In this document: piece by piece, positions 1 to 58,450 of the stretch | Layout of the letters: each line of letters starts with the position of its first letter | Numbering within the stretch: position 1 is the stretch's first letter | Assembly (NCBI GenBank): GCA_016735395.1 | Contig: JAERRO010000017.1 | Span: forward strand, 1-58,450 | Length of the DNA: 58,450 bases | Direction: 5' to 3' | Origin: Alphaproteobacteria bacterium | Lineage (GTDB): Bacteria > Pseudomonadota > Alphaproteobacteria > Rs-D84 > JAERRO01 | Translations under genes and position numbers: made by a program | Notes under the pieces: model-generated | Told to the model about the DNA's origin: nothing | The model's database searches: none | The model's input: only the letters and a program-made list of their open reading frames with translations

Positions 1-91
1 GATATAATGACTAAAACAGTAAATATCATTGCTTTTTATAGAAAAACAGGCTACATATATTTATAATAATAAACTTAAAAAAGGTTTAAAA

Positions 92-298
92 ATGATAGAA
101 TGTGTGAATGTTAGTTCAAGTAATATAAGACAAATATGTTTTGATAATAATAGTATCATCGTTTATTTTCATAGTGGTGGTGTATACAAATATATTAATG
201 TTTCAAAAAGTGTTTTTGATCAATTTATAAATTCTATATCTAAGGGGCAATTTCTAGATAATGTTATTAAGCCAAATTATGACTTTGTTAAACTTTAG
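92..298 (+). CDS. KTSC domain-containing small protein
   Basis: ORF 29..298. The internal ATG at 92 gives MIECVNVSSSNIRQICFDNNSIIVYFHSGGVYKYINVSKSVFDQFINSISKGQF, which matches the KTSC pattern (SSNI..I.YD...L.V.F..G..Y.Y..V....F..). It lies directly upstream of hsdS. Confidence 0.55.
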   Translation: MIECVNVSSSNIRQICFDNNSIIVYFHSGGVYKYINVSKSVFDQFINSISKGQFLDNVIKPNYDFVKL

Positions 299-307
299 GA
301 CAGAACA

Positions 308-1426
308 ATGAAATGGATTGAAACTACTTTAGGTGATGTGTGCGACAAAATTACAGATGGAACTCATTCAACCGTAATAGATGATCCTAATGGTGGAAAT
401 TATTTATTAAGTTGTAAGAACATAAAAAATGGTAGAGTTAGTTACTCTCAAAAAGACAGAACAATAAATCAAGAGACACTAGAATTCTTAAAAAGGAGAA
501 CTTCTTTAAGTCAAAATGATGTGTTAGTTTCAAGTGTTGGAACTATCGGAGAAACGGCTTATATAAAAGAAGAAAATCCTATTTATGATTTTCAACGAAG
601 TGTAGCTATCTTAAAAGGAAATCCAGACGAAATAAATTATTTATTTTTATATTATACTATGAGAGTTAATAAAACTATTTTAAAAAGTTTATCTGATGGT
701 GCAGTTCAAAAATGCTTATTTTTAAAAGACTTTAGAAGATTTAAAATACGGGTGCCGGAGAGGTTGGAGGATCAAGAGAAGATAGCACAAGTATTAAGTT
801 CTCTAGACTCCAAGATAGAACTATTACAGGAGCAGAACAAAACTCTAGAAGAATTATCTCAGGCTATATTTAAAAACACATTCTCCTCCCCTCACCCCTC
901 CTGGAAAATCAATAGGCTCGGCGACGTACTCAAAATATCATATGGAAAAACTCTACCTACCAATTGTTTCTTAGATAATGGTTATCCAGTATTTGGAGGT
1001 AATGGACAAATAGGCTGGTATAGTTCTTTTTTATATGAATTTCCACAGGTTCTAATTTCATGTAGAGGAGCTGCCTCAGGAAAAGTAAATATTTCTGCGA
1101 AAAAATCCTTTATAACTAATAATTCTTTAGTGCTTGATTTTAGAGAAAGCGCGTTAGATTATCCATTTTTAAGATCTTGGGCTACTTATAATAATTTTTC
1201 ATCTTTTGTATCTGGTTCTGCTCAACCTCAAATAACAATAGAGAGTCTATCTAGCTGTGAAATTGTAGTCCCAGACGATAAGACTATGGAGAGGTTCAAC
1301 TTGCAAGTGGAACCGATGTTTGATAAGATACTATTGAATAGCGAGCAGATAGGCACATTAGAAGCAACTAGAGATAGTTTATTACCAAAGCTAATGTCTG
1401 GAAAACTAGAACTAAAGGACTGTTAA
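308..1426 (+). CDS. hsdS: Type I restriction-modification specificity subunit
   Basis: 372 aa. Two variable target-recognition halves are separated by a conserved helical spacer (RLEDQEKIAQVLSSLDSKIELLQEQNKTLEELSQAIF). A second spacer lies at the C-terminus (TLEATRDSLLPKLMSGKLEL). The gene abuts hsdR (stop 1426, start 1428). Confidence 0.85.
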   Translation: MKWIETTLGDVCDKITDGTHSTVIDDPNGGNYLLSCKNIKNGRVSYSQKDRTINQETLEFLKRRTSLSQNDVLVSSVGTIGETAYIKEENPIYDFQRSVAILKGNPDEINYLFLYYTMRVNKTILKSLSDGAVQKCLFLKDFRRFKIRVPERLEDQEKIAQVLSSLDSKIELLQEQNKTLEELSQAIFKNTFSSPHPSWKINRLGDVLKISYGKTLPTNCFLDNGYPVFGGNGQIGWYSSFLYEFPQVLISCRGAASGKVNISAKKSFITNNSLVLDFRESALDYPFLRSWATYNNFSSFVSGSAQPQITIESLSSCEIVVPDDKTMERFNLQVEPMFDKILLNSEQIGTLEATRDSLLPKLMSGKLELKDC

Positions 1427-1427
1427 A

Positions 1428-4400
1428 ATGACAAAGTTTAAAAACCCGTTTACAGAGCAACTAATAGAAGATAGAGCTATTGAGCTATTTCAAGAGCAAG
1501 GCTATGAGTATTTGTGCGGAGATAAGATAAACCCTAATTCAAACGGAGATAGCTTAAGAAAAGATTTTGATATAGCCTATTACTTGCCGATTTTGAGAGA
1601 CTGTCTTTCTAGAATTAACGACTCTATTCCTAGCGACATTATAGAAGAAGCGATTACTGAAATAATAAAACCTAAATATACTAGCCTAATAGAAGAAAAT
1701 AAGCGAGTGTTTCAACTGATTACAGAGGGAGTAAAAGTCCCATACAAAGACAAAACCTATACAGTAAAAATCATAGATTTTAACAATGTTGATAATAATT
1801 CTTTTGTGGTATCTAACCAACTGATATTGAAAGAGCATAACAATCATAGAAGACCCGATGTATTAATCTACTTAAACGGACTTCCGATTTCTATGATAGA
1901 ATTTAAAAATCCGGCTAATGAACATGCCGACTTACAAGGTGCTTTTAGACAATTAGAAACCTATAAGCGAGAATTTCCACAGGCATTCTATTTTAATCAA
2001 ATCAACATTATTTCTGACGGTTATTTCTCTAGGGTCGGGTCAATATCATCTGGCTATGATAGATTTAACCCTTGGAGGGCGGAAGATAGCTATGACCTAA
2101 AATTTGAAATAGAAGATATTATCAAAGATCTATTCAAAAAAGAAAAACTATTAAATTATATAAAAAACTTTATAACCTTTGTTAATTTCTCCGGAAAAAA
2201 CATTAAGATTAGTGCAGGTTATCATCAAGTGCGAGGGGTTAACAACTCTCTAGTCGCGATAAAGAAGGCTATTGGTGTAGATAGAAAAGGTGGGATAGTA
2301 TGGCATTCTACAGGTTCCGGAAAGTCATTTTCTATGATGTTCCTAGCAGGATTGATTGAGAAAGACATAGATCTTAAAAACCCTACAATTCTTGTTATCA
2401 CAGATAGAATAGCTCTAGATAGTCAGTTGTATAAGACCTTTTCTAAAGGCAAAATGATTTTGGCATCTACCCCGGTGAGTATTGAAAAGTCTAGCGAATT
2501 AAAAACTAAACTAGAAGGAATACAATCAGGTGGAATATATTTTTCTACATTACAAAAATTCGGTATTAAGAAGAAAATCAAAAATGAACTATCGTTTCAA
2601 GAGTTGTCTTCTAGAGACAACATCATAATCATAGTAGACGAAGCTCACAGATCACACAATGGAATCGAAGATGGTTCTGCTAGATATTTAAGAGATGCTT
2701 TTCCAAATGCAACATTCATAGGTTTTACGGGGACTCCTATTGAAAAAGGTCATAACGACACAAGAGCTATTTTCGGCGAGGATAATGATATTTACGATAT
2801 GAGACAGTCTATATTAGACGGAGCCACAGTTCCTATTCATTACGAAGCTAGATTAGCTCAAGTAAAATTAAACACCGAAAAGGTTGAAGAAATAAATAAA
2901 CTGTTCGAAACAATAGAAGATAAAACAGACATTGAATATGCAGAAAATCTAAAGAGTAGACATGCTACTTTGGAGGCAATATTAGGTAGTAGGCAAAGGC
3001 TAGAATTATTAGCTAGCGATATTACAAAGCACTTTTCACTTAGAAAAGAAGCACTACCATTCTCTAAAGCTATGATCGTTTGTTCTACTAGAAATATCGC
3101 AGTAAAATTATACGACCAGTTAATAACCCTAAATCCTAGCTGGCATAACGACGACATTAATGAGGGAAGAATTAAAGTTGTACTATCTTCTAGTGCTACA
3201 GATACAGAAAATCTATCAAAACATAAGACATCTAATGATGATAAAAAAATTATAGCAAGCAGGATAGAAACTGAAAATGACGAATTGGATTTTATTATAG
3301 TTTGTGATATGTGGTTAACTGGATTTGATGCCCCACCAGTAAACACTATGTATTTTGACAAGCTATTAAAGGAACATAATCTTATTCAAGCCATAGCACG
3401 AGCAAATAGAGTTTATAAAGAAAAGCCAGACGGATTAATTGTTGACTATATAGGAATCCTAAGATACCTCAAAGAGGCATTAAAGATATACTCCCCTAAA
3501 GATAGAGAATATATTGGACAAGATATACGCGACGATGCTGTAAATACTATGATGACGAAAACATCTATAATAGAAGATCTTATCTTCGGATTTAATTATA
3601 AATCAGACCTTGAGAAAGCCTATAAAAATGACGATAGACAAATCTTAATAAAACTAGAAATCGACCTGTTTAATTTCATTACGAATCATAACGATAAAGA
3701 AATATTAACAAAATTTATAAAATTTACTAACGACTTACAAAAGGCATATAGTTTATGTGCTACTACAGAAGAAGCCGAAGGTATAAGATATGACTTAGTC
3801 TTTTTTGGAGCGGTAAAGGATCTACTCGTAAAAAACACCAATATATCTAATGAGAAGAAACTAAAACTAGAAGATATCAACACTCAAATAGGCCAACTAG
3901 TTTCACAATCTGTCGAAGGTGTTCAAATCATCGACCTGCTAGAACTCTCTAGTATGGATAGAAATAAGATAGATATTTTTTCTAAGGAATTTCTAGATGA
4001 AGTAAGACTATGTAAAAATCAAAATACAGCAGCAGAAATATTAAAAAAGCTTTTAAACGATGAAATACAATCGCGAGAAAAAACTAATATCATAGAGGGT
4101 AAAAACTTTAGAGATAGGTTAAACGATATAATTAAAAAATATCACGACAACCAAATAGACTCTACCCAAATGACCGAAGCCCTCATCTCTATAAGTAAAT
4201 TTATACAAGATTATGATAAAAAGAAAAATTCATTAGGACTAGATGAAGAAGAAATAGCTTTTTATACTGCATTATCAGATAATAAAAGTGCAGTAGATAT
4301 TATGGGAGACAAAAAACTAAAAGAGCTTACAAAGTCATTAGTATTTAGATGTAAAAAATCTATAAATTTCAATTTTTTAGAAAAAGAAGATGTTAGAGCA

Positions 4401-4523
4401 AAGTTACGATTTGAAGTAAAAAAGCTCTTGAGAGAATTTGGATATCCACCAGATATGGAAAAATTAGCAATCGATAATGTAGTCAAACAAAGTATGATTA
4501 TAGGACAAAATATAATATTATAG
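1428..4523 (+). CDS. hsdR: Type I restriction enzyme R subunit
   Basis: 1031 aa. N-terminal PD-(D/E)xK nuclease motif RRPDVLIYLNGLPISMIEFKNP. SF2 ATPase Walker A HSTGSGKSFSM, DEAH box IIIVDEAHRSH and motif VI QAIARANRV. Confidence 0.9.
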   Translation: MTKFKNPFTEQLIEDRAIELFQEQGYEYLCGDKINPNSNGDSLRKDFDIAYYLPILRDCLSRINDSIPSDIIEEAITEIIKPKYTSLIEENKRVFQLITEGVKVPYKDKTYTVKIIDFNNVDNNSFVVSNQLILKEHNNHRRPDVLIYLNGLPISMIEFKNPANEHADLQGAFRQLETYKREFPQAFYFNQINIISDGYFSRVGSISSGYDRFNPWRAEDSYDLKFEIEDIIKDLFKKEKLLNYIKNFITFVNFSGKNIKISAGYHQVRGVNNSLVAIKKAIGVDRKGGIVWHSTGSGKSFSMMFLAGLIEKDIDLKNPTILVITDRIALDSQLYKTFSKGKMILASTPVSIEKSSELKTKLEGIQSGGIYFSTLQKFGIKKKIKNELSFQELSSRDNIIIIVDEAHRSHNGIEDGSARYLRDAFPNATFIGFTGTPIEKGHNDTRAIFGEDNDIYDMRQSILDGATVPIHYEARLAQVKLNTEKVEEINKLFETIEDKTDIEYAENLKSRHATLEAILGSRQRLELLASDITKHFSLRKEALPFSKAMIVCSTRNIAVKLYDQLITLNPSWHNDDINEGRIKVVLSSSATDTENLSKHKTSNDDKKIIASRIETENDELDFIIVCDMWLTGFDAPPVNTMYFDKLLKEHNLIQAIARANRVYKEKPDGLIVDYIGILRYLKEALKIYSPKDREYIGQDIRDDAVNTMMTKTSIIEDLIFGFNYKSDLEKAYKNDDRQILIKLEIDLFNFITNHNDKEILTKFIKFTNDLQKAYSLCATTEEAEGIRYDLVFFGAVKDLLVKNTNISNEKKLKLEDINTQIGQLVSQSVEGVQIIDLLELSSMDRNKIDIFSKEFLDEVRLCKNQNTAAEILKKLLNDEIQSREKTNIIEGKNFRDRLNDIIKKYHDNQIDSTQMTEALISISKFIQDYDKKKNSLGLDEEEIAFYTALSDNKSAVDIMGDKKLKELTKSLVFRCKKSINFNFLEKEDVRAKLRFEVKKLLREFGYPPDMEKLAIDNVVKQSMIIGQNIIL

Positions 4524-4627
4524 AGCTATATAAATTATCTAATAATAAAGTAAAAACAGAAAACCGATTACACAAAATGTTGACTTTTTTTATTTTCTAC
4601 ATTATCTTATTGACAGGTAGGTGTTAA

Positions 4628-5149
4628 ATGAAAATTTTTGAAATCGCGAGTTATTTTATTAAACTAGCTAAAGATCAAAACGATTTTATGTCTAATATGA
4701 AGTTGCAGAAACTATGCTACTATGCACAAGGATTAAATTTAGTTAAAAATAAGACCACACTATTTGACGACAATATTGAAGCCTGGTATCACGGTCCTGT
4801 AATAAGAACATTATATGATAAATACAAGCAACACAGAGCTAGTAATATTACTGAAGAAGATATAAACTATACTTTAATCAATAACGATGATAAAAGTATT
4901 ATTAAAGAAACTCACGATAAATTTTCAGGATTTTCTGCTTGGAAGTTAAGAATGATGAGCCACGACGAGACACCTTGGAGTAAAAATTATGAAGAGGGAC
5001 TAAATAATATTATTTCTACGGATGATATATCTAACTTTTTTGCCGATGTAATGTCTAGCGAAGAGACTGGAGCCGATATAAAAAAGAAAATCTCTGACAA
5101 AATTATTAGAGAGAATAGTGAGGCTTTTAAAATATTAGCCGATAAATAA
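4628..5149 (+). CDS. Panacea/DUF4065 domain protein (SocA/GepA/PanA-type antitoxin-like)
   Basis: MKLQKLCYYAQGLNLVKNKTTLFDDNIEAWYHGPVIRTLYDKYK matches the hallmark DUF4065 core (KLqKLlYyaq...F.AW.yGPV...Y..yk). A TTGACT-N17-TATCTT promoter-like element lies upstream. Confidence 0.75.
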   Translation: MKIFEIASYFIKLAKDQNDFMSNMKLQKLCYYAQGLNLVKNKTTLFDDNIEAWYHGPVIRTLYDKYKQHRASNITEEDINYTLINNDDKSIIKETHDKFSGFSAWKLRMMSHDETPWSKNYEEGLNNIISTDDISNFFADVMSSEETGADIKKKISDKIIRENSEAFKILADK

Positions 5150-5363
5150 TTGCTATCAAAAACTTGTAGAACTTAAAGGTTCTCTAGAAAAAAATGATAG
5201 TCATATTTTTGAAAAAATCAATAAAAGCGAAATAAAGACAATTTATATATCTACTAGCAAAAGTCAATTTAAAAGTATGAATGAAAAAGCAGAAAATATA
5301 TTTTCTAGCGAGACAAGATTAGTGTTTTTTGATTACGAGACAGTTTCGTATAGTAAGGTTTAA
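5139..5363 (+). pseudogene. Start-less 74-codon open frame immediately after the Panacea gene (possible decayed partner/toxin gene)
   Basis: Hand translation in the frame +1 relative to the Panacea gene gives PINNCYQKLVELKGSLEKNDSHIFEKINKSEIKTIYISTSKSQFKSMNEKAENIFSSETRLVFFDYETVSYSKV*. There is no ATG/GTG/TTG before the ATG at 5277. Its 3' end is duplicated, with a frameshift, at 7164..7240. Confidence 0.3.
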
Positions 5364-5443
5364 TATGGATCCCTTCCGCAACCGAATCTAGACTTATCTC
5401 CATCTCTAATTTCAACTATAGTTGAATAGACATCATCTACCAT
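5284..5443. repeat. Repeat R1 copy a (convergent 3'-end module), ~160 bp, roughly 85-90% identical by eye to 7164..7324
   Basis: aaaaagcagaaaatatattttctagcgagacaagatt...ccgcaaccgaatctagacttatctcc...atttcaactatag is shared with 7164..7324. Confidence 0.85.
5360..5443 (-). pseudogene. 3'-terminal remnant of a paralog of the 7241..7912 gene
   Basis: Reverse-strand translation gives MVDDVYSTIVEIRDGDKSRFGCGRDPY*. The C-terminus of the 7241..7912 product is MADDTYPTIVEIIDGDKSRFGCGKDLF*. Only 27 codons remain. Confidence 0.7.
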
Positions 5444-5444
5444 T

Positions 5445-5900
5445 TTATTCTTCGTCCGTCTTCCCTATATTATTACTACGATTTATGAGGCGGATCTGTT
5501 TAAAGGAATTTATAAATTCTTCTTGAACTTCGTTGTATTTTTCTAAAGACGAGGTCTCTATTTTATTCCGTGCGATAGAGTTTTCTTGTTTATCTTTCAG
5601 ATCGTATATCTCGTATTTGTAAGAATAGATTTTGTCTTCATTATTTATATTATATTTTCTCTTGTAGAACCTCTCTACTTTAGAGAATTTTCCATTCAAT
5701 TTTGTCCGCACCTTTATCTCCGTTTTTCCGGCGGTCTCGTCCCCTAGACTTCTTATCTTGAGTATGTGATAACAATCTTTCATTATCTTTTCGTCTACTT
5801 GACACGGTAGAGTTATACCTAATCCAGCTTTCAATTGCCACGGAAATATCGCCAATAAAAATAGAAAGATATTTATAGATATGAAACGATTTTTTACCAT
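5445..5900 (-). CDS. Hypothetical secreted protein (signal peptide)
   Basis: 151 aa. N-terminal hydrophobic signal MVKNRFISINIFLFLLAIFPWQLKA. Preceded by an AGGAG-like RBS (aaaggagattcgcatATG on the minus strand) and by promoter module R2a. No recognisable domain. Confidence 0.5.
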   Translation of the reverse strand: MVKNRFISINIFLFLLAIFPWQLKAGLGITLPCQVDEKIMKDCYHILKIRSLGDETAGKTEIKVRTKLNGKFSKVERFYKRKYNINNEDKIYSYKYEIYDLKDKQENSIARNKIETSSLEKYNEVQEEFINSFKQIRLINRSNNIGKTDEE

Positions 5901-5946
5901 ATGCGAATCTCCTTTACACTATATTTTATATAGTACGAAGAGGCGA

Positions 5947-5981
5947 GAAAAACAAGTTTTTTTTAATAAACTTTCAAAATT
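5947..5981 (-). promoter_or_regulatory. Repeat R2 copy a: duplicated promoter module upstream of 5445..5900
   Basis: gaaaaacaagttttttttaataaactttcaaaatt is near-identical to 7066..7102. On the minus strand, TTGTTT-N17-TATATA follows. Confidence 0.55.
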
Positions 5982-6077
5982 GCAAAGAATCAGAACTAAA
6001 ATATTAGACTTTATTAAATTTGCTATGATTAAATGGTAGACAAGAAAACTATTCTAATGTTTTTAATGTATACCTAA

Positions 6078-6527
6078 TTATTCCAGCCACCTTTCTATGT
6101 TATTTTTAATACAACTATATACTTCTTGGCTATTATCACCAGTAGGATCATATGCTTTTATATCGCTTCCTTTTGGAAATGGGTCAGCTCCTTTGTGAGC
6201 TGGTGTTCCATCACTATCACTATTTTTTAAATTATGAATATAAATTCCTATTATTTTTTTATTTGAATCAATCGCAGACATTATTTCATAATTTATCCAC
6301 CTCCTACCGGCTGTCTCTGCACCGATTAAGACGACAACACAGCTTCTACCCTTCATTTGAGAATCGATCCAGTTTTGAATACTAGTGTTTCCGCCTCTTT
6401 TTATTTCTTCCCAGTCATTATCTGAAGTTGTAGAATTGCCCTCTACGACCCCCATATTTCTGACTTGAGATGCTCTCCAGGCATCATTTTCATGGTGAAA
6501 ACTATAAAAAACTTGTCTTTTAACCAT
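6078..6527 (-). CDS. TIR-like domain protein (DUF1863 / ThsB-type)
   Basis: 149 aa. KRQVFYSFHHENDAWRASQVRNMG...SCVVVLIGAETAGRRWINYEIMSAI...IIGIYIHNLKN is the characteristic DUF1863/ThsB-like TIR pattern, including the conserved Glu of W..YEI. Its start overlaps the upstream ORF's stop by 8 nt (ATGGTTAA). Confidence 0.75.
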   Translation of the reverse strand: MVKRQVFYSFHHENDAWRASQVRNMGVVEGNSTTSDNDWEEIKRGGNTSIQNWIDSQMKGRSCVVVLIGAETAGRRWINYEIMSAIDSNKKIIGIYIHNLKNSDSDGTPAHKGADPFPKGSDIKAYDPTGDNSQEVYSCIKNNIERWLE

Positions 6528-6996
6528 TATAAACTCCTTTAGTTATGGTATGTTGTTCTTGTTTAACGGGTGTAGTATAATGTAAATACAAGCTTCCTAG
6601 TATTGACAATATAATAAGTGTTAAATATAATGGAACTAAAGTCTTCGAAAAAATAAAAGATATAATACACTTTACTTTATATCTGTTAGGATTTAGATCG
6701 TATAAATTCTCATCACTTTTATTATCTATAATATCATTATACATCTTTCTATATTTTGTTTCTGTTTGTAGAAAAAAACCGTCTAAACACCAAAACATAA
6801 TTAAAATTACTGAGAGAATAAATAATGATAATTCTAACGATATAATTCTAGATAGATAAATACAAGTAACTAATACGGCTATCGCCCAGCCTTTTATAAT
6901 AAATGAGTTATGATTCAATCTCGTTATACAATTTTGAATCAAATCAATTTCTTTATGTAGAACTATAATATTCTTTCTACTTCTTTCTTTACTCAA
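6520..6996 (-). CDS. Small multi-pass membrane protein, first gene of the TM+TIR operon
   Basis: 158 aa. N-terminal helix, then TM segments FIIKGWAIAVLVTCIYLSRII and LSLFILSVILIMFWCLDGFFL. A polar loop follows (QTETKYRKMYNDIIDNKSDENLYDLNPNRYK), then hydrophobic IISFIFSKTLVPLYLTLIILSILGSLYL. No soluble domain was recognised. Confidence 0.6.
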   Translation of the reverse strand: MSKERSRKNIIVLHKEIDLIQNCITRLNHNSFIIKGWAIAVLVTCIYLSRIISLELSLFILSVILIMFWCLDGFFLQTETKYRKMYNDIIDNKSDENLYDLNPNRYKVKCIISFIFSKTLVPLYLTLIILSILGSLYLHYTTPVKQEQHTITKGVYNG

Positions 6997-7065
6997 ATTC
7001 TACCTTTTAAATATATCTAGTGAAAACACTAGAGCCGATACAACTTATGATATAGTATAAATATA

Positions 7066-7102
7066 GAAAAAAAACAAGTTTTTTTAATAAACTTTCAAAA
7101 TT
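7066..7102 (-). promoter_or_regulatory. Repeat R2 copy b: duplicated promoter module upstream of the TM+TIR operon
   Basis: gaaaaaaaacaagtttttttaataaactttcaaaatt. On the minus strand TTGTTT-N17-TATATC follows. A CTAGTG-aaaa-CACTAG palindrome (7016..7031) lies in the leader. Confidence 0.55.
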
Positions 7103-7163
7103 ATATAATAGCCACATATATGAGAAAATGAAGTTTTATCCTACTCAACCTGGTTGAATAGTA

Positions 7164-7324
7164 AAAAAGCAGAAAATATATTTTCTAGCGAGACAAGATT
7201 ATTGTTTTTTTGATTACGAGACAGTTTCACACAGTAAACTTTAAAACAGGTCCTTTCCGCAACCGAATCTAGACTTATCTCCGTCTATAATTTCAACTAT
7301 AGTAGGATAAGTGTCATCTGCCAT
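7164..7324. repeat. Repeat R1 copy b (covers the 3' end of 7241..7912 plus a frameshifted remnant of the plus-strand frame)
   Basis: See R1 copy a. The plus-strand remnant reads KAENIFSSETRLLFF* because of an extra T. Confidence 0.85.
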
Positions 7325-7912
7325 AGTATCTTGACATTTTCCGGCAAATAATTTTATTATCATATCACTCCCTCTAATTTTCATAGTAGAGGTAAGTTTT
7401 TCTTGATCATTTACTATGTCTACGACGGTGTATATATCTTCTGTAGTCATGGTTTTAATTTTCAGGTTATTTTTACTACCTTTAGTATATTCTAGCACCC
7501 ATCCTGGTTCGTTACCTGTTGCTCTAAATGCTACACCGTTAAATTTGGCTTTATCCCATACAGTCTCTCTATAATTTTTAGAGCAATTTTCCCAGGCTCT
7601 TCTCCCGACAGCTACTTTCAGTGTCTCTTTATTATAGTTTATAGCTAGTTTGCCATCACTATAGAGATTTTCGTCTACCTCTATCCGTTTAGTCCCGTCT
7701 TTAGTAAAAAACCATTTACCGTTATTATCGACAACGACAACGACTTTCCCGTAATGATTACAGTTAAAAACATTAACTTCTCTTTCGGATGTTAAATTTT
7801 CATCTTCTTTTATATAACTAGAGATAATAAAAGACAGAGAGATAGCTATTAAGAGACCTGCGAAAATCATAAATATTTTTATATAGTTGTGAGAAAAAAA
7901 GTTGTTCTTCAT
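7241..7912 (-). CDS. Hypothetical membrane-anchored/secreted protein (GNEPGW motif, COG3650-like C-terminal half)
   Basis: 223 aa. N-terminal TM/signal IKIFMIFAGLLIAISLSFIISS. FRATGNEPGWVLEY resembles the GNEPFW motif of COG3650-type lipoproteins. Confidence 0.45.
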   Translation of the reverse strand: MKNNFFSHNYIKIFMIFAGLLIAISLSFIISSYIKEDENLTSEREVNVFNCNHYGKVVVVVDNNGKWFFTKDGTKRIEVDENLYSDGKLAINYNKETLKVAVGRRAWENCSKNYRETVWDKAKFNGVAFRATGNEPGWVLEYTKGSKNNLKIKTMTTEDIYTVVDIVNDQEKLTSTMKIRGSDMIIKLFAGKCQDTMADDTYPTIVEIIDGDKSRFGCGKDLF

Positions 7913-8053
7913 GGAGTCTCCTTCGAGTAAAGTTTAACAGTTATTATTCAAGTATATGATGTAGAATAAGAAAAGCAAGATAAAATTTTATACTGTAGCA
8001 AGTATTTTTTGACATTAAAGTAAAAACAGATACTATATAATACAGGAGAAATA

Positions 8054-9346
8054 ATGTCTACCCCCATAGATAACATAGATAAAACTGATAATTTCATAGA
8101 AGCATTTAGGTGTATAGAAGATGGTGGTTCTAACCTACTTATCTTGGGTTCTGCTGGCAGTGGCAAGTCTACATTTATAGATTATCTCCGCAATAATACA
8201 ACTAGACAGATAGCTTGTGTTGCTCCTACGGCGATATCAGCGATAAACATTGAAGGTTCAACTATACATTCGTTTTTTGGCTTACCTCCAAAAGACTTTT
8301 TCCCTACTAGAGATCTAGTAATTTCGAGAAAGTTAAAGACTGTCCTACGAAATTTGGAAGTTTTAATTATAGACGAAATATCTATGGTCCGCCCGGATAT
8401 GTTAGATGCTATCAACAGTATGTGTCAAGAAAGCAGAGGGTCATTATCGCCGTTCGGAGGAATACAGTTAATTTTAATAGGCGATTTATATCAACTACCG
8501 CCAATAATTCGCAGAGATGTAGAGCCGTTATTTTTAAGAAAATACGGTTATTCATCTCCGTATTTTTTTGACTCTGAAAGTTATATTACAGGTAATTTCA
8601 GGAAGATATTTTTTGATAAAATCTACAGACAAAAGGACTTGACATTTGTAAAGAATCTTAACAGGATGCGAGATCTGAACGATTTAGAGGATGTCATAGG
8701 ATATTTCAATCAGAGGATAAGAGGATCGGAAGAGATTGATAAATTGAGGGAGCCAGTTCTAATGACTCCGTACAGAAGCATTGCAGAAGAGATTAACAAG
8801 AGGAAGTTATCGGAGATTCTAGAGATAGAAAGAACTTATAGCGGTAGTACGACGGGGACATTTATGAAGTTCAAGGATTTTCCCTCTCCCAAGGAGTTAG
8901 TACTAAAGAACGGTTGTCGTATAATGTTTAACAAAAACAATCGTCCGTTGTGGTCGAACGGGGATACAGGAACTATATTATCTATGTCGGACGATAGAAT
9001 AACGGTTGTCTTGAACTCAAGTCAAAAGTTAGTAGATGTCCACAAAGAAAAATGGCAACATATAAGATATACTTACAATATGGAAACTCAAAAAATAGTA
9101 GAAGAAATCACAGGAGAGTATGAGCAGTTTCCTTTACAATTGGGCTATGGCATAACCATACACAAATCACAGGGTAAAACTCTAGAGAACATCGTCATAG
9201 ATCTAGGCAGGGGGACATTCGCCCACGGTCAGTTATATGTAGCTTTTAGTAGAGCAAAGCATCTAGAAGATATATATCTAAAGAGAGCTATCAAGATTAC
9301 AGACATCATAGTCGACACAAGAATTATAGAATTTTATAAAAATTAA
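8054..9346 (+). CDS. PIF1/RecD-like SF1B DNA helicase
   Basis: 430 aa. Walker A LILGSAGSGKST, Walker B LIIDEISMV, LILIGDLYQLPPI, GYGITIHKSQGKTLENIVIDL and LYVAFSRAKHLEDIYL. AGGAG RBS at 8044..8048. TTGACA at 8009..8014 with TACTAT at 8031..8036. Confidence 0.8.
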   Translation: MSTPIDNIDKTDNFIEAFRCIEDGGSNLLILGSAGSGKSTFIDYLRNNTTRQIACVAPTAISAINIEGSTIHSFFGLPPKDFFPTRDLVISRKLKTVLRNLEVLIIDEISMVRPDMLDAINSMCQESRGSLSPFGGIQLILIGDLYQLPPIIRRDVEPLFLRKYGYSSPYFFDSESYITGNFRKIFFDKIYRQKDLTFVKNLNRMRDLNDLEDVIGYFNQRIRGSEEIDKLREPVLMTPYRSIAEEINKRKLSEILEIERTYSGSTTGTFMKFKDFPSPKELVLKNGCRIMFNKNNRPLWSNGDTGTILSMSDDRITVVLNSSQKLVDVHKEKWQHIRYTYNMETQKIVEEITGEYEQFPLQLGYGITIHKSQGKTLENIVIDLGRGTFAHGQLYVAFSRAKHLEDIYLKRAIKITDIIVDTRIIEFYKN

Positions 9347-9353
9347 AAAGTCC

Positions 9354-9382
9354 TTGAAATTATCGTAAAAATGTGGTATACT
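9354..9382 (+). promoter_or_regulatory. Sigma70-type promoter of the tail-fibre gene
   Basis: TTGAAA (9354..9359), 17-nt spacer, TATACT (9377..9382), followed by a ~130-nt leader. Confidence 0.5.
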
Positions 9383-9397
9383 GTAGTCATATTGAAA

Positions 9398-9411
9398 GTA
9401 GAATATTCTAC
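9398..9411. promoter_or_regulatory. Perfect 14-bp palindrome GTAGAATATTCTAC in the tail-fibre leader
   Basis: Read directly. It lies ~10-25 nt downstream of the predicted TSS. A related GTAGAA-N5-TTCTAC occurs in the capsid-gene leader (55819..55835). Confidence 0.4.
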
Positions 9412-9522
9412 AAAAAATCTAATTTTATAATCATCGAATATTATATAAGATCGCAGTCTATATGGCTAGTATCTAGTTAGAACAACTTTACAAAACATTT
9501 TATAAATATAAAGGACAAACTT

Positions 9523-10854
9523 ATGGTTTTAACCAAAGCATTACAGTTGCGACGAGGCACTGATGAATCGCATAACGGCTTTACGGGTCTAGAAGGCGAG
9601 ATAACAATGAACACAACTACAAACACGGCACATATACACGATGGCGAAACTGCTACTGGTCATAGTCTAGCGAGGGCAGACTTGGAGAACATATCTGATA
9701 CAGTTTTGACTAATAAGATATTCTCAACGACGACTAAAGAGCATTTTACCGCGGACTTTTTCACAACTAGAGGATTACTCAAAACAGATATGTCTAATAT
9801 AGATATTGATTCTGCGATAAACAATTTGCAAGTGGCTAGAGTCGATCTATCGAATGTTAGCTCCGAGGATATTACGGCATCTAATATAGCAAAAAAAGAT
9901 CTATCTAATATCAGCAACGAAGACTTTTCTAATATAGGTCTAGTAAAAAATGATTTATTATCAACTACAGATACTGCGGGTCTTATTAAACTAGCAACAG
10001 AAAACGACTTCCCCACAAGTAATAATACGGCTATAACCCCGTCCCTATTAAACGATCTTTATCCGACAAGTATAAAAAGTTTACCACTTAACTATATCCG
10101 CGGTTTAATTTCTAGTATTAACGAGGACGAGGAAATAATAATTACATCTGGTTATTCAAGAGATGACGGAGACAACATAAATATAAAGCTACCGTCGTCA
10201 ATAATGAAACTAGGCTTAAAAACATTTTCCATAGGACACGGAGGCGGAGTTTTATCTATTGATCCAGCGACTATAGAAGATAATACTACTATCCATCTAT
10301 TTATAGTATCCAATCAAGATTGCACTAAAATAGACATAATAGCCGACACATCATTAACTGGAGACAATATATCTACAAACCAAACTATTATAGATAATAA
10401 TCTATTATATAAACGAAGAATTTCCTCTTGCCTATTGATAACGGCTACAGAGTACTTAAAATATACAGGATCAGAACTATCGGGCGGAGGTATCGGATAT
10501 TTTCTATCTAAACCGAGTATAATACTATATTCTACAAATTATTCAGACATTGTTAATGGGCTAGATATGTATTGTTCTATCCCTGAAGGTATAACTACAA
10601 AGATATATATAGATATATACTATGTGACACCTTCAAATAATAATTATATAATACTATATAAAAATCATTACAACCAGCAAGAAGGAACCCTCTTGTATAA
10701 TTATTGTTCGAGTTCATCTAGCAACAGTAAATCTTTAGTTATAATATCTAACACACAAAAAATATTATATATAAGCACACATTATATCAACGGAAGTTCT
10801 CTATATTATCATTTTAATGTTTCAACGGCATATTTTGAAGATGCTAGAGTATAA
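9523..10854 (+). CDS. Phage tail-fibre-like protein (Mtd_N / hyaluronidase-type N-terminal domain)
   Basis: The N-terminus LQLRRGTDESHNGFTGLEGEITMNTTTNTAHIHDGETATGHSLARAD matches the Mtd-N/tail-fibre pattern (L.lRRGT......f.g..GE...dTdt....vhDG.t.GG..la). It also has repeated (D/T)(L/M)SN(I/V) units and TAGLIKLATENDF...AITPSLL. Confidence 0.7.
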   Translation: MVLTKALQLRRGTDESHNGFTGLEGEITMNTTTNTAHIHDGETATGHSLARADLENISDTVLTNKIFSTTTKEHFTADFFTTRGLLKTDMSNIDIDSAINNLQVARVDLSNVSSEDITASNIAKKDLSNISNEDFSNIGLVKNDLLSTTDTAGLIKLATENDFPTSNNTAITPSLLNDLYPTSIKSLPLNYIRGLISSINEDEEIIITSGYSRDDGDNINIKLPSSIMKLGLKTFSIGHGGGVLSIDPATIEDNTTIHLFIVSNQDCTKIDIIADTSLTGDNISTNQTIIDNNLLYKRRISSCLLITATEYLKYTGSELSGGGIGYFLSKPSIILYSTNYSDIVNGLDMYCSIPEGITTKIYIDIYYVTPSNNNYIILYKNHYNQQEGTLLYNYCSSSSSNSKSLVIISNTQKILYISTHYINGSSLYYHFNVSTAYFEDARV

Positions 10855-10877
10855 ACAAACAACAAAAAGGATTAAAA

Positions 10878-11177
10878 ATGTTCTACATAAATAGAAACTC
10901 AAAAAACAAAATAACAAGCATAACCTCTATACCATCGTACAAAGGACAAGAGCGATTGCGAGAAGACTGTAGCGAGGTCAAAGAATTTTTCAACCCGGTA
11001 AAAACCTGGCAAGAAAATCGGCAAGAGGCATATGGCGATACTGGACAGCAGTTAGACATTCTAATTAAAAACGGAGTCGAAGCTTTGAAAGAATTTAGAA
11101 TCGCCATCAAGACACGATTTCCAAAAGATGAAGAAGATATTAAAACTTCTATAGAGAATAGTCAGATAGAGAGCTAA
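10878..11177 (+). CDS. Small phage-associated protein (tail-fibre neighbour)
   Basis: 99 aa. WQENRQEAYGDTGQQLDILIKNGVEALKEFRIAIKTRFPK resembles the AY....dQLDal...G...w...i..iK..yPK motif seen in small phage proteins. This is recognised from memory only. Confidence 0.4.
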   Translation: MFYINRNSKNKITSITSIPSYKGQERLREDCSEVKEFFNPVKTWQENRQEAYGDTGQQLDILIKNGVEALKEFRIAIKTRFPKDEEDIKTSIENSQIES

Positions 11178-11200
11178 AAAAGACAACAGTATATAAAAAA

Positions 11201-11244
11201 AGGTGTATAATTTTATTATCAATAGACAATAGAATTATACACCT
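11201..11244. terminator. Bidirectional hairpin between convergent genes
   Basis: 12-bp perfect inverted repeat AGGTGTATAATT (11201..11212) / AATTATACACCT (11233..11244). Confidence 0.55.
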
Positions 11245-11261
11245 ACAATTTTATACAATAT

Positions 11262-12209
11262 TTATTGCCTTACCCCGTATATCATACCCGTATAGTCGTA
11301 ATTTTTATCAAATTCTATATCGACGAGTCCATCTTGCATAAAACACACAAAACCATTTTTATGCAGAATATCAAGAATAAAATTAGGATTCATAATAGTA
11401 TCAGAAGCATCCTTTATACCTTTTAATTTATGCCATTCTATCATTATACAATCTACTCGTTTTAATAGCTTGCTATTATTTAGATCTTTTAAAATTTTAT
11501 ACTCACTTCCTTCGGTATCTATTTTTAGCACGATTTTTTCTTTTTTATGGTTGTCTAAAATAGCCTTAATATCTTTACTAGCGACATTTAAAGATATTTT
11601 TTCTTTTTCAAAACTATCGTTAAAATTTTCATATCTATTAACAACAGTAGAATTACAACCAGGAGTATTTGAATTACAGTCAATCATAAGATCTTCTTTT
11701 TTATCTGATAGACCGTAGTTAAAAGATTTAATTAACTTTTTGGCCTTCGGGTTTAGATCTAGATTTTTCAACATTTTATCATAAGTTGATTTAAAAGGCT
11801 CAAAGCTATAAATTTTCTTAACATTAGGTAGAGTACTAAAAAAGATTGATGTTATTCCTATATTAGCTCCTATATCGATACACACCGTAGGCTTATCTGT
11901 TGTAAAAGAATAATTTTGTTTTCTAAAGACTTCTTTAATTATAAAATTTTCTTCGAGATTATTAGACTTTGTAAAATTTACACCTTTAGAAGAAATATAA
12001 TCATCTAGATTAAAAGCATTAAAGAGTAAACCGTTATCTTTACCAGGCAAAATCTTCCCTCTTCTTTTCATTCTTATAAAAATTCTTGTAGAATTTATTA
12101 GAAGAATTACAAAAGCAAGGTAGGCAAAATAAATAGAGTAGGACACTAAACTTATCGTAATTAGTAGTACAAGAATATATCTAATATATCTTCTTAAATT
12201 TTTATCCAT
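11262..12209 (-). CDS. FkbM-family methyltransferase with N-terminal membrane anchor
   Basis: 315 aa. CIDIGANIGITSIFFS, FEPFKSTYDKMLKNL and LKIDTEGSEYKIL are typical FkbM motifs. The N-terminal segment YILVLLITISLVSYSIYFAYLAFVILLI is hydrophobic. Confidence 0.7.
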   Translation of the reverse strand: MDKNLRRYIRYILVLLITISLVSYSIYFAYLAFVILLINSTRIFIRMKRRGKILPGKDNGLLFNAFNLDDYISSKGVNFTKSNNLEENFIIKEVFRKQNYSFTTDKPTVCIDIGANIGITSIFFSTLPNVKKIYSFEPFKSTYDKMLKNLDLNPKAKKLIKSFNYGLSDKKEDLMIDCNSNTPGCNSTVVNRYENFNDSFEKEKISLNVASKDIKAILDNHKKEKIVLKIDTEGSEYKILKDLNNSKLLKRVDCIMIEWHKLKGIKDASDTIMNPNFILDILHKNGFVCFMQDGLVDIEFDKNYDYTGMIYGVRQ

Positions 12210-12304
12210 CTTTTTTCCTTTTAGTTAATAAAATATACTATTATATAATAAATTTCAAAAAGCAAGCAAAATTTTATACAATGACTATTTAACTATATAT
12301 AACA

Positions 12305-14380
12305 CTAGAAAAGTAGAATATCTTTAATCTCATTTTCGTCTATAATCTTCACACCAAGTTTAGTAGCTTTTTTAAACTTCGCAGAATTTCCATCTCCGTC
12401 CCCTACGATTAAAAAGTCAGTTTTTGAAGATACTGTAGCTTGAACAATGACACCTAATTTCCGCAACCTCTCTTTTAAAACATCTCTTGAAAATTCTTTT
12501 AAAGTTCCGGTAATGACGACCCTCTTGTTAGACAATATCGTATCGGTTTTTAACAGACTTTTATTTTCGATCGTAGGAGATACTATAGAGAATAATTTTT
12601 CTAATTCCATCTTATTCTCGACAAAAAAATCTAGCCAAGATTTAGCAACTATCTCGCCGACACCATCAATTTCAAGAAGAGTTTCTGCCGTCACATCTTG
12701 TAATTTTTTCAACATTTCTAGAGGCTTAATATTACTAGAATCAAACAACTTTTGAACAATTCTAATCGCCATCTCCTCACCAACATTTGGCACACCTATA
12801 GCTGTTATAAACTTTTCTATTCTTGCAACTTTAGAAGAATTGATCGAAGATTCTAAAGCTAAAATTCTTTTATCCGCGAACCCATCTTCATTATGAATGT
12901 CTACTTTGAACCTATCTATAAAAGTAAAAATATCACTAAATGTAGCAATCCACCCCCTGTTATAAAATAGTCTAATATATGACTCGCCGAAACCGTCTAT
13001 ATCAAGCCCTCCACTACCAACAAAATAAACTAGTTGTTCCTTTTTAACACCCGAACAATTTTTATTAGAACAGAAAATAGCAGGACTTTTTTCTAGTATA
13101 TCGCTCTCGCACTCGGGACATTTTTTTGGCTTTTTTATTTTTATATTTTCACTTTTATGAGATAGAACTTTCATAATTTTAGGAATGACATCCCCTGCCC
13201 TTTTGACTTCTACTAGGTCTCCAATATGTAGATCCAACCGTTCGATTTCTTCAAAATTATATAGGCTAGCAGATGCCACAAACACACCCCCAATAGAAAC
13301 TGGACTCACTTTTGCAACAGGAGTTATTATTCCGCTTCTACCGACTTGAAACTCTACGGACTCTAGAATTGTGCTACCGCCAAAAGCAGGAAATTTCCAG
13401 GCTATAGCCCATCTAGGGTGGTGTGAAGTTTCGCCCGCAACATTTTGAAGTTCAAGACTATTTGCCTTAAAAACAACTCCATCTATGTCAAGCCCCAATA
13501 AAGCCCTAGACTTTTCCAAAGCTCCAAAATAATCTACAACCGCCCCTATATTATTAGCCCTATAAACTAATCTTTTTGTCTCATTATTTTGAAAATCTTC
13601 TATTACAGACAGCCCCCAAGACTTAATTTTATCTACAAAATCTTCTTGAGTTTTCCACATAGTTTCTGTTGCTTCACCACAGGAATAAAACACATAAGAT
13701 AGATTTCGTTCAGCGGTAATTTTAGAGTTTTTTTGTCGCAAACTTCCAGCCGTAGCATTTCTAGGATTGGCAAAAATTTTACCACCAACATCTTCTAATT
13801 TTTTATTTAAAGCTATAAAATTTTCTGTAGTAAAAAATATCTCACCACGAAGTTCTATAATTTTTGGCGAACCACCTTTTAGTTTTTTAGGAAACGGAAT
13901 TTTATTTTTACCAAAAACATTTACTATAGAACAAACATTATCAGTTATATTTTCACCTACAGATCCATCGCCCCGACTTAAAACATATTGCAAGATACCA
14001 TTTTTAAAAACGGCAGAAAATGACACTCCGTCTATTTTAGGTTCACACCACAAATCAAATTCATATTGTGTTTTAGAAAAAATTTCACACCAACCAGTCA
14101 TCTCCTCTACATCAAACACATTATCTAACGATGCCATCTTTTTTAGATGATCTACCTTTTGAAAATTACTACTAGATAGTGATGTCCCGACCAGATCTAT
14201 AAAAAGCGATTTCGGCGACAACTCCTTCAACCTACTTTTTGCTAAATCATAAACTCCGTCGTCAACACTCCTAGCAGAATCTTCCCCGTCTAAATAATAA
14301 CTTTTATTCCAAATGTCTATCCACTCTTCCAACTCAACAATTGTAGCAGTTTTAATTTTAGAAATTATTTTTTGACTCAT
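12305..14380 (-). CDS. ligA: NAD-dependent DNA ligase
   Basis: 691 aa. Adenylation motif CEPKIDGVS (KxDG), four-Cys Zn finger CPECESDILEK...CSNKNC, HhH region and a C-terminal BRCT domain (KRVVITGTL...SSKTDFLIVGD). Confidence 0.95.
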   Translation of the reverse strand: MSQKIISKIKTATIVELEEWIDIWNKSYYLDGEDSARSVDDGVYDLAKSRLKELSPKSLFIDLVGTSLSSSNFQKVDHLKKMASLDNVFDVEEMTGWCEIFSKTQYEFDLWCEPKIDGVSFSAVFKNGILQYVLSRGDGSVGENITDNVCSIVNVFGKNKIPFPKKLKGGSPKIIELRGEIFFTTENFIALNKKLEDVGGKIFANPRNATAGSLRQKNSKITAERNLSYVFYSCGEATETMWKTQEDFVDKIKSWGLSVIEDFQNNETKRLVYRANNIGAVVDYFGALEKSRALLGLDIDGVVFKANSLELQNVAGETSHHPRWAIAWKFPAFGGSTILESVEFQVGRSGIITPVAKVSPVSIGGVFVASASLYNFEEIERLDLHIGDLVEVKRAGDVIPKIMKVLSHKSENIKIKKPKKCPECESDILEKSPAIFCSNKNCSGVKKEQLVYFVGSGGLDIDGFGESYIRLFYNRGWIATFSDIFTFIDRFKVDIHNEDGFADKRILALESSINSSKVARIEKFITAIGVPNVGEEMAIRIVQKLFDSSNIKPLEMLKKLQDVTAETLLEIDGVGEIVAKSWLDFFVENKMELEKLFSIVSPTIENKSLLKTDTILSNKRVVITGTLKEFSRDVLKERLRKLGVIVQATVSSKTDFLIVGDGDGNSAKFKKATKLGVKIIDENEIKDILLF

Positions 14381-14467
14381 TTACCTCTCCTAGACATAAA
14401 TAATGTATAGCACAATCAAACTATATATATCAAACATTAATTATAAAAGAGAACGAAAATTTAACAC

Positions 14468-14495
14468 TTGACAAACAGAATTTTACTGTTATATT
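14468..14495 (+). promoter_or_regulatory. Promoter of paralog 1 (TTGACA-N16-TATATT)
   Basis: cttgacaaacagaattttactgttatatt. The same architecture occurs at 14954..14981 and 15433..15460. The shared leader is ataactaaaggatataaattATG. Confidence 0.6.
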
Positions 14496-14529
14496 GCATT
14501 TACTTAAACATAACTAAAGGATATAAATT

Positions 14530-14871
14530 ATGGCAAAGAAATCAACGATACAACCTAACATAAAGAATTTTAATACTAATATAAATTATCAAAGTCAAAA
14601 TCAGTTATTACAACTTCAACTGTTGCTCAATCTTACAAAGAGTTTAATAAAGGAAGTAAAAGTTTATAAAACTGATAGTATAGATATAGCGGATCAGAAA
14701 ATAGAGAAAGTAAATGACAAAAATAGTATATTCCATCTAAAAGAACATCTTACTCAATTGGTTAAAGTAGCAAATAAAATAGTTAAGTCAAAAGGTATCA
14801 CAAAAAAATATTCGAATGTCGGAGATCTTTTCACTATATGTGAAGACTATCTAGATCAACACAGCAGATAA
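14530..14871 (+). CDS. Small protein, paralog family member 1 (unknown function)
   Basis: 113 aa. Shares its N-terminus and the C-terminal VGDLFTICEDYLDQHSR with paralog 2. A GC-rich hairpin plus T-run lies downstream (agagggctcttaacagggcccttttttg). Confidence 0.6.
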   Translation: MAKKSTIQPNIKNFNTNINYQSQNQLLQLQLLLNLTKSLIKEVKVYKTDSIDIADQKIEKVNDKNSIFHLKEHLTQLVKVANKIVKSKGITKKYSNVGDLFTICEDYLDQHSR

Positions 14872-15015
14872 ATTTTATCGATAATTAGAGGGCTCTTAAC
14901 AGGGCCCTTTTTTGCTTGTCTTTATATTGTAAGATTTAAAAATATGTCAATGCTTGACAAACAGAATTTTACTGCTATATTACATTTACTTAAACATAAC
15001 TAAAGGATATAAATT

Positions 15016-15366
15016 ATGTCAAAAAATTCAACGATGCAACCGATCTTTAAAAACCTTAATCTGAAGGCTGGAGAGACATCACAAAATTCACTACTATCTT
15101 TTAGACTGTTAGTTAATTCTACGAAAACCTTAATGAAAGAGACAAAGATATATGGATCTGACTCTATAGAAGTAGCTCAAAATAAAATTGTAGAATCTGA
15201 CGATTCAAAAGTATTTACTACATATTCACATATCGATCTATTAGTTAAATTGGCTGATAGAATAACTTCGTTAACTGTTACTAAGAAAAAGAAGAAAAAG
15301 AAAATTTCAAAAGTCGGAGAGCTTTTCACTATATGTGAAGACTATCTAGATCGACACAGCAGATAA
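15016..15366 (+). CDS. Small protein, paralog family member 2
   Basis: 116 aa. C-terminal VGELFTICEDYLDRHSR. Contains a K7 tract encoded by aagaaaaagaagaaaaagaaa. Confidence 0.6.
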   Translation: MSKNSTMQPIFKNLNLKAGETSQNSLLSFRLLVNSTKTLMKETKIYGSDSIEVAQNKIVESDDSKVFTTYSHIDLLVKLADRITSLTVTKKKKKKKISKVGELFTICEDYLDRHSR

Positions 15367-15495
15367 ATTTTATCGATAATTAGAGGGCCCTTAACAGGGC
15401 CCTCATACCGTCGAATAAAGAAAGGTCATCACTTGACAAATAGGAAGACTCTGTTATATTGTGTCTACCAAAATTATAACTAAAGGATATAAATT

Positions 15496-15828
15496 ATGTC
15501 AAATATAGAAAGCAGAAAAAAAATAATTAGTAAAATTCTTGGTGTTAAAAACGAATCTACGAACGAACTTTTATTATTTAAAACATTACTTTCTAGTATA
15601 AAAGCATTAAATAAGAAACTAGAAATTGAAAGATCTAGTGATTTACGGACAGCTATAATGAAGATTTCAAAAGACGGTGGCGAATTTTCTTTTAGAAGAT
15701 TACAAGAGTTTTCATTATTAGTAAAACTTGCAAAGGCGGTATCTAAAACCCCGAATAAAAATAACTTTTCAACTGTCGAAGCCATTTATACTGTTTGCGA
15801 AGATTATTTGAATGAACGAGAAAGATAA
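15496..15828 (+). CDS. Small protein, paralog family member 3 (diverged)
   Basis: 110 aa. C-terminal VEAIYTVCEDYLNERER. Same promoter and RBS architecture as the other two. Confidence 0.55.
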   Translation: MSNIESRKKIISKILGVKNESTNELLLFKTLLSSIKALNKKLEIERSSDLRTAIMKISKDGGEFSFRRLQEFSLLVKLAKAVSKTPNKNNFSTVEAIYTVCEDYLNERER

Positions 15829-15869
15829 AAGACATCTTTATCGTCGACAATGACTGTTTGAATAATATA

Positions 15870-15898
15870 TAGAGAAAATTATGATAAAATTTTCTCTA
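15870..15898. terminator. Bidirectional hairpin between paralog 3 and fabI
   Basis: TAGAGAAAATT (15870..15880) / AATTTTCTCTA (15888..15898). Confidence 0.55.
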
Positions 15899-15915
15899 CT
15901 TTAATAAAATGACGA

Positions 15916-16746
15916 CTAATCCAAATCTTTAACTAGATCCGGCATAGACGGTTGTAGTTGTTTCATAACTTTAGCATGTGGAGTTCCCAGTATAGAATAA
16001 CCGCAGTCTACATGATGTATTTCACCTGTAACACCTGACGAAAGATCTGATAGTAGATATAGAGCAGATCCTGCTACATCGTCCATAGTCATATTTCTTC
16101 TTAAAGGAGAATTTACTTTAGCCCATGCGGACATAGTTCCGAAGTCTCCGACACCTGCAGAAGCCAAAGTCCTTATGGGACCGGCAGATATTGCATTAAC
16201 TCTTATATTTTGTTCACCCATATCGGCGGCTAAATATTTAGTAGAACAGTCTAAAGCAGATTTCGCGACACCCATCATGTTGTATCCGGGAGTTACGACC
16301 TCTCCGCCTATGTATGTTAGTGTTATTATGCTACCACCGTCTTTCATAAGAGGCATAGCCCGTCTAGAGAGATCTACTAACGAGTATGCTGACACATCCA
16401 TAGTATTTTTAAAATTTTCTCTAGATGTAATATCTACGAATCTTCCACGAAGCTCATCTTTATCTGAAAATGCGACTGCATGAATTAGAAAATCTAATTT
16501 GCCCCATTTTTCTTCAATTTTTGCGAATAAATTGTCTAATTGTTGATCATCTTGCACATTCATCTTCTCTATAATAGGAGAGTTCACTGATTCTGCTAGA
16601 GGTCTAACTCTTTTTTCCATAAAGTCTCTAGTATAGTTGAAAGCCAATTCTGCCCCGTGTTCGTGAGCTAATTTTGCTATTCCCCATGCCATAGATCTAT
16701 CGTTAGCTACTCCTACAACTAGTCCTTTTTTACCTTTTAACAACAT
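15916..16746 (-). CDS. fabI: Enoyl-ACP reductase (NADH), FabI type
   Basis: 276 aa. GVANDRSMAWGIAK, TLTYIGGEVVTPGYNMMGVAKSALD (Tyr/Lys active-site region) and NAISAGPIRTLA. Confidence 0.9.
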   Translation of the reverse strand: MLLKGKKGLVVGVANDRSMAWGIAKLAHEHGAELAFNYTRDFMEKRVRPLAESVNSPIIEKMNVQDDQQLDNLFAKIEEKWGKLDFLIHAVAFSDKDELRGRFVDITSRENFKNTMDVSAYSLVDLSRRAMPLMKDGGSIITLTYIGGEVVTPGYNMMGVAKSALDCSTKYLAADMGEQNIRVNAISAGPIRTLASAGVGDFGTMSAWAKVNSPLRRNMTMDDVAGSALYLLSDLSSGVTGEIHHVDCGYSILGTPHAKVMKQLQPSMPDLVKDLD

Positions 16747-16822
16747 TTGAGATCCTTTTATTAGTTATTTTATAAAATATGATACAAATTAGTAGTTTTA
16801 AAGTCAACCTAATAAAAGAGTC

Positions 16823-17101
16823 TTATACTGCTACATAATTTCTAACGATATGTTCTTTGTAGTCGACTTCTAGAACTAGCCATTTATTATTGGATCTTGT
16901 ATTCATAAAGTGAGATAAATTCCTAGGAAATCGTCGCAATTCTAGTGTAGAGTTATCTCCGCGGTATAAAGTTATAAATTTTTTATTCCACATCACCCTC
17001 GGTTTTATAGGATCAAGCTGTTGTGCCGGTATTATTAGGATAGGTAGCATAGGCAAGGCACGGATGACTATATTAAAAATAGGAACGATGGCTGGTTTCA
17101 T
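16823..17101 (-). CDS. Hypothetical protein
   Basis: 92-aa ORF in an otherwise gene-free interval. No motif recognised. Confidence 0.3.
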   Translation of the reverse strand: MKPAIVPIFNIVIRALPMLPILIIPAQQLDPIKPRVMWNKKFITLYRGDNSTLELRRFPRNLSHFMNTRSNNKWLVLEVDYKEHIVRNYVAV

Positions 17102-17285
17102 TATAGAAACTAGGACTTTTATAAACGGAAATCAATTATTATATAAAATAAATTAAAAAAAACACTATTGACTTTTTGAAAAGCCCTAGATTGTAGAACT
17201 TTCGATAATTCTCATAATTAGGTAATAGTTCTATCATGATGTATAATAATTATAATAATAAAATATATACATTAGGAGTATAAAG

Positions 17286-17789
17286 ATGAATTTACCAGAT
17301 CATTCTAATACTAACGACTTCTCTATTATGGACATAATGTCTAAAATTAAAAAGAAGTTAAACAATCCTGTAAAGAGAAGAGAGATGTTAAGCAATCCTA
17401 TGATGACGGAAGATTCTCCTGTTAAGTCTAACTATATGGAAGATAGAGAGACACCGAGAAAGGACTTTTTGACTAAAAGAACAGAGGTCGATGATATACA
17501 GAATATTACTGATAGCAAAAAAACCGAAGATTACGAGTCCCAGCAGGAAGTTGTCTCTCAAGAAGATAATAACAAGGTCGTTCAGTTGCATCCTAGTAAA
17601 ATAATATCTACCGTCTATTTTTTGACTAACGATATGATAAACCGACTTTCTGCTCAAGTTGCGAGAGATATATCTATAGCATATAAGATACCGTTCGCTA
17701 AAAAATTTATATTCGATCTTATCCGTGAAAGTATGCAAAAGAATCTACAGTTATTGAGAAAATCTGGAAACAGAAATCTAAAAAATTAG
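17286..17789 (+). CDS. Hypothetical acidic protein (weak PopZ/DUF2497-like layout)
   Basis: 167 aa. The N-terminal DFSIMDIMSKIKKKL resembles the PopZ N-terminal helix. The middle is acidic and low-complexity, and the C-terminus is helical. Resemblance is by eye only. Confidence 0.35.
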   Translation: MNLPDHSNTNDFSIMDIMSKIKKKLNNPVKRREMLSNPMMTEDSPVKSNYMEDRETPRKDFLTKRTEVDDIQNITDSKKTEDYESQQEVVSQEDNNKVVQLHPSKIISTVYFLTNDMINRLSAQVARDISIAYKIPFAKKFIFDLIRESMQKNLQLLRKSGNRNLKN

Positions 17790-17825
17790 TTGAAAAAAGC
17801 TATAAAGTTTATATAATAAGATTAA

Positions 17826-17902
17826 GCACTTGTAGCTCAACTGGATAGAGCATCTGATTACGAGTCAGGAGGTTTGGGGTTCGAATCCCTACAAGTGCGC
17901 CA
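17826..17902 (+). tRNA. tRNA-Arg (anticodon ACG), CCA encoded
   Basis: Hand-folded cloverleaf: acceptor GCACTTG/CAAGTGC, D-arm GCTC..GAGC, anticodon stem TCTGA/TCAGG with loop TTACGAG, T-arm TGGGG-TTCGAAT-CCCTA. Confidence 0.9.
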
Positions 17903-17992
17903 CAATAGTTTTTACTAAAATCACAATTGTATTAACTAGCTTGTAAAATAAGCTTGATATAAGTAAAAAAATTGCTATAATAAAGTAATAAT

Positions 17993-18069
17993 GCATCTGT
18001 AGCTCAACTGGATAGAGCATCTGGTTTCGGTTCAGAAGGTTTGGGGTTCGAATCCCTACAGATGCGCCA
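17993..18069 (+). tRNA. tRNA-Arg (anticodon TCG), CCA encoded
   Basis: Same D-arm, variable loop and T-arm as the upstream tRNA. Acceptor GCATCTG/CAGATGC. Anticodon loop TTTCGGT. Confidence 0.9.
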
Positions 18070-18096
18070 AATTTTAGACTAGACACCCGACAAAAT

Positions 18097-18828
18097 TTAT
18101 AAAGACAATTTTCTTGCAGATCTATTATTTTTGACAGACATAAACCTAGTTGACGGTGAGGTTGAAGTCTCTATTATCATCGCCGAACAATTATCTAAAC
18201 CGTAGAAGTCTTTTATGTTATTATCTAGTGCTAATCTTTTGAGCTTAATTTTTTCTTCGTTTTCAAAGGTCTCATAATGCGGGACAGAAAATCCTTTTAT
18301 AAGTTCAAGTCCTTTAAACAGTTTTAACTCGAACTTTGAGTCTATCTTTTCGTTGTCTTTATTATCATAGAAATCGAACCAACAAACGGCTCCAGCACTG
18401 ATACCTGCTAGAACTATACCATATTTTTTATCTATATCTCTGTAAAAGACTTTTTGTAGAATTTTATCTATACTGTTCTTTTGCCATATATCGAACATAT
18501 TATAGGTATTTCCGCCCCCTACATAGACTATATCTGCTGTCGAGATTATTTCTTCTATATTATCTACAGGACGATCATCCGTTAACCTTAAATGTTTAAC
18601 TTTACACCCTAACCGTTTACCAAAGTGTTCGTCTACGGCATCGCAATAGCCTACAGAATCGCCTGAAGCTGTAGGTAGAAAAACTACCGTCGGATTTTGT
18701 TTGAATGTTAACCTTATCATTTCTTTCTCTATCTCGAGGGTCTCTACAGGATGTCGTTTTATAGAACTATCGGCTAAAATTTCGGTTCTACCTATTTCTC
18801 CACCGCCGACGGCTACGATACTGGTCAT
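18097..18828 (-). CDS. Peptidase S51 family (dipeptidase E-like)
   Basis: 243 aa. VVFLPTASGDS, DIVYVGGGNTYNM and the nucleophile region GIVLAGISAGAVCWF. Confidence 0.65.
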   Translation of the reverse strand: MTSIVAVGGGEIGRTEILADSSIKRHPVETLEIEKEMIRLTFKQNPTVVFLPTASGDSVGYCDAVDEHFGKRLGCKVKHLRLTDDRPVDNIEEIISTADIVYVGGGNTYNMFDIWQKNSIDKILQKVFYRDIDKKYGIVLAGISAGAVCWFDFYDNKDNEKIDSKFELKLFKGLELIKGFSVPHYETFENEEKIKLKRLALDNNIKDFYGLDNCSAMIIETSTSPSTRFMSVKNNRSARKLSL

Positions 18829-18838
18829 ATAGTTTCCT

Positions 18839-20470
18839 TTATTCTGTTAAATTCAACGACTTAAAGCCAACTTGTAGTAGTTCTACAGCTTTATTAACGA
18901 GTTTATCTTGCCCGTGAGTCGGGTCAAAATATCCTTGTAGAGACTTCGTCACGACGACTAGGTCCGCTAGAATCAGTTGATGGCTATCAGATTCAATATA
19001 TCTTCTAAAGACAAATAGACTATAGAACATATCTATAAGCAGTTGTTTTTGTTCTCTAGGGCTACTATCGTCCAGTTCTTCTACAGGTTTATGCACAGAC
19101 AATGCCGTCCATTCTAGAATACTAGACTTATCGACAATACTTAACTCTTCAGGGTTAAAAACAACATTTTTGGTATGATCATTTTGCATCTCTAACCACC
19201 GAATATCTAGCGGAGAATATGCGGTACCTGTTAAAAAATCTTCTAGAATTAAAGACTCACCGCTACGACTTTTCATAGGTTTACCGTCTATACCGTTATA
19301 TGTTCCAAACTTGATATGTCTAGTCTTGATGCCATTAGGACATAGGTTTAAAATTTTGGCTACAGTAAAAAGTTGTTCAAAATGTAGTGATTGTCTATCG
19401 TCCACAACATATAATCCTATATCAAAACCGTCTTTATCGTTCTGTACTAAAGTAGCCAGATCTGTCGCAAAATATGTCAAGGCTCCGTCTCTATTGACTA
19501 GTATAGGAGGAACAAGATTTTTATGTTTCAGATCTACTATTATGGCTCCCTCATCTTTTTTGACTAGATAGTGAGATTTTATCTTTTCTATAATCTCTAT
19601 GGCAGAATCTTGAAAATATGATTCTCCTCTTAGAGGTGCATCGGCGATAATAGGACAACCAAGATCCATAAATTGTTTTTTTAGATTCTTACTAGTTCCA
19701 TAGATAAGTTGCTCCCAAATAGCCATAAACCCTTTTTCTCTAGCCTGCAATTTTTCTGTATAGCACCTCACTTTTTCTAGAAATTCCTTATCGTCTCTAA
19801 TCCGTTGAGATCCTTTAATATATAGAGGCGGTATTTTATTAAAGTCTATTTTACAATCTTTAAAATCGTCTATATTTTGAGACAGAAAGCACTTATATTT
19901 TTCATCTTCCGTTAGCATAGCAATGATAATACCTACAGGTCGTCCCCAGTCTCCTATATGATTATCTGGTATTACATCGTGTCCTAGTGTAGTCAACATA
20001 TTTAAAATTGCTTCCCCTATAATAACAGATCTCATATTACCTACTTGCAGAGGTTTAGCGATATTAGGAGAACCGTAGTCTACGATAATCCGTTTTCTAT
20101 CTTCTTTTGGGATAACGAGCATATCTGCTATAGAGTTGTCTACAAAGTTCTCTTTAAAATAAGACAACATACATGGCAAAGACAGTTTCATATTGATGAA
20201 CCCTCCCCCGGCGATAGAAACATCCTCAAAAATATCTAACTTATTTATTTGCAGTTCTTTTAAATCTTTTACGAGTAAAACAGCAAATTCTAACGGCTTC
20301 ATATTAACGACTCTAGCGAGTCTCATAGCTTCATTACATTGGATATCTCCGAGATCTGGTCTATCTGCTCTTCGAAGCCATTCTCCTTGAGCGAAGTCTA
20401 CTCCTTCGAACTTTAGGTACATTATAAAAATCGCTTCTATTTTACTAGAGACTATATTAAAAAAACTCAT
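18839..20470 (-). CDS. argS: Arginyl-tRNA synthetase (HIGH motif substituted)
   Basis: 543 aa. IIVDYGSPNIAKPLQVGNMRSVIIGEAILNMLTTLGHDVIPDNHIGDWG aligns by eye with E. coli ArgRS ([24 protein letters not shown]...ANHVGDWG). GKPMKSRSGE is also present. The start overlaps the sspB stop (ATGA). Confidence 0.85.
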   Translation of the reverse strand: MSFFNIVSSKIEAIFIMYLKFEGVDFAQGEWLRRADRPDLGDIQCNEAMRLARVVNMKPLEFAVLLVKDLKELQINKLDIFEDVSIAGGGFINMKLSLPCMLSYFKENFVDNSIADMLVIPKEDRKRIIVDYGSPNIAKPLQVGNMRSVIIGEAILNMLTTLGHDVIPDNHIGDWGRPVGIIIAMLTEDEKYKCFLSQNIDDFKDCKIDFNKIPPLYIKGSQRIRDDKEFLEKVRCYTEKLQAREKGFMAIWEQLIYGTSKNLKKQFMDLGCPIIADAPLRGESYFQDSAIEIIEKIKSHYLVKKDEGAIIVDLKHKNLVPPILVNRDGALTYFATDLATLVQNDKDGFDIGLYVVDDRQSLHFEQLFTVAKILNLCPNGIKTRHIKFGTYNGIDGKPMKSRSGESLILEDFLTGTAYSPLDIRWLEMQNDHTKNVVFNPEELSIVDKSSILEWTALSVHKPVEELDDSSPREQKQLLIDMFYSLFVFRRYIESDSHQLILADLVVVTKSLQGYFDPTHGQDKLVNKAVELLQVGFKSLNLTE

Positions 20471-20943
20471 TCTCTTTCTCCGTCTTTATCTTTAGCAATA
20501 TTTTGCAGTTCTTTAATAGATATTATATCTTTTTCCAGTACTTTATCGTTGTGATTAAATAATGTTTGTGAGATAGGAACTGTATCTACACTCTCTTTTA
20601 GTGGCAATACAAATTTAGATTTAGCATCTACGAGACTAGTCATAGCATTAAACGGCACATATATAGGAGTTAGTTTATCATTAAAAATAAGCTCTATAGA
20701 GAAACCTGAATTGTTTACTTTTAAGTTATAATATTCTTTTTCTATTACGATAGTAATCTCCTCTGGATATTTTTCTAGTAAAAATGCCGGCAGAACGACT
20801 CCGTCCATTGTAGTTTTAAAAGAAATGTATATTTCTTGATTAGGATCTATGCCATCTTCGGCTATAGTCGTCAAAATACGGTTAGCGACCCACCTCAAAG
20901 ATTGTTGTAATAATGTGTTATATTCTTTTAGAACTGTAGACAT
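20467..20943 (-). CDS. sspB: ClpXP adaptor SspB-like protein (alphaproteobacterial type)
   Basis: 158 aa. YNTLLQQSLRWVANRIL...EIYISFKTTMDGVVLPAFLLEKYPEEITIVIEKEYYNLKV...IYVPFNAMTSLVD follows the alpha-SspB pattern. Confidence 0.55.
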   Translation of the reverse strand: MSTVLKEYNTLLQQSLRWVANRILTTIAEDGIDPNQEIYISFKTTMDGVVLPAFLLEKYPEEITIVIEKEYYNLKVNNSGFSIELIFNDKLTPIYVPFNAMTSLVDAKSKFVLPLKESVDTVPISQTLFNHNDKVLEKDIISIKELQNIAKDKDGERE

Positions 20944-21132
20944 ATTTTCTCCTTACTACAAGATCCTATATGTAGCATAGATTCTACTATTATACAACCC
21001 CTTTAACAGGTACAATTTTCTTTACAAGAATTGAGAAAAGCTATGTATATCTAGATTACAGAAAGGACTTGAAAAACGAATAAATAGTTTCTATACTACT
21101 ATATTATATTTCAAACAATTAAAGGATATATT

Positions 21133-21750
21133 ATGATACTTCCTCTGATGCCGAATGCTACAGCAGTATGGCTAATAGACAATACGACTTTGACTTTCAA
21201 ACAGATAGCAGATTTTTGTGGTAAAAACGAACTAGAGATAAATGCTTTATCGAATGACGAAAGGAGAAGAATTCAAGGACTAAATCCTATTACTAACGGA
21301 CAATTAACCAAATCAGAAATAGATCGTTGTCAAGATGACGGCAATGCTAAATTGACAATTTCATCTACTGGCGAGATGTTTCAAGAAGTAGAGAGCAACA
21401 GAAAGAAGGTTAGAAAATATATACCTATAGCGACAAGACAAAACAGATTAAACGGTATATATTGGGTAATAAAAAATTATCCTCATCTAAAGAATACTAC
21501 AATAGCAAAGTTATTGTCATCTACTGCGAAAACGATCGGTTCTATCCGAGATAAATCGCATAAAAACTTTACTCAATTGATACCGCAAAATCCTATAGTT
21601 CTAGGTCTATGTAAAGAGGCGGATCTAAAAAGAGTATTAGAAAAAAACAAGAAAAGTGAAGGACTACAAAACGATACAGATAAATCTAAAGAAGATGCGA
21701 ACAGTGCTAGTAAAATGTACGAAGCACTTAATAGCTCTAGTAACGAGTAA
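21133..21750 (+). CDS. DUF1013 domain protein (alphaproteobacteria-specific family)
   Basis: MILPLMPNATAVWLIDNTTLTFKQIADFCGKNELEINAL...NPITNGQLTKSEIDRC matches the DUF1013 N-terminus. TTGAAA-N17-TATACT lies upstream. Confidence 0.7.
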   Translation: MILPLMPNATAVWLIDNTTLTFKQIADFCGKNELEINALSNDERRRIQGLNPITNGQLTKSEIDRCQDDGNAKLTISSTGEMFQEVESNRKKVRKYIPIATRQNRLNGIYWVIKNYPHLKNTTIAKLLSSTAKTIGSIRDKSHKNFTQLIPQNPIVLGLCKEADLKRVLEKNKKSEGLQNDTDKSKEDANSASKMYEALNSSSNE

Positions 21751-21756
21751 AAATTT

Positions 21757-23772
21757 ATGACTCAGAAAGAAGACAAAAACTTTAGTCCTAAAAGTTTACT
21801 TACTAAAGACGACAGAGAATTTATAGAAACATTATCGTTAGAAGTTAAAGAATTTGTAAACGGTGCTATTGAGGACAACTTTTTCTCAAGGGAGAATTTA
21901 GGAATTATCTGTGCTCAAGAAAAAATGGTAGAAGATAACATCTCGGATATAACTTCTTTTCTAGAGGACATCTTGGGGATAACGAACACAGATTCAGATA
22001 TAGAAAAAGACGACATATCGACATTTTTAGATGAAGAAGAATCAGAGGACGATACTTCTTCTAGTAAAAATGTGGAGGAAGAAGAGATCATCGTGGATAA
22101 AGTAGATGATACCGCCGAAGAGGAAGAAGAATTACTGGGGGAAGGACAAAAGACTCCTATAGTCCGAAATTCTATGACATCGTATATCAGCGGACTAGGT
22201 TCCTTCGGCAGACTTACAAGTAGCGGAGAAATAGCTATATATCAGAGAATTGAGGCGGGCGAAAATCTATTGGTAAATTGTTTAGCTTCTAGTCCTAAAT
22301 CTTTATCTATGATGTTAGATTGGCACGAAGAAGTGATAGCAGAGACAAAGCCTCTCCGTTCATTTTTAAATTGCGAACAAATGTATACTAGGAGCGAAAG
22401 TTTTATAGATCCTATCCAGTCGAAGATTGACCGAGATGCCAGAAACAATAGACCCAAAGAGGAGCCTTCTACCGATGCTAGTAATGAAGAATCTTTTACA
22501 ACCTCACCTCAAGCTATAGAAGCAGAATTACGACCTGCTATAGACGGATATTTTGGGGAGGTAAAAAAATTACTTCCAGGTTTTATTAGGACACAGAACA
22601 AAATTATTGATCATTCTATCGACGGTACTACACCTTCCCCGTCGTTATTGAGTTCTAGAAACCGTCAGCAGATAATTTTAGCAAAGGTACTTAAAAACAT
22701 CAGTTTTTCCAGCGACTTTTTAGAAATAGTAACGGACGACCTAAACTCTTATCAAGTTATCTTGAGAGGTTTAGAAAGCAAGTTGATTCAGTTAGCCATT
22801 AAAACAAAAGTACCTCACAAAGAATACCTAAAGCAGTATCTTACATACGAGTTAAACTCCGAGTGGTTAAACGAAGTACAAAAATTGAGTCCAAAATGGG
22901 CAAAATTTGCAGATCTATACGAAGGAACTATAATCAAAATTCGCAAGAACATCTTGGATGTTGTTTCTACCGTAAAATTGGATATACAAAAATTTAGAGA
23001 ACTTAACAAAAAAATACATATAGCTCAAGAAAAAATTTCTGATGCTAAAAAGGAAATGATACAGGCTAATCTAAGGCTAGTAATGAGGCAAGCAAAATAT
23101 TCTCAAACTTTTTTATTACCGTTTCTAGATTTATTACAAGAAGGCAACACAGGTTTAATTCGGGCGGTAGATAAATTTGATTATAAGAGGGGTTATAAAT
23201 TTTCTACATATGCATTATGGTGGATAAAACAGGCAATAAATAGATCTATTACAGAACAAGGCAGTACTATTCGTATTCCGGTACATATGAACGACACTAT
23301 AGCGAAGATAAATAAAAAGGAGAGAGAATATTTAAGTACTCACGGGAAGTTGCCTACGATAGAACAATTATCTAACGAGATTTTTATGAGTAAAGAGAAG
23401 ATAATTAAGGCAAAGAAAATTTCGAAAAAGATAACCCGTTTAGATGCTCCCATAGGAAATTCTGACGACGGCTCTGATACTCAAGGGATGATGATAGCCG
23501 ATCCGTATAGTATAAGTCCTCTAGAAGCCGCGGTTCAAAAAAACAGGAGAGAAGTTTTATCTAATGTTTTATCTACTCTGGTTCCACGAGAAGAACGGGT
23601 CTTGAGAATGAGATTCGGTCTAGGGGTTCAGGCGGATTCTACTTTAGAGGAAGTCGGCAAAACTTTTAATGTTACTAGAGAACGGATAAGACAAATTGAG
23701 GCGAAAGCTATGAAAAGGCTAACACACAAAAGCAGAGCTAGTAAGTTAAAAGGCTTTTTAGAGGAGCAATAA
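21757..23772 (+). CDS. rpoD: RNA polymerase sigma factor RpoD (sigma-70)
   Basis: 671 aa. Acidic N-terminal region. Region 2 NLRLVMRQAKYS...GNTGLIRAVDKFDYKRGYKFSTYALWWIKQAINRSI. Region 4 TLEEVGKTFNVTRERIRQIEAKAMKRL. Confidence 0.95.
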   Translation: MTQKEDKNFSPKSLLTKDDREFIETLSLEVKEFVNGAIEDNFFSRENLGIICAQEKMVEDNISDITSFLEDILGITNTDSDIEKDDISTFLDEEESEDDTSSSKNVEEEEIIVDKVDDTAEEEEELLGEGQKTPIVRNSMTSYISGLGSFGRLTSSGEIAIYQRIEAGENLLVNCLASSPKSLSMMLDWHEEVIAETKPLRSFLNCEQMYTRSESFIDPIQSKIDRDARNNRPKEEPSTDASNEESFTTSPQAIEAELRPAIDGYFGEVKKLLPGFIRTQNKIIDHSIDGTTPSPSLLSSRNRQQIILAKVLKNISFSSDFLEIVTDDLNSYQVILRGLESKLIQLAIKTKVPHKEYLKQYLTYELNSEWLNEVQKLSPKWAKFADLYEGTIIKIRKNILDVVSTVKLDIQKFRELNKKIHIAQEKISDAKKEMIQANLRLVMRQAKYSQTFLLPFLDLLQEGNTGLIRAVDKFDYKRGYKFSTYALWWIKQAINRSITEQGSTIRIPVHMNDTIAKINKKEREYLSTHGKLPTIEQLSNEIFMSKEKIIKAKKISKKITRLDAPIGNSDDGSDTQGMMIADPYSISPLEAAVQKNRREVLSNVLSTLVPREERVLRMRFGLGVQADSTLEEVGKTFNVTRERIRQIEAKAMKRLTHKSRASKLKGFLEEQ

Positions 23773-24870
23773 TGGAATTCAAAGAGTCCCGTCAACTTAT
23801 TAAAGACACAGGTAGTACTATAGATCTATTAAGGAGGTCGCTTTGACGGCCCAAGCATTCGGTTAAAAATAGAAGCAATTGACGGTCAACTACTTGATAC
23901 TCAAAACGACTATAAACAAATTGCAGAACTTCATCGAGAGAGGAAGAGGTTAAACGACAGTGTCGTATCGCTAGAATCGTTAGTTTCTAGACATAAAATG
24001 CTAAAAGAGTTAATAGACATTATAGATGGAGAAGATGCCGGTATAGACGATGATATTAAAAAAGATTGGCTATCAGATTTTAAAGATTTTTTTGATAAAT
24101 TAGAGAAGTTCAAAATTACGACACTATTCACTGGTAGCGACGACGAGTCGTCCGCCTTCGTAGACATAAATGCTGGAGCCGGTGGGACTGAAGCTTGTGA
24201 TTGGGTATCTATGCTAGCTAGAATGTATTCAAAGTGGGCTACAGAAAATAATTTTATTACATCTATAGTATCTAGTCAAAATGGCGAGGTCGCGGGATAT
24301 AGGTCTATTACACTAGAAATTAAAGGGGGCTTTGCCTTCGGTTGGCTAAAATTCGAGAGCGGAGTTCACCGTCTAGTTAGAATATCGCCTTTTGATTCAA
24401 AATCTAAAAGGCACACTAGTTTCGCTGGTGTCAAAATATATGCTGACAACGATAAAAACACAGATATTACTATCTTGGCTAAAGACATTAAGATAGACAC
24501 ATTCCGTTCTAGTGGAGCCGGCGGACAAAGTGTTCAGAAAACTAACAGTGCTGTCAGGATTACTCATCTATCGACAAATATTGTAGTTCAGTGTCAAAAT
24601 GAGCGGTCTCAAATTCAGAATAAAGAGTTCGCTATGAAAATGTTAAAGGCTAAACTATACGATCTAGAGACGAGTAAAAAAAGTGCAGACAAACATACGG
24701 CCTTCACAGAGGAAAGCGAAAACGAGTGGGGTTCACAAATAAGGTCTTATATTTTACAACCGTATCAGTTGGTAAAAGACTATCGTTCTAACTTTGAAAG
24801 TTCTAATACTACGGCAATACTTGACGGAAATATAACAGAACTTCTAATAAAAAATTTAGAAGTACTTTAA
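23772..24870 (+). CDS. prfB: Peptide chain release factor 2, requires programmed +1 frameshift (join 23772..23843, 23845..24870)
   Basis: ATG at 23772 overlaps the rpoD stop (TAATG). Frame 0 reads MEFKESRQLIKDTGSTIDLLRRSL then TGA. The +1 frame continues in phase with ORF 23998..24870 and carries SPF (RISPFDS) and GGQ (SGAGGQSVQKT). Confidence 0.9.
23832..23847 (+). promoter_or_regulatory. prfB recoding site: SD-like AGGAGG + CTT TGA C
   Basis: aggaggtcgctttgac was read directly. The spacing and shifty CUU-UGA-C match the canonical RF2 autoregulatory frameshift site. Confidence 0.9.
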
Positions 24871-24968
24871 AATGTAATTAAGTGTATACTATTAAATAGA
24901 AAAATAATAAAGTTTTCTATTGAAATATGGTGTAAAAGTTTTGTATACTATGACAAAAGAGGAATTTT

Positions 24969-25508
24969 ATGAATAGAATATTATTTATGGCTTGTATAAG
25001 TATCTCATTAGTCGGTTGTATAAAATATAATCAACCTATGAACTCAATAGACAACGGGACGAACCGTATCGATAGTCTTACGGCTCCGATTCTAGAATCA
25101 TCTCAAAGTAATAATGCCGTTAACTTCAACCAGTTAACAGATAAAGATATTCAGGATATAGGGGTAAAATGGGAGAGTAATAAAACTATAACTAGATCTA
25201 TAAACTATAAAGGAGTCGTCGTTCGTATAGACAAACTCCGCGGAGACACTGACATTCAGTCTATGAGATTGCGAGCTATATATAATGACAAACCTAAATT
25301 TGTATCACAAGATGCAATTAGTCTATTAAACGATATTGCGGAACACGAGATGACTCAAATGTGCGGGCCTAATGCTAGCGATGTTATATTGTTGGAGAAC
25401 AAGATTTCTGCAGATGTCTCTAGACCGACACCATTTTACAAATATAAAGTTCTAGCATCTGGCACGACTGTTAGAGAATATAAATTCAGATGTCTATACA
25501 ATAGATAA
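24969..25508 (+). CDS. Hypothetical lipoprotein
   Basis: 179 aa. Signal peptide with lipobox ISLVGC. Confidence 0.5.
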   Translation: MNRILFMACISISLVGCIKYNQPMNSIDNGTNRIDSLTAPILESSQSNNAVNFNQLTDKDIQDIGVKWESNKTITRSINYKGVVVRIDKLRGDTDIQSMRLRAIYNDKPKFVSQDAISLLNDIAEHEMTQMCGPNASDVILLENKISADVSRPTPFYKYKVLASGTTVREYKFRCLYNR

Positions 25509-25688
25509 AAAATTCAAATAGAAAAATTACAAAAATATAACGACATAGATCGTAGTAATTTCTGTGGTATCGAACACCGCAGAACTATTTAGACTGGTAT
25601 AGAAATCTAATTGGTATCCTAAAAATAGCTTTTATCATATAAGGATTATAGAATTTTTTATTCTATAAATTATAATTTTACAAAATGA

Positions 25689-25766
25689 TGGCGGAATTGA
25701 CGGGACTCGAACCCGCGACCTTCCGCGTGACAGGCGGACGCTCTAAACCAACTGAGCTACAACTCC
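25689..25766 (-). tRNA. tRNA-Asp (anticodon GTC), CCA encoded
   Basis: The reverse complement folds as GGAGTTG-TA-GCTC..GAGC-G-TCCGC-CTGTCAC-GCGGA-AGGTC-GCGGG-TTCGAGT-CCCGT-CAATTCC-G-CCA. Confidence 0.9.
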
Positions 25767-25831
25767 ATAGTATAGAAACTATACACTATAATTTTAAAAA
25801 TTCAAGATAAAAGATAAAAAATTTACTATAA

Positions 25832-26977
25832 TTACATAGCATGACAAGAAGGTTCTTGTCTTAATAGTTGTTGATGTTCTGTCGGACTTAAATTCGTTAT
25901 AGGTACTATATAGCATCGTAGAGCATCACGGATGATAAAAACTTTAGTATTATTTCTAACGGCTTCTTGCATATCGCCCATTACTTTAGAGCTTAAAAAT
26001 TGGTTAGGAGAATATAAGTCATTCGTCAGTCCGGCCATTACGACTTGTCTAGCGGTATTGTAATTTACTAATGACTGTGCGGAGTAGACATTGAAACTAG
26101 AAACTGTTGTACTAAAAGTCGATGCTGTATTATATGTGTTAACTGTATTAACTGTGTTAGCTGTGTTCGCAGAGTATGTGTCTTTTATAATATTACTCAT
26201 ATAAGATTCCGAGGTATAATCAGTACCTACAGACGGAGAGAACGACATCTGTGTTTGACATGCGAGGTTCATTTGATTTATATATCCTATCAAAATTTCA
26301 TCCATTGCATCTTTCCACCCTGTACCTTTTTTGGAATCGTCGAGAGTAATAATTTTGGATATCATACCGAAAGTAGACCTTACATTTCCGCCTTCATAAA
26401 ATTTAGAAACCATCAGATCTGTTCCCCCTCGCACCCCTGGTCCACATGCGAGCATCAGTCTTGATTTTAAAGAAGATGCCGATTCCTGTCCAAAAGCTAG
26501 AGCAGTTTGATGGCATGCCATAGATGCATTTAATTGTTCTTTCTTATTTAGACAGTCTTCAGATCTATTACTTATAAGTTGCGATGCTGCTACTAAACTA
26601 GACAAATAGATATTGATTGAAGACGATATATATGGAGAACAGTTAGAAGCGGTTGAAACTATATTTCCTGATGCCCTCACTTGTGCGGAAGAGTTATTGG
26701 CCAGGCAAACCTTGACAGCTTTAGTTAAAGTTATAGGATCCATGTTAGAGCATAATCTTGCAGGTTGATTCTGAGCCAGAGAGATCTCTCCACAGTAAGA
26801 TGAGAGGCAGTCGGAAATAATTTGAGGGCATATAACACTAGGCGAAGTCAAGTTATCACGATATTGATATTTCTGATCTAGAGAATAATCTCTACGAAGA
26901 AACTTCGCACTTGGTGCGGAATATCCTAGAACGACAGGAGGAACTAGAATTAATAAAGAAAATAAAATACGATACAT
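25832..26977 (-). CDS. Hypothetical secreted Cys-rich protein
   Basis: The likely start is the Met at 26977 (MYRILFSLLILVPPVVLGYSAPS signal peptide, purine-rich RBS), not 27025. It has many Cys residues and an ANTANTVNTVNTYNTAST low-complexity stretch from a 9-bp-periodic DNA repeat (~26140..26175). Confidence 0.5.
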   Translation of the reverse strand: MYRILFSLLILVPPVVLGYSAPSAKFLRRDYSLDQKYQYRDNLTSPSVICPQIISDCLSSYCGEISLAQNQPARLCSNMDPITLTKAVKVCLANNSSAQVRASGNIVSTASNCSPYISSSINIYLSSLVAASQLISNRSEDCLNKKEQLNASMACHQTALAFGQESASSLKSRLMLACGPGVRGGTDLMVSKFYEGGNVRSTFGMISKIITLDDSKKGTGWKDAMDEILIGYINQMNLACQTQMSFSPSVGTDYTSESYMSNIIKDTYSANTANTVNTVNTYNTASTFSTTVSSFNVYSAQSLVNYNTARQVVMAGLTNDLYSPNQFLSSKVMGDMQEAVRNNTKVFIIRDALRCYIVPITNLSPTEHQQLLRQEPSCHAM

Positions 26978-27056
26978 AAAGCTCTCTTCTTCCTCTATTA
27001 TACAAATAACTATGCATAAAATCAAGTTTTTTTACAAATTAAAAAGCGACATATAA

Positions 27057-28127
<1,071 letters not shown>

Positions 28128-28155
28128 ATATAATATATTCACAAGATGTTCTGAT

Positions 28156-28899
28156 CTATTGAAAGCAGAACTTATTTCTTTTAATTGTATTACGGTATCT
28201 AATTTTCTGATCGAATTCTGTAGAAGAGCCGAAATATTCTCGTATATAAGTCTTATTTATATTTATAACAGAAAGATATAACACCTTAAAGATTTGATCG
28301 TAATATTGTGTCTGCAGATCTAAATTTATAATAGAATTTTTCAGTGCTATAGGCATCTCTAGGTTCAAACTTTCCATTAGTATTGTGAGATCTTCAACGA
28401 GCCACTCTTGAGGAGAGCTATCGACATTATAGAATCCCGTTTCTAATTGTTTTCTCATAAAAGAGAGAGAGTATTGCACATAATTGCTAATAATAGTCGT
28501 GTACATATATTCGAGTCTATCGACAGAAATATGTCCTTCAAAATAGGCACTAAAATTTACCTTAAAAGCATTATTATAGGTTCTTTGTAGATTATCAAAA
28601 TAAGGGTTAATTCTAAATTCTGCGAGTTTTGGATATTGATCGAACCTTTCTATTGCACATAAATCGTAGAAAGGTTTATGTTTCTTATTAAAAGATATAG
28701 TTGAGAAGGCTATTACTAGAGATAAAATAACTGTTATCCATAGTATAGCATAGTATTGAATCTTATGATTTTTTGACAAATGTCTAAAAGAGAAATGTCG
28801 TTTTACAGATTTATTTTTTTGTATCTTTAGATCTTCAGAGCTATGTTTTCCTCTTTTTCTATTATCATTATGTTTTTTATTACTTTTATTGTTTATCAT
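28156..28899 (-). CDS. Hypothetical membrane-anchored protein (basic N-terminus + 1 TM)
   Basis: 247 aa. Lys/Arg-rich N-terminus, then TM YYAILWITVILSLVIAFSTISF. No domain recognised. Confidence 0.4.
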   Translation of the reverse strand: MINNKSNKKHNDNRKRGKHSSEDLKIQKNKSVKRHFSFRHLSKNHKIQYYAILWITVILSLVIAFSTISFNKKHKPFYDLCAIERFDQYPKLAEFRINPYFDNLQRTYNNAFKVNFSAYFEGHISVDRLEYMYTTIISNYVQYSLSFMRKQLETGFYNVDSSPQEWLVEDLTILMESLNLEMPIALKNSIINLDLQTQYYDQIFKVLYLSVININKTYIREYFGSSTEFDQKIRYRNTIKRNKFCFQ

Positions 28900-28982
28900 A
28901 ACCTACTCCACTTGAAAAACTCTACAAAAGAATTATAGTAATGATAAATAGTAAAGTCAACTAAAATCAGAGAGCTATAAAA

Positions 28983-31322
28983 ATGTCGAGTCGTAATATA
29001 AAATTGTTATTATCTATAGTTTTTTTATCTATAGTTTTATCGATTTTTTTATTTTTACTTTCGTTGATATTATATTTCAGAGATTATCGTATAGACTTTA
29101 AAAGTTTGATAGATTACCGTCCGTTCGTTGCATCTAGATTGTATGCCGAGGACGGGACTTTATTGAAAGAATATGCAGAGAAGCGGAGAATTTTTATCCC
29201 GTCTAGTAAAATACCACAGCTAGTCAAGGATGCCTTTATATCTACAGAGGACAAAAACTTTTATCACCACGGTGGAATAGACATTGCAGGCATCTCTAGA
29301 TCTACGATCTTCAATGTTTTAGGTTTATTAGGGTTAAGCAGTAAAAGTGTTTCTGGGGCATCTACTATTACTCAACAGGTAGTTAGAAACATCTATCTGG
29401 ATCGTTCACGAAATATAGTCAGGAAGACACGAGAAATTTTAATATCTTTACAAATGGAACGAATATTGTCTAAAGAGGAGATACTAGAAGTATACCTCAA
29501 CCATATTTATCTTGGAAACCGTTCATACGGAATAGGGTCTGCTTCGTTGATATATTTTAATAAGTCGTTAGAAGAACTCTCACCAGGTGAAGCCGCCTTT
29601 TTAGCTGGATTACCGAAGGCACCTACTTTATATAGTAATAATACACATAAAGCTACTATCCGTCGAGATTATGTCTTAGGGAGGATGTTGACTGAAAAGA
29701 AAATCAGCAAAGAAGAATACAGTGAGGCTATCGACAATTCATTAGTCTTTTCTAAAACATTCGTAGAGAGGCAGAGCAATAATTTTCTATATTTCACGGA
29801 GGAAATAAGGAGAAAACTAGTAGAAGGTTTAGATTCGGACACATTTTATAATCAGGGCTTATATATAAGAACGAGTTTAAACCCTACCTTTCAGCAAACT
29901 GCTAGCAGTGTTTTCAGGACGGCTTCTATAAACTTCGATAAAAAAACTGGATTTAGAAAAGACAAAACCAGTATAAATATTTTTAACGATGACGGTGAGA
30001 TAGATGAAAATATTTGGCATACAGGTCTAAAGGAACACAATTTCAATAATCCTATCGATATGCCGTCAAATTATCGTAGAGCTATCGTCCTAGAAATAGA
30101 TACAGCTAAAGCTACTATAGGACTATTAGACAAAAAAGTAGGTACTGTTAGTATAGGACACAAATGGAAATTGATAGATTCTATTACTCATAAAGTTATA
30201 AACCCTTCTCCAGATCTAGTAGATTTAATATCACAGGGAGATGTAATATGGGCGATAGAGTCCGACGGAGAGAACACTTTTACTCTTGGTCAGTCGCCAA
30301 AAATAGAGGGCGGTATGATAGTGATGTCTCCGCATACTGGTAGAATTTTGTCTATGGTAGGAGGATTTTCTTTCAAAAGGTCATCTTTCAATAGAGCCAT
30401 TCAGGCGAGTCGTCAAGGTGGATCTACGATAAAGCCCTTTTTATATTTATCTGCTTTAGAAAGTGGCGAGTATACACCTAATACATTGATACTAGATGCC
30501 CCGTTAGTCCTTAATAAAACAGAATTTGAGAAATGGAAACCACATAATTACAACAAGAAATTCAACGGGCAAATGACTATGCAAAGGTCTTTAGAGATAT
30601 CTCAAAACATACCGGCTATTCGTTTATTAGAATCTATCGGCATCAAAAGATTTTACAGATTAGCGAACCGCTTTGAAATATATAGCACTCCCCCTTCCCT
30701 AGATCTATCACTAGCTTTAGGATCTGGAAATACTACACTTTTAAATATGACTTTAGCTTATGCTAAACTTATGACGGGTAAAGATGTATCTCCTTCGCTA
30801 ATAGATTATATACAAAACAGAGACGGTAAAACTATATATCGCAGTATGCCCATCGAATATATAGATCATAAAAATGGCCGTCCACCTCAATTATCTGACG
30901 ACAGAAAATCTATAGGCGACCCAGCTTACCTATATCAAATAATGAATATGTTAGAAGGAGTAATGATCCGTGGATCTGGAAAACAAGTTAATATACCGTC
31001 GTATTCTATAGCAGGTAAAACAGGGACCTCTGATAGTGCTATGGATGCATGGTTTATGGGTATGACTCCTCATCTAATCGTAGGAATCTATTTCGGTTAT
31101 GATAAACCTCAAAGTCTAGGAGATCGTGTCACAGGAGGAAATTTATCTGGCAAAGTTTTTAAGTCGTTTATGGATAAGACTATAAAGATGCATCCTAACA
31201 CACCGTTTTATGTTCCAGACAATATAAACTTTATCCCCATAGATTTAAGCACAGGCAATCGCCCTACAGACACTAGTAAAAACAACGACATCATTCTGAT
31301 GCCGTTTAAGAAGTACGACTAA
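28983..31322 (+). CDS. mrcA: Penicillin-binding protein 1A (bifunctional transglycosylase/transpeptidase)
   Basis: 779 aa. GT51 motifs EDKNFYHHGGID and GASTITQQVVRN. Transpeptidase motifs STIKP and KTGTS. Confidence 0.9.
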   Translation: MSSRNIKLLLSIVFLSIVLSIFLFLLSLILYFRDYRIDFKSLIDYRPFVASRLYAEDGTLLKEYAEKRRIFIPSSKIPQLVKDAFISTEDKNFYHHGGIDIAGISRSTIFNVLGLLGLSSKSVSGASTITQQVVRNIYLDRSRNIVRKTREILISLQMERILSKEEILEVYLNHIYLGNRSYGIGSASLIYFNKSLEELSPGEAAFLAGLPKAPTLYSNNTHKATIRRDYVLGRMLTEKKISKEEYSEAIDNSLVFSKTFVERQSNNFLYFTEEIRRKLVEGLDSDTFYNQGLYIRTSLNPTFQQTASSVFRTASINFDKKTGFRKDKTSINIFNDDGEIDENIWHTGLKEHNFNNPIDMPSNYRRAIVLEIDTAKATIGLLDKKVGTVSIGHKWKLIDSITHKVINPSPDLVDLISQGDVIWAIESDGENTFTLGQSPKIEGGMIVMSPHTGRILSMVGGFSFKRSSFNRAIQASRQGGSTIKPFLYLSALESGEYTPNTLILDAPLVLNKTEFEKWKPHNYNKKFNGQMTMQRSLEISQNIPAIRLLESIGIKRFYRLANRFEIYSTPPSLDLSLALGSGNTTLLNMTLAYAKLMTGKDVSPSLIDYIQNRDGKTIYRSMPIEYIDHKNGRPPQLSDDRKSIGDPAYLYQIMNMLEGVMIRGSGKQVNIPSYSIAGKTGTSDSAMDAWFMGMTPHLIVGIYFGYDKPQSLGDRVTGGNLSGKVFKSFMDKTIKMHPNTPFYVPDNINFIPIDLSTGNRPTDTSKNNDIILMPFKKYD

Positions 31323-31368
31323 AAATATTTAGAGAAGATAGCAACAAGGCTAAAGTCCATTGTGCTAT

Positions 31369-32466
31369 TTAATTTAGAACCGGCATATGTGTATCTGAAT
31401 GATAAAAACTCAGCCGTCTATTCCCGGTACTACAGTAATATTGTTCGACTAGAGACTTTCTACTCAGTCTCTCTGCATTATATCGTTCTTGAACTGCGGT
31501 CTCTATCTTTGTTTGTCCCAGACCATACCCTAGAGCGGATCCCCCTGCTCCTCCTATTACGGTTCCTTTCAAACGATTACCTTCTAATGCATCTTCGTTT
31601 ACAGTTCTGATCATACCGTTCTCCTTTTTGACAGGGGGAAGCACATTATCGGCGAGAGTATTTCCTGCGACTCCACCTGCTATTCCACCGGCAGCCGCAT
31701 ATGTTAAGGCTTTTCCAGTTTCATATCCTTGAGTATGTGCTACAGCCATTCCTCCGGCTCCTAGTCCAGCTCCGATGGCAGCACCTTTGATATCGTTCTT
31801 ACTAGACAAAGCACCGATTACTCCACCTACGAGAGCCGCCGAGATAATATCGAAAGTTTTGTTCTCTTTAAATTCTTCATTCATGTCGTTTATTACATCT
31901 GCTTTAGAAACGATCTTTTTATCGGGAAAAGTTATAGAGAAGGAATTATTATTTTTTGTGGTCATAACATCTAGATTACAGCTTAAATTTGTTCCTTGAG
32001 CTATTAAAGTATCTCCGAGTACTTCTCCCGTCCTAGAGTCCTTCAGTTCTACTACGAACAAACATGTAGTATCGGTCTCACCAGGCATCGCACCCCAAAC
32101 TACGGTATCGTCTACCCATATATTATTACAGTCTTCTAGATCTTCTAAAGTAGTGCCGTCTGATGCGACACCGTTGACTGCAAGTTCTTTAGCCATGGCA
32201 GAGTCTATTACAGGAATCGGCAAATTATATTTTAGGACATCGGAAGAACCAATAGCGGATCCAGTACTCGTCACCGCTCTTTCCTCTGATACCGTCGTCG
32301 TCACCGCTCTTTCGGTTGTCTCCTTTACAGGGGATACTGGAACAGTCGAAGCGACAGGTATAGAACTACTTCTAATAGAAAAGGCAGATCTATTAGCAAC
32401 ACTATCGTTTATAAAACAAAGCACACATAACGAGGATATTACTATAAAGGAGGGCTTTGAAAACAT
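31369..32466 (-). CDS. Secreted glycine-zipper protein (17-kDa-antigen-like), paralog C
   Basis: 365 aa. Signal peptide. Direct repeat ERAVTTTVSEERAVTSTGS. Gly-zipper GGVIGALSS...GAAIGAGLGAGGMAVA...AAGGIAGGVAGN. Its CLFVVELKDSRTGEVLGDTLIAQGTNLSC motif is shared with paralog A. Confidence 0.55.
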   Translation of the reverse strand: MFSKPSFIVISSLCVLCFINDSVANRSAFSIRSSSIPVASTVPVSPVKETTERAVTTTVSEERAVTSTGSAIGSSDVLKYNLPIPVIDSAMAKELAVNGVASDGTTLEDLEDCNNIWVDDTVVWGAMPGETDTTCLFVVELKDSRTGEVLGDTLIAQGTNLSCNLDVMTTKNNNSFSITFPDKKIVSKADVINDMNEEFKENKTFDIISAALVGGVIGALSSKNDIKGAAIGAGLGAGGMAVAHTQGYETGKALTYAAAGGIAGGVAGNTLADNVLPPVKKENGMIRTVNEDALEGNRLKGTVIGGAGGSALGYGLGQTKIETAVQERYNAERLSRKSLVEQYYCSTGNRRLSFYHSDTHMPVLN

Positions 32467-32471
32467 ATTAA

Positions 32472-33113
32472 CTATTCGACTTTAACGATAGAATAATAGT
32501 TTCCCAGTGATATCGTTCCAGATCTACACTCAAAATCTCGAAGACTATTTTCGTATTCTAGCAACCGTTGTTTATATCTATCATCGACTTTCTTTGCAGC
32601 AGAAGAGTTAGCAAGATATCCTCCGGTTCCTGCTCCAACAACTCCACCAGCTACACTAGTAATGGTTCTATTGCTATCTGTAGAGTCAACTAGTCCGTCC
32701 CCGGTTCCTTTGACTACTCCTCCGGCGATATTACCCCCGACATATCCTACAGTTCCACCTGCGACGATTCCTTCTACGGTATTACCAGTTTCATACCCCA
32801 TTTCAGTAGACAACAGAGGTACAGATGCTCCTATCAAAGCTCCTCCGATGGCATATCCCATAGATTGATTATTTAGAACACCCGAATTATCGCTTTCCTT
32901 TTTATTAACGAAGACCTTCTCATCACCTTTAAGATAGAAATCCTTTCCTTTATCACCTTCAACTATGATTCTGTTTACTTTTCCGTCGACAAGTCTATTT
33001 GACTTCATACCTACAGATTTAGAAGGAACATTGTTAGCTATAATGTCGTAAAATGGAATTGCGAGGCAACATGTTAAGACTAAAGTTTGAGATAAAAATT
33101 TAAGATGCTTCAT
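32472..33113 (-). CDS. Secreted glycine-zipper protein, paralog B
   Basis: 213 aa. Signal peptide. GYAIGGALIGA...GIVAGGTVGYVGGNIAGGVVKG...VAGGVVGAGTGGY. Its C-terminal DDRYKQRL..C..G motif resembles paralog C. Confidence 0.55.
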   Translation of the reverse strand: MKHLKFLSQTLVLTCCLAIPFYDIIANNVPSKSVGMKSNRLVDGKVNRIIVEGDKGKDFYLKGDEKVFVNKKESDNSGVLNNQSMGYAIGGALIGASVPLLSTEMGYETGNTVEGIVAGGTVGYVGGNIAGGVVKGTGDGLVDSTDSNRTITSVAGGVVGAGTGGYLANSSAAKKVDDRYKQRLLEYENSLRDFECRSGTISLGNYYSIVKVE

Positions 33114-33127
33114 ATAAAATTCCTTTA

Positions 33128-33649
33128 TTATTTAGGTGCGACGATGTATCCTACGGCACCACCGCCTACTCCACCGATTAGCATTCTTTGAAATCTAGTA
33201 TCTCTATATTCTGTATCTAATTCTGAGATAGCACTTTCGTATGTCGGCTTATTGTTTATATTGGGCAGTCGAACTTCACTAGCTGAAGGAGATATAATCT
33301 CAAGCGATCCTACAGAACAAGTAAAGATATCGTTTAACGGACGAAGAGTAGTCCCAACTAATATACCGGTATTAGTTTGTCGCAACTCTATTTCTACGAG
33401 ACAAGACTCATATAAGTCATACTCATGGATCTTCTGAAATTTAATCTTATATCCTTTGACGGCCAAATCGTCGCAGAGCTTTTTCTGTTCGGTGGATTCT
33501 ATGGCAGCTGGAGATTTTGTAATTGTATATGCAGCTCTCTGAGTAGCTGATCTACTAGAACTGGTGTTGCTAGTTCTAGCAACTGCATCTATGTGAACTA
33601 TAGTGATAACAAAGACTAATAATATATATACTGAAAATTGTTTTAACAT
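33128..33649 (-). CDS. Secreted glycine-zipper protein, paralog A
   Basis: 173 aa. Signal peptide. CLVEIELRQTNTGILVGTTLRPLNDIFTC. C-terminal LIGGVGGGAVGYIV. A TGATATAAT extended -10 lies upstream on the minus strand. Confidence 0.55.
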   Translation of the reverse strand: MLKQFSVYILLVFVITIVHIDAVARTSNTSSSRSATQRAAYTITKSPAAIESTEQKKLCDDLAVKGYKIKFQKIHEYDLYESCLVEIELRQTNTGILVGTTLRPLNDIFTCSVGSLEIISPSASEVRLPNINNKPTYESAISELDTEYRDTRFQRMLIGGVGGGAVGYIVAPK

Positions 33650-33750
33650 ATTGAACTCCTCAATTTTATATATTATATCATAAAAAAACTATTTATACAA
33701 TAAAAATTATTGACTTTAATCTTTAAAAGATATACCTTCGATTATATATA

Positions 33751-33765
33751 GAACAAAAAGCGAAC
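33751..33765. promoter_or_regulatory. Alphaproteobacterial-type SOS box GAAC-N7-GAAC
   Basis: gaacaaaaagcgaac was read directly, 14 nt upstream of the lexA-like ATG and just after a tatata -10-like element. Confidence 0.6.
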
Positions 33766-33778
33766 GAAGAGCAACAAT

Positions 33779-34399
33779 ATGCCGTTAACAAAACAACAAC
33801 ATCAGTTGATGATTATTATCCAAAATTTTATTGAGACTAACAATTATAGTCCGTCATTTGAAGAGCTAAAAGAATTAAGCGATCTACGATCAAAATCCAG
33901 CATCCATTATTTTGTAGAAATATTAGAAAGAAAAGGGTACATTCGAAGGTCCGTGGGGAAGACTCGTAATATAGAGCTAATAAAGAATATAAAGGTTACG
34001 AGGTTAAAAAGTAAAATAGATGTGGACTATTATGAATTTCCTAAAGAGTTAACTAAAAATGTAGACGACTGGCACAAATTGAGTACATCATCGTTTTCCA
34101 GTGATATGTTAGATAGCGATAAATCGTATTTTATGATAAAAATGCCTGACGATACGATGGAGACTTTCGGCATTATGTTGGGAGACACATTATTGTTTAA
34201 AAAAACCACAAAATTTTCGAAAGAACTAAAATTTTCTATGATACTACAAACAAATGTACAGTTCTTGATATGCCGAGCTAGTAGAAAGAACGATAATATT
34301 ATAGTAGAGCGAGGATCTAATGTCCATGCGAATCTGGTCCTTAATCGCAACGGTGCGATACAGATAGGAGAGTTAGTCTATAAGTTTAAAAAATATTAA
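33779..34399 (+). CDS. lexA: LexA-like repressor with degenerate S24 peptidase residues
   Basis: 206 aa. N-terminal LexA winged-helix LTKQQHQLMIIIQNFIETNNYSPSFEELKELSDLRSKSSIHYFVEILERKGYIRR. The C-terminal half aligns by eye with LexA CTD (YFMIKMPDDTMETFGIMLGDTLLFKK vs [25 protein letters not shown]). Confidence 0.6.
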   Translation: MPLTKQQHQLMIIIQNFIETNNYSPSFEELKELSDLRSKSSIHYFVEILERKGYIRRSVGKTRNIELIKNIKVTRLKSKIDVDYYEFPKELTKNVDDWHKLSTSSFSSDMLDSDKSYFMIKMPDDTMETFGIMLGDTLLFKKTTKFSKELKFSMILQTNVQFLICRASRKNDNIIVERGSNVHANLVLNRNGAIQIGELVYKFKKY

Positions 34400-34400
34400 T

Positions 34401-34655
34401 TTATCTTCTATCGAATATATTGGTGATTAAATTTACTATGTAAATCAAAGCTATAACTGCAAATAGGAAGGCTGTAAAATATAGTAGAGAGATGAAGAAA
34501 AAATATGATAGGAAAATCACGACTATTAGTCCTATTAGCCCTAAAAGAATCCTCACAAAGTTCACTGCGATAGAATATAAGTTAGAGTTTTTTCCAGAAA
34601 CGATAACGGAAGCTACTATAATTAGCACTATCCAAAATATAAAATTAAATTCCAT
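34401..34655 (-). CDS. Small hydrophobic membrane protein
   Basis: 84 aa, almost entirely three hydrophobic segments. Confidence 0.4.
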   Translation of the reverse strand: MEFNFIFWIVLIIVASVIVSGKNSNLYSIAVNFVRILLGLIGLIVVIFLSYFFFISLLYFTAFLFAVIALIYIVNLITNIFDRR

Positions 34656-34712
34656 AAAGATCTCTTGTTATGTGGGATTTTGATGACGAAGATTTTATAG
34701 GTCTATTTATTC

Positions 34713-36365
34713 TCATTCAACTTTTTTAACCTCTCTTATGATCTGTCCGAGCCTATTTTTATCGTTAGAAACACCGTCTGCGGTAGTGTGAATCAGTTGA
34801 CTTTCTCCTGCAGACACTGTCTTAATTCTATCTCCAGGCAGTCCTGCTAGAACTAGCTGTTTTTTAATAACATCTGCTCTCCTTCCACCTAGAGAGTAGT
34901 TATAGGCTCTATCTCCTTTAGAATCTGTATGTCCTACGATAGACAGTGAAACTTCCTCGTTATTTTTCATAAGTTGTGCTAATTCTTTAATTGCTTCTTT
35001 ATATTCTATATCTAGTGTGTCTTGATCGAATTTAAAATAGATATCGAGAACTTTTTCTGTGACGGCTTGTTTAGTGGTTAAATGTTTTACTAGAACCTGG
35101 ATATTCTCTGAAGGTTTATTATCTTCGACTTTGACCTTCATATTTTTTGTAGATTTAATTATCCCGGAATTTATACTATCCATAATTTGTCTAAACTCTT
35201 CGACAGTAAGTAAAGTTCTCTGTGTTTCTTTAACCTCCGACATATCTATCTTTATAACTTTAACTTTGTTATCTATTAAACTGATCTGATCATTTATCGT
35301 ATCTACTTTATTGTTGACCGTGGCAAATTGACCGTCTATAGACTTTATCTTATCGGAAGTCGTAGCAGTCCTTTTATCGATTATATTCAGTTTATTATCT
35401 ATTCTATCGACTTTATTACCTACAACATTGATAGCCTTTAGCAACGATTTATTTACACTATTGTTTACTCTAACTATATTATCATCTGTTAACGGTTTTA
35501 CGACATCATTACTAATCGGCAGACTACCTATATCGATCGCATTATCAGACGGTAATCTAGCGGTATTCTCTCTAGAAAATAATTTAGCTAGACTATTGTC
35601 ATCTATGTTATTACTAGATGTAGAAACAGGGATAGTAATCTGATTTATGACGGTCAGTGGTCTCTCTGGTCTCCAAGAAAACGGAGAATATCCTATACTA
35701 GCGGTAGACGGTATATGGTCGACTACTTCGGCATTAGAATTTTGTTTTACTGATTTAACTTTAGGTGTCTTATTCTTTTGATCTGCTATTATTACATCTC
35801 GTTGAGTTATATATCTTTTATTTGTATTTTCTTTTATGAAGTCTAGAGAAGTATAGAAATCATTTTTACATACATCTATATATTCTTGTCCTAGAGTAGT
35901 AGTAGCTTGAACGACCCAGCAGTCAAATTTGGCTTGAGCATTAGAAGTTTCTTCTGGCAATGCGATTCTTCCAGCTTCTCTTACGGCTATAAAATCTTCT
36001 CTAGCAAGTTGTAGTTCTATTAGATAAGCAGGATTTATATCCCAATAAAGAAGTTCTTCTGGATAGACATTTACACCTTCTATAGAGGCAAGAGTTTTAT
36101 TGATAAAATATGTAGCAACATCATCCCGTTTTAATCCGTCTAAATTATATAATGCAAAAGATTTATATTGTGAAGCTAGATGCTGAAAAAACACCTCGCT
36201 ATCCCTTTTGTGGTACGGGTCAATAGAATTAAGCAAATTTCTAGCAGACGATCTAGAGATATCTCCCACTTTTTTTGCCTCTAGTACAGGGCTTATGGCG
36301 AACACAAACATCGTCAAACTTGCGAAAAATATATTATAAAAGATCTTAAACATAAACTGCTCCAC
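34713..36365 (-). CDS. OmpA-family protein with coiled-coil repeat region
   Basis: C-terminal OmpA_C: LSIVGHTDSKGDRAYNYSLGGRRADVIKKQL. Central repeats NKVDRIDNKLNIIDK.../VNNKVDTINDQISLIDNKV. Signal peptide present. The start may be 36353 (MFKIF...). Confidence 0.8.
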   Translation of the reverse strand: MEQFMFKIFYNIFFASLTMFVFAISPVLEAKKVGDISRSSARNLLNSIDPYHKRDSEVFFQHLASQYKSFALYNLDGLKRDDVATYFINKTLASIEGVNVYPEELLYWDINPAYLIELQLAREDFIAVREAGRIALPEETSNAQAKFDCWVVQATTTLGQEYIDVCKNDFYTSLDFIKENTNKRYITQRDVIIADQKNKTPKVKSVKQNSNAEVVDHIPSTASIGYSPFSWRPERPLTVINQITIPVSTSSNNIDDNSLAKLFSRENTARLPSDNAIDIGSLPISNDVVKPLTDDNIVRVNNSVNKSLLKAINVVGNKVDRIDNKLNIIDKRTATTSDKIKSIDGQFATVNNKVDTINDQISLIDNKVKVIKIDMSEVKETQRTLLTVEEFRQIMDSINSGIIKSTKNMKVKVEDNKPSENIQVLVKHLTTKQAVTEKVLDIYFKFDQDTLDIEYKEAIKELAQLMKNNEEVSLSIVGHTDSKGDRAYNYSLGGRRADVIKKQLVLAGLPGDRIKTVSAGESQLIHTTADGVSNDKNRLGQIIREVKKVE

Positions 36366-36415
36366 CGTACATAAAATTATATTAAAGAACTAGAAAATAA
36401 AATGCAAGTTTTTTC

Positions 36416-36444
36416 TTGACAATCTATACTAATTTCTCTATTAT
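36416..36444 (+). promoter_or_regulatory. Consensus-like promoter TTGACA-N17-TATTAT
   Basis: ttgacaatctatactaatttctctattat precedes a 40-codon ORF. Confidence 0.5.
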
Positions 36445-36484
36445 CAGCCTAAGGGAAGTGTATAAATAAAGAAAGGACAAATCA

Positions 36485-36607
36485 ATGGATAGCACCAGCG
36501 AAGCAATAAAAATTTTAAAGCAGAAACTTACTACGGATCAAATTAAGAATAAAGTCCCACTAAATATGAGTGAAATGTTTAGTAAAGAAGGCAAAGATAA
36601 GAGTTAA
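36485..36607 (+). CDS. Possible 40-aa small protein
   Basis: Hand translation gives MDSTSEAIKILKQKLTTDQIKNKVPLNMSEMFSKEGKDKS*. An aaagg RBS-like element lies 8 nt upstream. It is too short for the supplied ORF track. Confidence 0.3.
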   Translation: MDSTSEAIKILKQKLTTDQIKNKVPLNMSEMFSKEGKDKS

Positions 36608-36654
36608 TCAATTTTTTTATAATAGGATTGATCTACTAGATTGAGGGTATATAT

Positions 36655-37005
36655 ATGATTTCTTTTTTAATAACACTGTTAGTAATAGTCTCGATACTAA
36701 TGATAGTTGTAATTTTATTACAAAAGTCTGAAGGTTCAGGAATGTCTAATCAGTCTGCCGCTACATTGATGGGCAGTATGATGTCAGGTTCTAATGCGAA
36801 GTCTTTTATCACAAAATTTACTGTATATCTAGCTATAATATTCTTCGCTTTATGTATTCTAATAGCACTAGTAAGCAAAAATCAGATGGGAGAATCTAGT
36901 CTTCCTAAAGGTCTAGAACCCGTTAGCAAACAGGCACCTGACGAAAAAACAGGACTAGAAAATTTTAAAGATTTATTACCTGAAGCAAGCATTCCTAGTA
37001 ATTGA
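36655..37005 (+). CDS. secG: Preprotein translocase subunit SecG
   Basis: 116 aa. MISFLITLLVIVSILMIVVILLQKSEGSGM plus a second TM segment, the typical SecG layout. Confidence 0.8.
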   Translation: MISFLITLLVIVSILMIVVILLQKSEGSGMSNQSAATLMGSMMSGSNAKSFITKFTVYLAIIFFALCILIALVSKNQMGESSLPKGLEPVSKQAPDEKTGLENFKDLLPEASIPSN

Positions 37006-37031
37006 TTATAAAAAGATAGAGGGATACTTTT

Positions 37032-37451
37032 GTGAATATAAAAATTAAAATCGTCATAGTTTTATCATTACTTTTATCTATATCGTCTGTCTTATATATC
37101 ACACATAAGAATATAACTGTACAGGAACAGACACAAGAATCGACTAACCTAAAAACTATAGACATATATTATCTACCTACATGTACATATTGTCATAAGG
37201 CGATGGACTTTTTAGACGGTGAAGAAATGTCTACTATGATGGGTGGGACTGTTAAAGTAAATAAAATTGACATTTCTAGTTTATCTGGAAGCAAACTTTT
37301 TAAACAAAATTTAGCTTCGAGAGACATCAAAGCGAAAGGAGTTCCGACTATAATTATAGGAGACGAAGTAATGGTTGGTTTCGACGATAAAGATTTTACG
37401 AGAGAAGAGTGCAGAAAAAAAATTAAAAAGTTTATAGATTCTGAGAAATAG
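37032..37451 (+). CDS. Thioredoxin-fold (glutaredoxin-like) protein, membrane-anchored/secreted
   Basis: 139 aa, GTG start. Signal/anchor sequence. CxxC motif YLPTCTYCHKAMDFL and GVPTIIIGD. Confidence 0.6.
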   Translation: MNIKIKIVIVLSLLLSISSVLYITHKNITVQEQTQESTNLKTIDIYYLPTCTYCHKAMDFLDGEEMSTMMGGTVKVNKIDISSLSGSKLFKQNLASRDIKAKGVPTIIIGDEVMVGFDDKDFTREECRKKIKKFIDSEK

Positions 37452-37461
37452 GGAGACAATT

Positions 37462-38337
37462 TTGACGAATAAAATAAAGTCATTTACAGATAAATTGTCT
37501 ATAAAATTTATAGTAAATTTGTTATTAGTCATCGGAATTCTATCGACTATATTTTTTGTCATAAGCAATATAAATATAGATTCTAACCAGTTATCATTTT
37601 TCGGTTGGACAGCTCCGACAGGCACATTTCCTATTGTATGGTTATCGATAATAATAGGACTATTAGACGGATTTAACCCTTGCGAGTTATGGGTATTAGC
37701 ATTTTTAGTAGGAGTTTTATCTCAACTCGGCAATTATAAAAGAATGTTATTAGTGATAGGAGTCTTTTTGACTACTTCTATGGTTAGTTATTACATTATG
37801 TTATTAAGTTTATTAAAGGCTCAACAGTGGGTATTAGAAAATGCCTTTATCATTCGTATATTACACATAGCTATAGGCATACTATCTCTTGTAGTAGCTT
37901 TGACATTTGCCTATCATATAGTGGTTAATTATATGAGTCAGTGCAATATGATAAGTATTGAGAAGAAAAACAAATTAGACAAATTGGCTAACAAAATAGG
38001 GAGTTCTCCGACGGTATCTCTATCTATATTGGCTGGTATCATAGGACTATCTCTTTCGTTAACGATGGTAGAGCTTTTATGTTCTATACAGCTACCGTTG
38101 ATATATACATCCGTTCTAGCGACATTATCTTTGCCTAGCTATCAGTATTATCTACAACTTTTATTATACGATATTGCATTTATGACTCAAAACTTTATAG
38201 TCTTTTTCATAGCATTAAAAACATTAAAAACGGCATCTCTACATAAATTAGATAAACCTCTCAAATGGATAGGAATGATAGTTATGTTTATGTTAGGAAT
38301 TATAATTATATTCAAACCAGATTTATTAGCCTTATAA
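37462..38337 (+). CDS. Polytopic membrane protein (CcdA/DsbD-like thiol-disulfide transporter candidate)
   Basis: 291 aa, TTG start, ~7 TM segments. GLLDGFNPCELWVLAFLVG resembles the CcdA/DsbD Cys-containing first TM. Paired with the upstream thioredoxin-fold gene. Confidence 0.5.
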   Translation: MTNKIKSFTDKLSIKFIVNLLLVIGILSTIFFVISNINIDSNQLSFFGWTAPTGTFPIVWLSIIIGLLDGFNPCELWVLAFLVGVLSQLGNYKRMLLVIGVFLTTSMVSYYIMLLSLLKAQQWVLENAFIIRILHIAIGILSLVVALTFAYHIVVNYMSQCNMISIEKKNKLDKLANKIGSSPTVSLSILAGIIGLSLSLTMVELLCSIQLPLIYTSVLATLSLPSYQYYLQLLLYDIAFMTQNFIVFFIALKTLKTASLHKLDKPLKWIGMIVMFMLGIIIIFKPDLLAL

Positions 38338-38431
38338 TATGGGAGACTATGTATAGTATAAAAAACTTGCAATATTATAATGAAAGTATTATAAAGTTAT
38401 TATCTAATAATTATTAAAACAAGGATTTATT

Positions 38432-38857
38432 ATGAGTATAAAAAGCAAAATAAAGCAGTTAAAGGTCTTAGTGACTGTGATGGAAGAGAACGGTCTGAGC
38501 GAACTTAATATGGGAGGATACCATCTTAAAAGGGGAAATACAGAGGCGGTCAATACTATACCTCGTCCCAGAGTCAACGAAGTTTCTATTAAAAAGGCAG
38601 TTTCCGAACACGAGAAAGAAGACCTAGAAAAAATCACATCTCCTATGGTAGGCATCGTATATCTACGATCTAAACCCGACCAACCTTCTTTTGTATCGAC
38701 AGGTCAAAATGTTAAAAAAGGTCAGACTGTATGTTTAGTTGAAGCTATGAAAACTTTTAACGAGATAAAAGCTTCTAGAGACGGCAAGATTGTAAAAATT
38801 CTAGTGAAGGACGGTTCTATGATAGAATTCGGCACACCGTTATTTTCTATAAAGTAA
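38432..38857 (+). CDS. accB: Biotin carboxyl carrier protein
   Basis: 141 aa. Biotinylation motif CLVEAMKTFNEI. Confidence 0.9.
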   Translation: MSIKSKIKQLKVLVTVMEENGLSELNMGGYHLKRGNTEAVNTIPRPRVNEVSIKKAVSEHEKEDLEKITSPMVGIVYLRSKPDQPSFVSTGQNVKKGQTVCLVEAMKTFNEIKASRDGKIVKILVKDGSMIEFGTPLFSIK

Positions 38858-38878
38858 ACCTATTATAAAAGACAAAAT

Positions 38879-40306
38879 ATGAAGACGATAAAGAAACTTT
38901 TAATTGCTAATCGAGGCGAAATAGCGGTTCGAATTATTAGGGCTTGTCAAGAGTTAGGCATAAAAACTGTAGCGGTATATTCTACTATAGACAGAGATGC
39001 TATGCATGTCTTGTTAGCAGACGAAAGTGTTTGCATAGGACCAGGGCCATCTAAATTATCGTACCTAAACCAAGGTGCAATAATCTCTTCAGCTTTATTG
39101 ACTGGTTGTGATGCCGTCCATCCAGGATACGGATTTTTGAGTGAGAGAGCAGATTTTGTAAAAAAATTAGAGGAACACAATATAGTGTTCGTAGGGCCTA
39201 CTGCAGATATGATAGACCGTATGGGTAATAAAATAATGGCAAGAGAGACCGTAAAAGATTGCGGAATACCTACGGTTCCAGGTTCTAAAGGAGCAGTAGA
39301 GAGTATAGAGGAAGTCAAAAGATTAGGCAAAGAATACGGCTACCCTGTCCTGATTAAGGCCAGTGCTGGAGGCGGTGGTAAAGGTATGGTAGTAGTTAAA
39401 AACGATTCCGAAGCAGAAACTCTATACCCTATGGTTAGAAAAGAGGCAGAAGAGTTATTCGGCGACAGTGCCGTCTATGTAGAGAAGTTTTTATCTAGTC
39501 CACGACACATAGAATTACAAATATTAGCCGACACTCACGGTAATATAGTTATATTAGGAGAACGAGATTGTTCGTTGCAAAGAAAGAGGCAAAAAGTTTT
39601 AGAAGAATGCCCTGCTGCCTGTTTAACAGATAAAGTCAGAGCTGAAATTATAGATACTACATATAAAGCATTAAAAAAGATGGACTATTTAAATGCTGGT
39701 ACTATAGAATTTATGTATGAAAACGGAAAATTTTATTTTATAGAGATGAACACAAGAATACAAGTAGAACACCCGATCACAGAGGTCGTCTATAAAATAG
39801 ACATTATAAAAGAACAGATCCGTATAGCTGAAGGTAAAGCAATATCTGTAAAACAGGAAAATTTAAGACCTGAAGGTCATGCTATAGAATTGAGGATAAA
39901 TGCTGAAAATCCTGAAACTTTTATACCTAGTCCAGGACGAATAAAACTGTTTCATCCAGCTGGAGGGTACGGCATCAGAGTAGATTCTGCCGTTTATACT
40001 GGTTATAATGTTCCTCCGACATATGATAGTATGATTGCAAAATTGATAGTCCATGCTCCTACCAGAGAAGAATGTTTTTCTAAATCGTTAAGGGCATTGA
40101 ACGAGTTTATAGTCCACGGAATAGAAACTACTATTCCTCTTCTAGAAAGATTGTTGCAAAACAAAGATGTTATAAAACTTAACATCGATAACAAGTGGCT
40201 AGAGAAATTTCTAGACAAAAAGGCTGTGTGTAAAAAACGGAAGCCGAAAAAGTCGAAGAAATCTTCGAACAGTAAAAAGGTCAACAAAAAATCGAGTAAA
40301 AGATAA
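38879..40306 (+). CDS. accC: Biotin carboxylase (with Lys-rich C-terminal tail)
   Basis: 475 aa. KKLLIANRGEIAVRIIRAC, ATP-grasp KASAGGGGKGM, EMNTRIQVEHPITE. C-terminal tail KKRKPKKSKKSSNSKKVNKKSSKR. Confidence 0.92.
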   Translation: MKTIKKLLIANRGEIAVRIIRACQELGIKTVAVYSTIDRDAMHVLLADESVCIGPGPSKLSYLNQGAIISSALLTGCDAVHPGYGFLSERADFVKKLEEHNIVFVGPTADMIDRMGNKIMARETVKDCGIPTVPGSKGAVESIEEVKRLGKEYGYPVLIKASAGGGGKGMVVVKNDSEAETLYPMVRKEAEELFGDSAVYVEKFLSSPRHIELQILADTHGNIVILGERDCSLQRKRQKVLEECPAACLTDKVRAEIIDTTYKALKKMDYLNAGTIEFMYENGKFYFIEMNTRIQVEHPITEVVYKIDIIKEQIRIAEGKAISVKQENLRPEGHAIELRINAENPETFIPSPGRIKLFHPAGGYGIRVDSAVYTGYNVPPTYDSMIAKLIVHAPTREECFSKSLRALNEFIVHGIETTIPLLERLLQNKDVIKLNIDNKWLEKFLDKKAVCKKRKPKKSKKSSNSKKVNKKSSKR

Positions 40307-40309
40307 CCT

Positions 40310-42088
40310 ATGAATATCTTTAATAGAAAAAACCGAGAGAATAACAAAAAACAGAAGAAATCTGTTCTAGTCAGAATCTTTAAAGATTGGACGATGCCTA
40401 ATATAAAGTACATAATATTTATTGCTATTATGTCTATATTAGTGGGTCTATCCGAGGGTGCTATAATATGGGTAATGAAGCACTTTTTGGACGAAGGTCT
40501 AGTAGGGAAAAATATAGATAAAATAAATATATTAGTTTTGTGTCTAATATCGGCTTATCTTCTAAAAAATATTATTTTGTATATTATCGGGCGGGTATCG
40601 GCGGTGTTGAACCTAAGATTGGGTCGTCAGATCAGATTGAGATTATTAAACAAATTATTAAAAATGAACATCCCGTACTTTCATTCTACGGCATCTGGTA
40701 CATTACAGAACATCTATTTTCAGTTTTCCGGTTCAGTAGGAAGTCTTGCTGTGAATCCGATAATAAATATTATTAAAGATGGAATCACGGTAGTATTTAT
40801 GATGGGAGCTATGATATGGTTATCTCCGTCATTGAGTCTAGTACTAATATTAGTTACACCTCTAATATTTATACCTATGCTTAAAGCAGTTAAAAAATTG
40901 AGAAACCTCAGTAAAGAAATTATGACACAGAACAATACATTTCAGGGTAAAATAAACGAAACATTTTTAGCTATCGATTTGGTAAAAAATTATCAAACCG
41001 AAGACTTCGAAATGAAGAAGCAAAAGAAGATGGAAAACTTGTTATACAAAATAAATCTTAAAAGAGAATTTATTACTGCGAAAATAAAACCATTAACAGA
41101 GATGTCTATTGGACTTGGCATAGGTTATGTATTGTATATGGGCGGAATAAATATTGCTAAAGGCACTATAACTATTGGAGATTTTATAGCATTTATTTTG
41201 GCTACTCAAACGGCCTTTATGCCACTTAAAAGAGTAATAAACACTATCGTGATGCTACAACAACAAATAGTATTATCTGAAGGTTATTATAAAATATTAG
41301 ACACAAACACAGATATGCCTGAAGCTTGTCGAACTATAGAAACCGATGCTCCTCTACCTATAGAATTCAAAAATGTGTCGTTTAGTTATCCTAAACAAGA
41401 GGACGATAAATATTCATTAAACAAAGTATCTTTTACATTTGAACCTAACAAATCGTATGCTATAGTAGGTTTCTCCGGTTCCGGAAAATCTACTATGTTT
41501 AAGTTATTGATGAATTGGTATGACGAGTATAAGGGTTCTATTAAGGTAGGCGGAGTCCCATTAAAAAATATAAAGCCCACTAACCTATCCCAAATGATAA
41601 CATTGGTCTCTCAAGACAATTTTATCTTTAGAGACAGTATTATGGATAATATTAAATATAGTAAAATATCTTCTAGTAATTCTAATGTTATAGAGGCAAG
41701 TAAGAAAGCAGAGATGCACGACTTTATTTCTACTCTTCCCAAGAAATATAATGCAGAAATAAATATGAACACTCTCTCGGGCGGTCAAAAGCAGAGGATA
41801 GAAATCGCCAGAGCTATTTTAAAAGATTCCCCTATCTTGTTATTTGACGAACCTACCTCCTCGTTAGACTCTAGTACAGAGAAAAAGATTTTTGGGTCTC
41901 TAAAGAAAATCACGAAAAACAAGACAGTTATTATAATAGCCCATAGATTATCTACGATACAGGATGTAGATTGTATTCTAGTGATGAATCAAGGCAAAAT
42001 AGTTGAACAAGGCAGTCATATGGATCTTATAAAATTAGACGGATTATATTCTAAATTGTCATCACTTCAAAAAACTACACTTGTCTAA
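40310..42088 (+). CDS. ABC transporter, fused permease/ATPase (MsbA-like exporter)
   Basis: 592 aa. Six-TM N-terminal half. Walker A GFSGSGKST, signature LSGGQKQRIEIARA, Walker B ILLFDEPTSSLD. Confidence 0.85.
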   Translation: MNIFNRKNRENNKKQKKSVLVRIFKDWTMPNIKYIIFIAIMSILVGLSEGAIIWVMKHFLDEGLVGKNIDKINILVLCLISAYLLKNIILYIIGRVSAVLNLRLGRQIRLRLLNKLLKMNIPYFHSTASGTLQNIYFQFSGSVGSLAVNPIINIIKDGITVVFMMGAMIWLSPSLSLVLILVTPLIFIPMLKAVKKLRNLSKEIMTQNNTFQGKINETFLAIDLVKNYQTEDFEMKKQKKMENLLYKINLKREFITAKIKPLTEMSIGLGIGYVLYMGGINIAKGTITIGDFIAFILATQTAFMPLKRVINTIVMLQQQIVLSEGYYKILDTNTDMPEACRTIETDAPLPIEFKNVSFSYPKQEDDKYSLNKVSFTFEPNKSYAIVGFSGSGKSTMFKLLMNWYDEYKGSIKVGGVPLKNIKPTNLSQMITLVSQDNFIFRDSIMDNIKYSKISSSNSNVIEASKKAEMHDFISTLPKKYNAEINMNTLSGGQKQRIEIARAILKDSPILLFDEPTSSLDSSTEKKIFGSLKKITKNKTVIIIAHRLSTIQDVDCILVMNQGKIVEQGSHMDLIKLDGLYSKLSSLQKTTLV

Positions 42089-42123
42089 ATACAGAGATAA
42101 ATCATAAAAGATTTATAATAAAA

Positions 42124-42158
42124 AAGTGCTATAAAAAATATAATTTCTTATAGCACTT
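42124..42158. terminator. Bidirectional hairpin between the ABC transporter gene and rpmA
   Basis: AAGTGCTATAA (42124..42134) / TTATAGCACTT (42148..42158), flanked by A-run and T-run. Confidence 0.6.
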
Positions 42159-42184
42159 TTCAGATTGTATATAACCGAGTTATT

Positions 42185-42451
42185 TTAAACAGTAGCTATT
42201 TCTGGTAATACTTCAACATAAGCTCTATTACCTTTTTTACGATAGAAATGTACTCTACCAGGAGCCGTTGCAAATAAAGTGTGATCTTTACCCATACCTA
42301 CATATAACCCAGGATGAATTTTAGTTCCTCGTTGTCTTATGATGATCCGTCCACTTAGAACTAGTTGACCACCGCCAACTTTAACACCTAATCTTCTTCC
42401 TGCGGAATCTCTTCCATTATTCGACGAACCGCTTGATGCACTTGCTGACAT
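42185..42451 (-). CDS. rpmA: 50S ribosomal protein L27
   Basis: 88 aa. [48 protein letters not shown]. Confidence 0.95.
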
Positions 42452-42512
42452 ATTTCACTCCTGGTTTAAATCATCGTAGGATCGCGAACGACCTACTAGA
42501 TTATATTAACGA

Positions 42513-42812
42513 TTAGGCGGACTTAATGTCCTTAATTTTGAGGACAGTTAATTGAGCTCTAAAACCTTGTAATCTTTTATAACCTTGTCTTCGTTTCTTT
42601 TTAAAAACTAGGACTTTGTCATCTTTTTTTTGTTTAACAATTTCTGCGATTACTGTGGCACCTTTGACTAGAGGGGTACCGACTTTTCCATCGACTAATA
42701 ATACCTGATCCAGTGTAATTTCACCACTATCTTGACTTAATTTGTTGACTTCAATTATATCGTTTTTACGAACTATAAATTGCGAGCCTCCTGTTTTTAC
42801 AACAGCGAACAT
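42513..42812 (-). CDS. rplU: 50S ribosomal protein L21
   Basis: MFAVVKTGGSQFIV... is the canonical L21 N-terminus. An aaagga RBS precedes this Met. The track ORF start at 42839 would overlap the predicted -10 (TATTAT, 42838..42843). Confidence 0.9.
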   Translation of the reverse strand: MFAVVKTGGSQFIVRKNDIIEVNKLSQDSGEITLDQVLLVDGKVGTPLVKGATVIAEIVKQKKDDKVLVFKKKRRQGYKRLQGFRAQLTVLKIKDIKSA

Positions 42813-42860
42813 AGGTAATCCTTTTAATAACATTTGCATAATAAAATATAAACATTAAGA

Positions 42861-42910
42861 AGTCAAGTGTAATTTTCCATCTTGACTAAATATCTATACT
42901 AACTTATAGT
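42861..42910. promoter_or_regulatory. Back-to-back divergent promoters (rplU-rpmA / serS)
   Basis: Inverted -35 pair AGTCAA (42861..42866) / TTGACT (42882..42887). Plus strand: TTGACT-N17-TATAGT (42905..42910). Minus strand: TTGACT-N17-TATTAT. Confidence 0.5.
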
Positions 42911-42944
42911 TTCTGTAATCAAAGTAGAAAGCAAGGAACACATT

Positions 42945-44234
42945 ATGGATATCGTTGAAATCAGGAAGTCCCCCAAAATTATGGAGGAGGCTCTTATCGC
43001 AAAAAACATAGACTTTGATATGCGGTCATTTTTATTGTTAGACGACGAGGTTCGCGAGTTAAAAAGGAAGACCGAGGACATAAAATCTAGGCAGAATATA
43101 TTATCGAAGGAGATACAGTCTTCAGATACTCTTGATAGGGATATATTGATAGAGAGATCTAAAAAATTGAAAGACGAGTTGAAGGTGGATGTAGATTTAT
43201 TAAAAACAAAGGAAAACAGTTGGAAAGATTTATATTATAGTTTACCGCAAGTTCCTAGTAAAAAGGCTCCTAACGGTAAAAGCGACGAAGACAATATCGT
43301 GTTAGAGACGGTAGGCAAACCTAGAAATTTTGAAGAAGAGGGATTTACACCATTGAGTCATATGGAGTTAATTAGGTTAAATAATTGGGGCGATTTCGAG
43401 AGATCTTCTAAAGTCAGCGGTGCCAGATCTTATACTTTACAGGGAGATTTATTTTTATATGAGCAAGCACTATTCAGTTATACTCTACAAAAATTACGGT
43501 CTAAAAATTTTAAATTATTTTCGGTTCCATCTTTAATCAGAGGAGAAGTCTTTAAAAGATCTACTACTGTCTCGGAAAACGACAGTTACGAGTTAAAAGA
43601 CGACGGATCATTTCTAGTTCCTACTAGCGAGTATATATTGACAAATTGGCACGGCGGAGAAATATTAGAAGAGGCAGAATTGCCTAAATTATATGGGGGA
43701 TATTCTGCATGTTTTCGTAAAGAGGCAGGCTCTTATGGGAAGGACACTAAAGGTCTAATGCGGTTGCACCAGTTTAACAAAGTAGAACAGGTAGTCTTAT
43801 GTAAAGCGGATGACGAAGTTGCAGAGAAGATGCACCTTTTTATTTTAGAAAATGCGAAGGAGTTGATGACAGATTTAGAACTACCGTTTGAAGTTATGGA
43901 GTGTTGTACTGGAGATATGGGAAAAGGGAAACACAGGATGTTTGACATTAATAGTTGGGTTCCGTCTGAAAATTGTTATAGAGAGACACATTCTGCTTCT
44001 TCATTTTTAGAATGGCAAGCCCGCAAAATGGATCTAAGATATCGTGAAACTGCGAGCCGAAAAGTTAAATTTGTGTATACACTAAATAATACGATGTTAG
44101 CTTTACCGAGAACTTTTATATCTCTTTTAGAAAATCACCAAGAGTTCGACGAGAAGTCGGGTTATCGTGTGAGTATACCTACAAAGCTTCGTCCGTTTAT
44201 GGGTGGAGAGAAATATTTAAAGTCTAATAATTGA
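42945..44234 (+). CDS. serS: Seryl-tRNA synthetase
   Basis: 429 aa. N-terminal coiled-coil arm (MDIVEIRKSPKIMEEAL...). Class II core GGYSACFRKEAGSYGKDTKGLMRLHQFNKVEQV and TLNNTMLALPRTFISLLENHQ. Confidence 0.9.
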   Translation: MDIVEIRKSPKIMEEALIAKNIDFDMRSFLLLDDEVRELKRKTEDIKSRQNILSKEIQSSDTLDRDILIERSKKLKDELKVDVDLLKTKENSWKDLYYSLPQVPSKKAPNGKSDEDNIVLETVGKPRNFEEEGFTPLSHMELIRLNNWGDFERSSKVSGARSYTLQGDLFLYEQALFSYTLQKLRSKNFKLFSVPSLIRGEVFKRSTTVSENDSYELKDDGSFLVPTSEYILTNWHGGEILEEAELPKLYGGYSACFRKEAGSYGKDTKGLMRLHQFNKVEQVVLCKADDEVAEKMHLFILENAKELMTDLELPFEVMECCTGDMGKGKHRMFDINSWVPSENCYRETHSASSFLEWQARKMDLRYRETASRKVKFVYTLNNTMLALPRTFISLLENHQEFDEKSGYRVSIPTKLRPFMGGEKYLKSNN

Positions 44235-44305
44235 TATGTGGAGATAAAATAAGTCGTAAATAAAACAAATTACCTACGACCTAATCTACCATAGGTTGAA
44301 AGAAC

Positions 44306-44527
44306 TTATAAGTCAAGTTTTTTTATCATTTTTCCACCTTCCTTATGAGAATCTATCATCCTCTTTATCATCAAGACCAGAGTCCGTTGTCCTTCTAGCA
44401 TCCGTAGTTCTGAATCTGTAGCAGAGTGAGGGACGGATCTATATAGTGTTATATTCTCTAGATACTTTAAAAATTCTTTACCGTTGCGATTATTGAAGCA
44501 TAGGAAGCATTCTTTAGCTATATTCAT
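44306..44527 (-). CDS. Small phage-associated protein (Bbp19-like?)
   Basis: 73 aa, ATGA-coupled to the portal gene. FNNRNGKEFLKYLENITL...SELRMLEGQRTLVLMIKRMI resembles the small Bbp19-type phage family (from memory only). Confidence 0.35.
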   Translation of the reverse strand: MNIAKECFLCFNNRNGKEFLKYLENITLYRSVPHSATDSELRMLEGQRTLVLMIKRMIDSHKEGGKMIKKLDL

Positions 44528-45975
44528 ATGGCAGTCTCCTCTTTATCGATACTATCTTTAATTAGAGAGGCAGGTATATTCAAAGTTTTCGCGACCCATA
44601 TTAAGATTTCTTTATGTTCTAAAATATCATTACATCCCATACTATTAGCGACCTCTATAAAGCCGAACAGTTTGTTAGTCTTTTCATTTTGATGTAGTTG
44701 TGCTACAGGAGAGAGGTATGACATTTTAAACAGGCTATTGTCGTATAAGACAGGGTTAATAAGACCTCTACTAATTAAAATATCTATACTTCGAACTAGT
44801 AGAGGCTTCATAAGTTCCTCTTGAATTCTCCCGTATGTTGCCCCGAGCACCCTCATCAGAACGGCTTGTCGTTCTATAATTTCTGTGGCTGTCATACTAG
44901 AGGTATTTATCGAACTTAATTTATCGGTAAAAAGAGAAGATCTAATTCTTCTCCGAAGATCATTTAAAAGTTTATCTGAGACATTAAAATCACTAGGCAC
45001 TCGTAACGGGGTTAACCCTTGAGATCCTATTGCTTTAGGTATAACAACTCCGGGAGCTAATTTAAGGTTAGATATATTCATTACTCCGTCGTCTTCGACT
45101 TGCCACATACCAGAAACGGCTATAGAAGCATTTTTCAAAACCAACTCCATAACTTTATTGAGTGTCTTGATATCCGGCAGTGCTTTCATCACTGGAGAGT
45201 ACCCGTAAATTCCGTCTATCAGTTGATTCCATCTAAAGATAAGCAGAGGGTTAGTCTTGAAAGATCCACATTCTAGTGTGTTATGATTCGTTATGTCCTC
45301 ACCTAAAATAGACTTATCGAGGAAAACTTTTTTACTAGAAAAACCTACTGTTTGTTTTTCTATAATGTGCAGAATTTTAACTTTATAGGTAGAATTTTCT
45401 TCTAATACCTGTATAAGTCTAGGGTTATCTATTCGACTTCTAAACTTATTTAGAAACTCTCTAGCTAACATAGAAATTTTAAAAAACATAACATTGTTAT
45501 CTTCGCTAATAACTAGAGAAGCTATAGACACCGCTTTAAATTCGAAGATAGAATCACTTTCAAGCGGAGCATTCTTCATTAGCATACAGGCCGTCCCAGA
45601 AACGACTAGATCGTTATAACATTGATGAATTTCTGTTGAAAAGTTAGACATATCTAGATTAGAATTTATCAGATTATCGGCATCTTTTACTTGTTCCTTT
45701 ACTAGATTAAACTCTTCGGGATACAATTTATTCTCTAGATCTGTAGATGTCGACAAACTGAACCAAGGTGTGGAAGCTGGTGTTACGACGGAAAAGATAG
45801 AAGCTACTAATTGTTCTACGGCATCTAGTCCCGTTGAGTCGAAAATTTCTTTTTGATCTTTGACCTCTATGGGAAGTGTATACTTAAAACATTCACTCCA
45901 ATTTTTTTCTAGTTCTTGTCTTTTATCTTTTAGTTTATGATACTCTGTGATGAGTTGTTTTATATTAGATTTCAT
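44524..45975 (-). CDS. Phage portal (head-to-tail connector, T7 gp8-like)
   Basis: 483 aa. DGIYGYSPVMKALPDIKTLNKVMEL and TATEIIERQAVLMRVLGATYGRIQEELMKPLLVRSIDILISRGLI parallel T7 gp8 (ESYGRSYIEEYLGDLRSLENL; TAEEIRYVASELEDTLGGVYSILSQELQLPLV). Confidence 0.65.
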   Translation of the reverse strand: MKSNIKQLITEYHKLKDKRQELEKNWSECFKYTLPIEVKDQKEIFDSTGLDAVEQLVASIFSVVTPASTPWFSLSTSTDLENKLYPEEFNLVKEQVKDADNLINSNLDMSNFSTEIHQCYNDLVVSGTACMLMKNAPLESDSIFEFKAVSIASLVISEDNNVMFFKISMLAREFLNKFRSRIDNPRLIQVLEENSTYKVKILHIIEKQTVGFSSKKVFLDKSILGEDITNHNTLECGSFKTNPLLIFRWNQLIDGIYGYSPVMKALPDIKTLNKVMELVLKNASIAVSGMWQVEDDGVMNISNLKLAPGVVIPKAIGSQGLTPLRVPSDFNVSDKLLNDLRRRIRSSLFTDKLSSINTSSMTATEIIERQAVLMRVLGATYGRIQEELMKPLLVRSIDILISRGLINPVLYDNSLFKMSYLSPVAQLHQNEKTNKLFGFIEVANSMGCNDILEHKEILIWVAKTLNIPASLIKDSIDKEETAI

Positions 45976-46087
45976 TATTAAACTCCTTTAATTGAAAACT
46001 ACCCGATAGCTACGGGCGAGCATTATGAGACCTATAAAATAGGCATTTTATTAAATTAGAAAGACTATAATTATATACAGAATAATT

Positions 46088-46516
46088 TTATAGTTTAGGC
46101 AAGTTAGGCAAATAATTGTCTACTTGATCAGCTTTTATTAAAAAGCTTTGACATTTTATCTCGTCGACGGACATACCTGTAGCAAATTTTACTATAGGGT
46201 TCAGAGCTGTAAAAATCAGAAAGACAAAAAACAGATGTTTAATACTATCTATAATTTTCGGCGGATTTTGATCTCCCCGTATAGATATATTTTTTATAAT
46301 CAGTCCTACTGCCCAACCGAAAAATAGCAGACCGGCAATAATTTGAGACACTAGAAAAAGCATATCAAAAATATTAGTAAATACTTCAGGTGTACACATA
46401 GGATCTTTAAGCAAAAAATAGATACCGTCGCTATAGGACTTCATTGAAACTTCTAGACCTTGACCTCTCCAAATCTCTAGATATTCAGAAAAATTGTTAT
46501 CTCCATTTGATAACAT
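46088..46516 (-). CDS. Small membrane protein coupled to the FtsZ-like gene
   Basis: 142 aa. TM segments LFLVSQIIAGLLFFGWAVGLII and HLFFVFLIFTALNPIV. Its start lies 1 nt after the FtsZ-like stop (TAA-T-ATG). Confidence 0.45.
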   Translation of the reverse strand: MLSNGDNNFSEYLEIWRGQGLEVSMKSYSDGIYFLLKDPMCTPEVFTNIFDMLFLVSQIIAGLLFFGWAVGLIIKNISIRGDQNPPKIIDSIKHLFFVFLIFTALNPIVKFATGMSVDEIKCQSFLIKADQVDNYLPNLPKL

Positions 46517-46517
46517 A

Positions 46518-47744
46518 TTAGTTATCTTTAGGTAAATCGTCTAGCAGTGATCCATCTTTATCTTTAGGTTTCTTCTTTGAAAAAGGCAAACCTTGACTCA
46601 ACATATCGATAAATCCGATCCCATTTTTAGGTTTATCATCTAGACTTATTTTTTTCTTCAAAAAATCCGAATCAGACAGAGGATCATCTTCATCATTGAA
46701 TATTATATTTTTTCTTTCATCTTCGTCTACCATCTGTGTAGTGACGGTAGAAAAACCCACAACATTTTCTTCGACTATCGTCGTTCCGGACAAAACAGAC
46801 TCTAGACTTCCGTTGTCAAAATTTTCAAAAGAATTTATAAACTCGTCTTGAAAAGCTACTAGAGTGATCTTCATTCCGTCGTCTATTGTGGACTTTTCGT
46901 CATAAGAGATTGCGATATTTATATTATCTTGATATTGAACTATTTCGTGTAGAGACTTCATAAAAGATTCTATCCTAGTATATTTTACGACTTTTTTATT
47001 ACCGGAGAAATGCACATAAATTTTAGATGCATCTTGAGCTGATTGCACATTTAACAAAGGTTGTCGAAGTGATTTATTTACGACATCCTCGACAGTAGAG
47101 CTATAGTCATCTACATTGACGGAGGTCAAAATTTCGTTATGATTAGAAAGTGCCTCTAAAAAATCTACCCTAGACACATTTATAGATTTAGAATCGGCTA
47201 AAAATGTTAAAACTGACTTTATTATAATTACTTTTACACCTTGAACTATATTCATTATGGTATCGATAATTACATCCTCATCTTCACTAGATTTTGCACA
47301 TTGATCCCTAGAGATAACGGAAATGCTACCTGCTTTTTTATATATTATATCTAGTGTATCTTGAGACTGTTGTTTTAATTTTGAAGAGATAAATTGGAAC
47401 GGACGAGATGCGATTACTATAGAAAGTTTACCGTGTTTATTTATTAGGTCTAAAAGTTTCACTATTATTTTATATTCACCGACACTACCTAAATCCAGAC
47501 AAACAAAAACAACAGATAATGGCTCTAAAAACTCTACTAGTTTATTTGTCGATTCAGACTTATTATCGTCGACACCTTTCTCTATACAGTCCTCATCGTC
47601 AGTTACAGAGACATTTTCGTCTATTACGAAAAAGGTTGTATTTATTTCACTATCTGAACTAAATTGTTCTATATCTCTTTGAATAATATCAAGTTGAGTT
47701 TTCCCAACGGCGATTATTCCGATATTAGATTCACTATTTACCAT
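46518..47744 (-). CDS. Divergent FtsZ/tubulin-fold homolog lacking the GTP-binding signature
   Basis: 408 aa. VVFVCLDLGSVGEYKIIVKLLDLINKHGKLSIVIASRPFQFISSKLKQQS aligns by eye with FtsZ [57 protein letters not shown]...IYVHFSGNKK...INIAISYDEKSTIDDGMKITLVAF aligns with ISSPLLE...VLVNITAG...VVIGTSLDPDMNDELRVTVVAT. A TGATATAAT extended -10 and AAGGAG RBS lie upstream. Confidence 0.55.
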   Translation of the reverse strand: MVNSESNIGIIAVGKTQLDIIQRDIEQFSSDSEINTTFFVIDENVSVTDDEDCIEKGVDDNKSESTNKLVEFLEPLSVVFVCLDLGSVGEYKIIVKLLDLINKHGKLSIVIASRPFQFISSKLKQQSQDTLDIIYKKAGSISVISRDQCAKSSEDEDVIIDTIMNIVQGVKVIIIKSVLTFLADSKSINVSRVDFLEALSNHNEILTSVNVDDYSSTVEDVVNKSLRQPLLNVQSAQDASKIYVHFSGNKKVVKYTRIESFMKSLHEIVQYQDNINIAISYDEKSTIDDGMKITLVAFQDEFINSFENFDNGSLESVLSGTTIVEENVVGFSTVTTQMVDEDERKNIIFNDEDDPLSDSDFLKKKISLDDKPKNGIGFIDMLSQGLPFSKKKPKDKDGSLLDDLPKDN

Positions 47745-47873
47745 ATATGTTCTCCTTCTTATTATATCATAAAAAAGCGAATAAATCTAGTATGAAAGGA
47801 GAAAGATTTCGAAGTTAAAAAGTAGTTTGACTTTACGGTAAAGAACGGCTAAACTTCTATGTATAAAATACAA

Positions 47874-47949
47874 GGCTAGATAGCTCAGTTGGTAGAGCAA
47901 AAGACTGAAAATCTTTGTGTCGGGGGTTCGATTCCCTCTCTAGCCACCA
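47874..47949 (+). tRNA. tRNA-Phe (anticodon GAA), CCA encoded
   Basis: GGCTAGA-TA-GCTC..GAGC-A-AAAGA-CTGAAAA-TCTTT-GTGTC-GGGGG-TTCGATT-CCCTC-TCTAGCC-A-CCA. Confidence 0.92.
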
Positions 47950-48816
47950 TTATTTAATAATAATTTGCCCGTTAAAGACCATTCTCTCTGGCATTGTAGA
48001 AATACTAGCATTATGTATATATAGGTTCCCGTTTAAAATAGATTGATCAGAGAAGGAAACTTTTCTTACATTACTGACTATGATGTGTCCTTCTACCTTT
48101 AATTTTTTTGGCAGTCTAAAATTGGAAGAGATATCTTTAATAAATAAGTTTCCCTTAACGATAGTATTAGGTTTTATCGTGACAAGATTATTGCCTGTAA
48201 TTTTCAGGTCTCCGTTATGGACTATGACTTGTTCCTCAACTGGGATTCTTCTAGAGTTCACGACATAAGTAGAAGTACCTCCACCGTGCGGTATAGCGAT
48301 AGTAGATACATTTGTATACTTTTTAATTTTTCTGTTCTCTAATTCTAGAATTTCATCTACAAATTTCTGTTTTTCTCTATTTTTAGTTAAATTCGCAACA
48401 GGATAAATAAACTTGTTATTAATTTCTCTTCTATATACTGCCTCAGTTTTAGAGATTACTTTATCTACATCGATTGAGCTACTGTCTAAATCGATACTTT
48501 TTGTATCTATCACAGGAGATTTCTGTTCATAAATTTTAGCAAATTCTATACTTTTATAGAGGGAATCTATTTTCTTTTTTGCTAGTATATTAGAGTATTT
48601 GAATCCTATCATAAACCACAGATATAGCAGTACTGACATCAGGACGACTATAGCGAATACAAATCTGGCTGTCGCGGAAGTTCTATTTTTAATAAAATTC
48701 CAGGGTGCCGTTATGGTTTTTTTCGGAGACCATTTTTTAAAAGACAACTTTTTAAAAGACAACTTTTTAAACTGAATTTTAGATTTTCGTTTAGTTATTT
48801 TTTTATTATCGTTCAT
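47950..48816 (-). CDS. Membrane-anchored protein with C-terminal beta-helix-like repeats (bactofilin-like?)
   Basis: 288 aa. Basic N-terminus with KKLSF repeats (15-bp tandem repeat at 48734..48772). TM FVFAIVVLMSVLLYLWFMIGF. C-terminal periodic NGDLKITGNN / KGNLFIKD / EGHIIVSN / NGNLYIHN / NGQIIIK. Its stop abuts the tRNA-Phe 3' end. Confidence 0.35.
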   Translation of the reverse strand: MNDNKKITKRKSKIQFKKLSFKKLSFKKWSPKKTITAPWNFIKNRTSATARFVFAIVVLMSVLLYLWFMIGFKYSNILAKKKIDSLYKSIEFAKIYEQKSPVIDTKSIDLDSSSIDVDKVISKTEAVYRREINNKFIYPVANLTKNREKQKFVDEILELENRKIKKYTNVSTIAIPHGGGTSTYVVNSRRIPVEEQVIVHNGDLKITGNNLVTIKPNTIVKGNLFIKDISSNFRLPKKLKVEGHIIVSNVRKVSFSDQSILNGNLYIHNASISTMPERMVFNGQIIIK

Positions 48817-48948
48817 ATTTTGTTCCTATTTTATATATTATGTTGATAGTAATATACACCAATTATTCTATTTGTCAACACCCCTATAAAAAATAAAATC
48901 TTGTTTTAACCTTAAAAAAATGTATACTTAATTTAAAAGGTGATATAA

Positions 48949-49437
48949 ATGTTTAATAAAAAATTTAATATTTTAGAATCAGGCAGATCTATGATTGAGA
49001 TGCTAGGAGTTTTAGCTATTAGCAGTATGATAATCTCTGGGGCCTTATTGACTTATAAACAGATAAAAAGCAAGCAGACTAGAATTTTAGTTTTGGACGA
49101 AATTCACACGATATCTGATCGAGTTAATATCTTATATGCTGGGAGATCTTTTGAAGGTTTATCAACCGATTACTTGATTAAAGCTGGTGTCGTCAGAACT
49201 GATAAAAATCAAATGCACGGTAAATTAGTGGTCGGTTCTAGTCAGTTAGGAGAAAGTTTCTATATAGAATATAACAATCTCGACTATAGCGATTGCATAT
49301 ACTTTTACAAACAGTATATAGAGAGATTAAAAAGCAAGGAGATAAATACCGTTGAACTATTGAAGTTCGACAAGGACCGTAATGTAGATAATATCTGCAA
49401 TAGCGGAGATGAAAACAGAATACGATTTTACTTTTAG
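48949..49437 (+). CDS. Prepilin-type (type IV pilin/pseudopilin-like) protein
   Basis: 162 aa. N-terminal SGRSMIEMLGVLAISSMIISGALL fits the G/(F,M)xxxE prepilin cleavage-methylation motif plus hydrophobic helix. TTGTTT-N16-TGTATACT promoter upstream. It overlaps the convergent TerL-C gene by 4 nt. Confidence 0.55.
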   Translation: MFNKKFNILESGRSMIEMLGVLAISSMIISGALLTYKQIKSKQTRILVLDEIHTISDRVNILYAGRSFEGLSTDYLIKAGVVRTDKNQMHGKLVVGSSQLGESFYIEYNNLDYSDCIYFYKQYIERLKSKEINTVELLKFDKDRNVDNICNSGDENRIRFYF

Positions 49438-50231
49438 TTAGAGAAAAGAACTCGTCCTTCGAACCTAGGTAAAACTCGTAGAGAGTGTTTCAGGGCCATA
49501 GTCAAAGCATCTAGACCGTCATCTTTTTGATCTTTTTTAGCTAAAGAGAAATCTACAAATTCTTGAATAAACGGAGTTCGCAAAACTCTAGAATGGAATA
49601 AAATAGATTTAGAGGTAATCAGAGGTTCTAGAGTTTCAAAGATTCTCATAACTTTAGATGTTTTAGAAAAATACGGTTCTATGTATAATTTGAATTTCAT
49701 ATCTTTGGCAACTTGTTTCATCAGGGTAGGTATTAAGGCTCCTATACCGTTAACTTCGACGAATATGTGATTAAGTTTCAGTTGTTTAATTTTGAGGATA
49801 ACGGTTCTAATTTGATTCCGAAAGTCTTCTTGAGAATAGAAGCTCGAAAAATCTAAATAGAACATCTCGTGTACAAAATAATGTTGTGTTTCATCATTAA
49901 CAAAAACGAAAGCTACGACACTGGCATCACTATTACTTTTGCCTAGAGAGGGATCCCAAAAGCACCCTCCCCTGTGAAGTTTTTCTTCATTTAATAAATA
50001 TAAAATCTCATTATTATGATGATGAACTATGATGTCGTCGTCATAGTGGACTATCTGTTCTTCTTTAAAAACGGTAGAATTTGTGTCATAAAATTCGAGC
50101 ATCATTTGAGACATAAAAGCAAATTCACCTACCTTCAGTCTTAACCTCTGTATGACTTCTTCAGGAAATTGTTCTGGCCAAATAGACTTACCTCTATTGA
50201 TGATAGGCATATGAAAAAAATCATCTGTCAT
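49434..50231 (-). CDS. Terminase large subunit, C-terminal nuclease half (separate ORF)
   Basis: 265 aa. RNase H-like nuclease motifs GCFWDPSLGKSNSDASVVAFVF, IFVEVNGIG and KDDGLDALTMAL. Confidence 0.65.
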   Translation of the reverse strand: MTDDFFHMPIINRGKSIWPEQFPEEVIQRLRLKVGEFAFMSQMMLEFYDTNSTVFKEEQIVHYDDDIIVHHHNNEILYLLNEEKLHRGGCFWDPSLGKSNSDASVVAFVFVNDETQHYFVHEMFYLDFSSFYSQEDFRNQIRTVILKIKQLKLNHIFVEVNGIGALIPTLMKQVAKDMKFKLYIEPYFSKTSKVMRIFETLEPLITSKSILFHSRVLRTPFIQEFVDFSLAKKDQKDDGLDALTMALKHSLRVLPRFEGRVLFSN

Positions 50232-50335
50232 GGTGTATCTTTAAAAAATAGGGGATTATATAAAAATATAAAGAGGTCTCCAGAGTTGAGGAGAGAGAAT
50301 ATAAAATAGATTCAACACCTAGAAACCTCAAAATA

Positions 50336-50364
50336 GTTATAAGACACAATATATAATTTGTCAA
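50336..50364 (-). promoter_or_regulatory. Promoter-like element inside the gap between the two TerL halves
   Basis: Minus strand: TTGACA (50359..50364), 17-nt spacer, TATAAC (50336..50341). Confidence 0.4.
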
Positions 50365-50405
50365 GTACTATTTTAATTATTTTGTCAACAAAGAAAACAG
50401 GTCGA

Positions 50406-51026
50406 CTATTTTTGTTCGGTATTATAAATAGAGTTTAAACAGTGCGGAGTCCCTATAAAAAGTAGCAGTCCTTGTCCTCCCAGAATAAATTCTAATTCGA
50501 CAAGTCTATCCATAAGTTTTTCTCTTTTGGACGGGTTAGATACAGTATTAGGGACTTCGACATCGTCGCACAGAACTATATCTGCTCTTATTCCGGTGAC
50601 ATTAGCAAATATCCCAGTAGCTACGACAGAAGGATCTTTCAATACACCTATCCGTTTAACAGAGAACTTATCGCCTCCCCACTCTTTTTTAGTCCCTTTC
50701 TCCGGCACTAGATATTCACACAGCGGATGATTAGTTATAATATTTTGAATATGTCTCAACAACCTTTTAGCGAGTCTAGATTCGGCAGATAGGATAAGTA
50801 TTCTAGTCTGCGGATTTCTAAATAATAGCCAGGCTCCGAGCATTCCGACGAGTGTAGATTTACCAGAATATCGAAAAGCGAGTAGTACTGCTCTAGACCG
50901 TTTAGCTAAAATTATCCACTGTAGATATGCCCCCATCTTTTGCATATGCAGAGGTATACTTTTATCATAACATTGAATAAAGAAATTGAAACTTGAGAAT
51001 GCTACAACGGTATTTCTATCGTTCAT
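50406..51026 (-). CDS. Terminase large subunit, N-terminal ATPase half (separate ORF)
   Basis: 206 aa. Walker A FRYSGKSTLVG, Walker B ADIVLCDDVE, coupling motif FIGTPH. Ends with TAG at the domain linker. Confidence 0.65.
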   Translation of the reverse strand: MNDRNTVVAFSSFNFFIQCYDKSIPLHMQKMGAYLQWIILAKRSRAVLLAFRYSGKSTLVGMLGAWLLFRNPQTRILILSAESRLAKRLLRHIQNIITNHPLCEYLVPEKGTKKEWGGDKFSVKRIGVLKDPSVVATGIFANVTGIRADIVLCDDVEVPNTVSNPSKREKLMDRLVELEFILGGQGLLLFIGTPHCLNSIYNTEQK

Positions 51027-51035
51027 GAGGCATAG

Positions 51036-51686
51036 TTATATGTCGGTGAGGCTTCCGTAGTCCGTAGTCTCTATCGCTTCCTCGTCGATATTACCCAGAT
51101 CATCGATTATATTTGGCAGAGCTTCCTTAACGATTTTCACGAGGTTATTAAAAAGTCCTATTACCATATGAACAGATTGACTACTTGTTAAATCGTCTAC
51201 ATCTTGTTGAATTTTCCGTATAGTCGTCTTAAAATCGCAGACGACTTTTTCAAAATCGTCGGTACTCCTTCTAGAAGGCTGGTTATTTTTAATCTCTAGA
51301 ACGGCATCTTCCCCGCTTTCAATAGGGTCTATGGTGTCTTCAAAATTATTTATTCTAAAGGTTCTATCGAGAACTTCCTTAATGTCATTAATAGCCATAA
51401 ACAGAAAGTCGAGATCTTTATTTAGATCGTCTGCAGAAATATTTTTATATTGTTGAAATGAAGTTTTTCTTTCTATTTCCAGAACTCTATCGACAGTAAT
51501 AATATCTCCCTTTTCCGGAGTCTTATTAAAAGACACTTCTCCACCTTCGGCAAAAATTTCTACTAAATAGTTTCCTTGACTAATTAGCAGATCATTGATA
51601 AATACTCTCACATCATTTGCAGAGTATACAGAAAATGGAAAAGAAAATATTTTCTGTCCATCGGTAATATATTTTATAAAAGCCAT
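51036..51686 (-). CDS. T7-type tail-fibre N-terminal (tail-attachment) domain protein, lacks distal fibre
   Basis: 216 aa. YITDGQKIFSFPFSVYSANDVRVFINDLLISQGNYLVEI...VSFNKTPEKGDIITVDRVLEIERKTSFQQ...LNKDLDFLFMAINDIKE parallels the T7 gp17 N-terminus (YQLDGSNRDFNIPFEYLARKFVVVTL...IELRRVTSTTDRLVDF...YDLNVAQIQTMHVAEE). Confidence 0.5.
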   Translation of the reverse strand: MAFIKYITDGQKIFSFPFSVYSANDVRVFINDLLISQGNYLVEIFAEGGEVSFNKTPEKGDIITVDRVLEIERKTSFQQYKNISADDLNKDLDFLFMAINDIKEVLDRTFRINNFEDTIDPIESGEDAVLEIKNNQPSRRSTDDFEKVVCDFKTTIRKIQQDVDDLTSSQSVHMVIGLFNNLVKIVKEALPNIIDDLGNIDEEAIETTDYGSLTDI

Positions 51687-51712
51687 AGCTTATCCTTTTT
51701 TGATTAAATTAT

Positions 51713-52174
51713 TTATTTTAAAATAGAAGTGATCGCTGACCTCCCTTTGTCGAACAAACTTCGTTTTTGAGGAGTCTTAAAGACCGATTTTTTTTGTCTA
51801 TAACGAATATCTTGTTTAGTATTTTCGTATTTGTTATCATCGTCTAGCACAGAAATTTTATCATCAGATTCATTTTTCCGTCTAGTCTGTAGAGCTTTAG
51901 CAGAAGAAGAAAACAGAGAAACTCCTCTAGCCCCTAAAGAGGCATTATCTTTTGCAATATTTTGTTTTATATTTTGATTTTCCTTTTTGACAGCGGTCTT
52001 ATGTTTTTTATTTCTATATTTAGTTTCTGCTTGTTTTAATTGTCGGTCAAAAACCATATGATCTACTTCCTCTTTCTTGCCTAGAAGAGGATCTAGAAAT
52101 TTCAGATCAGTTTTATTGACTATTTTACTTGTTACATTTTTAAAACTATTAAATGTTTTTTTTAAGAATCCCAT
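51713..52174 (-). CDS. Basic, low-complexity virion-cluster protein (unknown)
   Basis: 153 aa, Lys/Arg-rich, no motif recognised. Confidence 0.4.
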   Translation of the reverse strand: MGFLKKTFNSFKNVTSKIVNKTDLKFLDPLLGKKEEVDHMVFDRQLKQAETKYRNKKHKTAVKKENQNIKQNIAKDNASLGARGVSLFSSSAKALQTRRKNESDDKISVLDDDNKYENTKQDIRYRQKKSVFKTPQKRSLFDKGRSAITSILK

Positions 52175-52184
52175 AAAAGTCCTT

Positions 52185-54095
52185 TTAGTTAAATTGGAGA
52201 TTTGAGTGAAAGGAAATTCCTATCAGATGGAAGTTAACGGGGTCGTCTCCCTGTATTTTCCAAAGCGGTATTTCCATATTATGAGTCCATCCTATAGAAT
52301 TAATTTCTATAGTTCGGACAGCATTATTTTGAGTGATTGATTTATCTGTGTTGATTATATTGTTATCGACATAGACATTTTTATATCCATTACCTAGATC
52401 TATTGATATCCGGTTGGTATCTTTTACGACGGCATTAAACTTTATTATTCTACAATATTTCAGTCCCTTAAAAGGGCCATACCGATATGGCATTGGAGCT
52501 ACGGTATGTGTGTACGGTGTACCGACTATCCAGTTTAATTTTCGTGTATCTGTAGTATCGATAATTTTATTTACTTTATCGACTCTCAGAACGGTATTAT
52601 CTTGATATGCGATGACATCTTTTCCTATAAGATGTTTAGGAGTGATCAAAAAGTTATTATCATTTTTACATACGACGGAGTGATCGACAGATATATCTGC
52701 GGAAAACTTTTCGAAGAAAAATCTACCATCGACTTCACAGATTACATATACGGTTTGATTAACGACACACACAGACTTAAATTTGCCTACACATGTATGG
52801 AGAGACCATGCATATTTTCTAGAGTCTTTGAGGTAAGTTACTATTGCCAGCGATCCATCTTGCATTACGATATATATTTTTTGATCGAGATCATTATAGT
52901 CTAGATCTACTGGAGAGTTCATTAGGTGATTAGCTACCTTAGCGATATCTCTGGTGACATATTTCAGTCCTGTATCGTCTAGCATCATTTCTCTGATCTC
53001 TTTTCCATTTCTTCCTACGAAGAAAGTCGCACCTTCCATGTGTCTAGGTGGGATAAAAGAATTATTATATGTCCCGACATTAGTCTGTTTTATGATCTTA
53101 ACAGTATCCATCTTTATAGGACTACCGAATATTACCCATTCACCGATGGAGGTCAAGATCTCTAAATTCAGAGATGAAACCATACTATTTATTCTTAAAG
53201 GTGTTGACGACATAAGAGTTAAATCCATAGCATCGTCGTCGAGTCCTTCACCGAACTCGAAGTTAAATAACTCGAAAGTTTTAGACATAAAAATTCTGTA
53301 CGGCATATCTCTAGTCCCACCGATGACGAGTCTCCCTTGATGAACGATAGTATGGATAGGAAACCCTCTAGCGATTGAGCAAACTTTTTCTCTCCAGTTT
53401 GATGTCTTATCTATAACTTTATTTTCACCGGAGATAAAATTTACTTTCATCTGTTTAGGAGAGATATATTCGACGGTCTCTACTTCATAGATATCTTTAA
53501 CATCGTCGCCGACATTGAAGATAAAAACACCGTGTAGATTTTGTAATTCAAAAATAGATCTATCTGAGTTAATAAAATAAATTATTTTTCCTTCGTCATC
53601 GACATCGCTAGAAATAGAAAACTGGACATTCTCCCAGCCTCTAAATTTTATAACTGGAGAAAAGTCTTTCTTGACTATATTCCAAGATTCATCTTTAGAG
53701 TAAGAGATAAGATGAGGAGATATATCTTCATGTGTAAACAAAACAAATTTATCTATAAATGTCCAAGAGATATCCATAATTTGTTCGGGCGAATAGAAAG
53801 ACTTAAAAGTAGTAATAATTTTATCGTCGTTAAAAACATAGATAATTTTTTCGGTTAAAACTATTACTCCTGACCGTTTATCACTAAAAGGGAGTGCGAT
53901 AATTCTACCTACGGATCCTATCTCATGTAGGAGCATAGTGCCGTCTCTCCTTTTGATACCGCCAGAGTGATGTACTATCATATTTCGCAAGAGAAAAAGA
54001 GCATCGCTTTGGTTAGGTTCTTCGACAGAATTGATGAGTGTCTCTGCGACTTCACCTTGAGAAAAATTAAATTGTGTGTATAGTGAGTTAGTCAT
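52185..54095 (-). CDS. Tail tubular (nozzle) protein B, T7 gp12-like
   Basis: 636 aa. RIFMSKTFELFNFEFGEGLDDDAMDLTL...LEILTSIGEWVI...FFVGRNGKEIREM parallels T7 gp12 (IILSRTAKYFNFYPASIANLSDDDPIDVAV...LLIWSDEAQFVL...YFASPRSSFTSIHRY). Positioned right after the gp11-like gene. Confidence 0.5.
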   Translation of the reverse strand: MTNSLYTQFNFSQGEVAETLINSVEEPNQSDALFLLRNMIVHHSGGIKRRDGTMLLHEIGSVGRIIALPFSDKRSGVIVLTEKIIYVFNDDKIITTFKSFYSPEQIMDISWTFIDKFVLFTHEDISPHLISYSKDESWNIVKKDFSPVIKFRGWENVQFSISSDVDDEGKIIYFINSDRSIFELQNLHGVFIFNVGDDVKDIYEVETVEYISPKQMKVNFISGENKVIDKTSNWREKVCSIARGFPIHTIVHQGRLVIGGTRDMPYRIFMSKTFELFNFEFGEGLDDDAMDLTLMSSTPLRINSMVSSLNLEILTSIGEWVIFGSPIKMDTVKIIKQTNVGTYNNSFIPPRHMEGATFFVGRNGKEIREMMLDDTGLKYVTRDIAKVANHLMNSPVDLDYNDLDQKIYIVMQDGSLAIVTYLKDSRKYAWSLHTCVGKFKSVCVVNQTVYVICEVDGRFFFEKFSADISVDHSVVCKNDNNFLITPKHLIGKDVIAYQDNTVLRVDKVNKIIDTTDTRKLNWIVGTPYTHTVAPMPYRYGPFKGLKYCRIIKFNAVVKDTNRISIDLGNGYKNVYVDNNIINTDKSITQNNAVRTIEINSIGWTHNMEIPLWKIQGDDPVNFHLIGISFHSNLQFN

Positions 54096-54106
54096 AAGTT
54101 TCCCTA

Positions 54107-54676
54107 TTAGTTTTTATTTCTAGAGTGGAGAAGAGTATTGTCTTGAACAACAGTTAAACCATCTTGTTGAGAGTCTATTTGTCTACCGTGAGCAAAGCTT
54201 ATATCGAAAGCCTTCGAATGCAAATAGTGCAAACTAGAATCTTGAGTAAGAGGAATAGCGAAAGTCATAGCGAGTCTATCGATTAGTACTTGAGTAAAAT
54301 AGATAGGAAAATCTATTTCATCTACTGCAGTAATATACATAATATAAACTGTATTTGATGTCGTAAAAATCTTTCTACCGTTAATTTTATAGTCGATTAG
54401 TAAAGGAGAACTTTCTACTGAAGAAACTTGAATTAGTCTAATACAGTCCTTCGGCAGTTCAAAATAGTAATTACTATTGTCAGTTTTATCTAACATTTTT
54501 ACCAGTTGTAGAGACCGTTTAGTAAATCTCCAGGGGTAAATGGAGAAGACGAAATCACGAGTATTGTTGTATAAATTAGAGGCTATCTGTGATGCTACCG
54601 TAGAGTCATCAAAACTCTGAATAGGTTGACTCCCAAGCCTAATTAAAGCTTGAGAGCAGATATCGATATCGTTCAT
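54107..54676 (-). CDS. Tail tubular (adaptor) protein A, T7 gp11-like
   Basis: 189 aa (T7 gp11 is ~196 aa). ICSQALIRLGSQPIQSFDDST...NNTRDFVFSIYPWRF...FPIYFTQVLIDRLAMTFA parallels T7 gp11 (VNDILASIGEPPVSTLEGD...QIQSRGWTF...MPECFRYWIVTKASRQF). Confidence 0.55.
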   Translation of the reverse strand: MNDIDICSQALIRLGSQPIQSFDDSTVASQIASNLYNNTRDFVFSIYPWRFTKRSLQLVKMLDKTDNSNYYFELPKDCIRLIQVSSVESSPLLIDYKINGRKIFTTSNTVYIMYITAVDEIDFPIYFTQVLIDRLAMTFAIPLTQDSSLHYLHSKAFDISFAHGRQIDSQQDGLTVVQDNTLLHSRNKN

Positions 54677-54679
54677 CTT

Positions 54680-54925
54680 CTATACAAGAGAAGCTAGAAC
54701 GACTCCTTGATCGGAGACAGATTCTACGACTCTAAAAGCGAGTTGCGGAGTTCCCGCGGTATCTGTTGCTATTATGATTAGATCGTGTGGGTTAATCATA
54801 TTAGAAACTTCTCCGAAGTATTTTGGGTCGAAAATATCGACGATTGAGTCGACCGATTTATAGTGCCATAATGTAAATCCATTAGCATAAGATATCACGG
54901 CCAAGTTTTTTGAAATGAAAGACAT
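54680..54925 (-). CDS. Small virion-cluster protein (unknown)
   Basis: 81 aa, located between the capsid and adaptor genes. Confidence 0.4.
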   Translation of the reverse strand: MSFISKNLAVISYANGFTLWHYKSVDSIVDIFDPKYFGEVSNMINPHDLIIIATDTAGTPQLAFRVVESVSDQGVVLASLV

Positions 54926-54954
54926 AAAAAATCCTTTTTTGTTATTAAGTTAAG

Positions 54955-55779
54955 TTAAGATAGGTCGTTGCAACAAAGTTTTACGATACCTGTATCATCG
55001 ATTAAAGCGGATCCTTGACTCATAGAATTACTCACGAAGAATGAAGCTCTCTCACCATGCCAAGAAATATCTGTTTTGATATCTTGAGCTACGGCGTGTC
55101 CGATAGCACTTTTATGGTAGATAAAACAAGATCGTTCATCAGAGTCAGAGATCGGCAGTTCGTTATGTAAGATCCATACGATACCCATCCATTTTCTATT
55201 TTCACTTCCGTTTAAAAGAGGGTGAGCATCGCCGACATAGTCGGACTTCACAAATTCATCCATTTGGAGAAGTTCGTTCCATTGATGAACTCCGACAACG
55301 GCAAATCTTTGTCCGTCGTCAGGGACATTCTTAGAGTTAAGTTGTTCGACGGCTTTTAAGATGATTTCTTTCGTCAGACCTGTAGAAAAGTCCCCAGAAT
55401 TTTGGGTCGTTTCATTTAGTTTATTGATAATGAGTTCGTCAGTTTTTTGCCCTAGAGCATAAGCTCCGGCACTAGCGACTACTCTTCGTTCATCTATATT
55501 AGTTTTAAGTTCGTCTAAAGCGTCGACCCAGTCTCCTGCATAATAGTCTTGAAGAAGACATTCTACAGGTTCATAAGATAGGTTCATTACAGGAACCATA
55601 CCATGGCGAGATTTAGTATTAGCGACACCTTTACCTACTTTTTGAAATACAGTGTTAGATCCGACAATATTATTTTTCGTTCTAACGGTATTACGAAGTT
55701 TTGTTCCCATTTGTTGGTAGCAACTGTGAACTTCTGCTTCAAAGTGTTTGATAAAAGCTGATTCAATGTTTACAGACAT
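54955..55779 (-). CDS. Major capsid protein (T7 gp10-like family)
   Basis: 274 aa. FIKHFEAEVHSCYQQMGTKLRNTVRTKNNIVGSNTVFQKVGKGVANTK...DWVDALDELKTNIDERRVVASAGAYALGQKTDELII parallels T7 gp10 (FLKVFGGEVLTAFARTSV...RSISSGKSAQFPVLGRTQA...IYDIEDAMNHYDVRSEYTSQLGESLAMAADGAVL). Confidence 0.6.
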   Translation of the reverse strand: MSVNIESAFIKHFEAEVHSCYQQMGTKLRNTVRTKNNIVGSNTVFQKVGKGVANTKSRHGMVPVMNLSYEPVECLLQDYYAGDWVDALDELKTNIDERRVVASAGAYALGQKTDELIINKLNETTQNSGDFSTGLTKEIILKAVEQLNSKNVPDDGQRFAVVGVHQWNELLQMDEFVKSDYVGDAHPLLNGSENRKWMGIVWILHNELPISDSDERSCFIYHKSAIGHAVAQDIKTDISWHGERASFFVSNSMSQGSALIDDTGIVKLCCNDLS

Positions 55780-55818
55780 TAAAAATCCTTTTGATTATAT
55801 ATAAAATATTTAAATTTC

Positions 55819-55835
55819 GTAGAATTTATTTCTAC
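55819..55835. promoter_or_regulatory. Inverted repeat GTAGAA-N5-TTCTAC in the capsid-gene leader
   Basis: Read directly. It lies downstream of the minus-strand TTCAAA (55886..55891)-N17-TATATA (55863..55868) promoter-like element and shares half-sites with the 9398..9411 palindrome. Confidence 0.35.
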
Positions 55836-55893
55836 ATTTATATTCGTATGACTTGACACTTATATATATTTTTTGTGCAAGTTATTTTGAATA

Positions 55894-55970
55894 TAAAAAA
55901 AGCTCATATACAGGTGATATATGAGCTTTTTTTATAGCCATAAAAAAGTCCCTCTTTTTATAGAGGGACT
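55894..55970 (-). terminator. Two tandem rho-independent terminators
   Basis: AGCTCATATA (55901..55910) / TATATGAGCT (55918..55927), flanked by A7 and T7. AGTCCCTCT (55947..55955) / AGAGGGACT (55962..55970), with a T-run on the minus strand. Confidence 0.75.
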
Positions 55971-55996
55971 TCTAATTTTTTAATGATAGATTCAGA

Positions 55997-56659
55997 TTAT
56001 TCTCTATAGAAGACACTCATTATCTGTTGATAAATAGATCTAATAGCGGATATTATAAAGAAAGATACGAAAAATGTCACGATACCCACGAAGAAACCGT
56101 ACTGCATGGCATCTACAGATGAGAGACAAAAGCTTTGCCCTTGACAGATAACGAGATATACTCTACCGAAAATATTCGTTGCATCTAGATAAGAGAATAT
56201 TCCTATAAAAGTACTAAAAAAGAAAGATATCTTAATATTAGAGACTAAAATTTTAGGAAATTTTCTTTTAGCTAATTTTTTATTATGTAGTTTCATAAAG
56301 AAGAATAAAGCAATGAACATAAACAACATACTAAACATCAGAATAGTAAAAGTCTTGACTCCGACGGCCATAGAGGCATAGAGTATTTGTCCTGTATCTT
56401 TAGGGTAAAAGTAGGAGAGTTCTCTATATTGAGTTATAAAGAAATTCAAAGACAGAACAAAAGAATAGATGAAAGATATCCAGCACCATATCTTCATAAT
56501 CAGTTGAACTCCTATGGTATTGACAACATTATTTATCTCTTTACCGATAATATTTACAGAGTTTCCTACATGTTTAGTTCTAACGATAGTAGGGTGAGTT
56601 TTACGAGCGATCGGTTTTACACTAGACTTTTTAATCTTGGCTTTGGGTGTATTAGTCAT
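55997..56659 (-). CDS. Polytopic membrane protein inserted between the scaffold and capsid genes
   Basis: 220 aa. Basic N-terminus, then ~5 hydrophobic segments. Followed by the double terminator. Confidence 0.45.
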   Translation of the reverse strand: MTNTPKAKIKKSSVKPIARKTHPTIVRTKHVGNSVNIIGKEINNVVNTIGVQLIMKIWCWISFIYSFVLSLNFFITQYRELSYFYPKDTGQILYASMAVGVKTFTILMFSMLFMFIALFFFMKLHNKKLAKRKFPKILVSNIKISFFFSTFIGIFSYLDATNIFGRVYLVICQGQSFCLSSVDAMQYGFFVGIVTFFVSFFIISAIRSIYQQIMSVFYRE

Positions 56660-56737
56660 ATTATATTCTCCTTTTATCTCTATCCTATACTATAAATTTT
56701 AAAGGTAAAGGTCAAGTAAAATTTAGATCTATATCGA

Positions 56738-57319
56738 TTATTTTTTACCGTATAAGATTGCGAACCCTTTGTCTACTTTTCTGACGACCTCTGGGTTATG
56801 TTCTCTCCAGTATTGTGGATCCTGCATTATTTTTTTGAGGGACTTTTCCGTAGGTACTGCAGACTTTTTATCTGGGTTATCGTTAAAGTCTGGTTCTTGT
56901 GCATTCATTAGATAGTACATAGACATTATACCTCTTGCCGAAGATGCTAGCAGTTTAAACTCGTCTGGTTCTAGAAAAGCGTTTCCCCATTGTTCTAGTT
57001 TATCTGCGACTTTATTCCAGGCATCTTGAGATCCAAAGAAGTCGACAATTTTGTCTACCTCGGAGGAGGAGAAGTCATCTTGAGACATTTTTTCTAGTTC
57101 TGGCAAAACGAGTTCTTCTATAATGTTGTATACTTCTTGAGCCTGTTTATTATCTAGTCCCGCCTGAATCAGTCGTTTATTTATATCAGAGTTATCCTCT
57201 AATATGTCGGACTTTATATTATATTCTGTATTAGATTTTATATTACCGTCCACATTTTTATTATCGACGGCATTGTTATCTAGAGCTACATTATTTTTAT
57301 TTATATTATTGTCTATCAT
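56738..57319 (-). CDS. Capsid assembly (scaffolding) protein-like
   Basis: 193 aa, acidic and helical. The C-terminal DPQYWREHNPEVVRKVDKGFAILYGKK resembles the conserved tail of T7-group scaffolding proteins (from memory). Confidence 0.45.
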   Translation of the reverse strand: MIDNNINKNNVALDNNAVDNKNVDGNIKSNTEYNIKSDILEDNSDINKRLIQAGLDNKQAQEVYNIIEELVLPELEKMSQDDFSSSEVDKIVDFFGSQDAWNKVADKLEQWGNAFLEPDEFKLLASSARGIMSMYYLMNAQEPDFNDNPDKKSAVPTEKSLKKIMQDPQYWREHNPEVVRKVDKGFAILYGKK

Positions 57320-57552
57320 TATTTAGTTCCTTTAGCGGTTGTTTTATTAGGGTTAAAAACGGAAAAAGTAGAAGATATCTTCTTTTTGAAGAAAATCACT
57401 CCACATAGCGAAGCTACAGTAGAGATCATCAGATCCAGATTCATATCGCCGATAGCCCAGGCAGTTATAGCAGAAATGATACCTACGATAGCAGATAGCA
57501 GAATTTTTTTATCTTTGAGGAATCCCCCGTTAGATATGGTTGAAAGTTTCAT
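57319..57552 (-). CDS. Small two-TM protein (holin candidate)
   Basis: 77 aa. Two hydrophobic segments (ILLSAIVGIISAITAWAI; MISTVASLCGVIFF) and a basic C-terminus. It overlaps both the hydrolase gene and the scaffold gene. Confidence 0.4.
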   Translation of the reverse strand: MKLSTISNGGFLKDKKILLSAIVGIISAITAWAIGDMNLDLMISTVASLCGVIFFKKKISSTFSVFNPNKTTAKGTK

Positions 57553-57989
57553 AAAAGCTCCTTGATTTTAAAATTATGATCAAACTTGTAGAAGACAAGA
57601 GGATTGATCTCGATTATAGGTAACCAGTCAAGAGTCCACTCCGGGGATTCTGACAGGTGGTGAAAAGCGGTACTACCAAGAGTTCTATCGTGGAGTAAAC
57701 CCGAGCAGGCTCTTCTAGCAGTTCTCAAGCAAACTTGAAATTCTGGATCGTAGATAGGCACTTGCATCGGTTGAATTTTTTTAGAGTTCCAGGAATTAAA
57801 CAATTTGGTATCTCGCAAAATTTCATTCAGAGGGATATTATCATCGTTAGCCCTATTGACGATCATAGTTGCAAGAGCCTCTTTTACTCCTAGTTGCAGT
57901 GTAATCGTTTCGGTCATGATTACTCTAGCCATGAGATAAATCATAGTTTCGAGATTTTCATTACAAAGATGGTCGCAAAGTTGCGTCAT
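57549..57989 (-). CDS. Cell-wall hydrolase (SleB/Hydrolase_2-like endolysin candidate)
   Basis: 146 aa. IYLMARVIMTETITLQLGVKEALATMIVNRAND...LFNSWN follows the SleB-type pattern (A..i..Ea..e...G..AVa.Vi.NR......qF..w). AAGGAG RBS upstream. Confidence 0.5.
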   Translation of the reverse strand: MTQLCDHLCNENLETMIYLMARVIMTETITLQLGVKEALATMIVNRANDDNIPLNEILRDTKLFNSWNSKKIQPMQVPIYDPEFQVCLRTARRACSGLLHDRTLGSTAFHHLSESPEWTLDWLPIIEINPLVFYKFDHNFKIKELL

Positions 57990-58024
57990 AGTCTCTCCTT
58001 AAAAATAGAATAGTTAATATGGCA

Positions 58025-58050
58025 CAAAAAAAAGACGGAAATTCCGTCTT
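58025..58050 (-). terminator. Rho-independent terminator upstream of the lysis/structural operon
   Basis: The minus strand reads AAGACGGAA-t-TTCCGTCTT followed by T8-9. Confidence 0.8.
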
Positions 58051-58129
58051 AACTTATACCTATTTAAAAGGGCACAATCGTCCCTAGCTAAAAACAGTAT
58101 ATCATATATTTACATAAAAATCAAGAGAT

Positions 58130-58450
58130 TTATTTTTCAGTGGTACACTTTTCACGAACTGTGTCTATCATATCGTTGTATTGTCGAATAATTTTTCTAT
58201 CAAGGGACGGATACTTATTTTCATGCAAAGCATATATCTTCAGATGTTTAATCTTACTTTTATACGAGTAGCAGTCCATTCCGTTACTAGGAGTCTTGAC
58301 AGGAATCATCCTATAGAACAATGATGGCCATATCAAGAATATTATAGGAATTATGACTATGAATGGTATAAAAATCTTTAAAAGAACTTTTAATCTACTA
58401 TTGATATTTTTATTTTTCGTTAAAATTTTTTTATTTTTCGTTAATTTTTT
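58130..58450 (-). CDS. Membrane-anchored hypothetical protein, 5' end outside the window
   Basis: The ORF-track TTG start at 58336 sits in a frame that stays open to the window edge (hand translation ...KKLTKNKKILTKNKNINSRLKVLLKIFIPFIVIIPIIFL-IWPSLF...). It shows a basic repeat (14-bp DNA repeat at 58410..58444) plus one TM. Confidence 0.4.
   Translation of the reverse strand, partial: KKLTKNKKILTKNKNINSRLKVLLKIFIPFIVIIPIIFLIWPSLFYRMIPVKTPSNGMDCYSYKSKIKHLKIYALHENKYPSLDRKIIRQYNDMIDTVREKCTTEK

Follow-up and report, generated by a model that had tools for sequence, protein, structure and literature searches.

A translationally coupled thsF-thsB pair in an AT-rich alphaproteobacterial MAG is a probable type V Thoeris anti-phage system

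Two adjacent genes in the window (the whole 58,450-nucleotide stretch of alphaproteobacterial DNA analyzed here) are very probably an anti-phage system of Thoeris type V; thsF is the first gene and thsB, translationally coupled to it, the second. This assignment is drawn from comparison of the two products with validated and candidate defense proteins. The pairing itself is already described in a preprint of December 2025, which defines Thoeris types V-XI and in which type V consists of ThsB plus ThsF (Yirmiya et al., bioRxiv 10.64898/2025.12.03.692087); the window locus is a further example. What is modestly new is the host, an alphaproteobacterial MAG of ~33% GC, a ThsB clade beyond the validated ones, and the equivalence of a PADLOC candidate, PDC-M50, with type V. 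The original prediction held that the pair fitted no described system and lacked any known effector domain. That claim does not stand: the membrane protein matches PDC-M50A and is homologous to a validated ThsF, and TIR proteins of the same clade as the window ThsB are already listed as type V. Since the membrane protein belongs to the family of a named system, the claim of novelty falls, as the prediction itself had provided for such a match.

The predicted arrangement of the two minus-strand open reading frames, with an 8-nt overlap and a single operon, was borne out by the list of open reading frames and by direct reading of the sequence (Table 1). The ATG of thsB (6527-6525) and the TAA of thsF (6522-6520) fall together in the overlap, ATGGTTAA, which couples translation of the two genes. 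The TTG start codon of thsF is preceded by AAAGG 6 nt upstream; no in-frame ATG or GTG occurs ahead of the conserved N-terminal helix, and homologues have lengths that fit a TTG start.

Table 1. Features of the thsF-thsB cassette and of the neighboring defense genes (positions in the window)
Feature	Position	Strand	Description
thsF (proximal gene)	6520-6996	minus	158 aa, TTG start; three-TM effector, type V Thoeris ThsF family, PADLOC PDC-M50A
thsB (distal gene)	6078-6527	minus	149 aa, ATG start; ThsB-type TIR protein (DUF1863/ThsB_TIR), catalytic-type Glu E81
thsF/thsB overlap	6520-6527	minus	8 nt, thsB start plus thsF stop; sequence read directly
Shine-Dalgarno of thsB	6534-6539	minus	AAGGAG, 6 nt ahead of the ATG, within the 3' end of thsF; read directly
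Hairpin	7016-7033	minus	7-bp stem; in the 5' leader of thsF, downstream of the promoter-like repeat and ahead of the TTG
Repeat copy 1	7070-7102	minus	A/T-rich; upstream of thsF
Repeat copy 2	5948-5981	minus	downstream of thsB, upstream of the next gene (5445-5900); from repeat alignment
hsdS	308-1426		type I R-M
hsdR	1428-4523		type I R-M
SocA/Panacea gene	4628-5149		Pfam match

Yirmiya et al. describe ThsF as a protein with three membrane-spanning helices and annotate it as DUF2270 (PF10028). Two Bacillus type V systems protected B. subtilis from phage, and their ThsB proteins, which belong to different clades, both made 3'cADPR upon infection. In the case of the system from Bacillus thuringiensis DAR 81934 (Bt), 3'cADPR added to the medium was toxic to cells carrying the system, and defense was lowered by the sponge Tad1. 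The system from Bacillus sp. 1NLA3E made 3'cADPR as well, but the molecule was non-toxic for it, and a V. cholerae type V candidate gave no defense in E. coli. The AF3 model of ThsF presented in the same work is a ring-shaped homo-heptamer with basic pockets at the protomer interfaces, and the TIR proteins of type XI yielded none of the known signals (bioRxiv 10.64898/2025.12.03.692087).

The Bt operon was located from the ThsB sequence given in the available part of Table S1 of that preprint (IMG 2624526259), to which protein P0121, encoded at locus L084, is 100% identical. The gene directly downstream of Bt thsB (L084:3773-4198) encodes a 141-aa protein and is the sole neighbor with three TM segments, whereas the 271-aa protein encoded upstream has none; we therefore took the downstream gene to be Bt thsF. 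This placement agrees with the consecutive IMG gene identifier listed for the effector in the portion of Table S2 at hand. Organism names for ThsF loci were not found in the accessible parts of the preprint's supplements, whose tables use IMG identifiers.

Four comparisons tie the window membrane protein to Bt ThsF. The top PADLOC match of both proteins is the same model, PDC-M50A (PDLC04686), at 9.6e-36 for the window protein and 1.8e-48 for Bt ThsF. BLASTP aligned the two over 123 aa with an E value of 4e-21, 30% identity and 59% positives. They have in common the motifs IQxxIxRxxxNSFxxKGW and FWxLDGFFLxxExxxRKxY, and a profile made from the window protein's relatives alone recovered Bt ThsF at 126.6 bits (E 3.9e-41). 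Taken together, these results identify the window membrane protein as a ThsF, even if its overall identity to the validated ThsF is only 27-30%. It also keeps all 11 of the invariant columns of the family alignment. K15, R26, K35 and R83 are basic residues that are invariant across that alignment, and in the pairwise alignment the window and Bt proteins have K/R15, R26, K35, R83 and K84 in common.

The locus shows every type V feature that could be tested, with the exception of the Pfam DUF2270 label. No hmmscan match to PF10028 was obtained at E ≤ 1 for the window ThsF or for 54 relatives, and none was obtained for the validated Bt ThsF even at E ≤ 10. Because hmmscan misses the validated protein too, the label cannot tell members from non-members with this copy of Pfam and HMMER, and we did not count it against membership; the mismatch is an annotation issue rather than a failure of membership. 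Bt ThsF gave instead a weak full-length match (0.012) to PF24838, '8xMP', a name for which a literature search returned nothing relevant.

The adjacent window genes match both components of PDC-M50 of PADLOC-DB v2, the A model at 9.6e-36 and the B model at 1.4e-51. PDC-x entries are unpublished PADLOC candidates (PMC11811056). PDC-M50 is a label with no mechanism attached, and a literature search for the name gave nothing. The B model represents the same ThsB clade as the window protein. On the evidence presented here, PDC-M50 is equivalent to type V Thoeris.

The thsB product had been predicted to be a ThsB-type TIR protein that keeps the glutamate catalytic in NAD-processing TIR domains, and the profile searches agree. 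It matched Pfam ThsB_TIR (PF08937) at 2.3e-27 and, among PADLOC models, ThsB PDLC00433 at 6.4e-59 and PDC-M50B at 1.4e-51. E81, in RRWINYEIMS, aligns with E85 (WVRYEIM) of the B. cereus MSX-D12 ThsB (PDB 6lhy/9b7d), residue numbers being counted by hand; this protein is 35% identical to the window ThsB (E about 1e-16), with YEIM aligned. The nearest solved relative is PDB 8wcf_A (3.2e-37), and a literature search for papers on '8WCF' gave nothing. The window ThsB is of the short DUF1863 type (PDLC00433), a clade apart from both validated type V ThsBs, which are PDLC00430-like and 1NLA3E-like. Proteins of the window's clade do carry the label 'DUF2270 - Type V' in the available part of Table S1 (e.g., 2517867516 and 2518998441; bioRxiv 10.64898/2025.12.03.692087); the window ThsB, aligned over its entire length, shares 42-43% identity with them. 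A type XI ThsB is about as close, at 44% identity.

The thsF product has three hydrophobic segments by hydropathy, in agreement with the predicted 158-aa polytopic membrane protein. An AF2 model of the monomer (pLDDT 89.2) has helices at 2-48, 54-91, 111-115 and 120-156, from which we derive a predicted layout of an N-terminal cytosolic helix (about 2-34) leading into TM1, TM2 continuing into a cytosolic helix (77-91), a loop, and TM3 (about 118-145). The segment LQTETKYRK...NPNRYK (residues 76-107) had been taken for the longest soluble loop; in the model it is partly helical and extends TM2. Nearly all of the protein is predicted to be helical TM or juxtamembrane, with no globular domain. 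The absence of domains that read TIR-derived signals, which had also been predicted, held up, as no Pfam match to SIR2, SLOG, Macro, STING, SAVED or SLATT was obtained at E ≤ 1. Searches of the window ThsF against Pfam and NCBIfam returned no family and only sub-threshold noise (DUF3899, DUF3487, UpsB). Among 44 and then 10 relatives, Pfam searches likewise gave no DUF2270, SLATT or other consistent family, with weak matches to DUF3278 in 8 relatives. No solved relative of ThsF was found, either by a sequence-profile search of the PDB or by Foldseek with the AF2 model (best E 0.73).

Family-wide gene neighborhoods support the pairing. The ThsF family is large: clustering at 50% leaves 5,203 representatives at E ≤ 1e-3, or 3,300 when the cutoff is E ≤ 1e-10, and relatives are encoded at 249 loci in GTDB species-representative genomes, ranging over Bacteroidota, Omnitrophota, Clostridia, Pasteurellaceae, Cyanobacteria, Planctomycetota and even Methanocorpusculum. 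Adjacency was counted at the best 80 of the 249 loci with iterated TIR profiles seeded by the window ThsB and the Table S1 type V TIR proteins, and divergent TIR partners were confirmed by Pfam and PADLOC. At 61 of these 80 loci a TIR gene lies less than 200 nt from thsF on the same strand; at 3 it is adjacent on the opposite strand, and at 5 more it lies within 1.5 kb, which brings the loci with a TIR gene within 1.5 kb to 69, with about 11 having none at that distance. The membrane protein family and TIR genes thus show the conserved co-occurrence that the original prediction had proposed to look for. Gene order varies: counted with the first TIR profile alone at the same best 80 of 249 loci, the TIR gene is upstream of thsF at 26 and downstream at 26. 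The validated Bt operon has the order thsB-thsF, in contrast to thsF-thsB with its 8-nt overlap in the window.

The TIR partners at the best 80 of the 249 loci belong to at least three ThsB clades (21 of the window type, 18 of the Bt type and 24 of the 1NLA3E type). The nearest ThsF relative had a partner of the same clade in 42/63 cases, against 33% expected by chance. These sequence-based counts indicate that co-inheritance of ThsF with its ThsB clade exists and that partner swapping is frequent. In a tblastn search of plasmids with Bt ThsB, the B. cereus and Priestia matches had other effectors (SIR2, Macro), and ThsF was present only in the C. botulinum phage-plasmid p6CSt. Orphan ThsF genes were also observed in housekeeping contexts, for example at loci L012 and L047.

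If the window pair works as the published type V systems do, ThsB would be a TIR-domain NAD+-processing enzyme that stays idle until phage infection is sensed, and once active would make a cyclic ADP-ribose isomer from NAD+, 3'cADPR being the likeliest. This signal would bind the small cytosolic part of ThsF, made up of the N-terminal helix and the helix after TM2, where the conserved basic residues K15, R26, K35, R83 and K84 are the putative binding site. ThsF has three TM helices and is predicted, by analogy, to assemble as a membrane-embedded ring of identical subunits; ligand binding would make it open or disrupt the membrane, so that the infected cell stops growing and the phage cycle is aborted. 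Activity, signal and binding site at the window locus are all inferred. The original prediction had proposed a TIR-based defense module with the membrane protein as the killer, gated either by the TIR protein directly or by its product by way of a very small sensor; the module, the effector role and the second kind of gating coincide with the published type V model.

By analogy with the validated systems, 3'cADPR is on balance the signal to be expected at the window locus, a judgment we hold with reservation. A type V architecture that uses another signal is possible, if unlikely: ThsB proteins of the window's clade might make 2'cADPR, canonical cADPR, a His-ADPR-like molecule or a new one, with the ThsF subclade tuned to that molecule or in need of a second input. 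The closeness of the window ThsB to a type XI ThsB points this way, given that type XI TIR proteins gave none of the known signals, as does the failure of 3'cADPR to be toxic for the 1NLA3E system; the excess of shared ThsB clades between nearest ThsF relatives suggests some co-adaptation. On the other hand, the two validated type V ThsBs made 3'cADPR in spite of belonging to different clades, and the related MSX-D12 ThsB belongs to type I, of which 3'cADPR is the signal. Furthermore, the nearest relatives of Bt ThsF among the best 80 of the 249 loci (41% identity) are partnered with window-type ThsB proteins, which argues for a common ligand. The more specific proposal, slightly less likely again, is that the short DUF1863-type clade, which is also found in type XI, makes a molecule other than 3'cADPR that the divergent window ThsF (~30% identical to the validated one) senses through its ~60 cytosolic residues. 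Sensing of such a molecule, if real, would constitute a new signal-receptor pair within the type V architecture.

The surroundings of the pair are those of a defense island, as had been predicted, with a type I R-M system and a Panacea gene within about 1.5 kb (the prediction had allowed 2 kb). The flanking genes 5445-5900 and 7241-7912 gave no significant match to Pfam or PADLOC. A 33/34-nt repeat, AATTTTGAAAGTTTATT(A)AAAAAAACTTGTTTTT, occurs in exactly two copies in the window, with 0 expected by chance. Copy 1 likely supplies the UP-element and -35 (TTGTTT) for transcription of the operon; a TATATC-like -10 follows ~17 nt downstream, and a weak sigma-70-like match at 7087-7060 overlaps the same region. 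The pair had been credited with its own duplicated promoter module; the repeat is indeed present twice and one copy does lie upstream of thsF. The other copy, however, lies 3' of thsB and ahead of the gene at 5445-5900, so that the repeat brackets a two-gene cassette rather than doubling the operon promoter. The contig of a sister MAG ends right at the cassette edge.

We consider it improbable that the locus is inactive or repurposed, as a decaying cassette or as membrane and TIR proteins that serve something other than defense. In favor of this reading, the DNA appears to come from an uncultured alphaproteobacterium of low GC content, thsF starts with TTG, the nearest homologue of its product is just 55% identical, and orphan ThsF genes occur in housekeeping contexts. 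Against decay, both reading frames are intact, and their products keep the invariant ThsF columns and the ThsB catalytic glutamate; a good Shine-Dalgarno sequence and the promoter-like element are present, and the type I R-M system adjoins.

Gating of ThsF by direct contact is less probable still. In such a scheme, the two proteins would form a complex of the toxin-antitoxin or sensor-effector kind, in which ThsB, upon infection, releases or activates the ThsF it has bound, with no diffusible messenger. Tight translational coupling through the 8-nt overlap would favor co-assembly, very little of ThsF lies in the cytosol, and 3'cADPR alone did not activate one type V system (1NLA3E). However, the ThsB partners of ThsF come from at least three widely divergent clades and are encoded either upstream or downstream of it, and one effector family with such varied TIR partners is explained more easily by a common, diffusible small ligand than by conserved, fixed protein-protein interfaces. 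The window ThsB also keeps its catalytic Glu, and the published toxicity of added 3'cADPR with the Bt system, together with the lowering of its defense by the Tad1 sponge, disfavors a messenger-free mechanism.

Type V Thoeris remains the preferred assignment, and the pair resembles it in having an operon of two genes, for a ThsB TIR protein and a three-TM effector of about 140-160 aa that matches the same PADLOC model. It differs from the validated type V systems in its ThsB clade, in its alphaproteobacterial MAG host and in a ThsF only ~30% identical to that of Bt. Other Thoeris types are similar to varying degrees. Type VII, in which ThsB works with the SLATT effector ThsH and canonical cADPR, likewise combines a TIR protein with a small membrane effector thought to oligomerize on its ligand, but family, signal and predicted assembly differ, the assembly being a filament in type VII and a ring in type V. 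In type II, which pairs ThsB with a Macro-TM protein and uses His-ADPR, a TIR signal again activates a membrane-disrupting effector; that effector reads the signal with its Macro domain, whereas ThsF has neither a Macro nor another globular sensor. Type I (ThsB plus SIR2-SLOG ThsA, 3'cADPR, as in B. cereus MSX-D12) has a homologous ThsB with the Glu aligned and likely the same signal, but its effector is a soluble NADase and that of the window is a membrane protein.

These three types are excluded by the absence of SLATT, Macro and SIR2-SLOG domains: no SLATT match was found in Pfam at E ≤ 1 for the window ThsF or 44 relatives, no Macro match was found in a 158-aa protein that is nearly all helical TM or juxtamembrane, and there is no SIR2-SLOG effector gene beside thsB, the neighboring genes 5445-5900 and 7241-7912 being without a significant match in Pfam or PADLOC. 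A TIR-STAND or TIR-effector NADase reading was rejected, none of those domains being present and no STAND gene adjoining the pair.

The equivalence of PDC-M50 with type V Thoeris is useful for annotation; since Pfam DUF2270 fails to retrieve ThsF with HMMER, many genomes still show such proteins as hypothetical. With the window locus, the range of type V Thoeris comes to include a low-GC alphaproteobacterial MAG and a further ThsB clade. ThsF ranks with the smallest known signal-gated effectors, which makes mapping of its ligand pocket worthwhile, a question that predates this locus. Among the best 80 of the 249 loci, roughly one in eight ThsF homologues has no TIR neighbor, and such genes were seen beside SIR2, STAND or WD40 genes; on account of these neighbors, ThsF might also act as a membrane effector for non-TIR sensors.

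A direct repeat of 33/34 nt, AATTTTGAAAGTTTATT(A)AAAAAAACTTGTTTTT, flanks the thsF-thsB cassette, a type V Thoeris operon, and has no more than these two copies in the whole 58-kb window. This repeat could represent a shared promoter or UP element. Alternatively, it could be the footprint of insertion of the cassette, with the promoter of the downstream gene duplicated. A hairpin with a 7-bp stem (TCTAGTGTTTTCACTAGA) is located in the 5' leader of thsF and could function as an operator or attenuator.

Features in and around the thsF-thsB cassette (window coordinates)
Feature	Position	Strand	Remarks
Small ORF	~90-298	+	frame 2, immediately 5' of hsdS
SocA/Panacea antitoxin-domain gene	4628-5149	+	directly after hsdR
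Gene following the SocA/Panacea gene	5445-5900	-	
Direct repeat (33/34 nt), copy downstream of thsB	5948-5981	-	
Hairpin, 7-bp stem	7016-7033	-	between promoter-like repeat and TTG start of thsF
Direct repeat (33/34 nt), copy upstream of thsF	7070-7102	-	
PIF1/RecD-like helicase	8054-9346	+	weak PADLOC typeIV_RecD and PDC-S68 matches
Mtd_N (major tropism determinant N-terminal) domain protein, phage type, 443 aa	9523-10854	+	downstream of the helicase

The helicase and Mtd_N protein pair is kept in the sister MAG, whose contig (L086) reaches only as far as the border of the Thoeris cassette. No recognisable toxin partner accompanies the SocA/Panacea gene, and the product of the gene that follows it gave no family match; by eye, its hydrophobic N-terminus resembles a signal peptide. 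At the type I R-M genes, no hsdM can be seen within the 307 bases that precede hsdS, and the small ORF found there (…SSNIRQICFDNNSIIVYFHSGGVYKYINVSKSVFDQFINSISKGQFLDNVIK…) appears KTSC-domain-like by eye.

ThsB-ThsF pairs or ThsF homologues are also borne by mobile elements. These include the C. botulinum phage-plasmid p6CSt (NZ_CP063819.1), where the pair (L083:2501-3745) is flanked by two recombinase genes, and three phage-like elements of ~14 kb from Vibrio cyclitrophicus (PQ189363.1, PQ189372.1 and PQ189378.1).

The Pfam label given to ThsF in the preprint that defines type V Thoeris (bioRxiv 10.64898/2025.12.03.692087), PF10028 (DUF2270), was undetected by hmmscan in ThsF of the validated Bacillus thuringiensis locus (L084:3773-4198), in the window's ThsF (6520-6996) and in 54 relatives. 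The B. thuringiensis protein instead gave a full-length but weak hmmscan match (E 0.012) to the '8xMP, octameric membrane protein family' (PF24838).

Some loci encode a ThsF homologue with no TIR gene within 1.5 kb, namely those of two Saprospiraceae MAGs (L012:5971-6432 and L047:2377-2841) and L053. Both Saprospiraceae homologues have a dTDP-4-dehydrorhamnose epimerase gene on one flank and, by eye, a reductase-like gene on the other; their position is conserved between the two MAGs and the context looks housekeeping-type. A TIR neighbour is likewise missing in L006 and L007 (Methanocorpusculum), L023, L059 and L056, and ThsF may therefore serve non-TIR sensors as well. The archaeal homologue adjoins an 823-aa SIR2_2 protein and an AAA_15/OLD-like pair. 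Elsewhere in this set the neighbour is an nSTAND1-LRR protein encoded convergently or a WD40 protein of 962 aa; a further locus has a 5-hmdU DNA kinase together with a ThyA-like gene and a helicase of the AAA_11/12-DUF2726 type.

In four loci from Saprospiraceae and Lewinellaceae (L024, L025, L027 and L028), ThsF is preceded by a conserved protein of 322-326 aa, which matched nothing in Pfam or PADLOC searches. One gene further upstream, three of the four (L024, L027 and L028) encode a protein of ~730 aa with a TIR-like motif recognised by eye, an arrangement that may constitute a three-gene variant of the ThsF system.

Follow-up and report, generated by a model that had tools for sequence, protein, structure and literature searches.

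A podovirus-type gene cluster, probably domesticated, in the alphaproteobacterial order Rs-D84: a candidate GTA-like particle system

The podovirus LME-1, Carin-1 and the HTVC010P-type pelagiphages share one type of virion module, and the LME-1 capsid has T=7 symmetry (PMC12407071). Heads of the RcGTA type, named after a gene transfer agent (GTA), are retained in endosymbionts, where a repurposed role has been suggested for them (PMC9254644). The cluster described here has the LME-1-type module and belongs to a gut bacterium with a tiny genome from the alphaproteobacterial order Rs-D84 (Ca. Enterousia and its kin), and no description of a particle system of this order was found in the searchable literature. 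The window, that is, the whole stretch of DNA analysed, is an entire contig of 58,450 nt, whose minus strand carries at 44306-57989 (about 13.7 kb) the head, tail, DNA-packaging motor and lysis genes of a short-tailed virus (Table 1). Because the set is inherited throughout the order and kept intact, it most likely represents a host-owned GTA-like particle maker of a kind so far undescribed rather than a dying prophage.

Table 1. Features of the cluster in order of minus-strand transcription, with the distal fibre candidate last; dN/dS values are from Enterousia-like species (see text)
Feature	Position	Strand	Basis	dN/dS
Terminator-like hairpin	58050-58032		hairpin
SleB-like lysin (cell-wall hydrolase); the cluster's first gene	57549-57989	-	PF07486 E 4e-4, under the Pfam cut-off (weak); phrog_938 endolysin	0.36
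Holin candidate, 77 aa, two hydrophobic helices	57319-57552	-	sequence reading	0.22
Scaffolding protein	56738-57319	-	PF05396 Phage_T7_Capsid, E 1.4e-7	0.24
Multi-TM protein, 220 aa, between scaffold and capsid	55997-56659	-	sequence reading
Major capsid protein, HK97 fold, LME-1/pelagiphage type	54955-55779	-	PF19821 E 2e-67	0.09
81-aa protein directly after capsid gene	54680-54925	-	phrog_18004
Adaptor (T7 gp11-like)	54107-54676	-	phrog_394 E 7e-35; PF17212 weak	0.22
Nozzle (T7 gp12-like)	52185-54095	-	phrog_376 E 1e-64	0.21
Basic protein, 153 aa, conserved small component after nozzle	51713-52174	-	sequence reading
Fibre anchor, gp17-like N-terminal tail-binding part only	51036-51686	-	PHROG tail proteins, residues 3-111 only
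TerL N half, ATPase core	50406-51026	-	phrog_38 positions 269-459, E 9e-39	0.12
Spacer between TerL halves, 174 nt	50232-50405	-	9 in-frame stops, promoter-like site, hairpin with CU-rich loop
TerL C half, lid subdomain and RNase H-like nuclease	49434-50231	-	phrog_38 positions 483-706, E 9e-32; PF22530	0.21
Host gene, type IV (pseudo)pilin-like, oriented convergently to TerL-C	48949-49437	+	prepilin-type N-terminus G|RSMIEMLGVLAI
Membrane-anchored protein, small C-terminal beta-helix, weakly bactofilin-like	47950-48816	-	AlphaFold2
tRNA-Phe(GAA), sole tRNA-Phe of the genome	47874-47949	+	inside cluster
Divergent FtsZ homologue, degenerate GTP-binding motifs, host gene	46518-47744	-	HMMER
Small membrane protein, 142 aa, between ftsZ-like gene and portal	46088-46516	-	sequence
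Portal (T7 gp8-like)	44524-45975	-	PF12236 E 1e-87	0.08
Bbp19-like small protein	44306-44527	-	PF25181 E 2.6e-9	0.27
Terminator-like hairpin	44283-44250		hairpin
Distal fibre candidate, Mtd_N domain	9523-10854	+	PF18454 E 5.6e-10

The virion, packaging and lysis genes were all found where the initial annotation had placed them, and profile searches back the identities it had proposed. LME-1 is the closest solved relative of capsid, portal and nozzle: the capsid matches its major capsid protein (PDB 9EG4, E 1.5e-21), the portal matches the portals 8CK0, 9EFK and that of T7, and the nozzle matches 8CK1 ('Tail Nozzle', E 8e-16) and 9EFK (E 7e-10). The scaffold is kept in relatives and outgroups, the Bbp19-like gene adjoins the portal in both, homologues of the holin candidate (29-45% identity) occur in most Rs-D84 loci, and the lysin ORF (136-193 aa) is kept in 72 of 80 Enterousia-like loci. 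The 81-aa protein is present in all related loci and outgroups, and Pelagibacter phage EXVC031P has an 81-aa gene too; it is, by position only, presumably a head-decoration protein, such a gene standing at the matching place in LME-1 (PMC12407071). Positional orthologues (115-169 aa) of the 153-aa basic protein, possibly an internal or ejection protein, accompany all families and outgroups and are joined through a chain of BLAST matches with the common core NLLK..LA.QRA..GASG, the window's own links being weak (E ~0.01). The 220-aa multi-TM protein, which had zero matches in profile searches for families, was probably absent from the ancestral module: its slot varies by lineage, being empty in family f5 and the outgroups and filled with unrelated genes in f2, f3 and f4. 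The fibre anchor measures 178-240 aa in Rs-D84 against 261-708 aa in outgroup homologues. The distal fibre locus that had been proposed is real, carries an Mtd_N domain and presumably belongs to the particle; it has a paralogue on another contig of the same genome (C13, G000:C13:15621-16745), and 23 of 41 Rs-D84 genomes have homologues, several of which lie just downstream of Bbp19 in Enterousia.

The genes are as tightly coupled as had been described, with 4-nt overlaps (SleB/holin, portal/Bbp19), a 1-nt overlap (holin/scaffold) and a 1-nt gap (ftsZ-like/142-aa gene), and the edge is abrupt, serS lying 71-72 bp away. The framing by promoters and terminators holds for the terminator-like hairpins at both ends and is only partly checkable for promoters, since the consensus scan (92 promoter-like sites against 58 expected) is noisy in AT-rich DNA. 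The components reported as missing are likewise absent: the cluster ORFs, the longest of 636 aa, include no integrase, RNAP, DNAP or recognisable small terminase (TerS), and the only two tyrosine recombinases of the genome, of about 300 aa each, lie on other contigs. As the window is a whole contig, the sequence beyond position 58450 was taken from a second assembly (L113, 99.94% identical to the window), which runs 7.3 kb past its end through a 120-aa ORF, an HI0933-like flavoprotein, BipA, an aminotransferase and Dus, with no integrase, replication or core-protein module. Att-like repeats of the tRNA-Phe ends were absent genome-wide, and none were found for the cluster ends.

Between TerL and portal, the insertion first read as tRNA-Phe with non-phage genes is indeed of that nature, and its genes can now be assigned to the host (pilin, beta-helix protein, degenerate ftsZ). 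The pilin-like family is multi-copy in all 41 genomes and adjoins TerL-C also in f2 and f5. The AlphaFold2 model of the beta-helix protein is beta-rich over the last 100 residues (pLDDT 80-90), its best plausible fold match being the bactofilin 6RIB (prob 0.89, not significant); it is a host-type gene, often cluster-linked, with homologues within the cluster in f3 and f5. In these two families, tRNA-Phe occupies the same TerL-N-to-portal interval and a canonical ftsZ stands at the equivalent position; the divergent homologue had 56 HMMER matches, and the best 10 of the 56, which were inspected, all had Tubulin and FtsZ_C domains. The 142-aa protein found no family match in profile searches; ORFs of 145-148 aa occupy its position in f5 genomes G004 and G009, with a membrane-spanning score only in G004. 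Essential host genes (the only tRNA-Phe, ftsZ and, in Enterousia, dnaB) are interleaved with the cluster, which points to a long residency.

The large terminase (TerL) consists of two ORFs (about 200 and 290 aa) in the window and in every related Rs-D84 locus reaching the gene, while it is a single ORF of 487-616 aa in all seven TerL-containing outgroup loci. In alignments with the intact outgroup protein, the N half has Walker A (FRYSGKST), Walker B (IVLCDDVE) and the C-motif (GTPH), and the C half retains WDPS, VEVNGIG and DDGLDA. The break falls at the identical alignment position in five genomes, one from each of f1-f5, and all catalytic motifs are retained. The spacer had zero matches in Rfam and could not be aligned with the f2 and f5 spacers. 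Judged from these alignments, the split is ancient, a single event fixed across Rs-D84, and the adjacency of the halves in the window genome is by parsimony the older state.

The cluster is, as far as the trees and gene contents tell, vertically inherited in Rs-D84, the window holding the copy of family f1. Thirty-six of 41 genomes, from 6 families and 13 of 15 genera, have exactly one portal gene, the whole gene set is present in relatives, and every cluster protein is single-copy in the window genome. In the tree of concatenated capsid, portal, nozzle and adaptor, Rs-D84 forms one clade (SH-aLRT 99) with the outgroups outside, and f4 and f3 are recovered save for one unresolved long-branch f3 row. 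The BipA+SerS host tree places f1 with f3 (SH-aLRT 95) and does not reject f1+f4 (AU p = 0.09), which is the grouping of the cluster tree; with it agrees that serS and bipA, between which the window's cluster sits, are direct neighbours in f4, an adjacency common to f1 and f4 only. Gene order is specific to each family and the flanking genes differ, so at least one relocation, or transfer, must be assumed. At least two fairly complete genomes (G011, G028) are without the cluster, which is thus dispensable. Elsewhere in the Alphaproteobacteria the same module is widespread and has an unsplit TerL.

The ORFs are intact and uniform in length in all 90 related Rs-D84 species-level loci examined, and no frameshifts were seen. 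Median dN/dS across cluster genes is 0.08-0.36, as measured on Enterousia-like species and not on f1, which is without a close relative, at a median dS of about 1.2-1.3, near saturation. Across Rs-D84 the capsid (56-72% identity) is conserved like BipA (60-64%) and the portal (35-42%) like SerS (31-45%). The window branch is three times the median length in the cluster tree and five times in the housekeeping tree, which speaks against cluster-specific relaxation.

That the cluster is domesticated is well supported and highly likely. It is probably a GTA-like particle system (a 'viriform') built from an LME-1/pelagiphage-type podovirus module that was domesticated long ago, and DNA transfer by the particle is a slightly favoured reading. 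The preference for a GTA-like or exapted particle over a decaying prophage, expressed in the initial annotation, survived the flank and ortholog checks. Other Alphaproteobacteria still show what would have been the ancestral order, portal-Bbp19-scaffold-capsid-...-TerL-lysin; in the Rs-D84 ancestor it was presumably rearranged, a single cut separated the ATPase C-motif of TerL from the lid, and ftsZ, tRNA-Phe and pilin came to sit between TerL and portal. An induced cell would express scaffold, capsid and portal and form procapsids, probably T=7 and about 60 nm as in LME-1, into which the two-polypeptide TerL (ATPase core; lid and nuclease), putatively functional in two pieces, would pump DNA by headful. 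With no small terminase, pac site or replication/integration module to be recognised, host chromosome is what the heads should contain, and packaging should not favour the element itself. The short tail would be completed by adaptor, nozzle, the shortened fibre anchor and distal fibres of Mtd_N type encoded at a separate place, and holin and SleB-like lysin would release the particles. Delivery into a recipient, with no recognisable ejection proteins, is uncertain.

A domesticated particle with another job, namely killing or host interaction, programmed lysis that feeds kin with DNA or nutrients, or delivery into a partner cell, is possible though distinctly less likely. Metabolically dependent bacteria of this sort are thought to live on such a partner cell. 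Domestication and selection are observed, while transfer is inferred; a fibre cut to its anchor, together with distal proteins of Mtd_N type that vary and occur in several copies, suits changing targets; and both the proposal that Rs-D84 are obligate symbionts or parasites (PMC12306168) and the role suggested for endosymbiont RcGTA-type heads fit this reading. However, the ATPase and nuclease motifs are all present in the two TerL halves, which are under purifying selection, and portal and scaffold are kept, so the particles must be DNA-filled, a feature superfluous in a pure killing device (tailocin). Neither a toxin nor an effector is encoded in the cluster. A live or recently live temperate podovirus, with early, replication and integration genes elsewhere or in trans and repeated infection of Rs-D84, is very improbable. 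The capsid type is common to the free phages EXVC031P (47% identity) and LME-1, similar clusters are patchy (about 38 of 200 sampled alphaproteobacterial families), the chromosomal position of the cluster varies among the Rs-D84 families, and a CI/LexA-like S24 repressor lies upstream in one outgroup. Nevertheless, the flanks here and in outgroup G147 contain no integrase, replication or RNAP genes, att repeats are absent, the proteins are single-copy (the portal in every Rs-D84 genome having it), the cluster tree tracks host families, essential host genes lie within the cluster, its G+C (0.33-0.37) equals that of the genome, composition being fully ameliorated, and the common TerL break point with family-specific gene orders cannot come from repeated infection. 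Least credible of all is an ordinary defective prophage, intact in appearance only, for although many phage functions are missing, TerL is interrupted, the fibre truncated, the cluster broken up by unrelated genes and lacking in a few Rs-D84 genomes, neutral decay is contradicted by ORFs open up to 636 aa where a random frame at 33% G+C meets a stop every ~13 codons, by the 90 other open loci, by dN/dS, by intact catalytic motifs and by conservation at the BipA/SerS level.

Returning to the GTA-like reading, an RcGTA-type capsid was found in none of 21 Rs-D84 genomes. By the classical criterion a GTA head cannot hold the genes that encode the GTA itself; a T=7 capsid, if that is the geometry here, would take about 30-40 kb, so that all 13.7 kb of the cluster could be packaged in one headful and this criterion may fail. 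Since ejection proteins of gp15/gp16 size are absent, delivery may stop at the periplasm and rely, as in RcGTA, on ComEC-type uptake by the recipient, and ComEC, retained in 20 of 21 Rs-D84 genomes, is permissive for such uptake.

The cluster runs along the minus strand, starting at 57989 and ending at 44306, and the window is one entire contig (C18) of the source assembly (674 kb, 23 contigs, 93.5% complete). Nearly all of the gene identities proposed in the initial annotation, which was made from the sequence alone, were confirmed by profile searches, and the tight gene junctions described there were borne out as 4-nt and 1-nt overlaps, with serS 71-72 bp off. Homologues of the portal gp8, the adaptor gp11, the nozzle gp12 and the N-domain of the fibre gp17 are all present (Pfam, PHROG; PDB portals and nozzles), in T7 order apart from the displaced portal. 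Each cluster protein is encoded once in the genome, and the G + C content of the cluster is that of the genome. A near-identical AAAAGGAT(n5)ATG on the minus strand marks the starts of the fibre anchor, the 81-aa gene and the capsid gene, which suggests a common strong ribosome-binding site for the three. Between scaffold and capsid lies a variable cargo slot: the window has a multi-TM protein there, families f2 and f3 of the order Rs-D84 have unrelated membrane proteins, genome G035 has an AKKP-repeat histone-like protein, and nothing occupies the slot in f5 or in the outgroups, other Alphaproteobacteria with an unsplit large terminase (TerL).

Features of the window, the cluster being listed in the order of transcription
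Feature	Position (strand)	Remarks
SleB-like hydrolase (lysin)	(-)	first in cluster; weak match, below Pfam cut-off
77-aa protein	(-)	second; two hydrophobic helices
Scaffold	(-)	third; PF05396
220-aa multi-TM protein	55997-56659 (-)	between scaffold and capsid
AAAAGGAT(n5)ATG, capsid	55774-55792 (-)	start of gene
Capsid	(-)	PF19821, E 2e-67
AAAAGGAT(n5)ATG, 81-aa gene	54915-54941 (-)	start of gene
81-aa protein	(-)	after capsid; phrog_18004
Adaptor	(-)	phrog_394 / PF17212
Nozzle	(-)	phrog_376, E 1e-64
153-aa basic protein	(-)	after nozzle
AAAAGGAT(n5)ATG, fibre anchor	51676-51702 (-)	start of gene
216-aa fibre anchor	(-)	matches long tail-fibre proteins over their N-terminal ~110 residues only
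Large terminase, TerL-N	50406-51026 (-)	first of two ORFs after fibre anchor; ATPase half
TerL spacer	50232-50405 (-)
Large terminase, TerL-C	49434-50231 (-)	second ORF; nuclease half
408-aa ORF	46518-47744 (-)	FtsZ homologue
Portal	(-)	beyond block of other genes; PF12236, E 1e-87
Bbp19-like protein	(-)	after portal; PF25181
Mtd_N-domain protein, 443 aa	9523-10854	paralogue on contig C13
PIF1/RecD-like helicase gene	8054-9346 (+)	directly upstream of the Mtd_N fibre-like gene, same strand
Type I restriction-modification genes	308-4523 (+)	S subunit and 1031-aa HsdR

The cluster is chromosomal; serS flanks it at one end, and at the other come an HI0933-like gene and BipA. The same locus in a second assembly (L113, 99.94% identity) runs 7.3 kb further and carries upstream of the lysin a 120-aa ORF and the genes for an HI0933-like flavoprotein, BipA, a class IV aminotransferase, a Kazal-domain protein and Dus. 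These 7.3 kb past the window end, where the initial annotation had wanted the missing modules of an ordinary prophage to be looked for, were found to hold neither an integrase nor a repressor, replication or core-protein module, so its reading of the cluster as an exapted particle is left standing. Beside the housekeeping genes, L113 (137-427 and 2660-2953) encodes small proteins whose domains are of eukaryotic type, Sushi (weak) and Kazal protease inhibitor, which hint at an interaction with an animal or protist host. Among the cluster ORFs, the biggest of which has 636 aa, no genes for replication, integration or excision were found, and neither these ORFs nor the larger window ORFs tested gave a Pfam or PHROG match to an RNA polymerase, a DNA polymerase/primase or the gp14-16 core proteins. 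In addition, no regulator was identified in the window, and the only two tyrosine recombinases of the genome (~300 aa each) are on other contigs. The cluster has a complete-looking set of head, tail, packaging and lysis genes, and no genes for autonomy.

The distribution of these genes was surveyed in the GTDB order Rs-D84 (41 genomes, 6 families, 15 genera), whose genomes are all ~1 Mb or below and have a very limited metabolism (PMC12306168). The portal occurs once per genome in 36 of the 41 genomes at 36-44% identity, and alongside it occur the capsid, adaptor, nozzle, scaffold, lysin and both TerL halves. A capsid search of species-representative genomes gave 454 confirmed loci, and the best 80 of these are all from uncultured gut Alphaproteobacteria of this order, many named Candidatus Enterousia. 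Outside the order, single-copy capsid homologues with 45-64% identity are found in ~38 of the 200 alphaproteobacterial families sampled (~19%). The outgroup gene order is portal-Bbp19-scaffold-capsid-81aa-adaptor-nozzle-small protein-fibre-(small ORFs)-TerL-lysin, in which the portal precedes the scaffold as in T7, whereas in Rs-D84 the portal-Bbp19 block and the lysis genes have moved and the portal is displaced. One outgroup genome (G147, loci L119/L120) has a 12-kb cluster of the unsplit form without an integrase, which lies between pyrD and a stretch with four small ORFs, a divergent CI/LexA-like S24 repressor, NUDIX and lysS. This Peptidase_S24 repressor (25952-26581 of the joined stretch), divergent and 1.7 kb upstream of the portal, is a candidate for an SOS-linked regulator of the ancestral element.

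In a tree from the concatenated capsid, portal, nozzle and adaptor, Rs-D84 forms one clade (SH-aLRT 99), the Enterousia-like family f4 and three of the four f3 genomes are recovered at 100, with the long-branch f3 genome G040 not resolved, and the window genome (family f1) is sister to f4. A BipA + SerS tree recovers the same families and places the long-branch window genome differently, but the grouping of f1 with f4 is not significantly rejected there (AU p = 0.09), and the adjacency of serS and bipA, common to f1 and f4 only, independently favours it. The window cluster lies between serS and bipA, which are direct neighbours in f4, so the chromosomal site differs between families, and at least one relocation has to be assumed. 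When Enterousia-like species were compared in pairs, dN/dS came to 0.08-0.12 for portal, capsid and TerL-N, to 0.15-0.27 for the remaining structural genes and to 0.36 for the lysin, values that are approximate owing to high dS. Furthermore, the capsid is about as conserved as BipA and the portal as SerS, and for the cluster the long branch of the window genome does not exceed, in proportion, the one obtained with housekeeping proteins. The cluster has been inherited vertically with the host under purifying selection, order-wide.

These data bear directly on the reading that the cluster is simply a prophage in decay. It is absent from at least two fairly complete genomes (G011 and G028), so it can be lost. 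However, all genes are intact ORFs, uniform in length, in 80 further species-level loci and 10 relatives, and the frameshifts in orthologous loci by which the initial annotation would have recognized neutral decay were sought in these 90 loci; none was found, the dN/dS being 0.08-0.36, and the reading as an exapted particle again stands. A decaying prophage is thus very improbable, and domestication of the cluster is highly probable. A T7-like (Autographiviridae) prophage was rejected for want, in the ORFs tested, of a single-subunit RNA polymerase, a DNA polymerase/primase and gp14-16 internal core proteins, a capsid-forming phage satellite (cf-PICI and similar) because no integrase or replication genes were found and the cluster has its own adaptor, nozzle and fibre genes, and a tailocin because the cluster encodes capsid, scaffold, portal and both halves of TerL, all of them under selection.

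TerL is made as two ORFs (~200 and ~290 aa) in the window and in every related Rs-D84 locus reaching the gene, whereas it is a single ORF of 487-616 aa in all seven outgroup loci containing it. The halves from five Rs-D84 genomes, one each from f1 to f5, were aligned to unsplit relatives, and the break falls at the same alignment position in all five. In the window, TerL-N ends just past the ATPase C-motif (IGTPH...IY), and TerL-C starts just ahead of the lid motif (W-P-E-x-F ... F-x-S-Q-M). Practically no residues have been lost at the break, and the Walker A and B motifs, the C-motif and all three acidic nuclease motifs are preserved. The shared break point and the unsplit outgroup TerL point to a single split event in the Rs-D84 ancestor. 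The halves are adjacent in f1, f2 and f5, with spacers of 174-334 nt, are parted by tRNA-Phe, ftsZ and portal in f3, and are parted by an antisense dnaB / double-HTH operon in f4 (Enterousia); by parsimony, the adjacent halves are the older state.

In the window the two ORFs share a frame, but the 174 nt between them hold nine stops, with all three stop codons represented. Read-through or an alternative genetic code joining the halves was rejected on account of these stops and of the different frames of the halves in relatives, and an intron or ribozyme because no Rfam match was obtained even at E <= 1 and 174-334 nt is too short for group I/II. The spacers are not alignable between families. 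Nevertheless, a strong promoter-like site is seen in each of four mutually unalignable spacers (window, G004, G009 and G001), followed in three of them (window, G004 and G001) by a hairpin with a CU-rich, anti-Shine-Dalgarno-like loop (CUCCUC/CCUCC); in the G009 spacer a similar CU-rich stretch is unpaired in the predicted fold. The three spacers that were folded gave z-scores of -2.5, -2.8 and -1.2. The promoter-like site and hairpin could represent a small RNA or an element that controls the translation of TerL-C. The CU-rich motif was discarded as a genome-wide element, being too unspecific (86 polypyrimidine tracts).

Between TerL and the portal lie genes which the initial annotation had taken for an insertion with tRNA-Phe and non-phage genes. 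They are indeed non-phage, but instead of an insertion they are host DNA that includes an ftsZ homologue. The 408-aa protein gave 56 HMMER matches in 1.84 billion representatives, and the top ten, which were examined, are all bona fide FtsZ; a canonical ftsZ occupies the same place in f3 and f5, in the order tRNA-Phe, ftsZ, (in f5) a small ORF, portal. In the window copy the GTP-binding signatures are lost (GVGGAGxN to IAVGKTQLD, GGGTGSG to DLGSVGE and NLDFADV to NVSRVDF), and no second FtsZ was found in the 93.5%-complete assembly. The 162-aa ORF is type IV pilin-like, from a multi-copy family, and the 288-aa ORF encodes a membrane-anchored protein whose small beta-helix was modelled with confidence and gave a weak, non-significant bactofilin-like fold match. 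Word-based homologue searches with the 408-aa and 288-aa proteins recovered only the queries. Phage ejection or cargo proteins were considered for these ORFs and rejected, the three being an FtsZ homologue, an anchored beta-helix and a pilin. The tRNA-Phe is the only one of the genome and is inside the cluster in f1, f3 and f5. The att repeats that had been suspected to match it were searched genome-wide: no repeat of either tRNA end was found elsewhere in the genome, nor any direct repeats at the cluster ends. The tRNA-Phe was consequently rejected as an integration site, being also within the cluster and not at its edge, the sole copy, and there in three families. The interleaving of the cluster with essential host genes argues for a very long residence in the host.

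The in-cluster fibre gene encodes the anchor alone, with 178-240 aa in Rs-D84 versus 261-708 aa in the outgroups. A distal fibre locus had been proposed as well, and the product encoded at 9523-10854 does have an Mtd_N domain. Relatives of this protein occur in 23 of the 41 Rs-D84 genomes, and in Enterousia short versions are encoded just downstream of Bbp19; short-query BLAST for Mtd_N motifs near clusters gave no match within the loci examined. The Mtd_N proteins are plausibly distal fibres encoded away from the main cluster.

The gene set is most naturally explained by a domesticated podovirus module of the LME-1/pelagiphage type, the particles of which would be produced in the cell, filled with host DNA in a headful manner by the two-piece terminase, released by lysis and their DNA taken up through ComEC of a recipient. 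Packaging is expected to be random for host DNA because TerS, pac and replication functions are absent. ComEC is kept in 20 of 21 Rs-D84 genomes, which would permit uptake. GTA-like DNA transfer is slightly favoured. A wider proposal, held a little less firmly than an even chance, is that of a second, hitherto undescribed gene transfer agent (GTA) lineage in Alphaproteobacteria derived from an LME-1/pelagiphage-type podovirus, with an unsplit TerL in many free-living families (~19% of those sampled) and a rearranged, two-polypeptide packaging motor in the reduced-genome gut order Rs-D84, f1 representing an early state with adjacent halves and only a promoter-bearing spacer, a state older than the entry of essential host genes such as dnaB between the two halves in Enterousia.

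Should the particles exist, Alphaproteobacteria would have their first GTA-like system of podovirus origin, one that is independent of RcGTA and BaGTA. It would provide a concrete mechanism by which a lineage proposed to consist of obligate symbionts or parasites exchanges genes or interacts with a partner. The hosts are uncultured gut bacteria with genomes < 1 Mb, and the keeping of ~2% of such a small genome for a virus-derived machine would then imply a strong benefit. Moreover, the series from intact TerL (other orders) to adjacent halves (window genome) to halves parted by dnaB, or by ftsZ and portal, is a stepwise record of the absorption of a prophage into the host chromosome, and a TerL naturally split between ATPase core and lid/nuclease throughout an order is a ready-made test of how both activities couple.

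No paper describing the Rs-D84 element was found in a literature search. Like RcGTA/CcGTA (Rhodogtaviriformidae), it consists of head, tail, packaging and lysis genes of phage origin, lacks genes for replication or integration, and is chromosomal and vertically inherited over a whole order or more under purifying selection, with fibre genes at separate loci and ComEC available in potential recipients. However, the proteins are unrelated: RcGTA is of the HK97/siphovirus type with a PF05065 capsid, none of which was found in 21 Rs-D84 genomes, and a small, oblate T=3 head, whereas the Rs-D84 element, known so far as a set of genes, has a T7-like portal, adaptor, nozzle and fibre, an HK97-fold capsid of PF19821 that is likely T=7, a TerL in two polypeptides and no known regulator. 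BaGTA of Bartonella (PMC3610622) is likewise an alphaproteobacterial, vertically inherited, domesticated phage cluster, but its portal (620 aa) and terminase (447 aa) do not fit in size, so homology was rejected and no relationship is apparent; it is also coupled to a run-off replication origin, none of which is seen in the Rs-D84 cluster. FpGTA of Faecalibacterium prausnitzii, called the first podovirus-like GTA-like element in a 2026 paper (PMC12946183), resembles the Rs-D84 element by description in being a podovirus-like GTA-like element of a gut bacterium with more than one locus and lysis genes, but it belongs to Firmicutes, and its packaging of host DNA was demonstrated by sequencing particle DNA (PMC12946183), whereas for the Rs-D84 element it is predicted.

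The closest isolated phage is Pelagibacter phage EXVC031P (OQ414635; HTVC010P-type), with identities of 47% for the capsid, 32% for the portal and 29% for the nozzle; its capsid likewise has 274 aa, and next in line are an 81-aa gene and the adaptor. It differs in its 34-kb circularly assembled genome, its unsplit 501-aa TerL beside the portal and its full early region. The nearest solved capsid (E 1.5e-21), portal and nozzle are those of Legionella phage LME-1 (PDB 9EG4, 9EFK) and Cobetia phage Carin-1 (8CK0, 8CK1). LME-1 is a podovirus of ~60 nm and T=7, and its tail is T7-like (PMC12407071). As to head capacity, this T=7 capsid and the 34 kb of the nearest phage stand beside a main cluster of 13.7 kb, with fibre genes 35 kb from it and on another contig. 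LME-1 and Carin-1 share with the Rs-D84 element the order portal ... capsid - small protein - adaptor - nozzle ... fibre and a T7-like tail architecture without sequence similarity to T7 itself. They are, however, complete replicating phages of ~30-40 kb, whereas the Rs-D84 element keeps ~11 kb of virion, packaging and lysis genes, rearranged, with a split TerL and a truncated fibre, and fixed in the chromosome.

Follow-up and report, generated by a model that had tools for sequence, protein, structure and literature searches.

A putative pseudo-GTPase derived from FtsZ at the ancestral ftsZ position beside a phage-type portal gene in a host-associated alphaproteobacterium

Few bacterial proteins are as conserved as FtsZ, whose GTP pocket usually varies hardly at all. 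Derived members of its superfamily have been described in plants and bacteria. In plant ARC3, an FtsZ-like domain described as "probably not a functional GTPase" inhibits the assembly of FtsZ1 (PMC3494859). FtsZ1 and FtsZ3 of Agrobacterium and FtsZm of Magnetospirillum are non-essential or derived copies thought to tune division; they have a complete or partial GTPase domain, approximately 48–49% identical to that of E. coli FtsZ, and possess neither the linker nor the C-terminal peptide (10.1101/412759; 10.1101/2025.09.29.679267). An intact GGGTG(S/T)G loop is the defining feature of the FtsZl1 and FtsZl2 families; FtsZl1, which has no FtsZ C-terminal domain, is found in vWA, GTPase or OmpA operons (Makarova & Koonin 2010, PMC2875224). 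Here we describe a 408-aa FtsZ-like protein in which nearly all nucleotide-contacting residues are lost.

The protein is encoded in a window of 58,450 nucleotides, the whole stretch of DNA analyzed (contig JAERRO010000017.1 of assembly GCA_016735395.1). Coordinates given here and below refer to the minus strand unless stated otherwise. The FtsZ-like ORF occupies 46518..47744 (stop codon, 46518-46520) and consists of a globular two-domain core (aa 1-300, nt 46845-47744) and a disordered acidic/basic tail (aa 301-408, nt 46521-46844). The ORF of a 142-aa protein with two transmembrane (TM) spans (46088..46516) starts 1 nt past the stop codon, forming a TAA-T-ATG junction. A Shine-Dalgarno sequence, AAGGAGA (47751..47757), read straight off the DNA sequence, is located 6 nt ahead of the ATG at 47744, and an extended -10 element, TGATATAAT, lies at 47769-47761. 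Only 16 nt separate the -10 element from the ATG, and the leader of the transcript must therefore be very short here. A doubt about the element raised by this spacing was dropped, because TG[AG]TATAAT is invariant in five loci, that is, also before the orthologous gene in the four related loci L002, L005, L012, and L081 described below. A search of the five upstream regions for a CtrA box (TTAA-N7-TTAA) gave no match. Further upstream, a divergent tRNA-Phe(GAA) gene (47874..47949, plus strand), which is a synteny marker in all five loci, is followed by the gene of a 288-aa single-TM protein (47950..48816). On the downstream side, a weak terminator-like hairpin (46001..46017), indicated by a consensus scan only, lies between the 142-aa gene and a podovirus-type portal gene (44524..45975; PF12236, E 9.5e-88), the conserved downstream synteny marker, and the next gene encodes a Bbp19-like small phage protein (44306..44527). 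The FtsZ-like gene is physically inside a structural cluster, between a split terminase and the portal gene. An Rfam scan detected four tRNAs and nothing else, and PADLOC gave no match for the FtsZ-like/142-aa pair or its neighbors. This layout agrees with a first-pass annotation made from the sequence alone, which had reported the two ORFs and their junction, the location between the tRNA-Phe and portal genes, the extended -10 promoter, and the absence of a dcw context, the neighbors being the tRNA-Phe, the two-TM protein, and the portal.

The 408-aa protein scores far below the family cutoff of the curated FtsZ model TIGR00065 (31.4 bits against 295.2), matching it with an E-value of 1.2e-7 over residues 64-298 (model positions 90-322). 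The Pfam scan found no domain at threshold, and PF00091 and PF12327 were unreported even at E <= 1. A word-indexed protein search returned only the query itself, and a scan of genome contigs with the 408-aa protein gave no match. An exhaustive phmmer search of 1.84e9 representatives yielded 56 matches (E 7.5e-9 to 1e-3); all ten of the matches that were checked are Tubulin+FtsZ_C proteins, and an HMM made from the phmmer matches gives the 408-aa protein a score of 111 bits. FtsZ chains in the PDB were matched by sequence at E ~1e-4. The secondary structure is colinear with that of FtsZ, including the PFxF (T5), SPLL-type, and S8-S10 motifs. An AF2 model calculated from an alignment composed only of FtsZs (A2) showed a pLDDT of 77 and a pTM of 0.73, with most of residues 7-300 above 90, while the model from the single sequence was poor and uninformative (pLDDT 38). 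In a Foldseek search with the former model, which had been fed with the FtsZ-only alignment, the top matches were FtsZs (E 9.5e-20, TM 0.76). The E-value for PDB FtsZ was 1e-19, compared with 2.5e-6 for PhuZ/TubZ, and in BFVD the best match was a viral FtsZ (1.8e-12; PhuZ, 2.5e-6). The FtsZ fold claimed in the first-pass annotation is therefore borne out by TIGR00065, the PDB chains, phmmer, and AF2/Foldseek alike. The protein is a remote FtsZ homolog with the two-domain fold; the similarity is statistically significant and was recovered by independent models.

The loss of sequence is concentrated in the nucleotide-binding elements, which were mapped with two MAFFT alignments (A1 and A2) and an HMM alignment. 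Whereas 18 of the 65 conserved FtsZ columns are kept overall, only 2 of the 23 conserved residues in T1-T4 and T6 are left. At T1 (G-box 1), AVGKTQLD (aa 12-19; 47688..47711) stands against G-GGGxN and keeps one of five conserved positions. MAFFT places this segment as the first-pass annotation had done, but the mapping of the first 62 residues, which relies on MAFFT, one phmmer alignment (P0005, query 12-319), and the AF2 model, is less certain. The T3 loop is deleted. The tubulin signature (T4, G-x-GGGTGTG) corresponds to DLGSVGEYK (aa 84-92; 47469..47495), which retains one of the six glycines; its loss had been noticed earlier, although the register proposed then (DLGSVGE) was two residues off, the alignment reading D-L-GSVGEYK. 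PFxFEG of T5 is changed to PFQFIS, and the asparagine of T6 is replaced by arginine. In the HMM alignment, the T7 synergy loop NxDFAD is equivalent to NVSRVD (aa 189-194; 47163..47180), in which the asparagine and the second aspartate are kept and the first aspartate is serine; the earlier assignment of T7 to this segment holds, but the segment aligns without the insertion that had been claimed. Residues contacting the nucleotide are gone from T1, T2, T3 (deleted), T4, T6, and H7. These replacements suggest that the 408-aa protein is a pseudo-GTPase probably no longer able to bind or hydrolyze GTP, in which case it would not form a dynamic Z-ring polymer by itself.

The tail has retained some features of FtsZ. 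The disordered linker/tail with a basic stretch is present, and GFIDML (aa 377-382; 46599..46616) is a motif (motif A) common to the tails of the orthologous FtsZs, in which its counterparts are DLISML (L005), DLIEML (L081), and FGLLDLI (L002). The protein ends with DDLPKDN-stop (aa 402-408; 46521..46541), a vestige of the C-terminal conserved peptide, whose counterparts are FDLPKFLR in L002, EIPTFLR in L005, EIPAMFK in L081, and DIPSFLK in L012. Compared to the FtsZ consensus, D-[IL]-P-x-F-[LF]-[RK], the F-L-R half is missing. With the peptide truncated here (DLPKDN), the protein is a doubtful competitor for FtsA-type partners.

The coupled 142-aa protein has two hydrophobic spans (approximately residues 45-79 and 87-115), and both these spans and the tight TAA-T-ATG coupling had been recognized in the first-pass annotation. 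It is similar to the proteins encoded by the genes coupled to ftsZ in L012 (HMM E 1.3e-6) and to an ftsZ relic in L002 (28% identity over 138 aa, E 9e-12). The three share an N-terminal two-TM module with 12 invariant positions, including a Cys pair. In the L012 partner the module is fused to a VgrG3_C-like hydrolase, and in the L002 partner to GH108 and PG_binding_3, whereas the 142-aa protein ends after the module, with no Pfam hydrolase match and no signal peptide. The 142-aa protein thus appears to be the membrane module of an ftsZ-linked peptidoglycan hydrolase minus the hydrolase domain. From the charge distribution, only about 12 residues are predicted to be cytoplasmic. The proposal that the protein serves as a membrane anchor is not supported, since a hydrolase N-terminal module with so short a predicted cytoplasmic part is not evidently an anchor of FtsZ. 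A word-indexed protein search with the alignment of the TM module found only the query itself, and a scan of JGI metagenomes with the same alignment gave no match.

The same slot was found in four related alphaproteobacterial loci. In all five loci, an opposite-strand tRNA-Phe gene, a TGnTATAAT -10 element, the gene in question, and the same portal gene follow in this order. The slot contains a canonical ftsZ directly upstream of the portal gene in L005, L081, and L012 (388-464 bits, full-length with the linker and the C-terminal peptide), and the TM-module gene is conserved next to it in L012 and next to the ftsZ relic in L002. The 288-aa neighbor has homologs close to ftsZ and the portal gene of L005, L012, and L081, and the surroundings of the ftsZ orthologs are housekeeping genes. 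In L002 (GCA_031549365.1, L002:1339-2664), the slot contains a relic without the whole GTPase domain, comprising an S8-H10-S9 fragment, an acidic linker, the tail motifs, and an intact DLPKFLR peptide; the order there is tRNA-Phe, -10 element, relic, TM-module gene, and portal gene, followed by SerRS and L21. What looked like the remnant of a G-box before the L002 relic was rejected, as it is the translated tRNA-Phe gene. Among other loci with the same portal gene, neither FtsZ nor the TM module was found in any of 80 IMG/VR loci and approximately 80 genome loci. In two intact versions of the element (L170 and L171), small ORFs and an S24 repressor occupy the place, and 50,697 phage records contained no tblastn match. 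Because the slot is shared with canonical ftsZ and the other portal loci have no FtsZ, the 408-aa ORF is the positional ortholog of the chromosomal ftsZ, at the ancestral position and now a putative pseudo-GTPase; the first-pass label of a paralog is not supported. The comparison also shows that the ancestral unit consisted of the opposite-strand tRNA-Phe gene, the TGnTATAAT promoter, ftsZ, and, tightly coupled to it, the gene of a periplasmic peptidoglycan hydrolase anchored in the membrane, and that a domesticated podovirus-like cluster adjoins this unit with its portal gene. The bacterium is a fast-evolving, AT-rich, host-associated alphaproteobacterium. The phage-like setting of the FtsZ-like gene is inherited synteny with the domesticated gene set, not a sign of phage function. 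A paper on RcGTA-type elements of protist endosymbionts does not connect them with this podovirus-type cluster (PMC9254644). Portal distances did not resolve which locus is closest to the window, whose portal protein is on a long branch and approximately 42% identical to everything.

The reading frame has stayed open. The probability that the 408-aa ORF is open by chance is ~2.7e-14, and none of 20000 shuffles stayed open. In the only other strain, the FtsZ-like gene differs by a single synonymous SNP, and the gene has no close homolog. The FtsZ core is 15–19% identical to the orthologs, which are 47–51% identical among themselves, whereas the portal protein of the window shows 40–42% identity compared with 50–54% among the others, indicating only a moderate acceleration. 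Judged from these sequence comparisons, the core appears to have diverged far beyond the general acceleration of the lineage (15–19% for the core against 40–42% for the portal), so that residues determining the fold were kept and the ligand loops were not. Both genes of the pair look reduced, which fits slow decay too. No second FtsZ was found in the approximately 66 kb of this genome examined (the window and L172). Genes for a class A PBP, TrcR, and SspB are still present, and the genome is not extremely reduced.

We favor, tentatively, the reading that the 408-aa protein is a non-catalytic regulator or scaffold derived from FtsZ, which acts beside a functional FtsZ encoded elsewhere in the genome. 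Because the frame and the fold were maintained through extreme divergence, the protein is probably still in use. It may regulate or scaffold division or septal wall remodeling. The retained bottom face (the T7 asparagine and aspartate and the C-terminal domain) could dock on FtsZ subunits or filament ends, and/or the protein could compete through its tail. A docked pseudo-GTPase would be unable to support further GTP-dependent growth, a mechanism akin to the one proposed for the FtsZ-like domain of ARC3. The retention of S8-H10-S9, the linker, and DLPKFLR in L002 points to a value kept in the C-terminal part. Several observations run against such a regulator: one T7 aspartate is lost, the C-terminal peptide is truncated, both genes look reduced, the confident AF2 model depends on an FtsZ-only alignment, and there is no second ftsZ in the ~66 kb.

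It is less probable that the protein is the sole FtsZ of the organism, and that a lineage including L002 has given up the GTP-driven Z ring; the relic would then be kept for a residual structural or tethering role, or other division machinery would operate as in Chlamydiae. The protein occupies the ancestral ftsZ slot, and the copies of the relatives in this slot are full-length with the linker and the C-terminal peptide, as expected of the primary FtsZ. Two ftsZ genes are rarely retained in small symbiont genomes. In L002, nothing of the GTPase domain is left at this slot, and no other FtsZ was present in the ~66 kb. This, however, is a small sample of the genome, which still has a class A PBP, TrcR, and SspB and is not extremely reduced. 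The long retention of a relic is more readily explained if a partner that it modulates is still present, and we know of no loss of FtsZ function in Alphaproteobacteria. Slightly less probable again is the broader claim that the symbiotic lineage (this genome and L002, jointly or independently) has no GTP-competent FtsZ at all, which would make it a peptidoglycan-containing proteobacterium dividing without a GTP-driven Z ring, with the FtsZ relic kept for another role.

That the pair is a functionless remnant, in which both ORFs are decaying and the frames remain open only to avoid polarity on the portal gene, is unlikely to about the same extent as the protein being the sole FtsZ. The catalytic parts are gone from both genes, the adjacency of ftsZ and the portal gene has lasted in five lineages despite scrambling elsewhere, only the weak hairpin parts the pair from the portal gene, and L002 exhibits a different and more drastic decay. 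Avoidance of polarity would, however, keep neither an FtsZ-compatible core (111 bits, with matches to a curated model and the PDB) nor the 12 invariant residues with the Cys pair in the 142-aa module. The strong Shine-Dalgarno sequence and the conserved promoter also argue against a remnant, and the deletion bias of reduced genomes should have purged 1.6 kb of useless DNA. The poorest candidate, and in our estimate a distinctly improbable one, is the suggestion of the first-pass annotation that the gene is an accessory of a phage element, which would bring its own membrane anchor and either serve in a cytoskeleton or in partition or antagonize FtsZ. Such an antagonist might block host division during particle production. 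The position in the structural cluster, with the split terminase on one side and the portal gene on the other, the portal adjacency conserved in five lineages, the FtsZ homologs that phages do encode (the BFVD matches), and the known phage-encoded FtsZ inhibitors speak for it, but the pair is missing from the IMG/VR and other portal loci, small ORFs and an S24 repressor take its place in the intact elements, the phage records gave no tblastn match, the orthologs of the FtsZ-like gene are canonical ftsZ genes amid housekeeping genes, and the fold of the 408-aa protein is nearer to cellular FtsZ than to PhuZ/TubZ.

In the window, an ftsZ at its ancestral locus has kept the fold, the promoter, and the open frame but discarded the GTP pocket; in L002, the whole GTPase domain was discarded and the tail kept. 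If the regulator reading that we favor is true, the 408-aa protein would be a bacterial counterpart of ARC3, a division regulator made from a dead FtsZ. If it is instead the sole FtsZ, this would be the first alphaproteobacterial lineage to abandon the FtsZ GTPase.

Compared to canonical FtsZ (TIGR00065; PF00091 Tubulin and PF12327 FtsZ_C; the alphaproteobacterial long-linker type), the 408-aa protein is alike in fold, slot, and promoter, and it has a disordered tail with a D-L-P remnant of the C-terminal peptide; unlike canonical FtsZ, it has lost the nucleotide contacts and the F-L-R half, and it scores far below every curated cutoff. The closest counterpart found is the L002 relic, which shares the slot, the coupling to a homolog of the 142-aa protein, the acidic linker, and the tail motifs, but has lost the whole GTPase domain while keeping the canonical DLPKFLR, and its partner retains GH108 and PG_binding_3. 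PhuZ and TubZ, the products of mobile elements, are likewise members of the tubulin/FtsZ superfamily. They are, however, active GTPases that have C-terminal tails and partners of their own, and the GTP motifs are absent from the 408-aa protein; their structural match to it is much weaker than that of FtsZ, and related phage genomes contain no homolog. FtsZl1 and FtsZl2 resemble it as divergent members of the FtsZ superfamily outside dcw clusters, at times with membrane-associated partners, whereas here the T4 loop is destroyed and the neighbors are the tRNA-Phe, the two-TM protein, and the portal. The best functional analogy for a retained pseudo-GTPase is ARC3, which has an FtsZ-derived domain that is probably no GTPase. 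ARC3, a eukaryotic chimera, carries a MORN domain and works with MinD/MinE, whereas the 408-aa protein has no other Pfam domain, and there is no sequence kinship between the two beyond the FtsZ superfamily; the relation is one of analogy, not membership. FtsZ1, FtsZ3, and FtsZm are extra copies at other loci, and the 408-aa protein reverses their pattern: the tail is kept, the GTP site is lost, and the locus is the ancestral one. As a regulator, it would be the mirror image of these truncated alphaproteobacterial paralogs.

The 408-aa ORF (46518–47744, minus strand) and the 142-aa ORF (46088–46516, minus strand) are joined by a TAA-T-ATG junction. A Shine-Dalgarno sequence (AAGGAGA), a TGATATAAT element (47769–47761), and a divergent tRNA-Phe(GAA) gene (47874–47949) are located upstream of the 408-aa ORF; the pair is followed downstream by a portal gene of podovirus type (PF12236, E 9.5e-88) and by a Bbp19-like gene. 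The G+C content of the window is 33.5%. With an expected stop frequency of 7.4% of codons, P is about 2.7e-14 for 408 sense codons, and none of 20,000 shuffles of the gene remained open; chance does not explain an open frame of this length.

The 408-aa protein contains no Pfam family at threshold, and no close homologs of it were found. TIGR00065 matched residues 64–298 (E 1.2e-7, 31 bits; cutoff 295), and PDB FtsZ chains matched with an E of about 1e-4. phmmer, run exhaustively against 1.84 billion representatives, retrieved only the query itself and 56 matches (17–25% identity, E 7.5e-9 to 1e-3); 10 of the 56 were inspected, and all 10 displayed the Tubulin+FtsZ_C architecture. An HMM made from the phmmer matches gave 111 bits for residues 63–301. 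The AlphaFold2 model calculated with an FtsZ alignment (pLDDT 77, pTM 0.73; residues 7–300 mostly >90) matched FtsZ structures in Foldseek (E of about 1e-19, TM of about 0.76), a result that is partly circular because the input alignment consisted of FtsZs. Its best matches in a viral structure library were viral FtsZs, with PhuZ much weaker, and a single-sequence AlphaFold model was poor. Fold-defining motifs, including PFxF, xPLL, and the S8–S10 strands, are still present. We conclude that the 408-aa protein is derived from FtsZ.

The nucleotide pocket, on the other hand, has been lost. T1 reads AVGKTQLD instead of GGGGxN, the T3 loop is absent by deletion, and T4 reads D-L-GSVGEYK instead of G-x-GGGTGTG. 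Ile replaces Glu in T5, Arg replaces Asn in T6, and Ile and Met replace the conserved Ala and Phe in H7. The synergy loop T7 (NVSRVD) retains Asn and the second Asp. Among the FtsZ columns with conservation of at least 75%, 18 of 65 are retained overall, and only 2 of the 23 in the nucleotide-binding loops T1–T4 and T6. The alignments thus bear out the loss of the GTP site described in the first-pass annotation, but its T4 register was two residues off, and T7 can be aligned without the insertion it had reported.

The 408-aa gene lies within a podovirus-like structural cluster (scaffold, capsid, tubular proteins A and B, fibre, terminase as two ORFs, portal, and Bbp19), and a phage- or element-associated role had been among those suggested for it. 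Portal homologs number in the thousands (about 40% identity), mostly in Alphaproteobacteria. When about 170 portal-bearing loci, collected from IMG/VR, GTDB genomes, and single contigs, were scanned with an FtsZ HMM, FtsZ was found only in three related alphaproteobacterial loci (L005, L012, and L081), always just upstream of the portal gene on the same strand. These FtsZs are canonical (388–464 bits), with intact GGGTG[ST]G and NLDFAD, a long linker, and a C-terminal peptide. In the window, L005, L012, and a fourth related locus, L002, ARAGORN placed tRNA-Phe(GAA) upstream of the gene and on the opposite strand; L081 has this tRNA gene as well, separated from ftsZ by two ORFs. The sequence TG[AG]TATAAT is invariant upstream of the gene in all five aligned loci. 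In L012 and L081, the neighbors are of the housekeeping kind (AmiC-type amidase, ruvB, spoT, truA, fmt, def, and der). The intact elements L170 and L171 contain no FtsZ; an S24 repressor and small ORFs precede their portal genes. The shared slot, the housekeeping surroundings, and the FtsZ-free intact elements therefore identify the 408-aa gene as the positional ortholog of chromosomal ftsZ, and argue against phage cargo.

A second relic occupies this slot in L002 (GCA_031549365.1), which shares with the window the order portal, Bbp19, then SerRS and L21. Its 441-aa ORF (L002:1339–2664; contig JAVBPX010000006.1) is a "headless" FtsZ that has lost the GTPase domain by deletion: residues 1–50 align to FtsZ S8-H10-S9, acidic repeats form the middle (linker), and the terminus (FGLLDLI...FDLPKFLR) carries an intact DLPKFLR C-terminal peptide. 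The tail of the 408-aa protein aligns to the L002 tail motifs (GFIDML, a basic stretch, and DDLPKDN-stop). Thus, GTPase function has been lost by different routes in the two lineages, both of which retain an open, promoter-equipped gene.

The operon partner is also inherited. The 142-aa protein, which has two hydrophobic spans, is 28% identical (E 9e-12) to the first 170 residues of the protein whose gene directly follows the L002 relic and is overlap-coupled to it. It also matches the N-terminal part of the L012 protein whose gene lies 2 nt after canonical ftsZ (HMM E 1.3e-6). Twelve positions are invariant across the membrane modules, including two cysteines flanking the TM pair. The L002 and L012 proteins have signal-peptide-like N-termini (by eye) and extend into peptidoglycan hydrolase regions (GH108 and PG_binding_3 in L002, a VgrG3_C-like domain in L012); only the membrane module is kept in the window. 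The ancestral operon thus consisted of ftsZ and a membrane-anchored periplasmic wall hydrolase. The charge distribution suggests that a short RG-containing loop is the sole cytoplasmic part of the 142-aa protein, making the FtsZ-anchor role originally proposed unlikely.

The window portal is 40–42% identical to those of the other four loci, which are 44–54% identical among themselves (50–54% for L005, L012, and L081), indicating moderate acceleration. The FtsZ core of the 408-aa protein is only 15–19% identical to orthologs that share 47–51% with each other, so the divergence is specific to this gene and goes beyond a fast clock. Contig JAERRM010000026.1 of GCA_016735385.1 is 99.94% identical to the window over the overlap. 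In the other strain, the 408-aa gene differs by one synonymous SNP. The frame has been maintained long-term.

Several other features were observed. The cluster (44306–57989) is permuted relative to L170 and L171: their order is portal, Bbp19, scaffold, capsid, tube A, tube B, TerL, and hydrolase, and that of the window is hydrolase, scaffold through TerL, pilin, 288-aa gene, tRNA-Phe, ftsZ-like, TM, portal, and Bbp19, and the rearrangement junction is exactly where the host-derived block lies. Two ORFs make up the large terminase, one for a 206-aa ATPase (50406–51026, minus strand) and one for a 265-aa nuclease (49434–50231, minus strand). The same split occurs in L038, L081, L086, L087, L004, and L088 (Rickettsiales-like and alphaproteobacterial MAG loci), in some of which dnaB or further host genes separate or adjoin the halves; TerL of L171 is intact (488 aa). 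These observations suggest that the podovirus-type gene set is old, has been inherited vertically, and is domesticated (possibly GTA-like), rather than being a recent prophage. The capsid (54955–55779, minus strand) is about 70% identical to those of Candidatus Enterousia and Rickettsiales MAG loci (L077, L083–L085, and L038), against only about 42% for the cluster's portal; among named phages, Pelagibacter podophages come closest (47%). The capsid is unusually strongly constrained within a fast-evolving genome.

The 288-aa single-TM protein (47950–48816, minus strand), whose gene's stop codon abuts the tRNA-Phe 3' end, matches no family. It carries a basic repeat, KKLSFKKLSFKKWSPKK, in its N-terminal part, and on visual inspection its C-terminal region looks beta-rich; its homologs occur exactly in L005, L012, and L081, close to ftsZ and the portal. 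A type IV pilin-like protein (48949–49437, plus strand; weak PilS and N_methyl matches, one N-terminal hydrophobic span) lies antisense within the cluster, and homologs adjoin the portal gene in L038 and lie at the L012 edge. A 443-aa protein with an Mtd_N domain (major tropism determinant N-terminal domain, BPP-1-type tail fibres; 9523–10854, plus strand) is located 35 kb from the structural cluster and adjoins a PIF1-like helicase gene (8054–9346, plus strand); a bAvd-like gene is present in the relative L004. Adjacent paralogous ORFs of 113 and 116 aa (14530–14871 and 15016–15366, plus strand) have similar N-termini (MAKKSTIQPN... and MSKNSTMQPI...). Small ORFs of the GCA_016735385.1 piece L172 (137–427 and 2660–2953), just past the window's right end, encode eukaryote-like Sushi/CCP and Kazal domains, a hint that the organism lives in symbiosis with an animal or another eukaryote.

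The 408-aa protein would be unable to act as a GTP-driven polymer, and because its fold is preserved, it is probably still in use. We tentatively favor a regulator or scaffold acting beside a functional FtsZ encoded elsewhere in the genome, of which about 66 kb was inspected (the window plus 7.3 kb from JAERRM010000026.1). The position of the gene in the chromosomal ftsZ slot would also suit a sole FtsZ in a cell whose division no longer requires the GTPase, which we consider unlikely. We are just as doubtful that the gene is a functionless remnant held open for operon reasons; the preserved fold speaks against it. Despite the structural genes around it, a true accessory of the phage-like element is quite improbable.

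For the favored role as regulator or scaffold, an analogue is the FtsZ-like domain of ARC3, which inhibits the assembly of FtsZ1 and is itself probably no GTPase (PMC3494859). The truncated alphaproteobacterial paralogs FtsZ1 and FtsZ3 show the opposite pattern, with the GTPase domain retained and the tail absent (10.1101/412759; 10.1101/2025.09.29.679267). FtsZl1 and FtsZl2 likewise retain the GGGTG(S/T)G loop (PMC2875224), whereas the 408-aa protein has GSVGEYK in its place.
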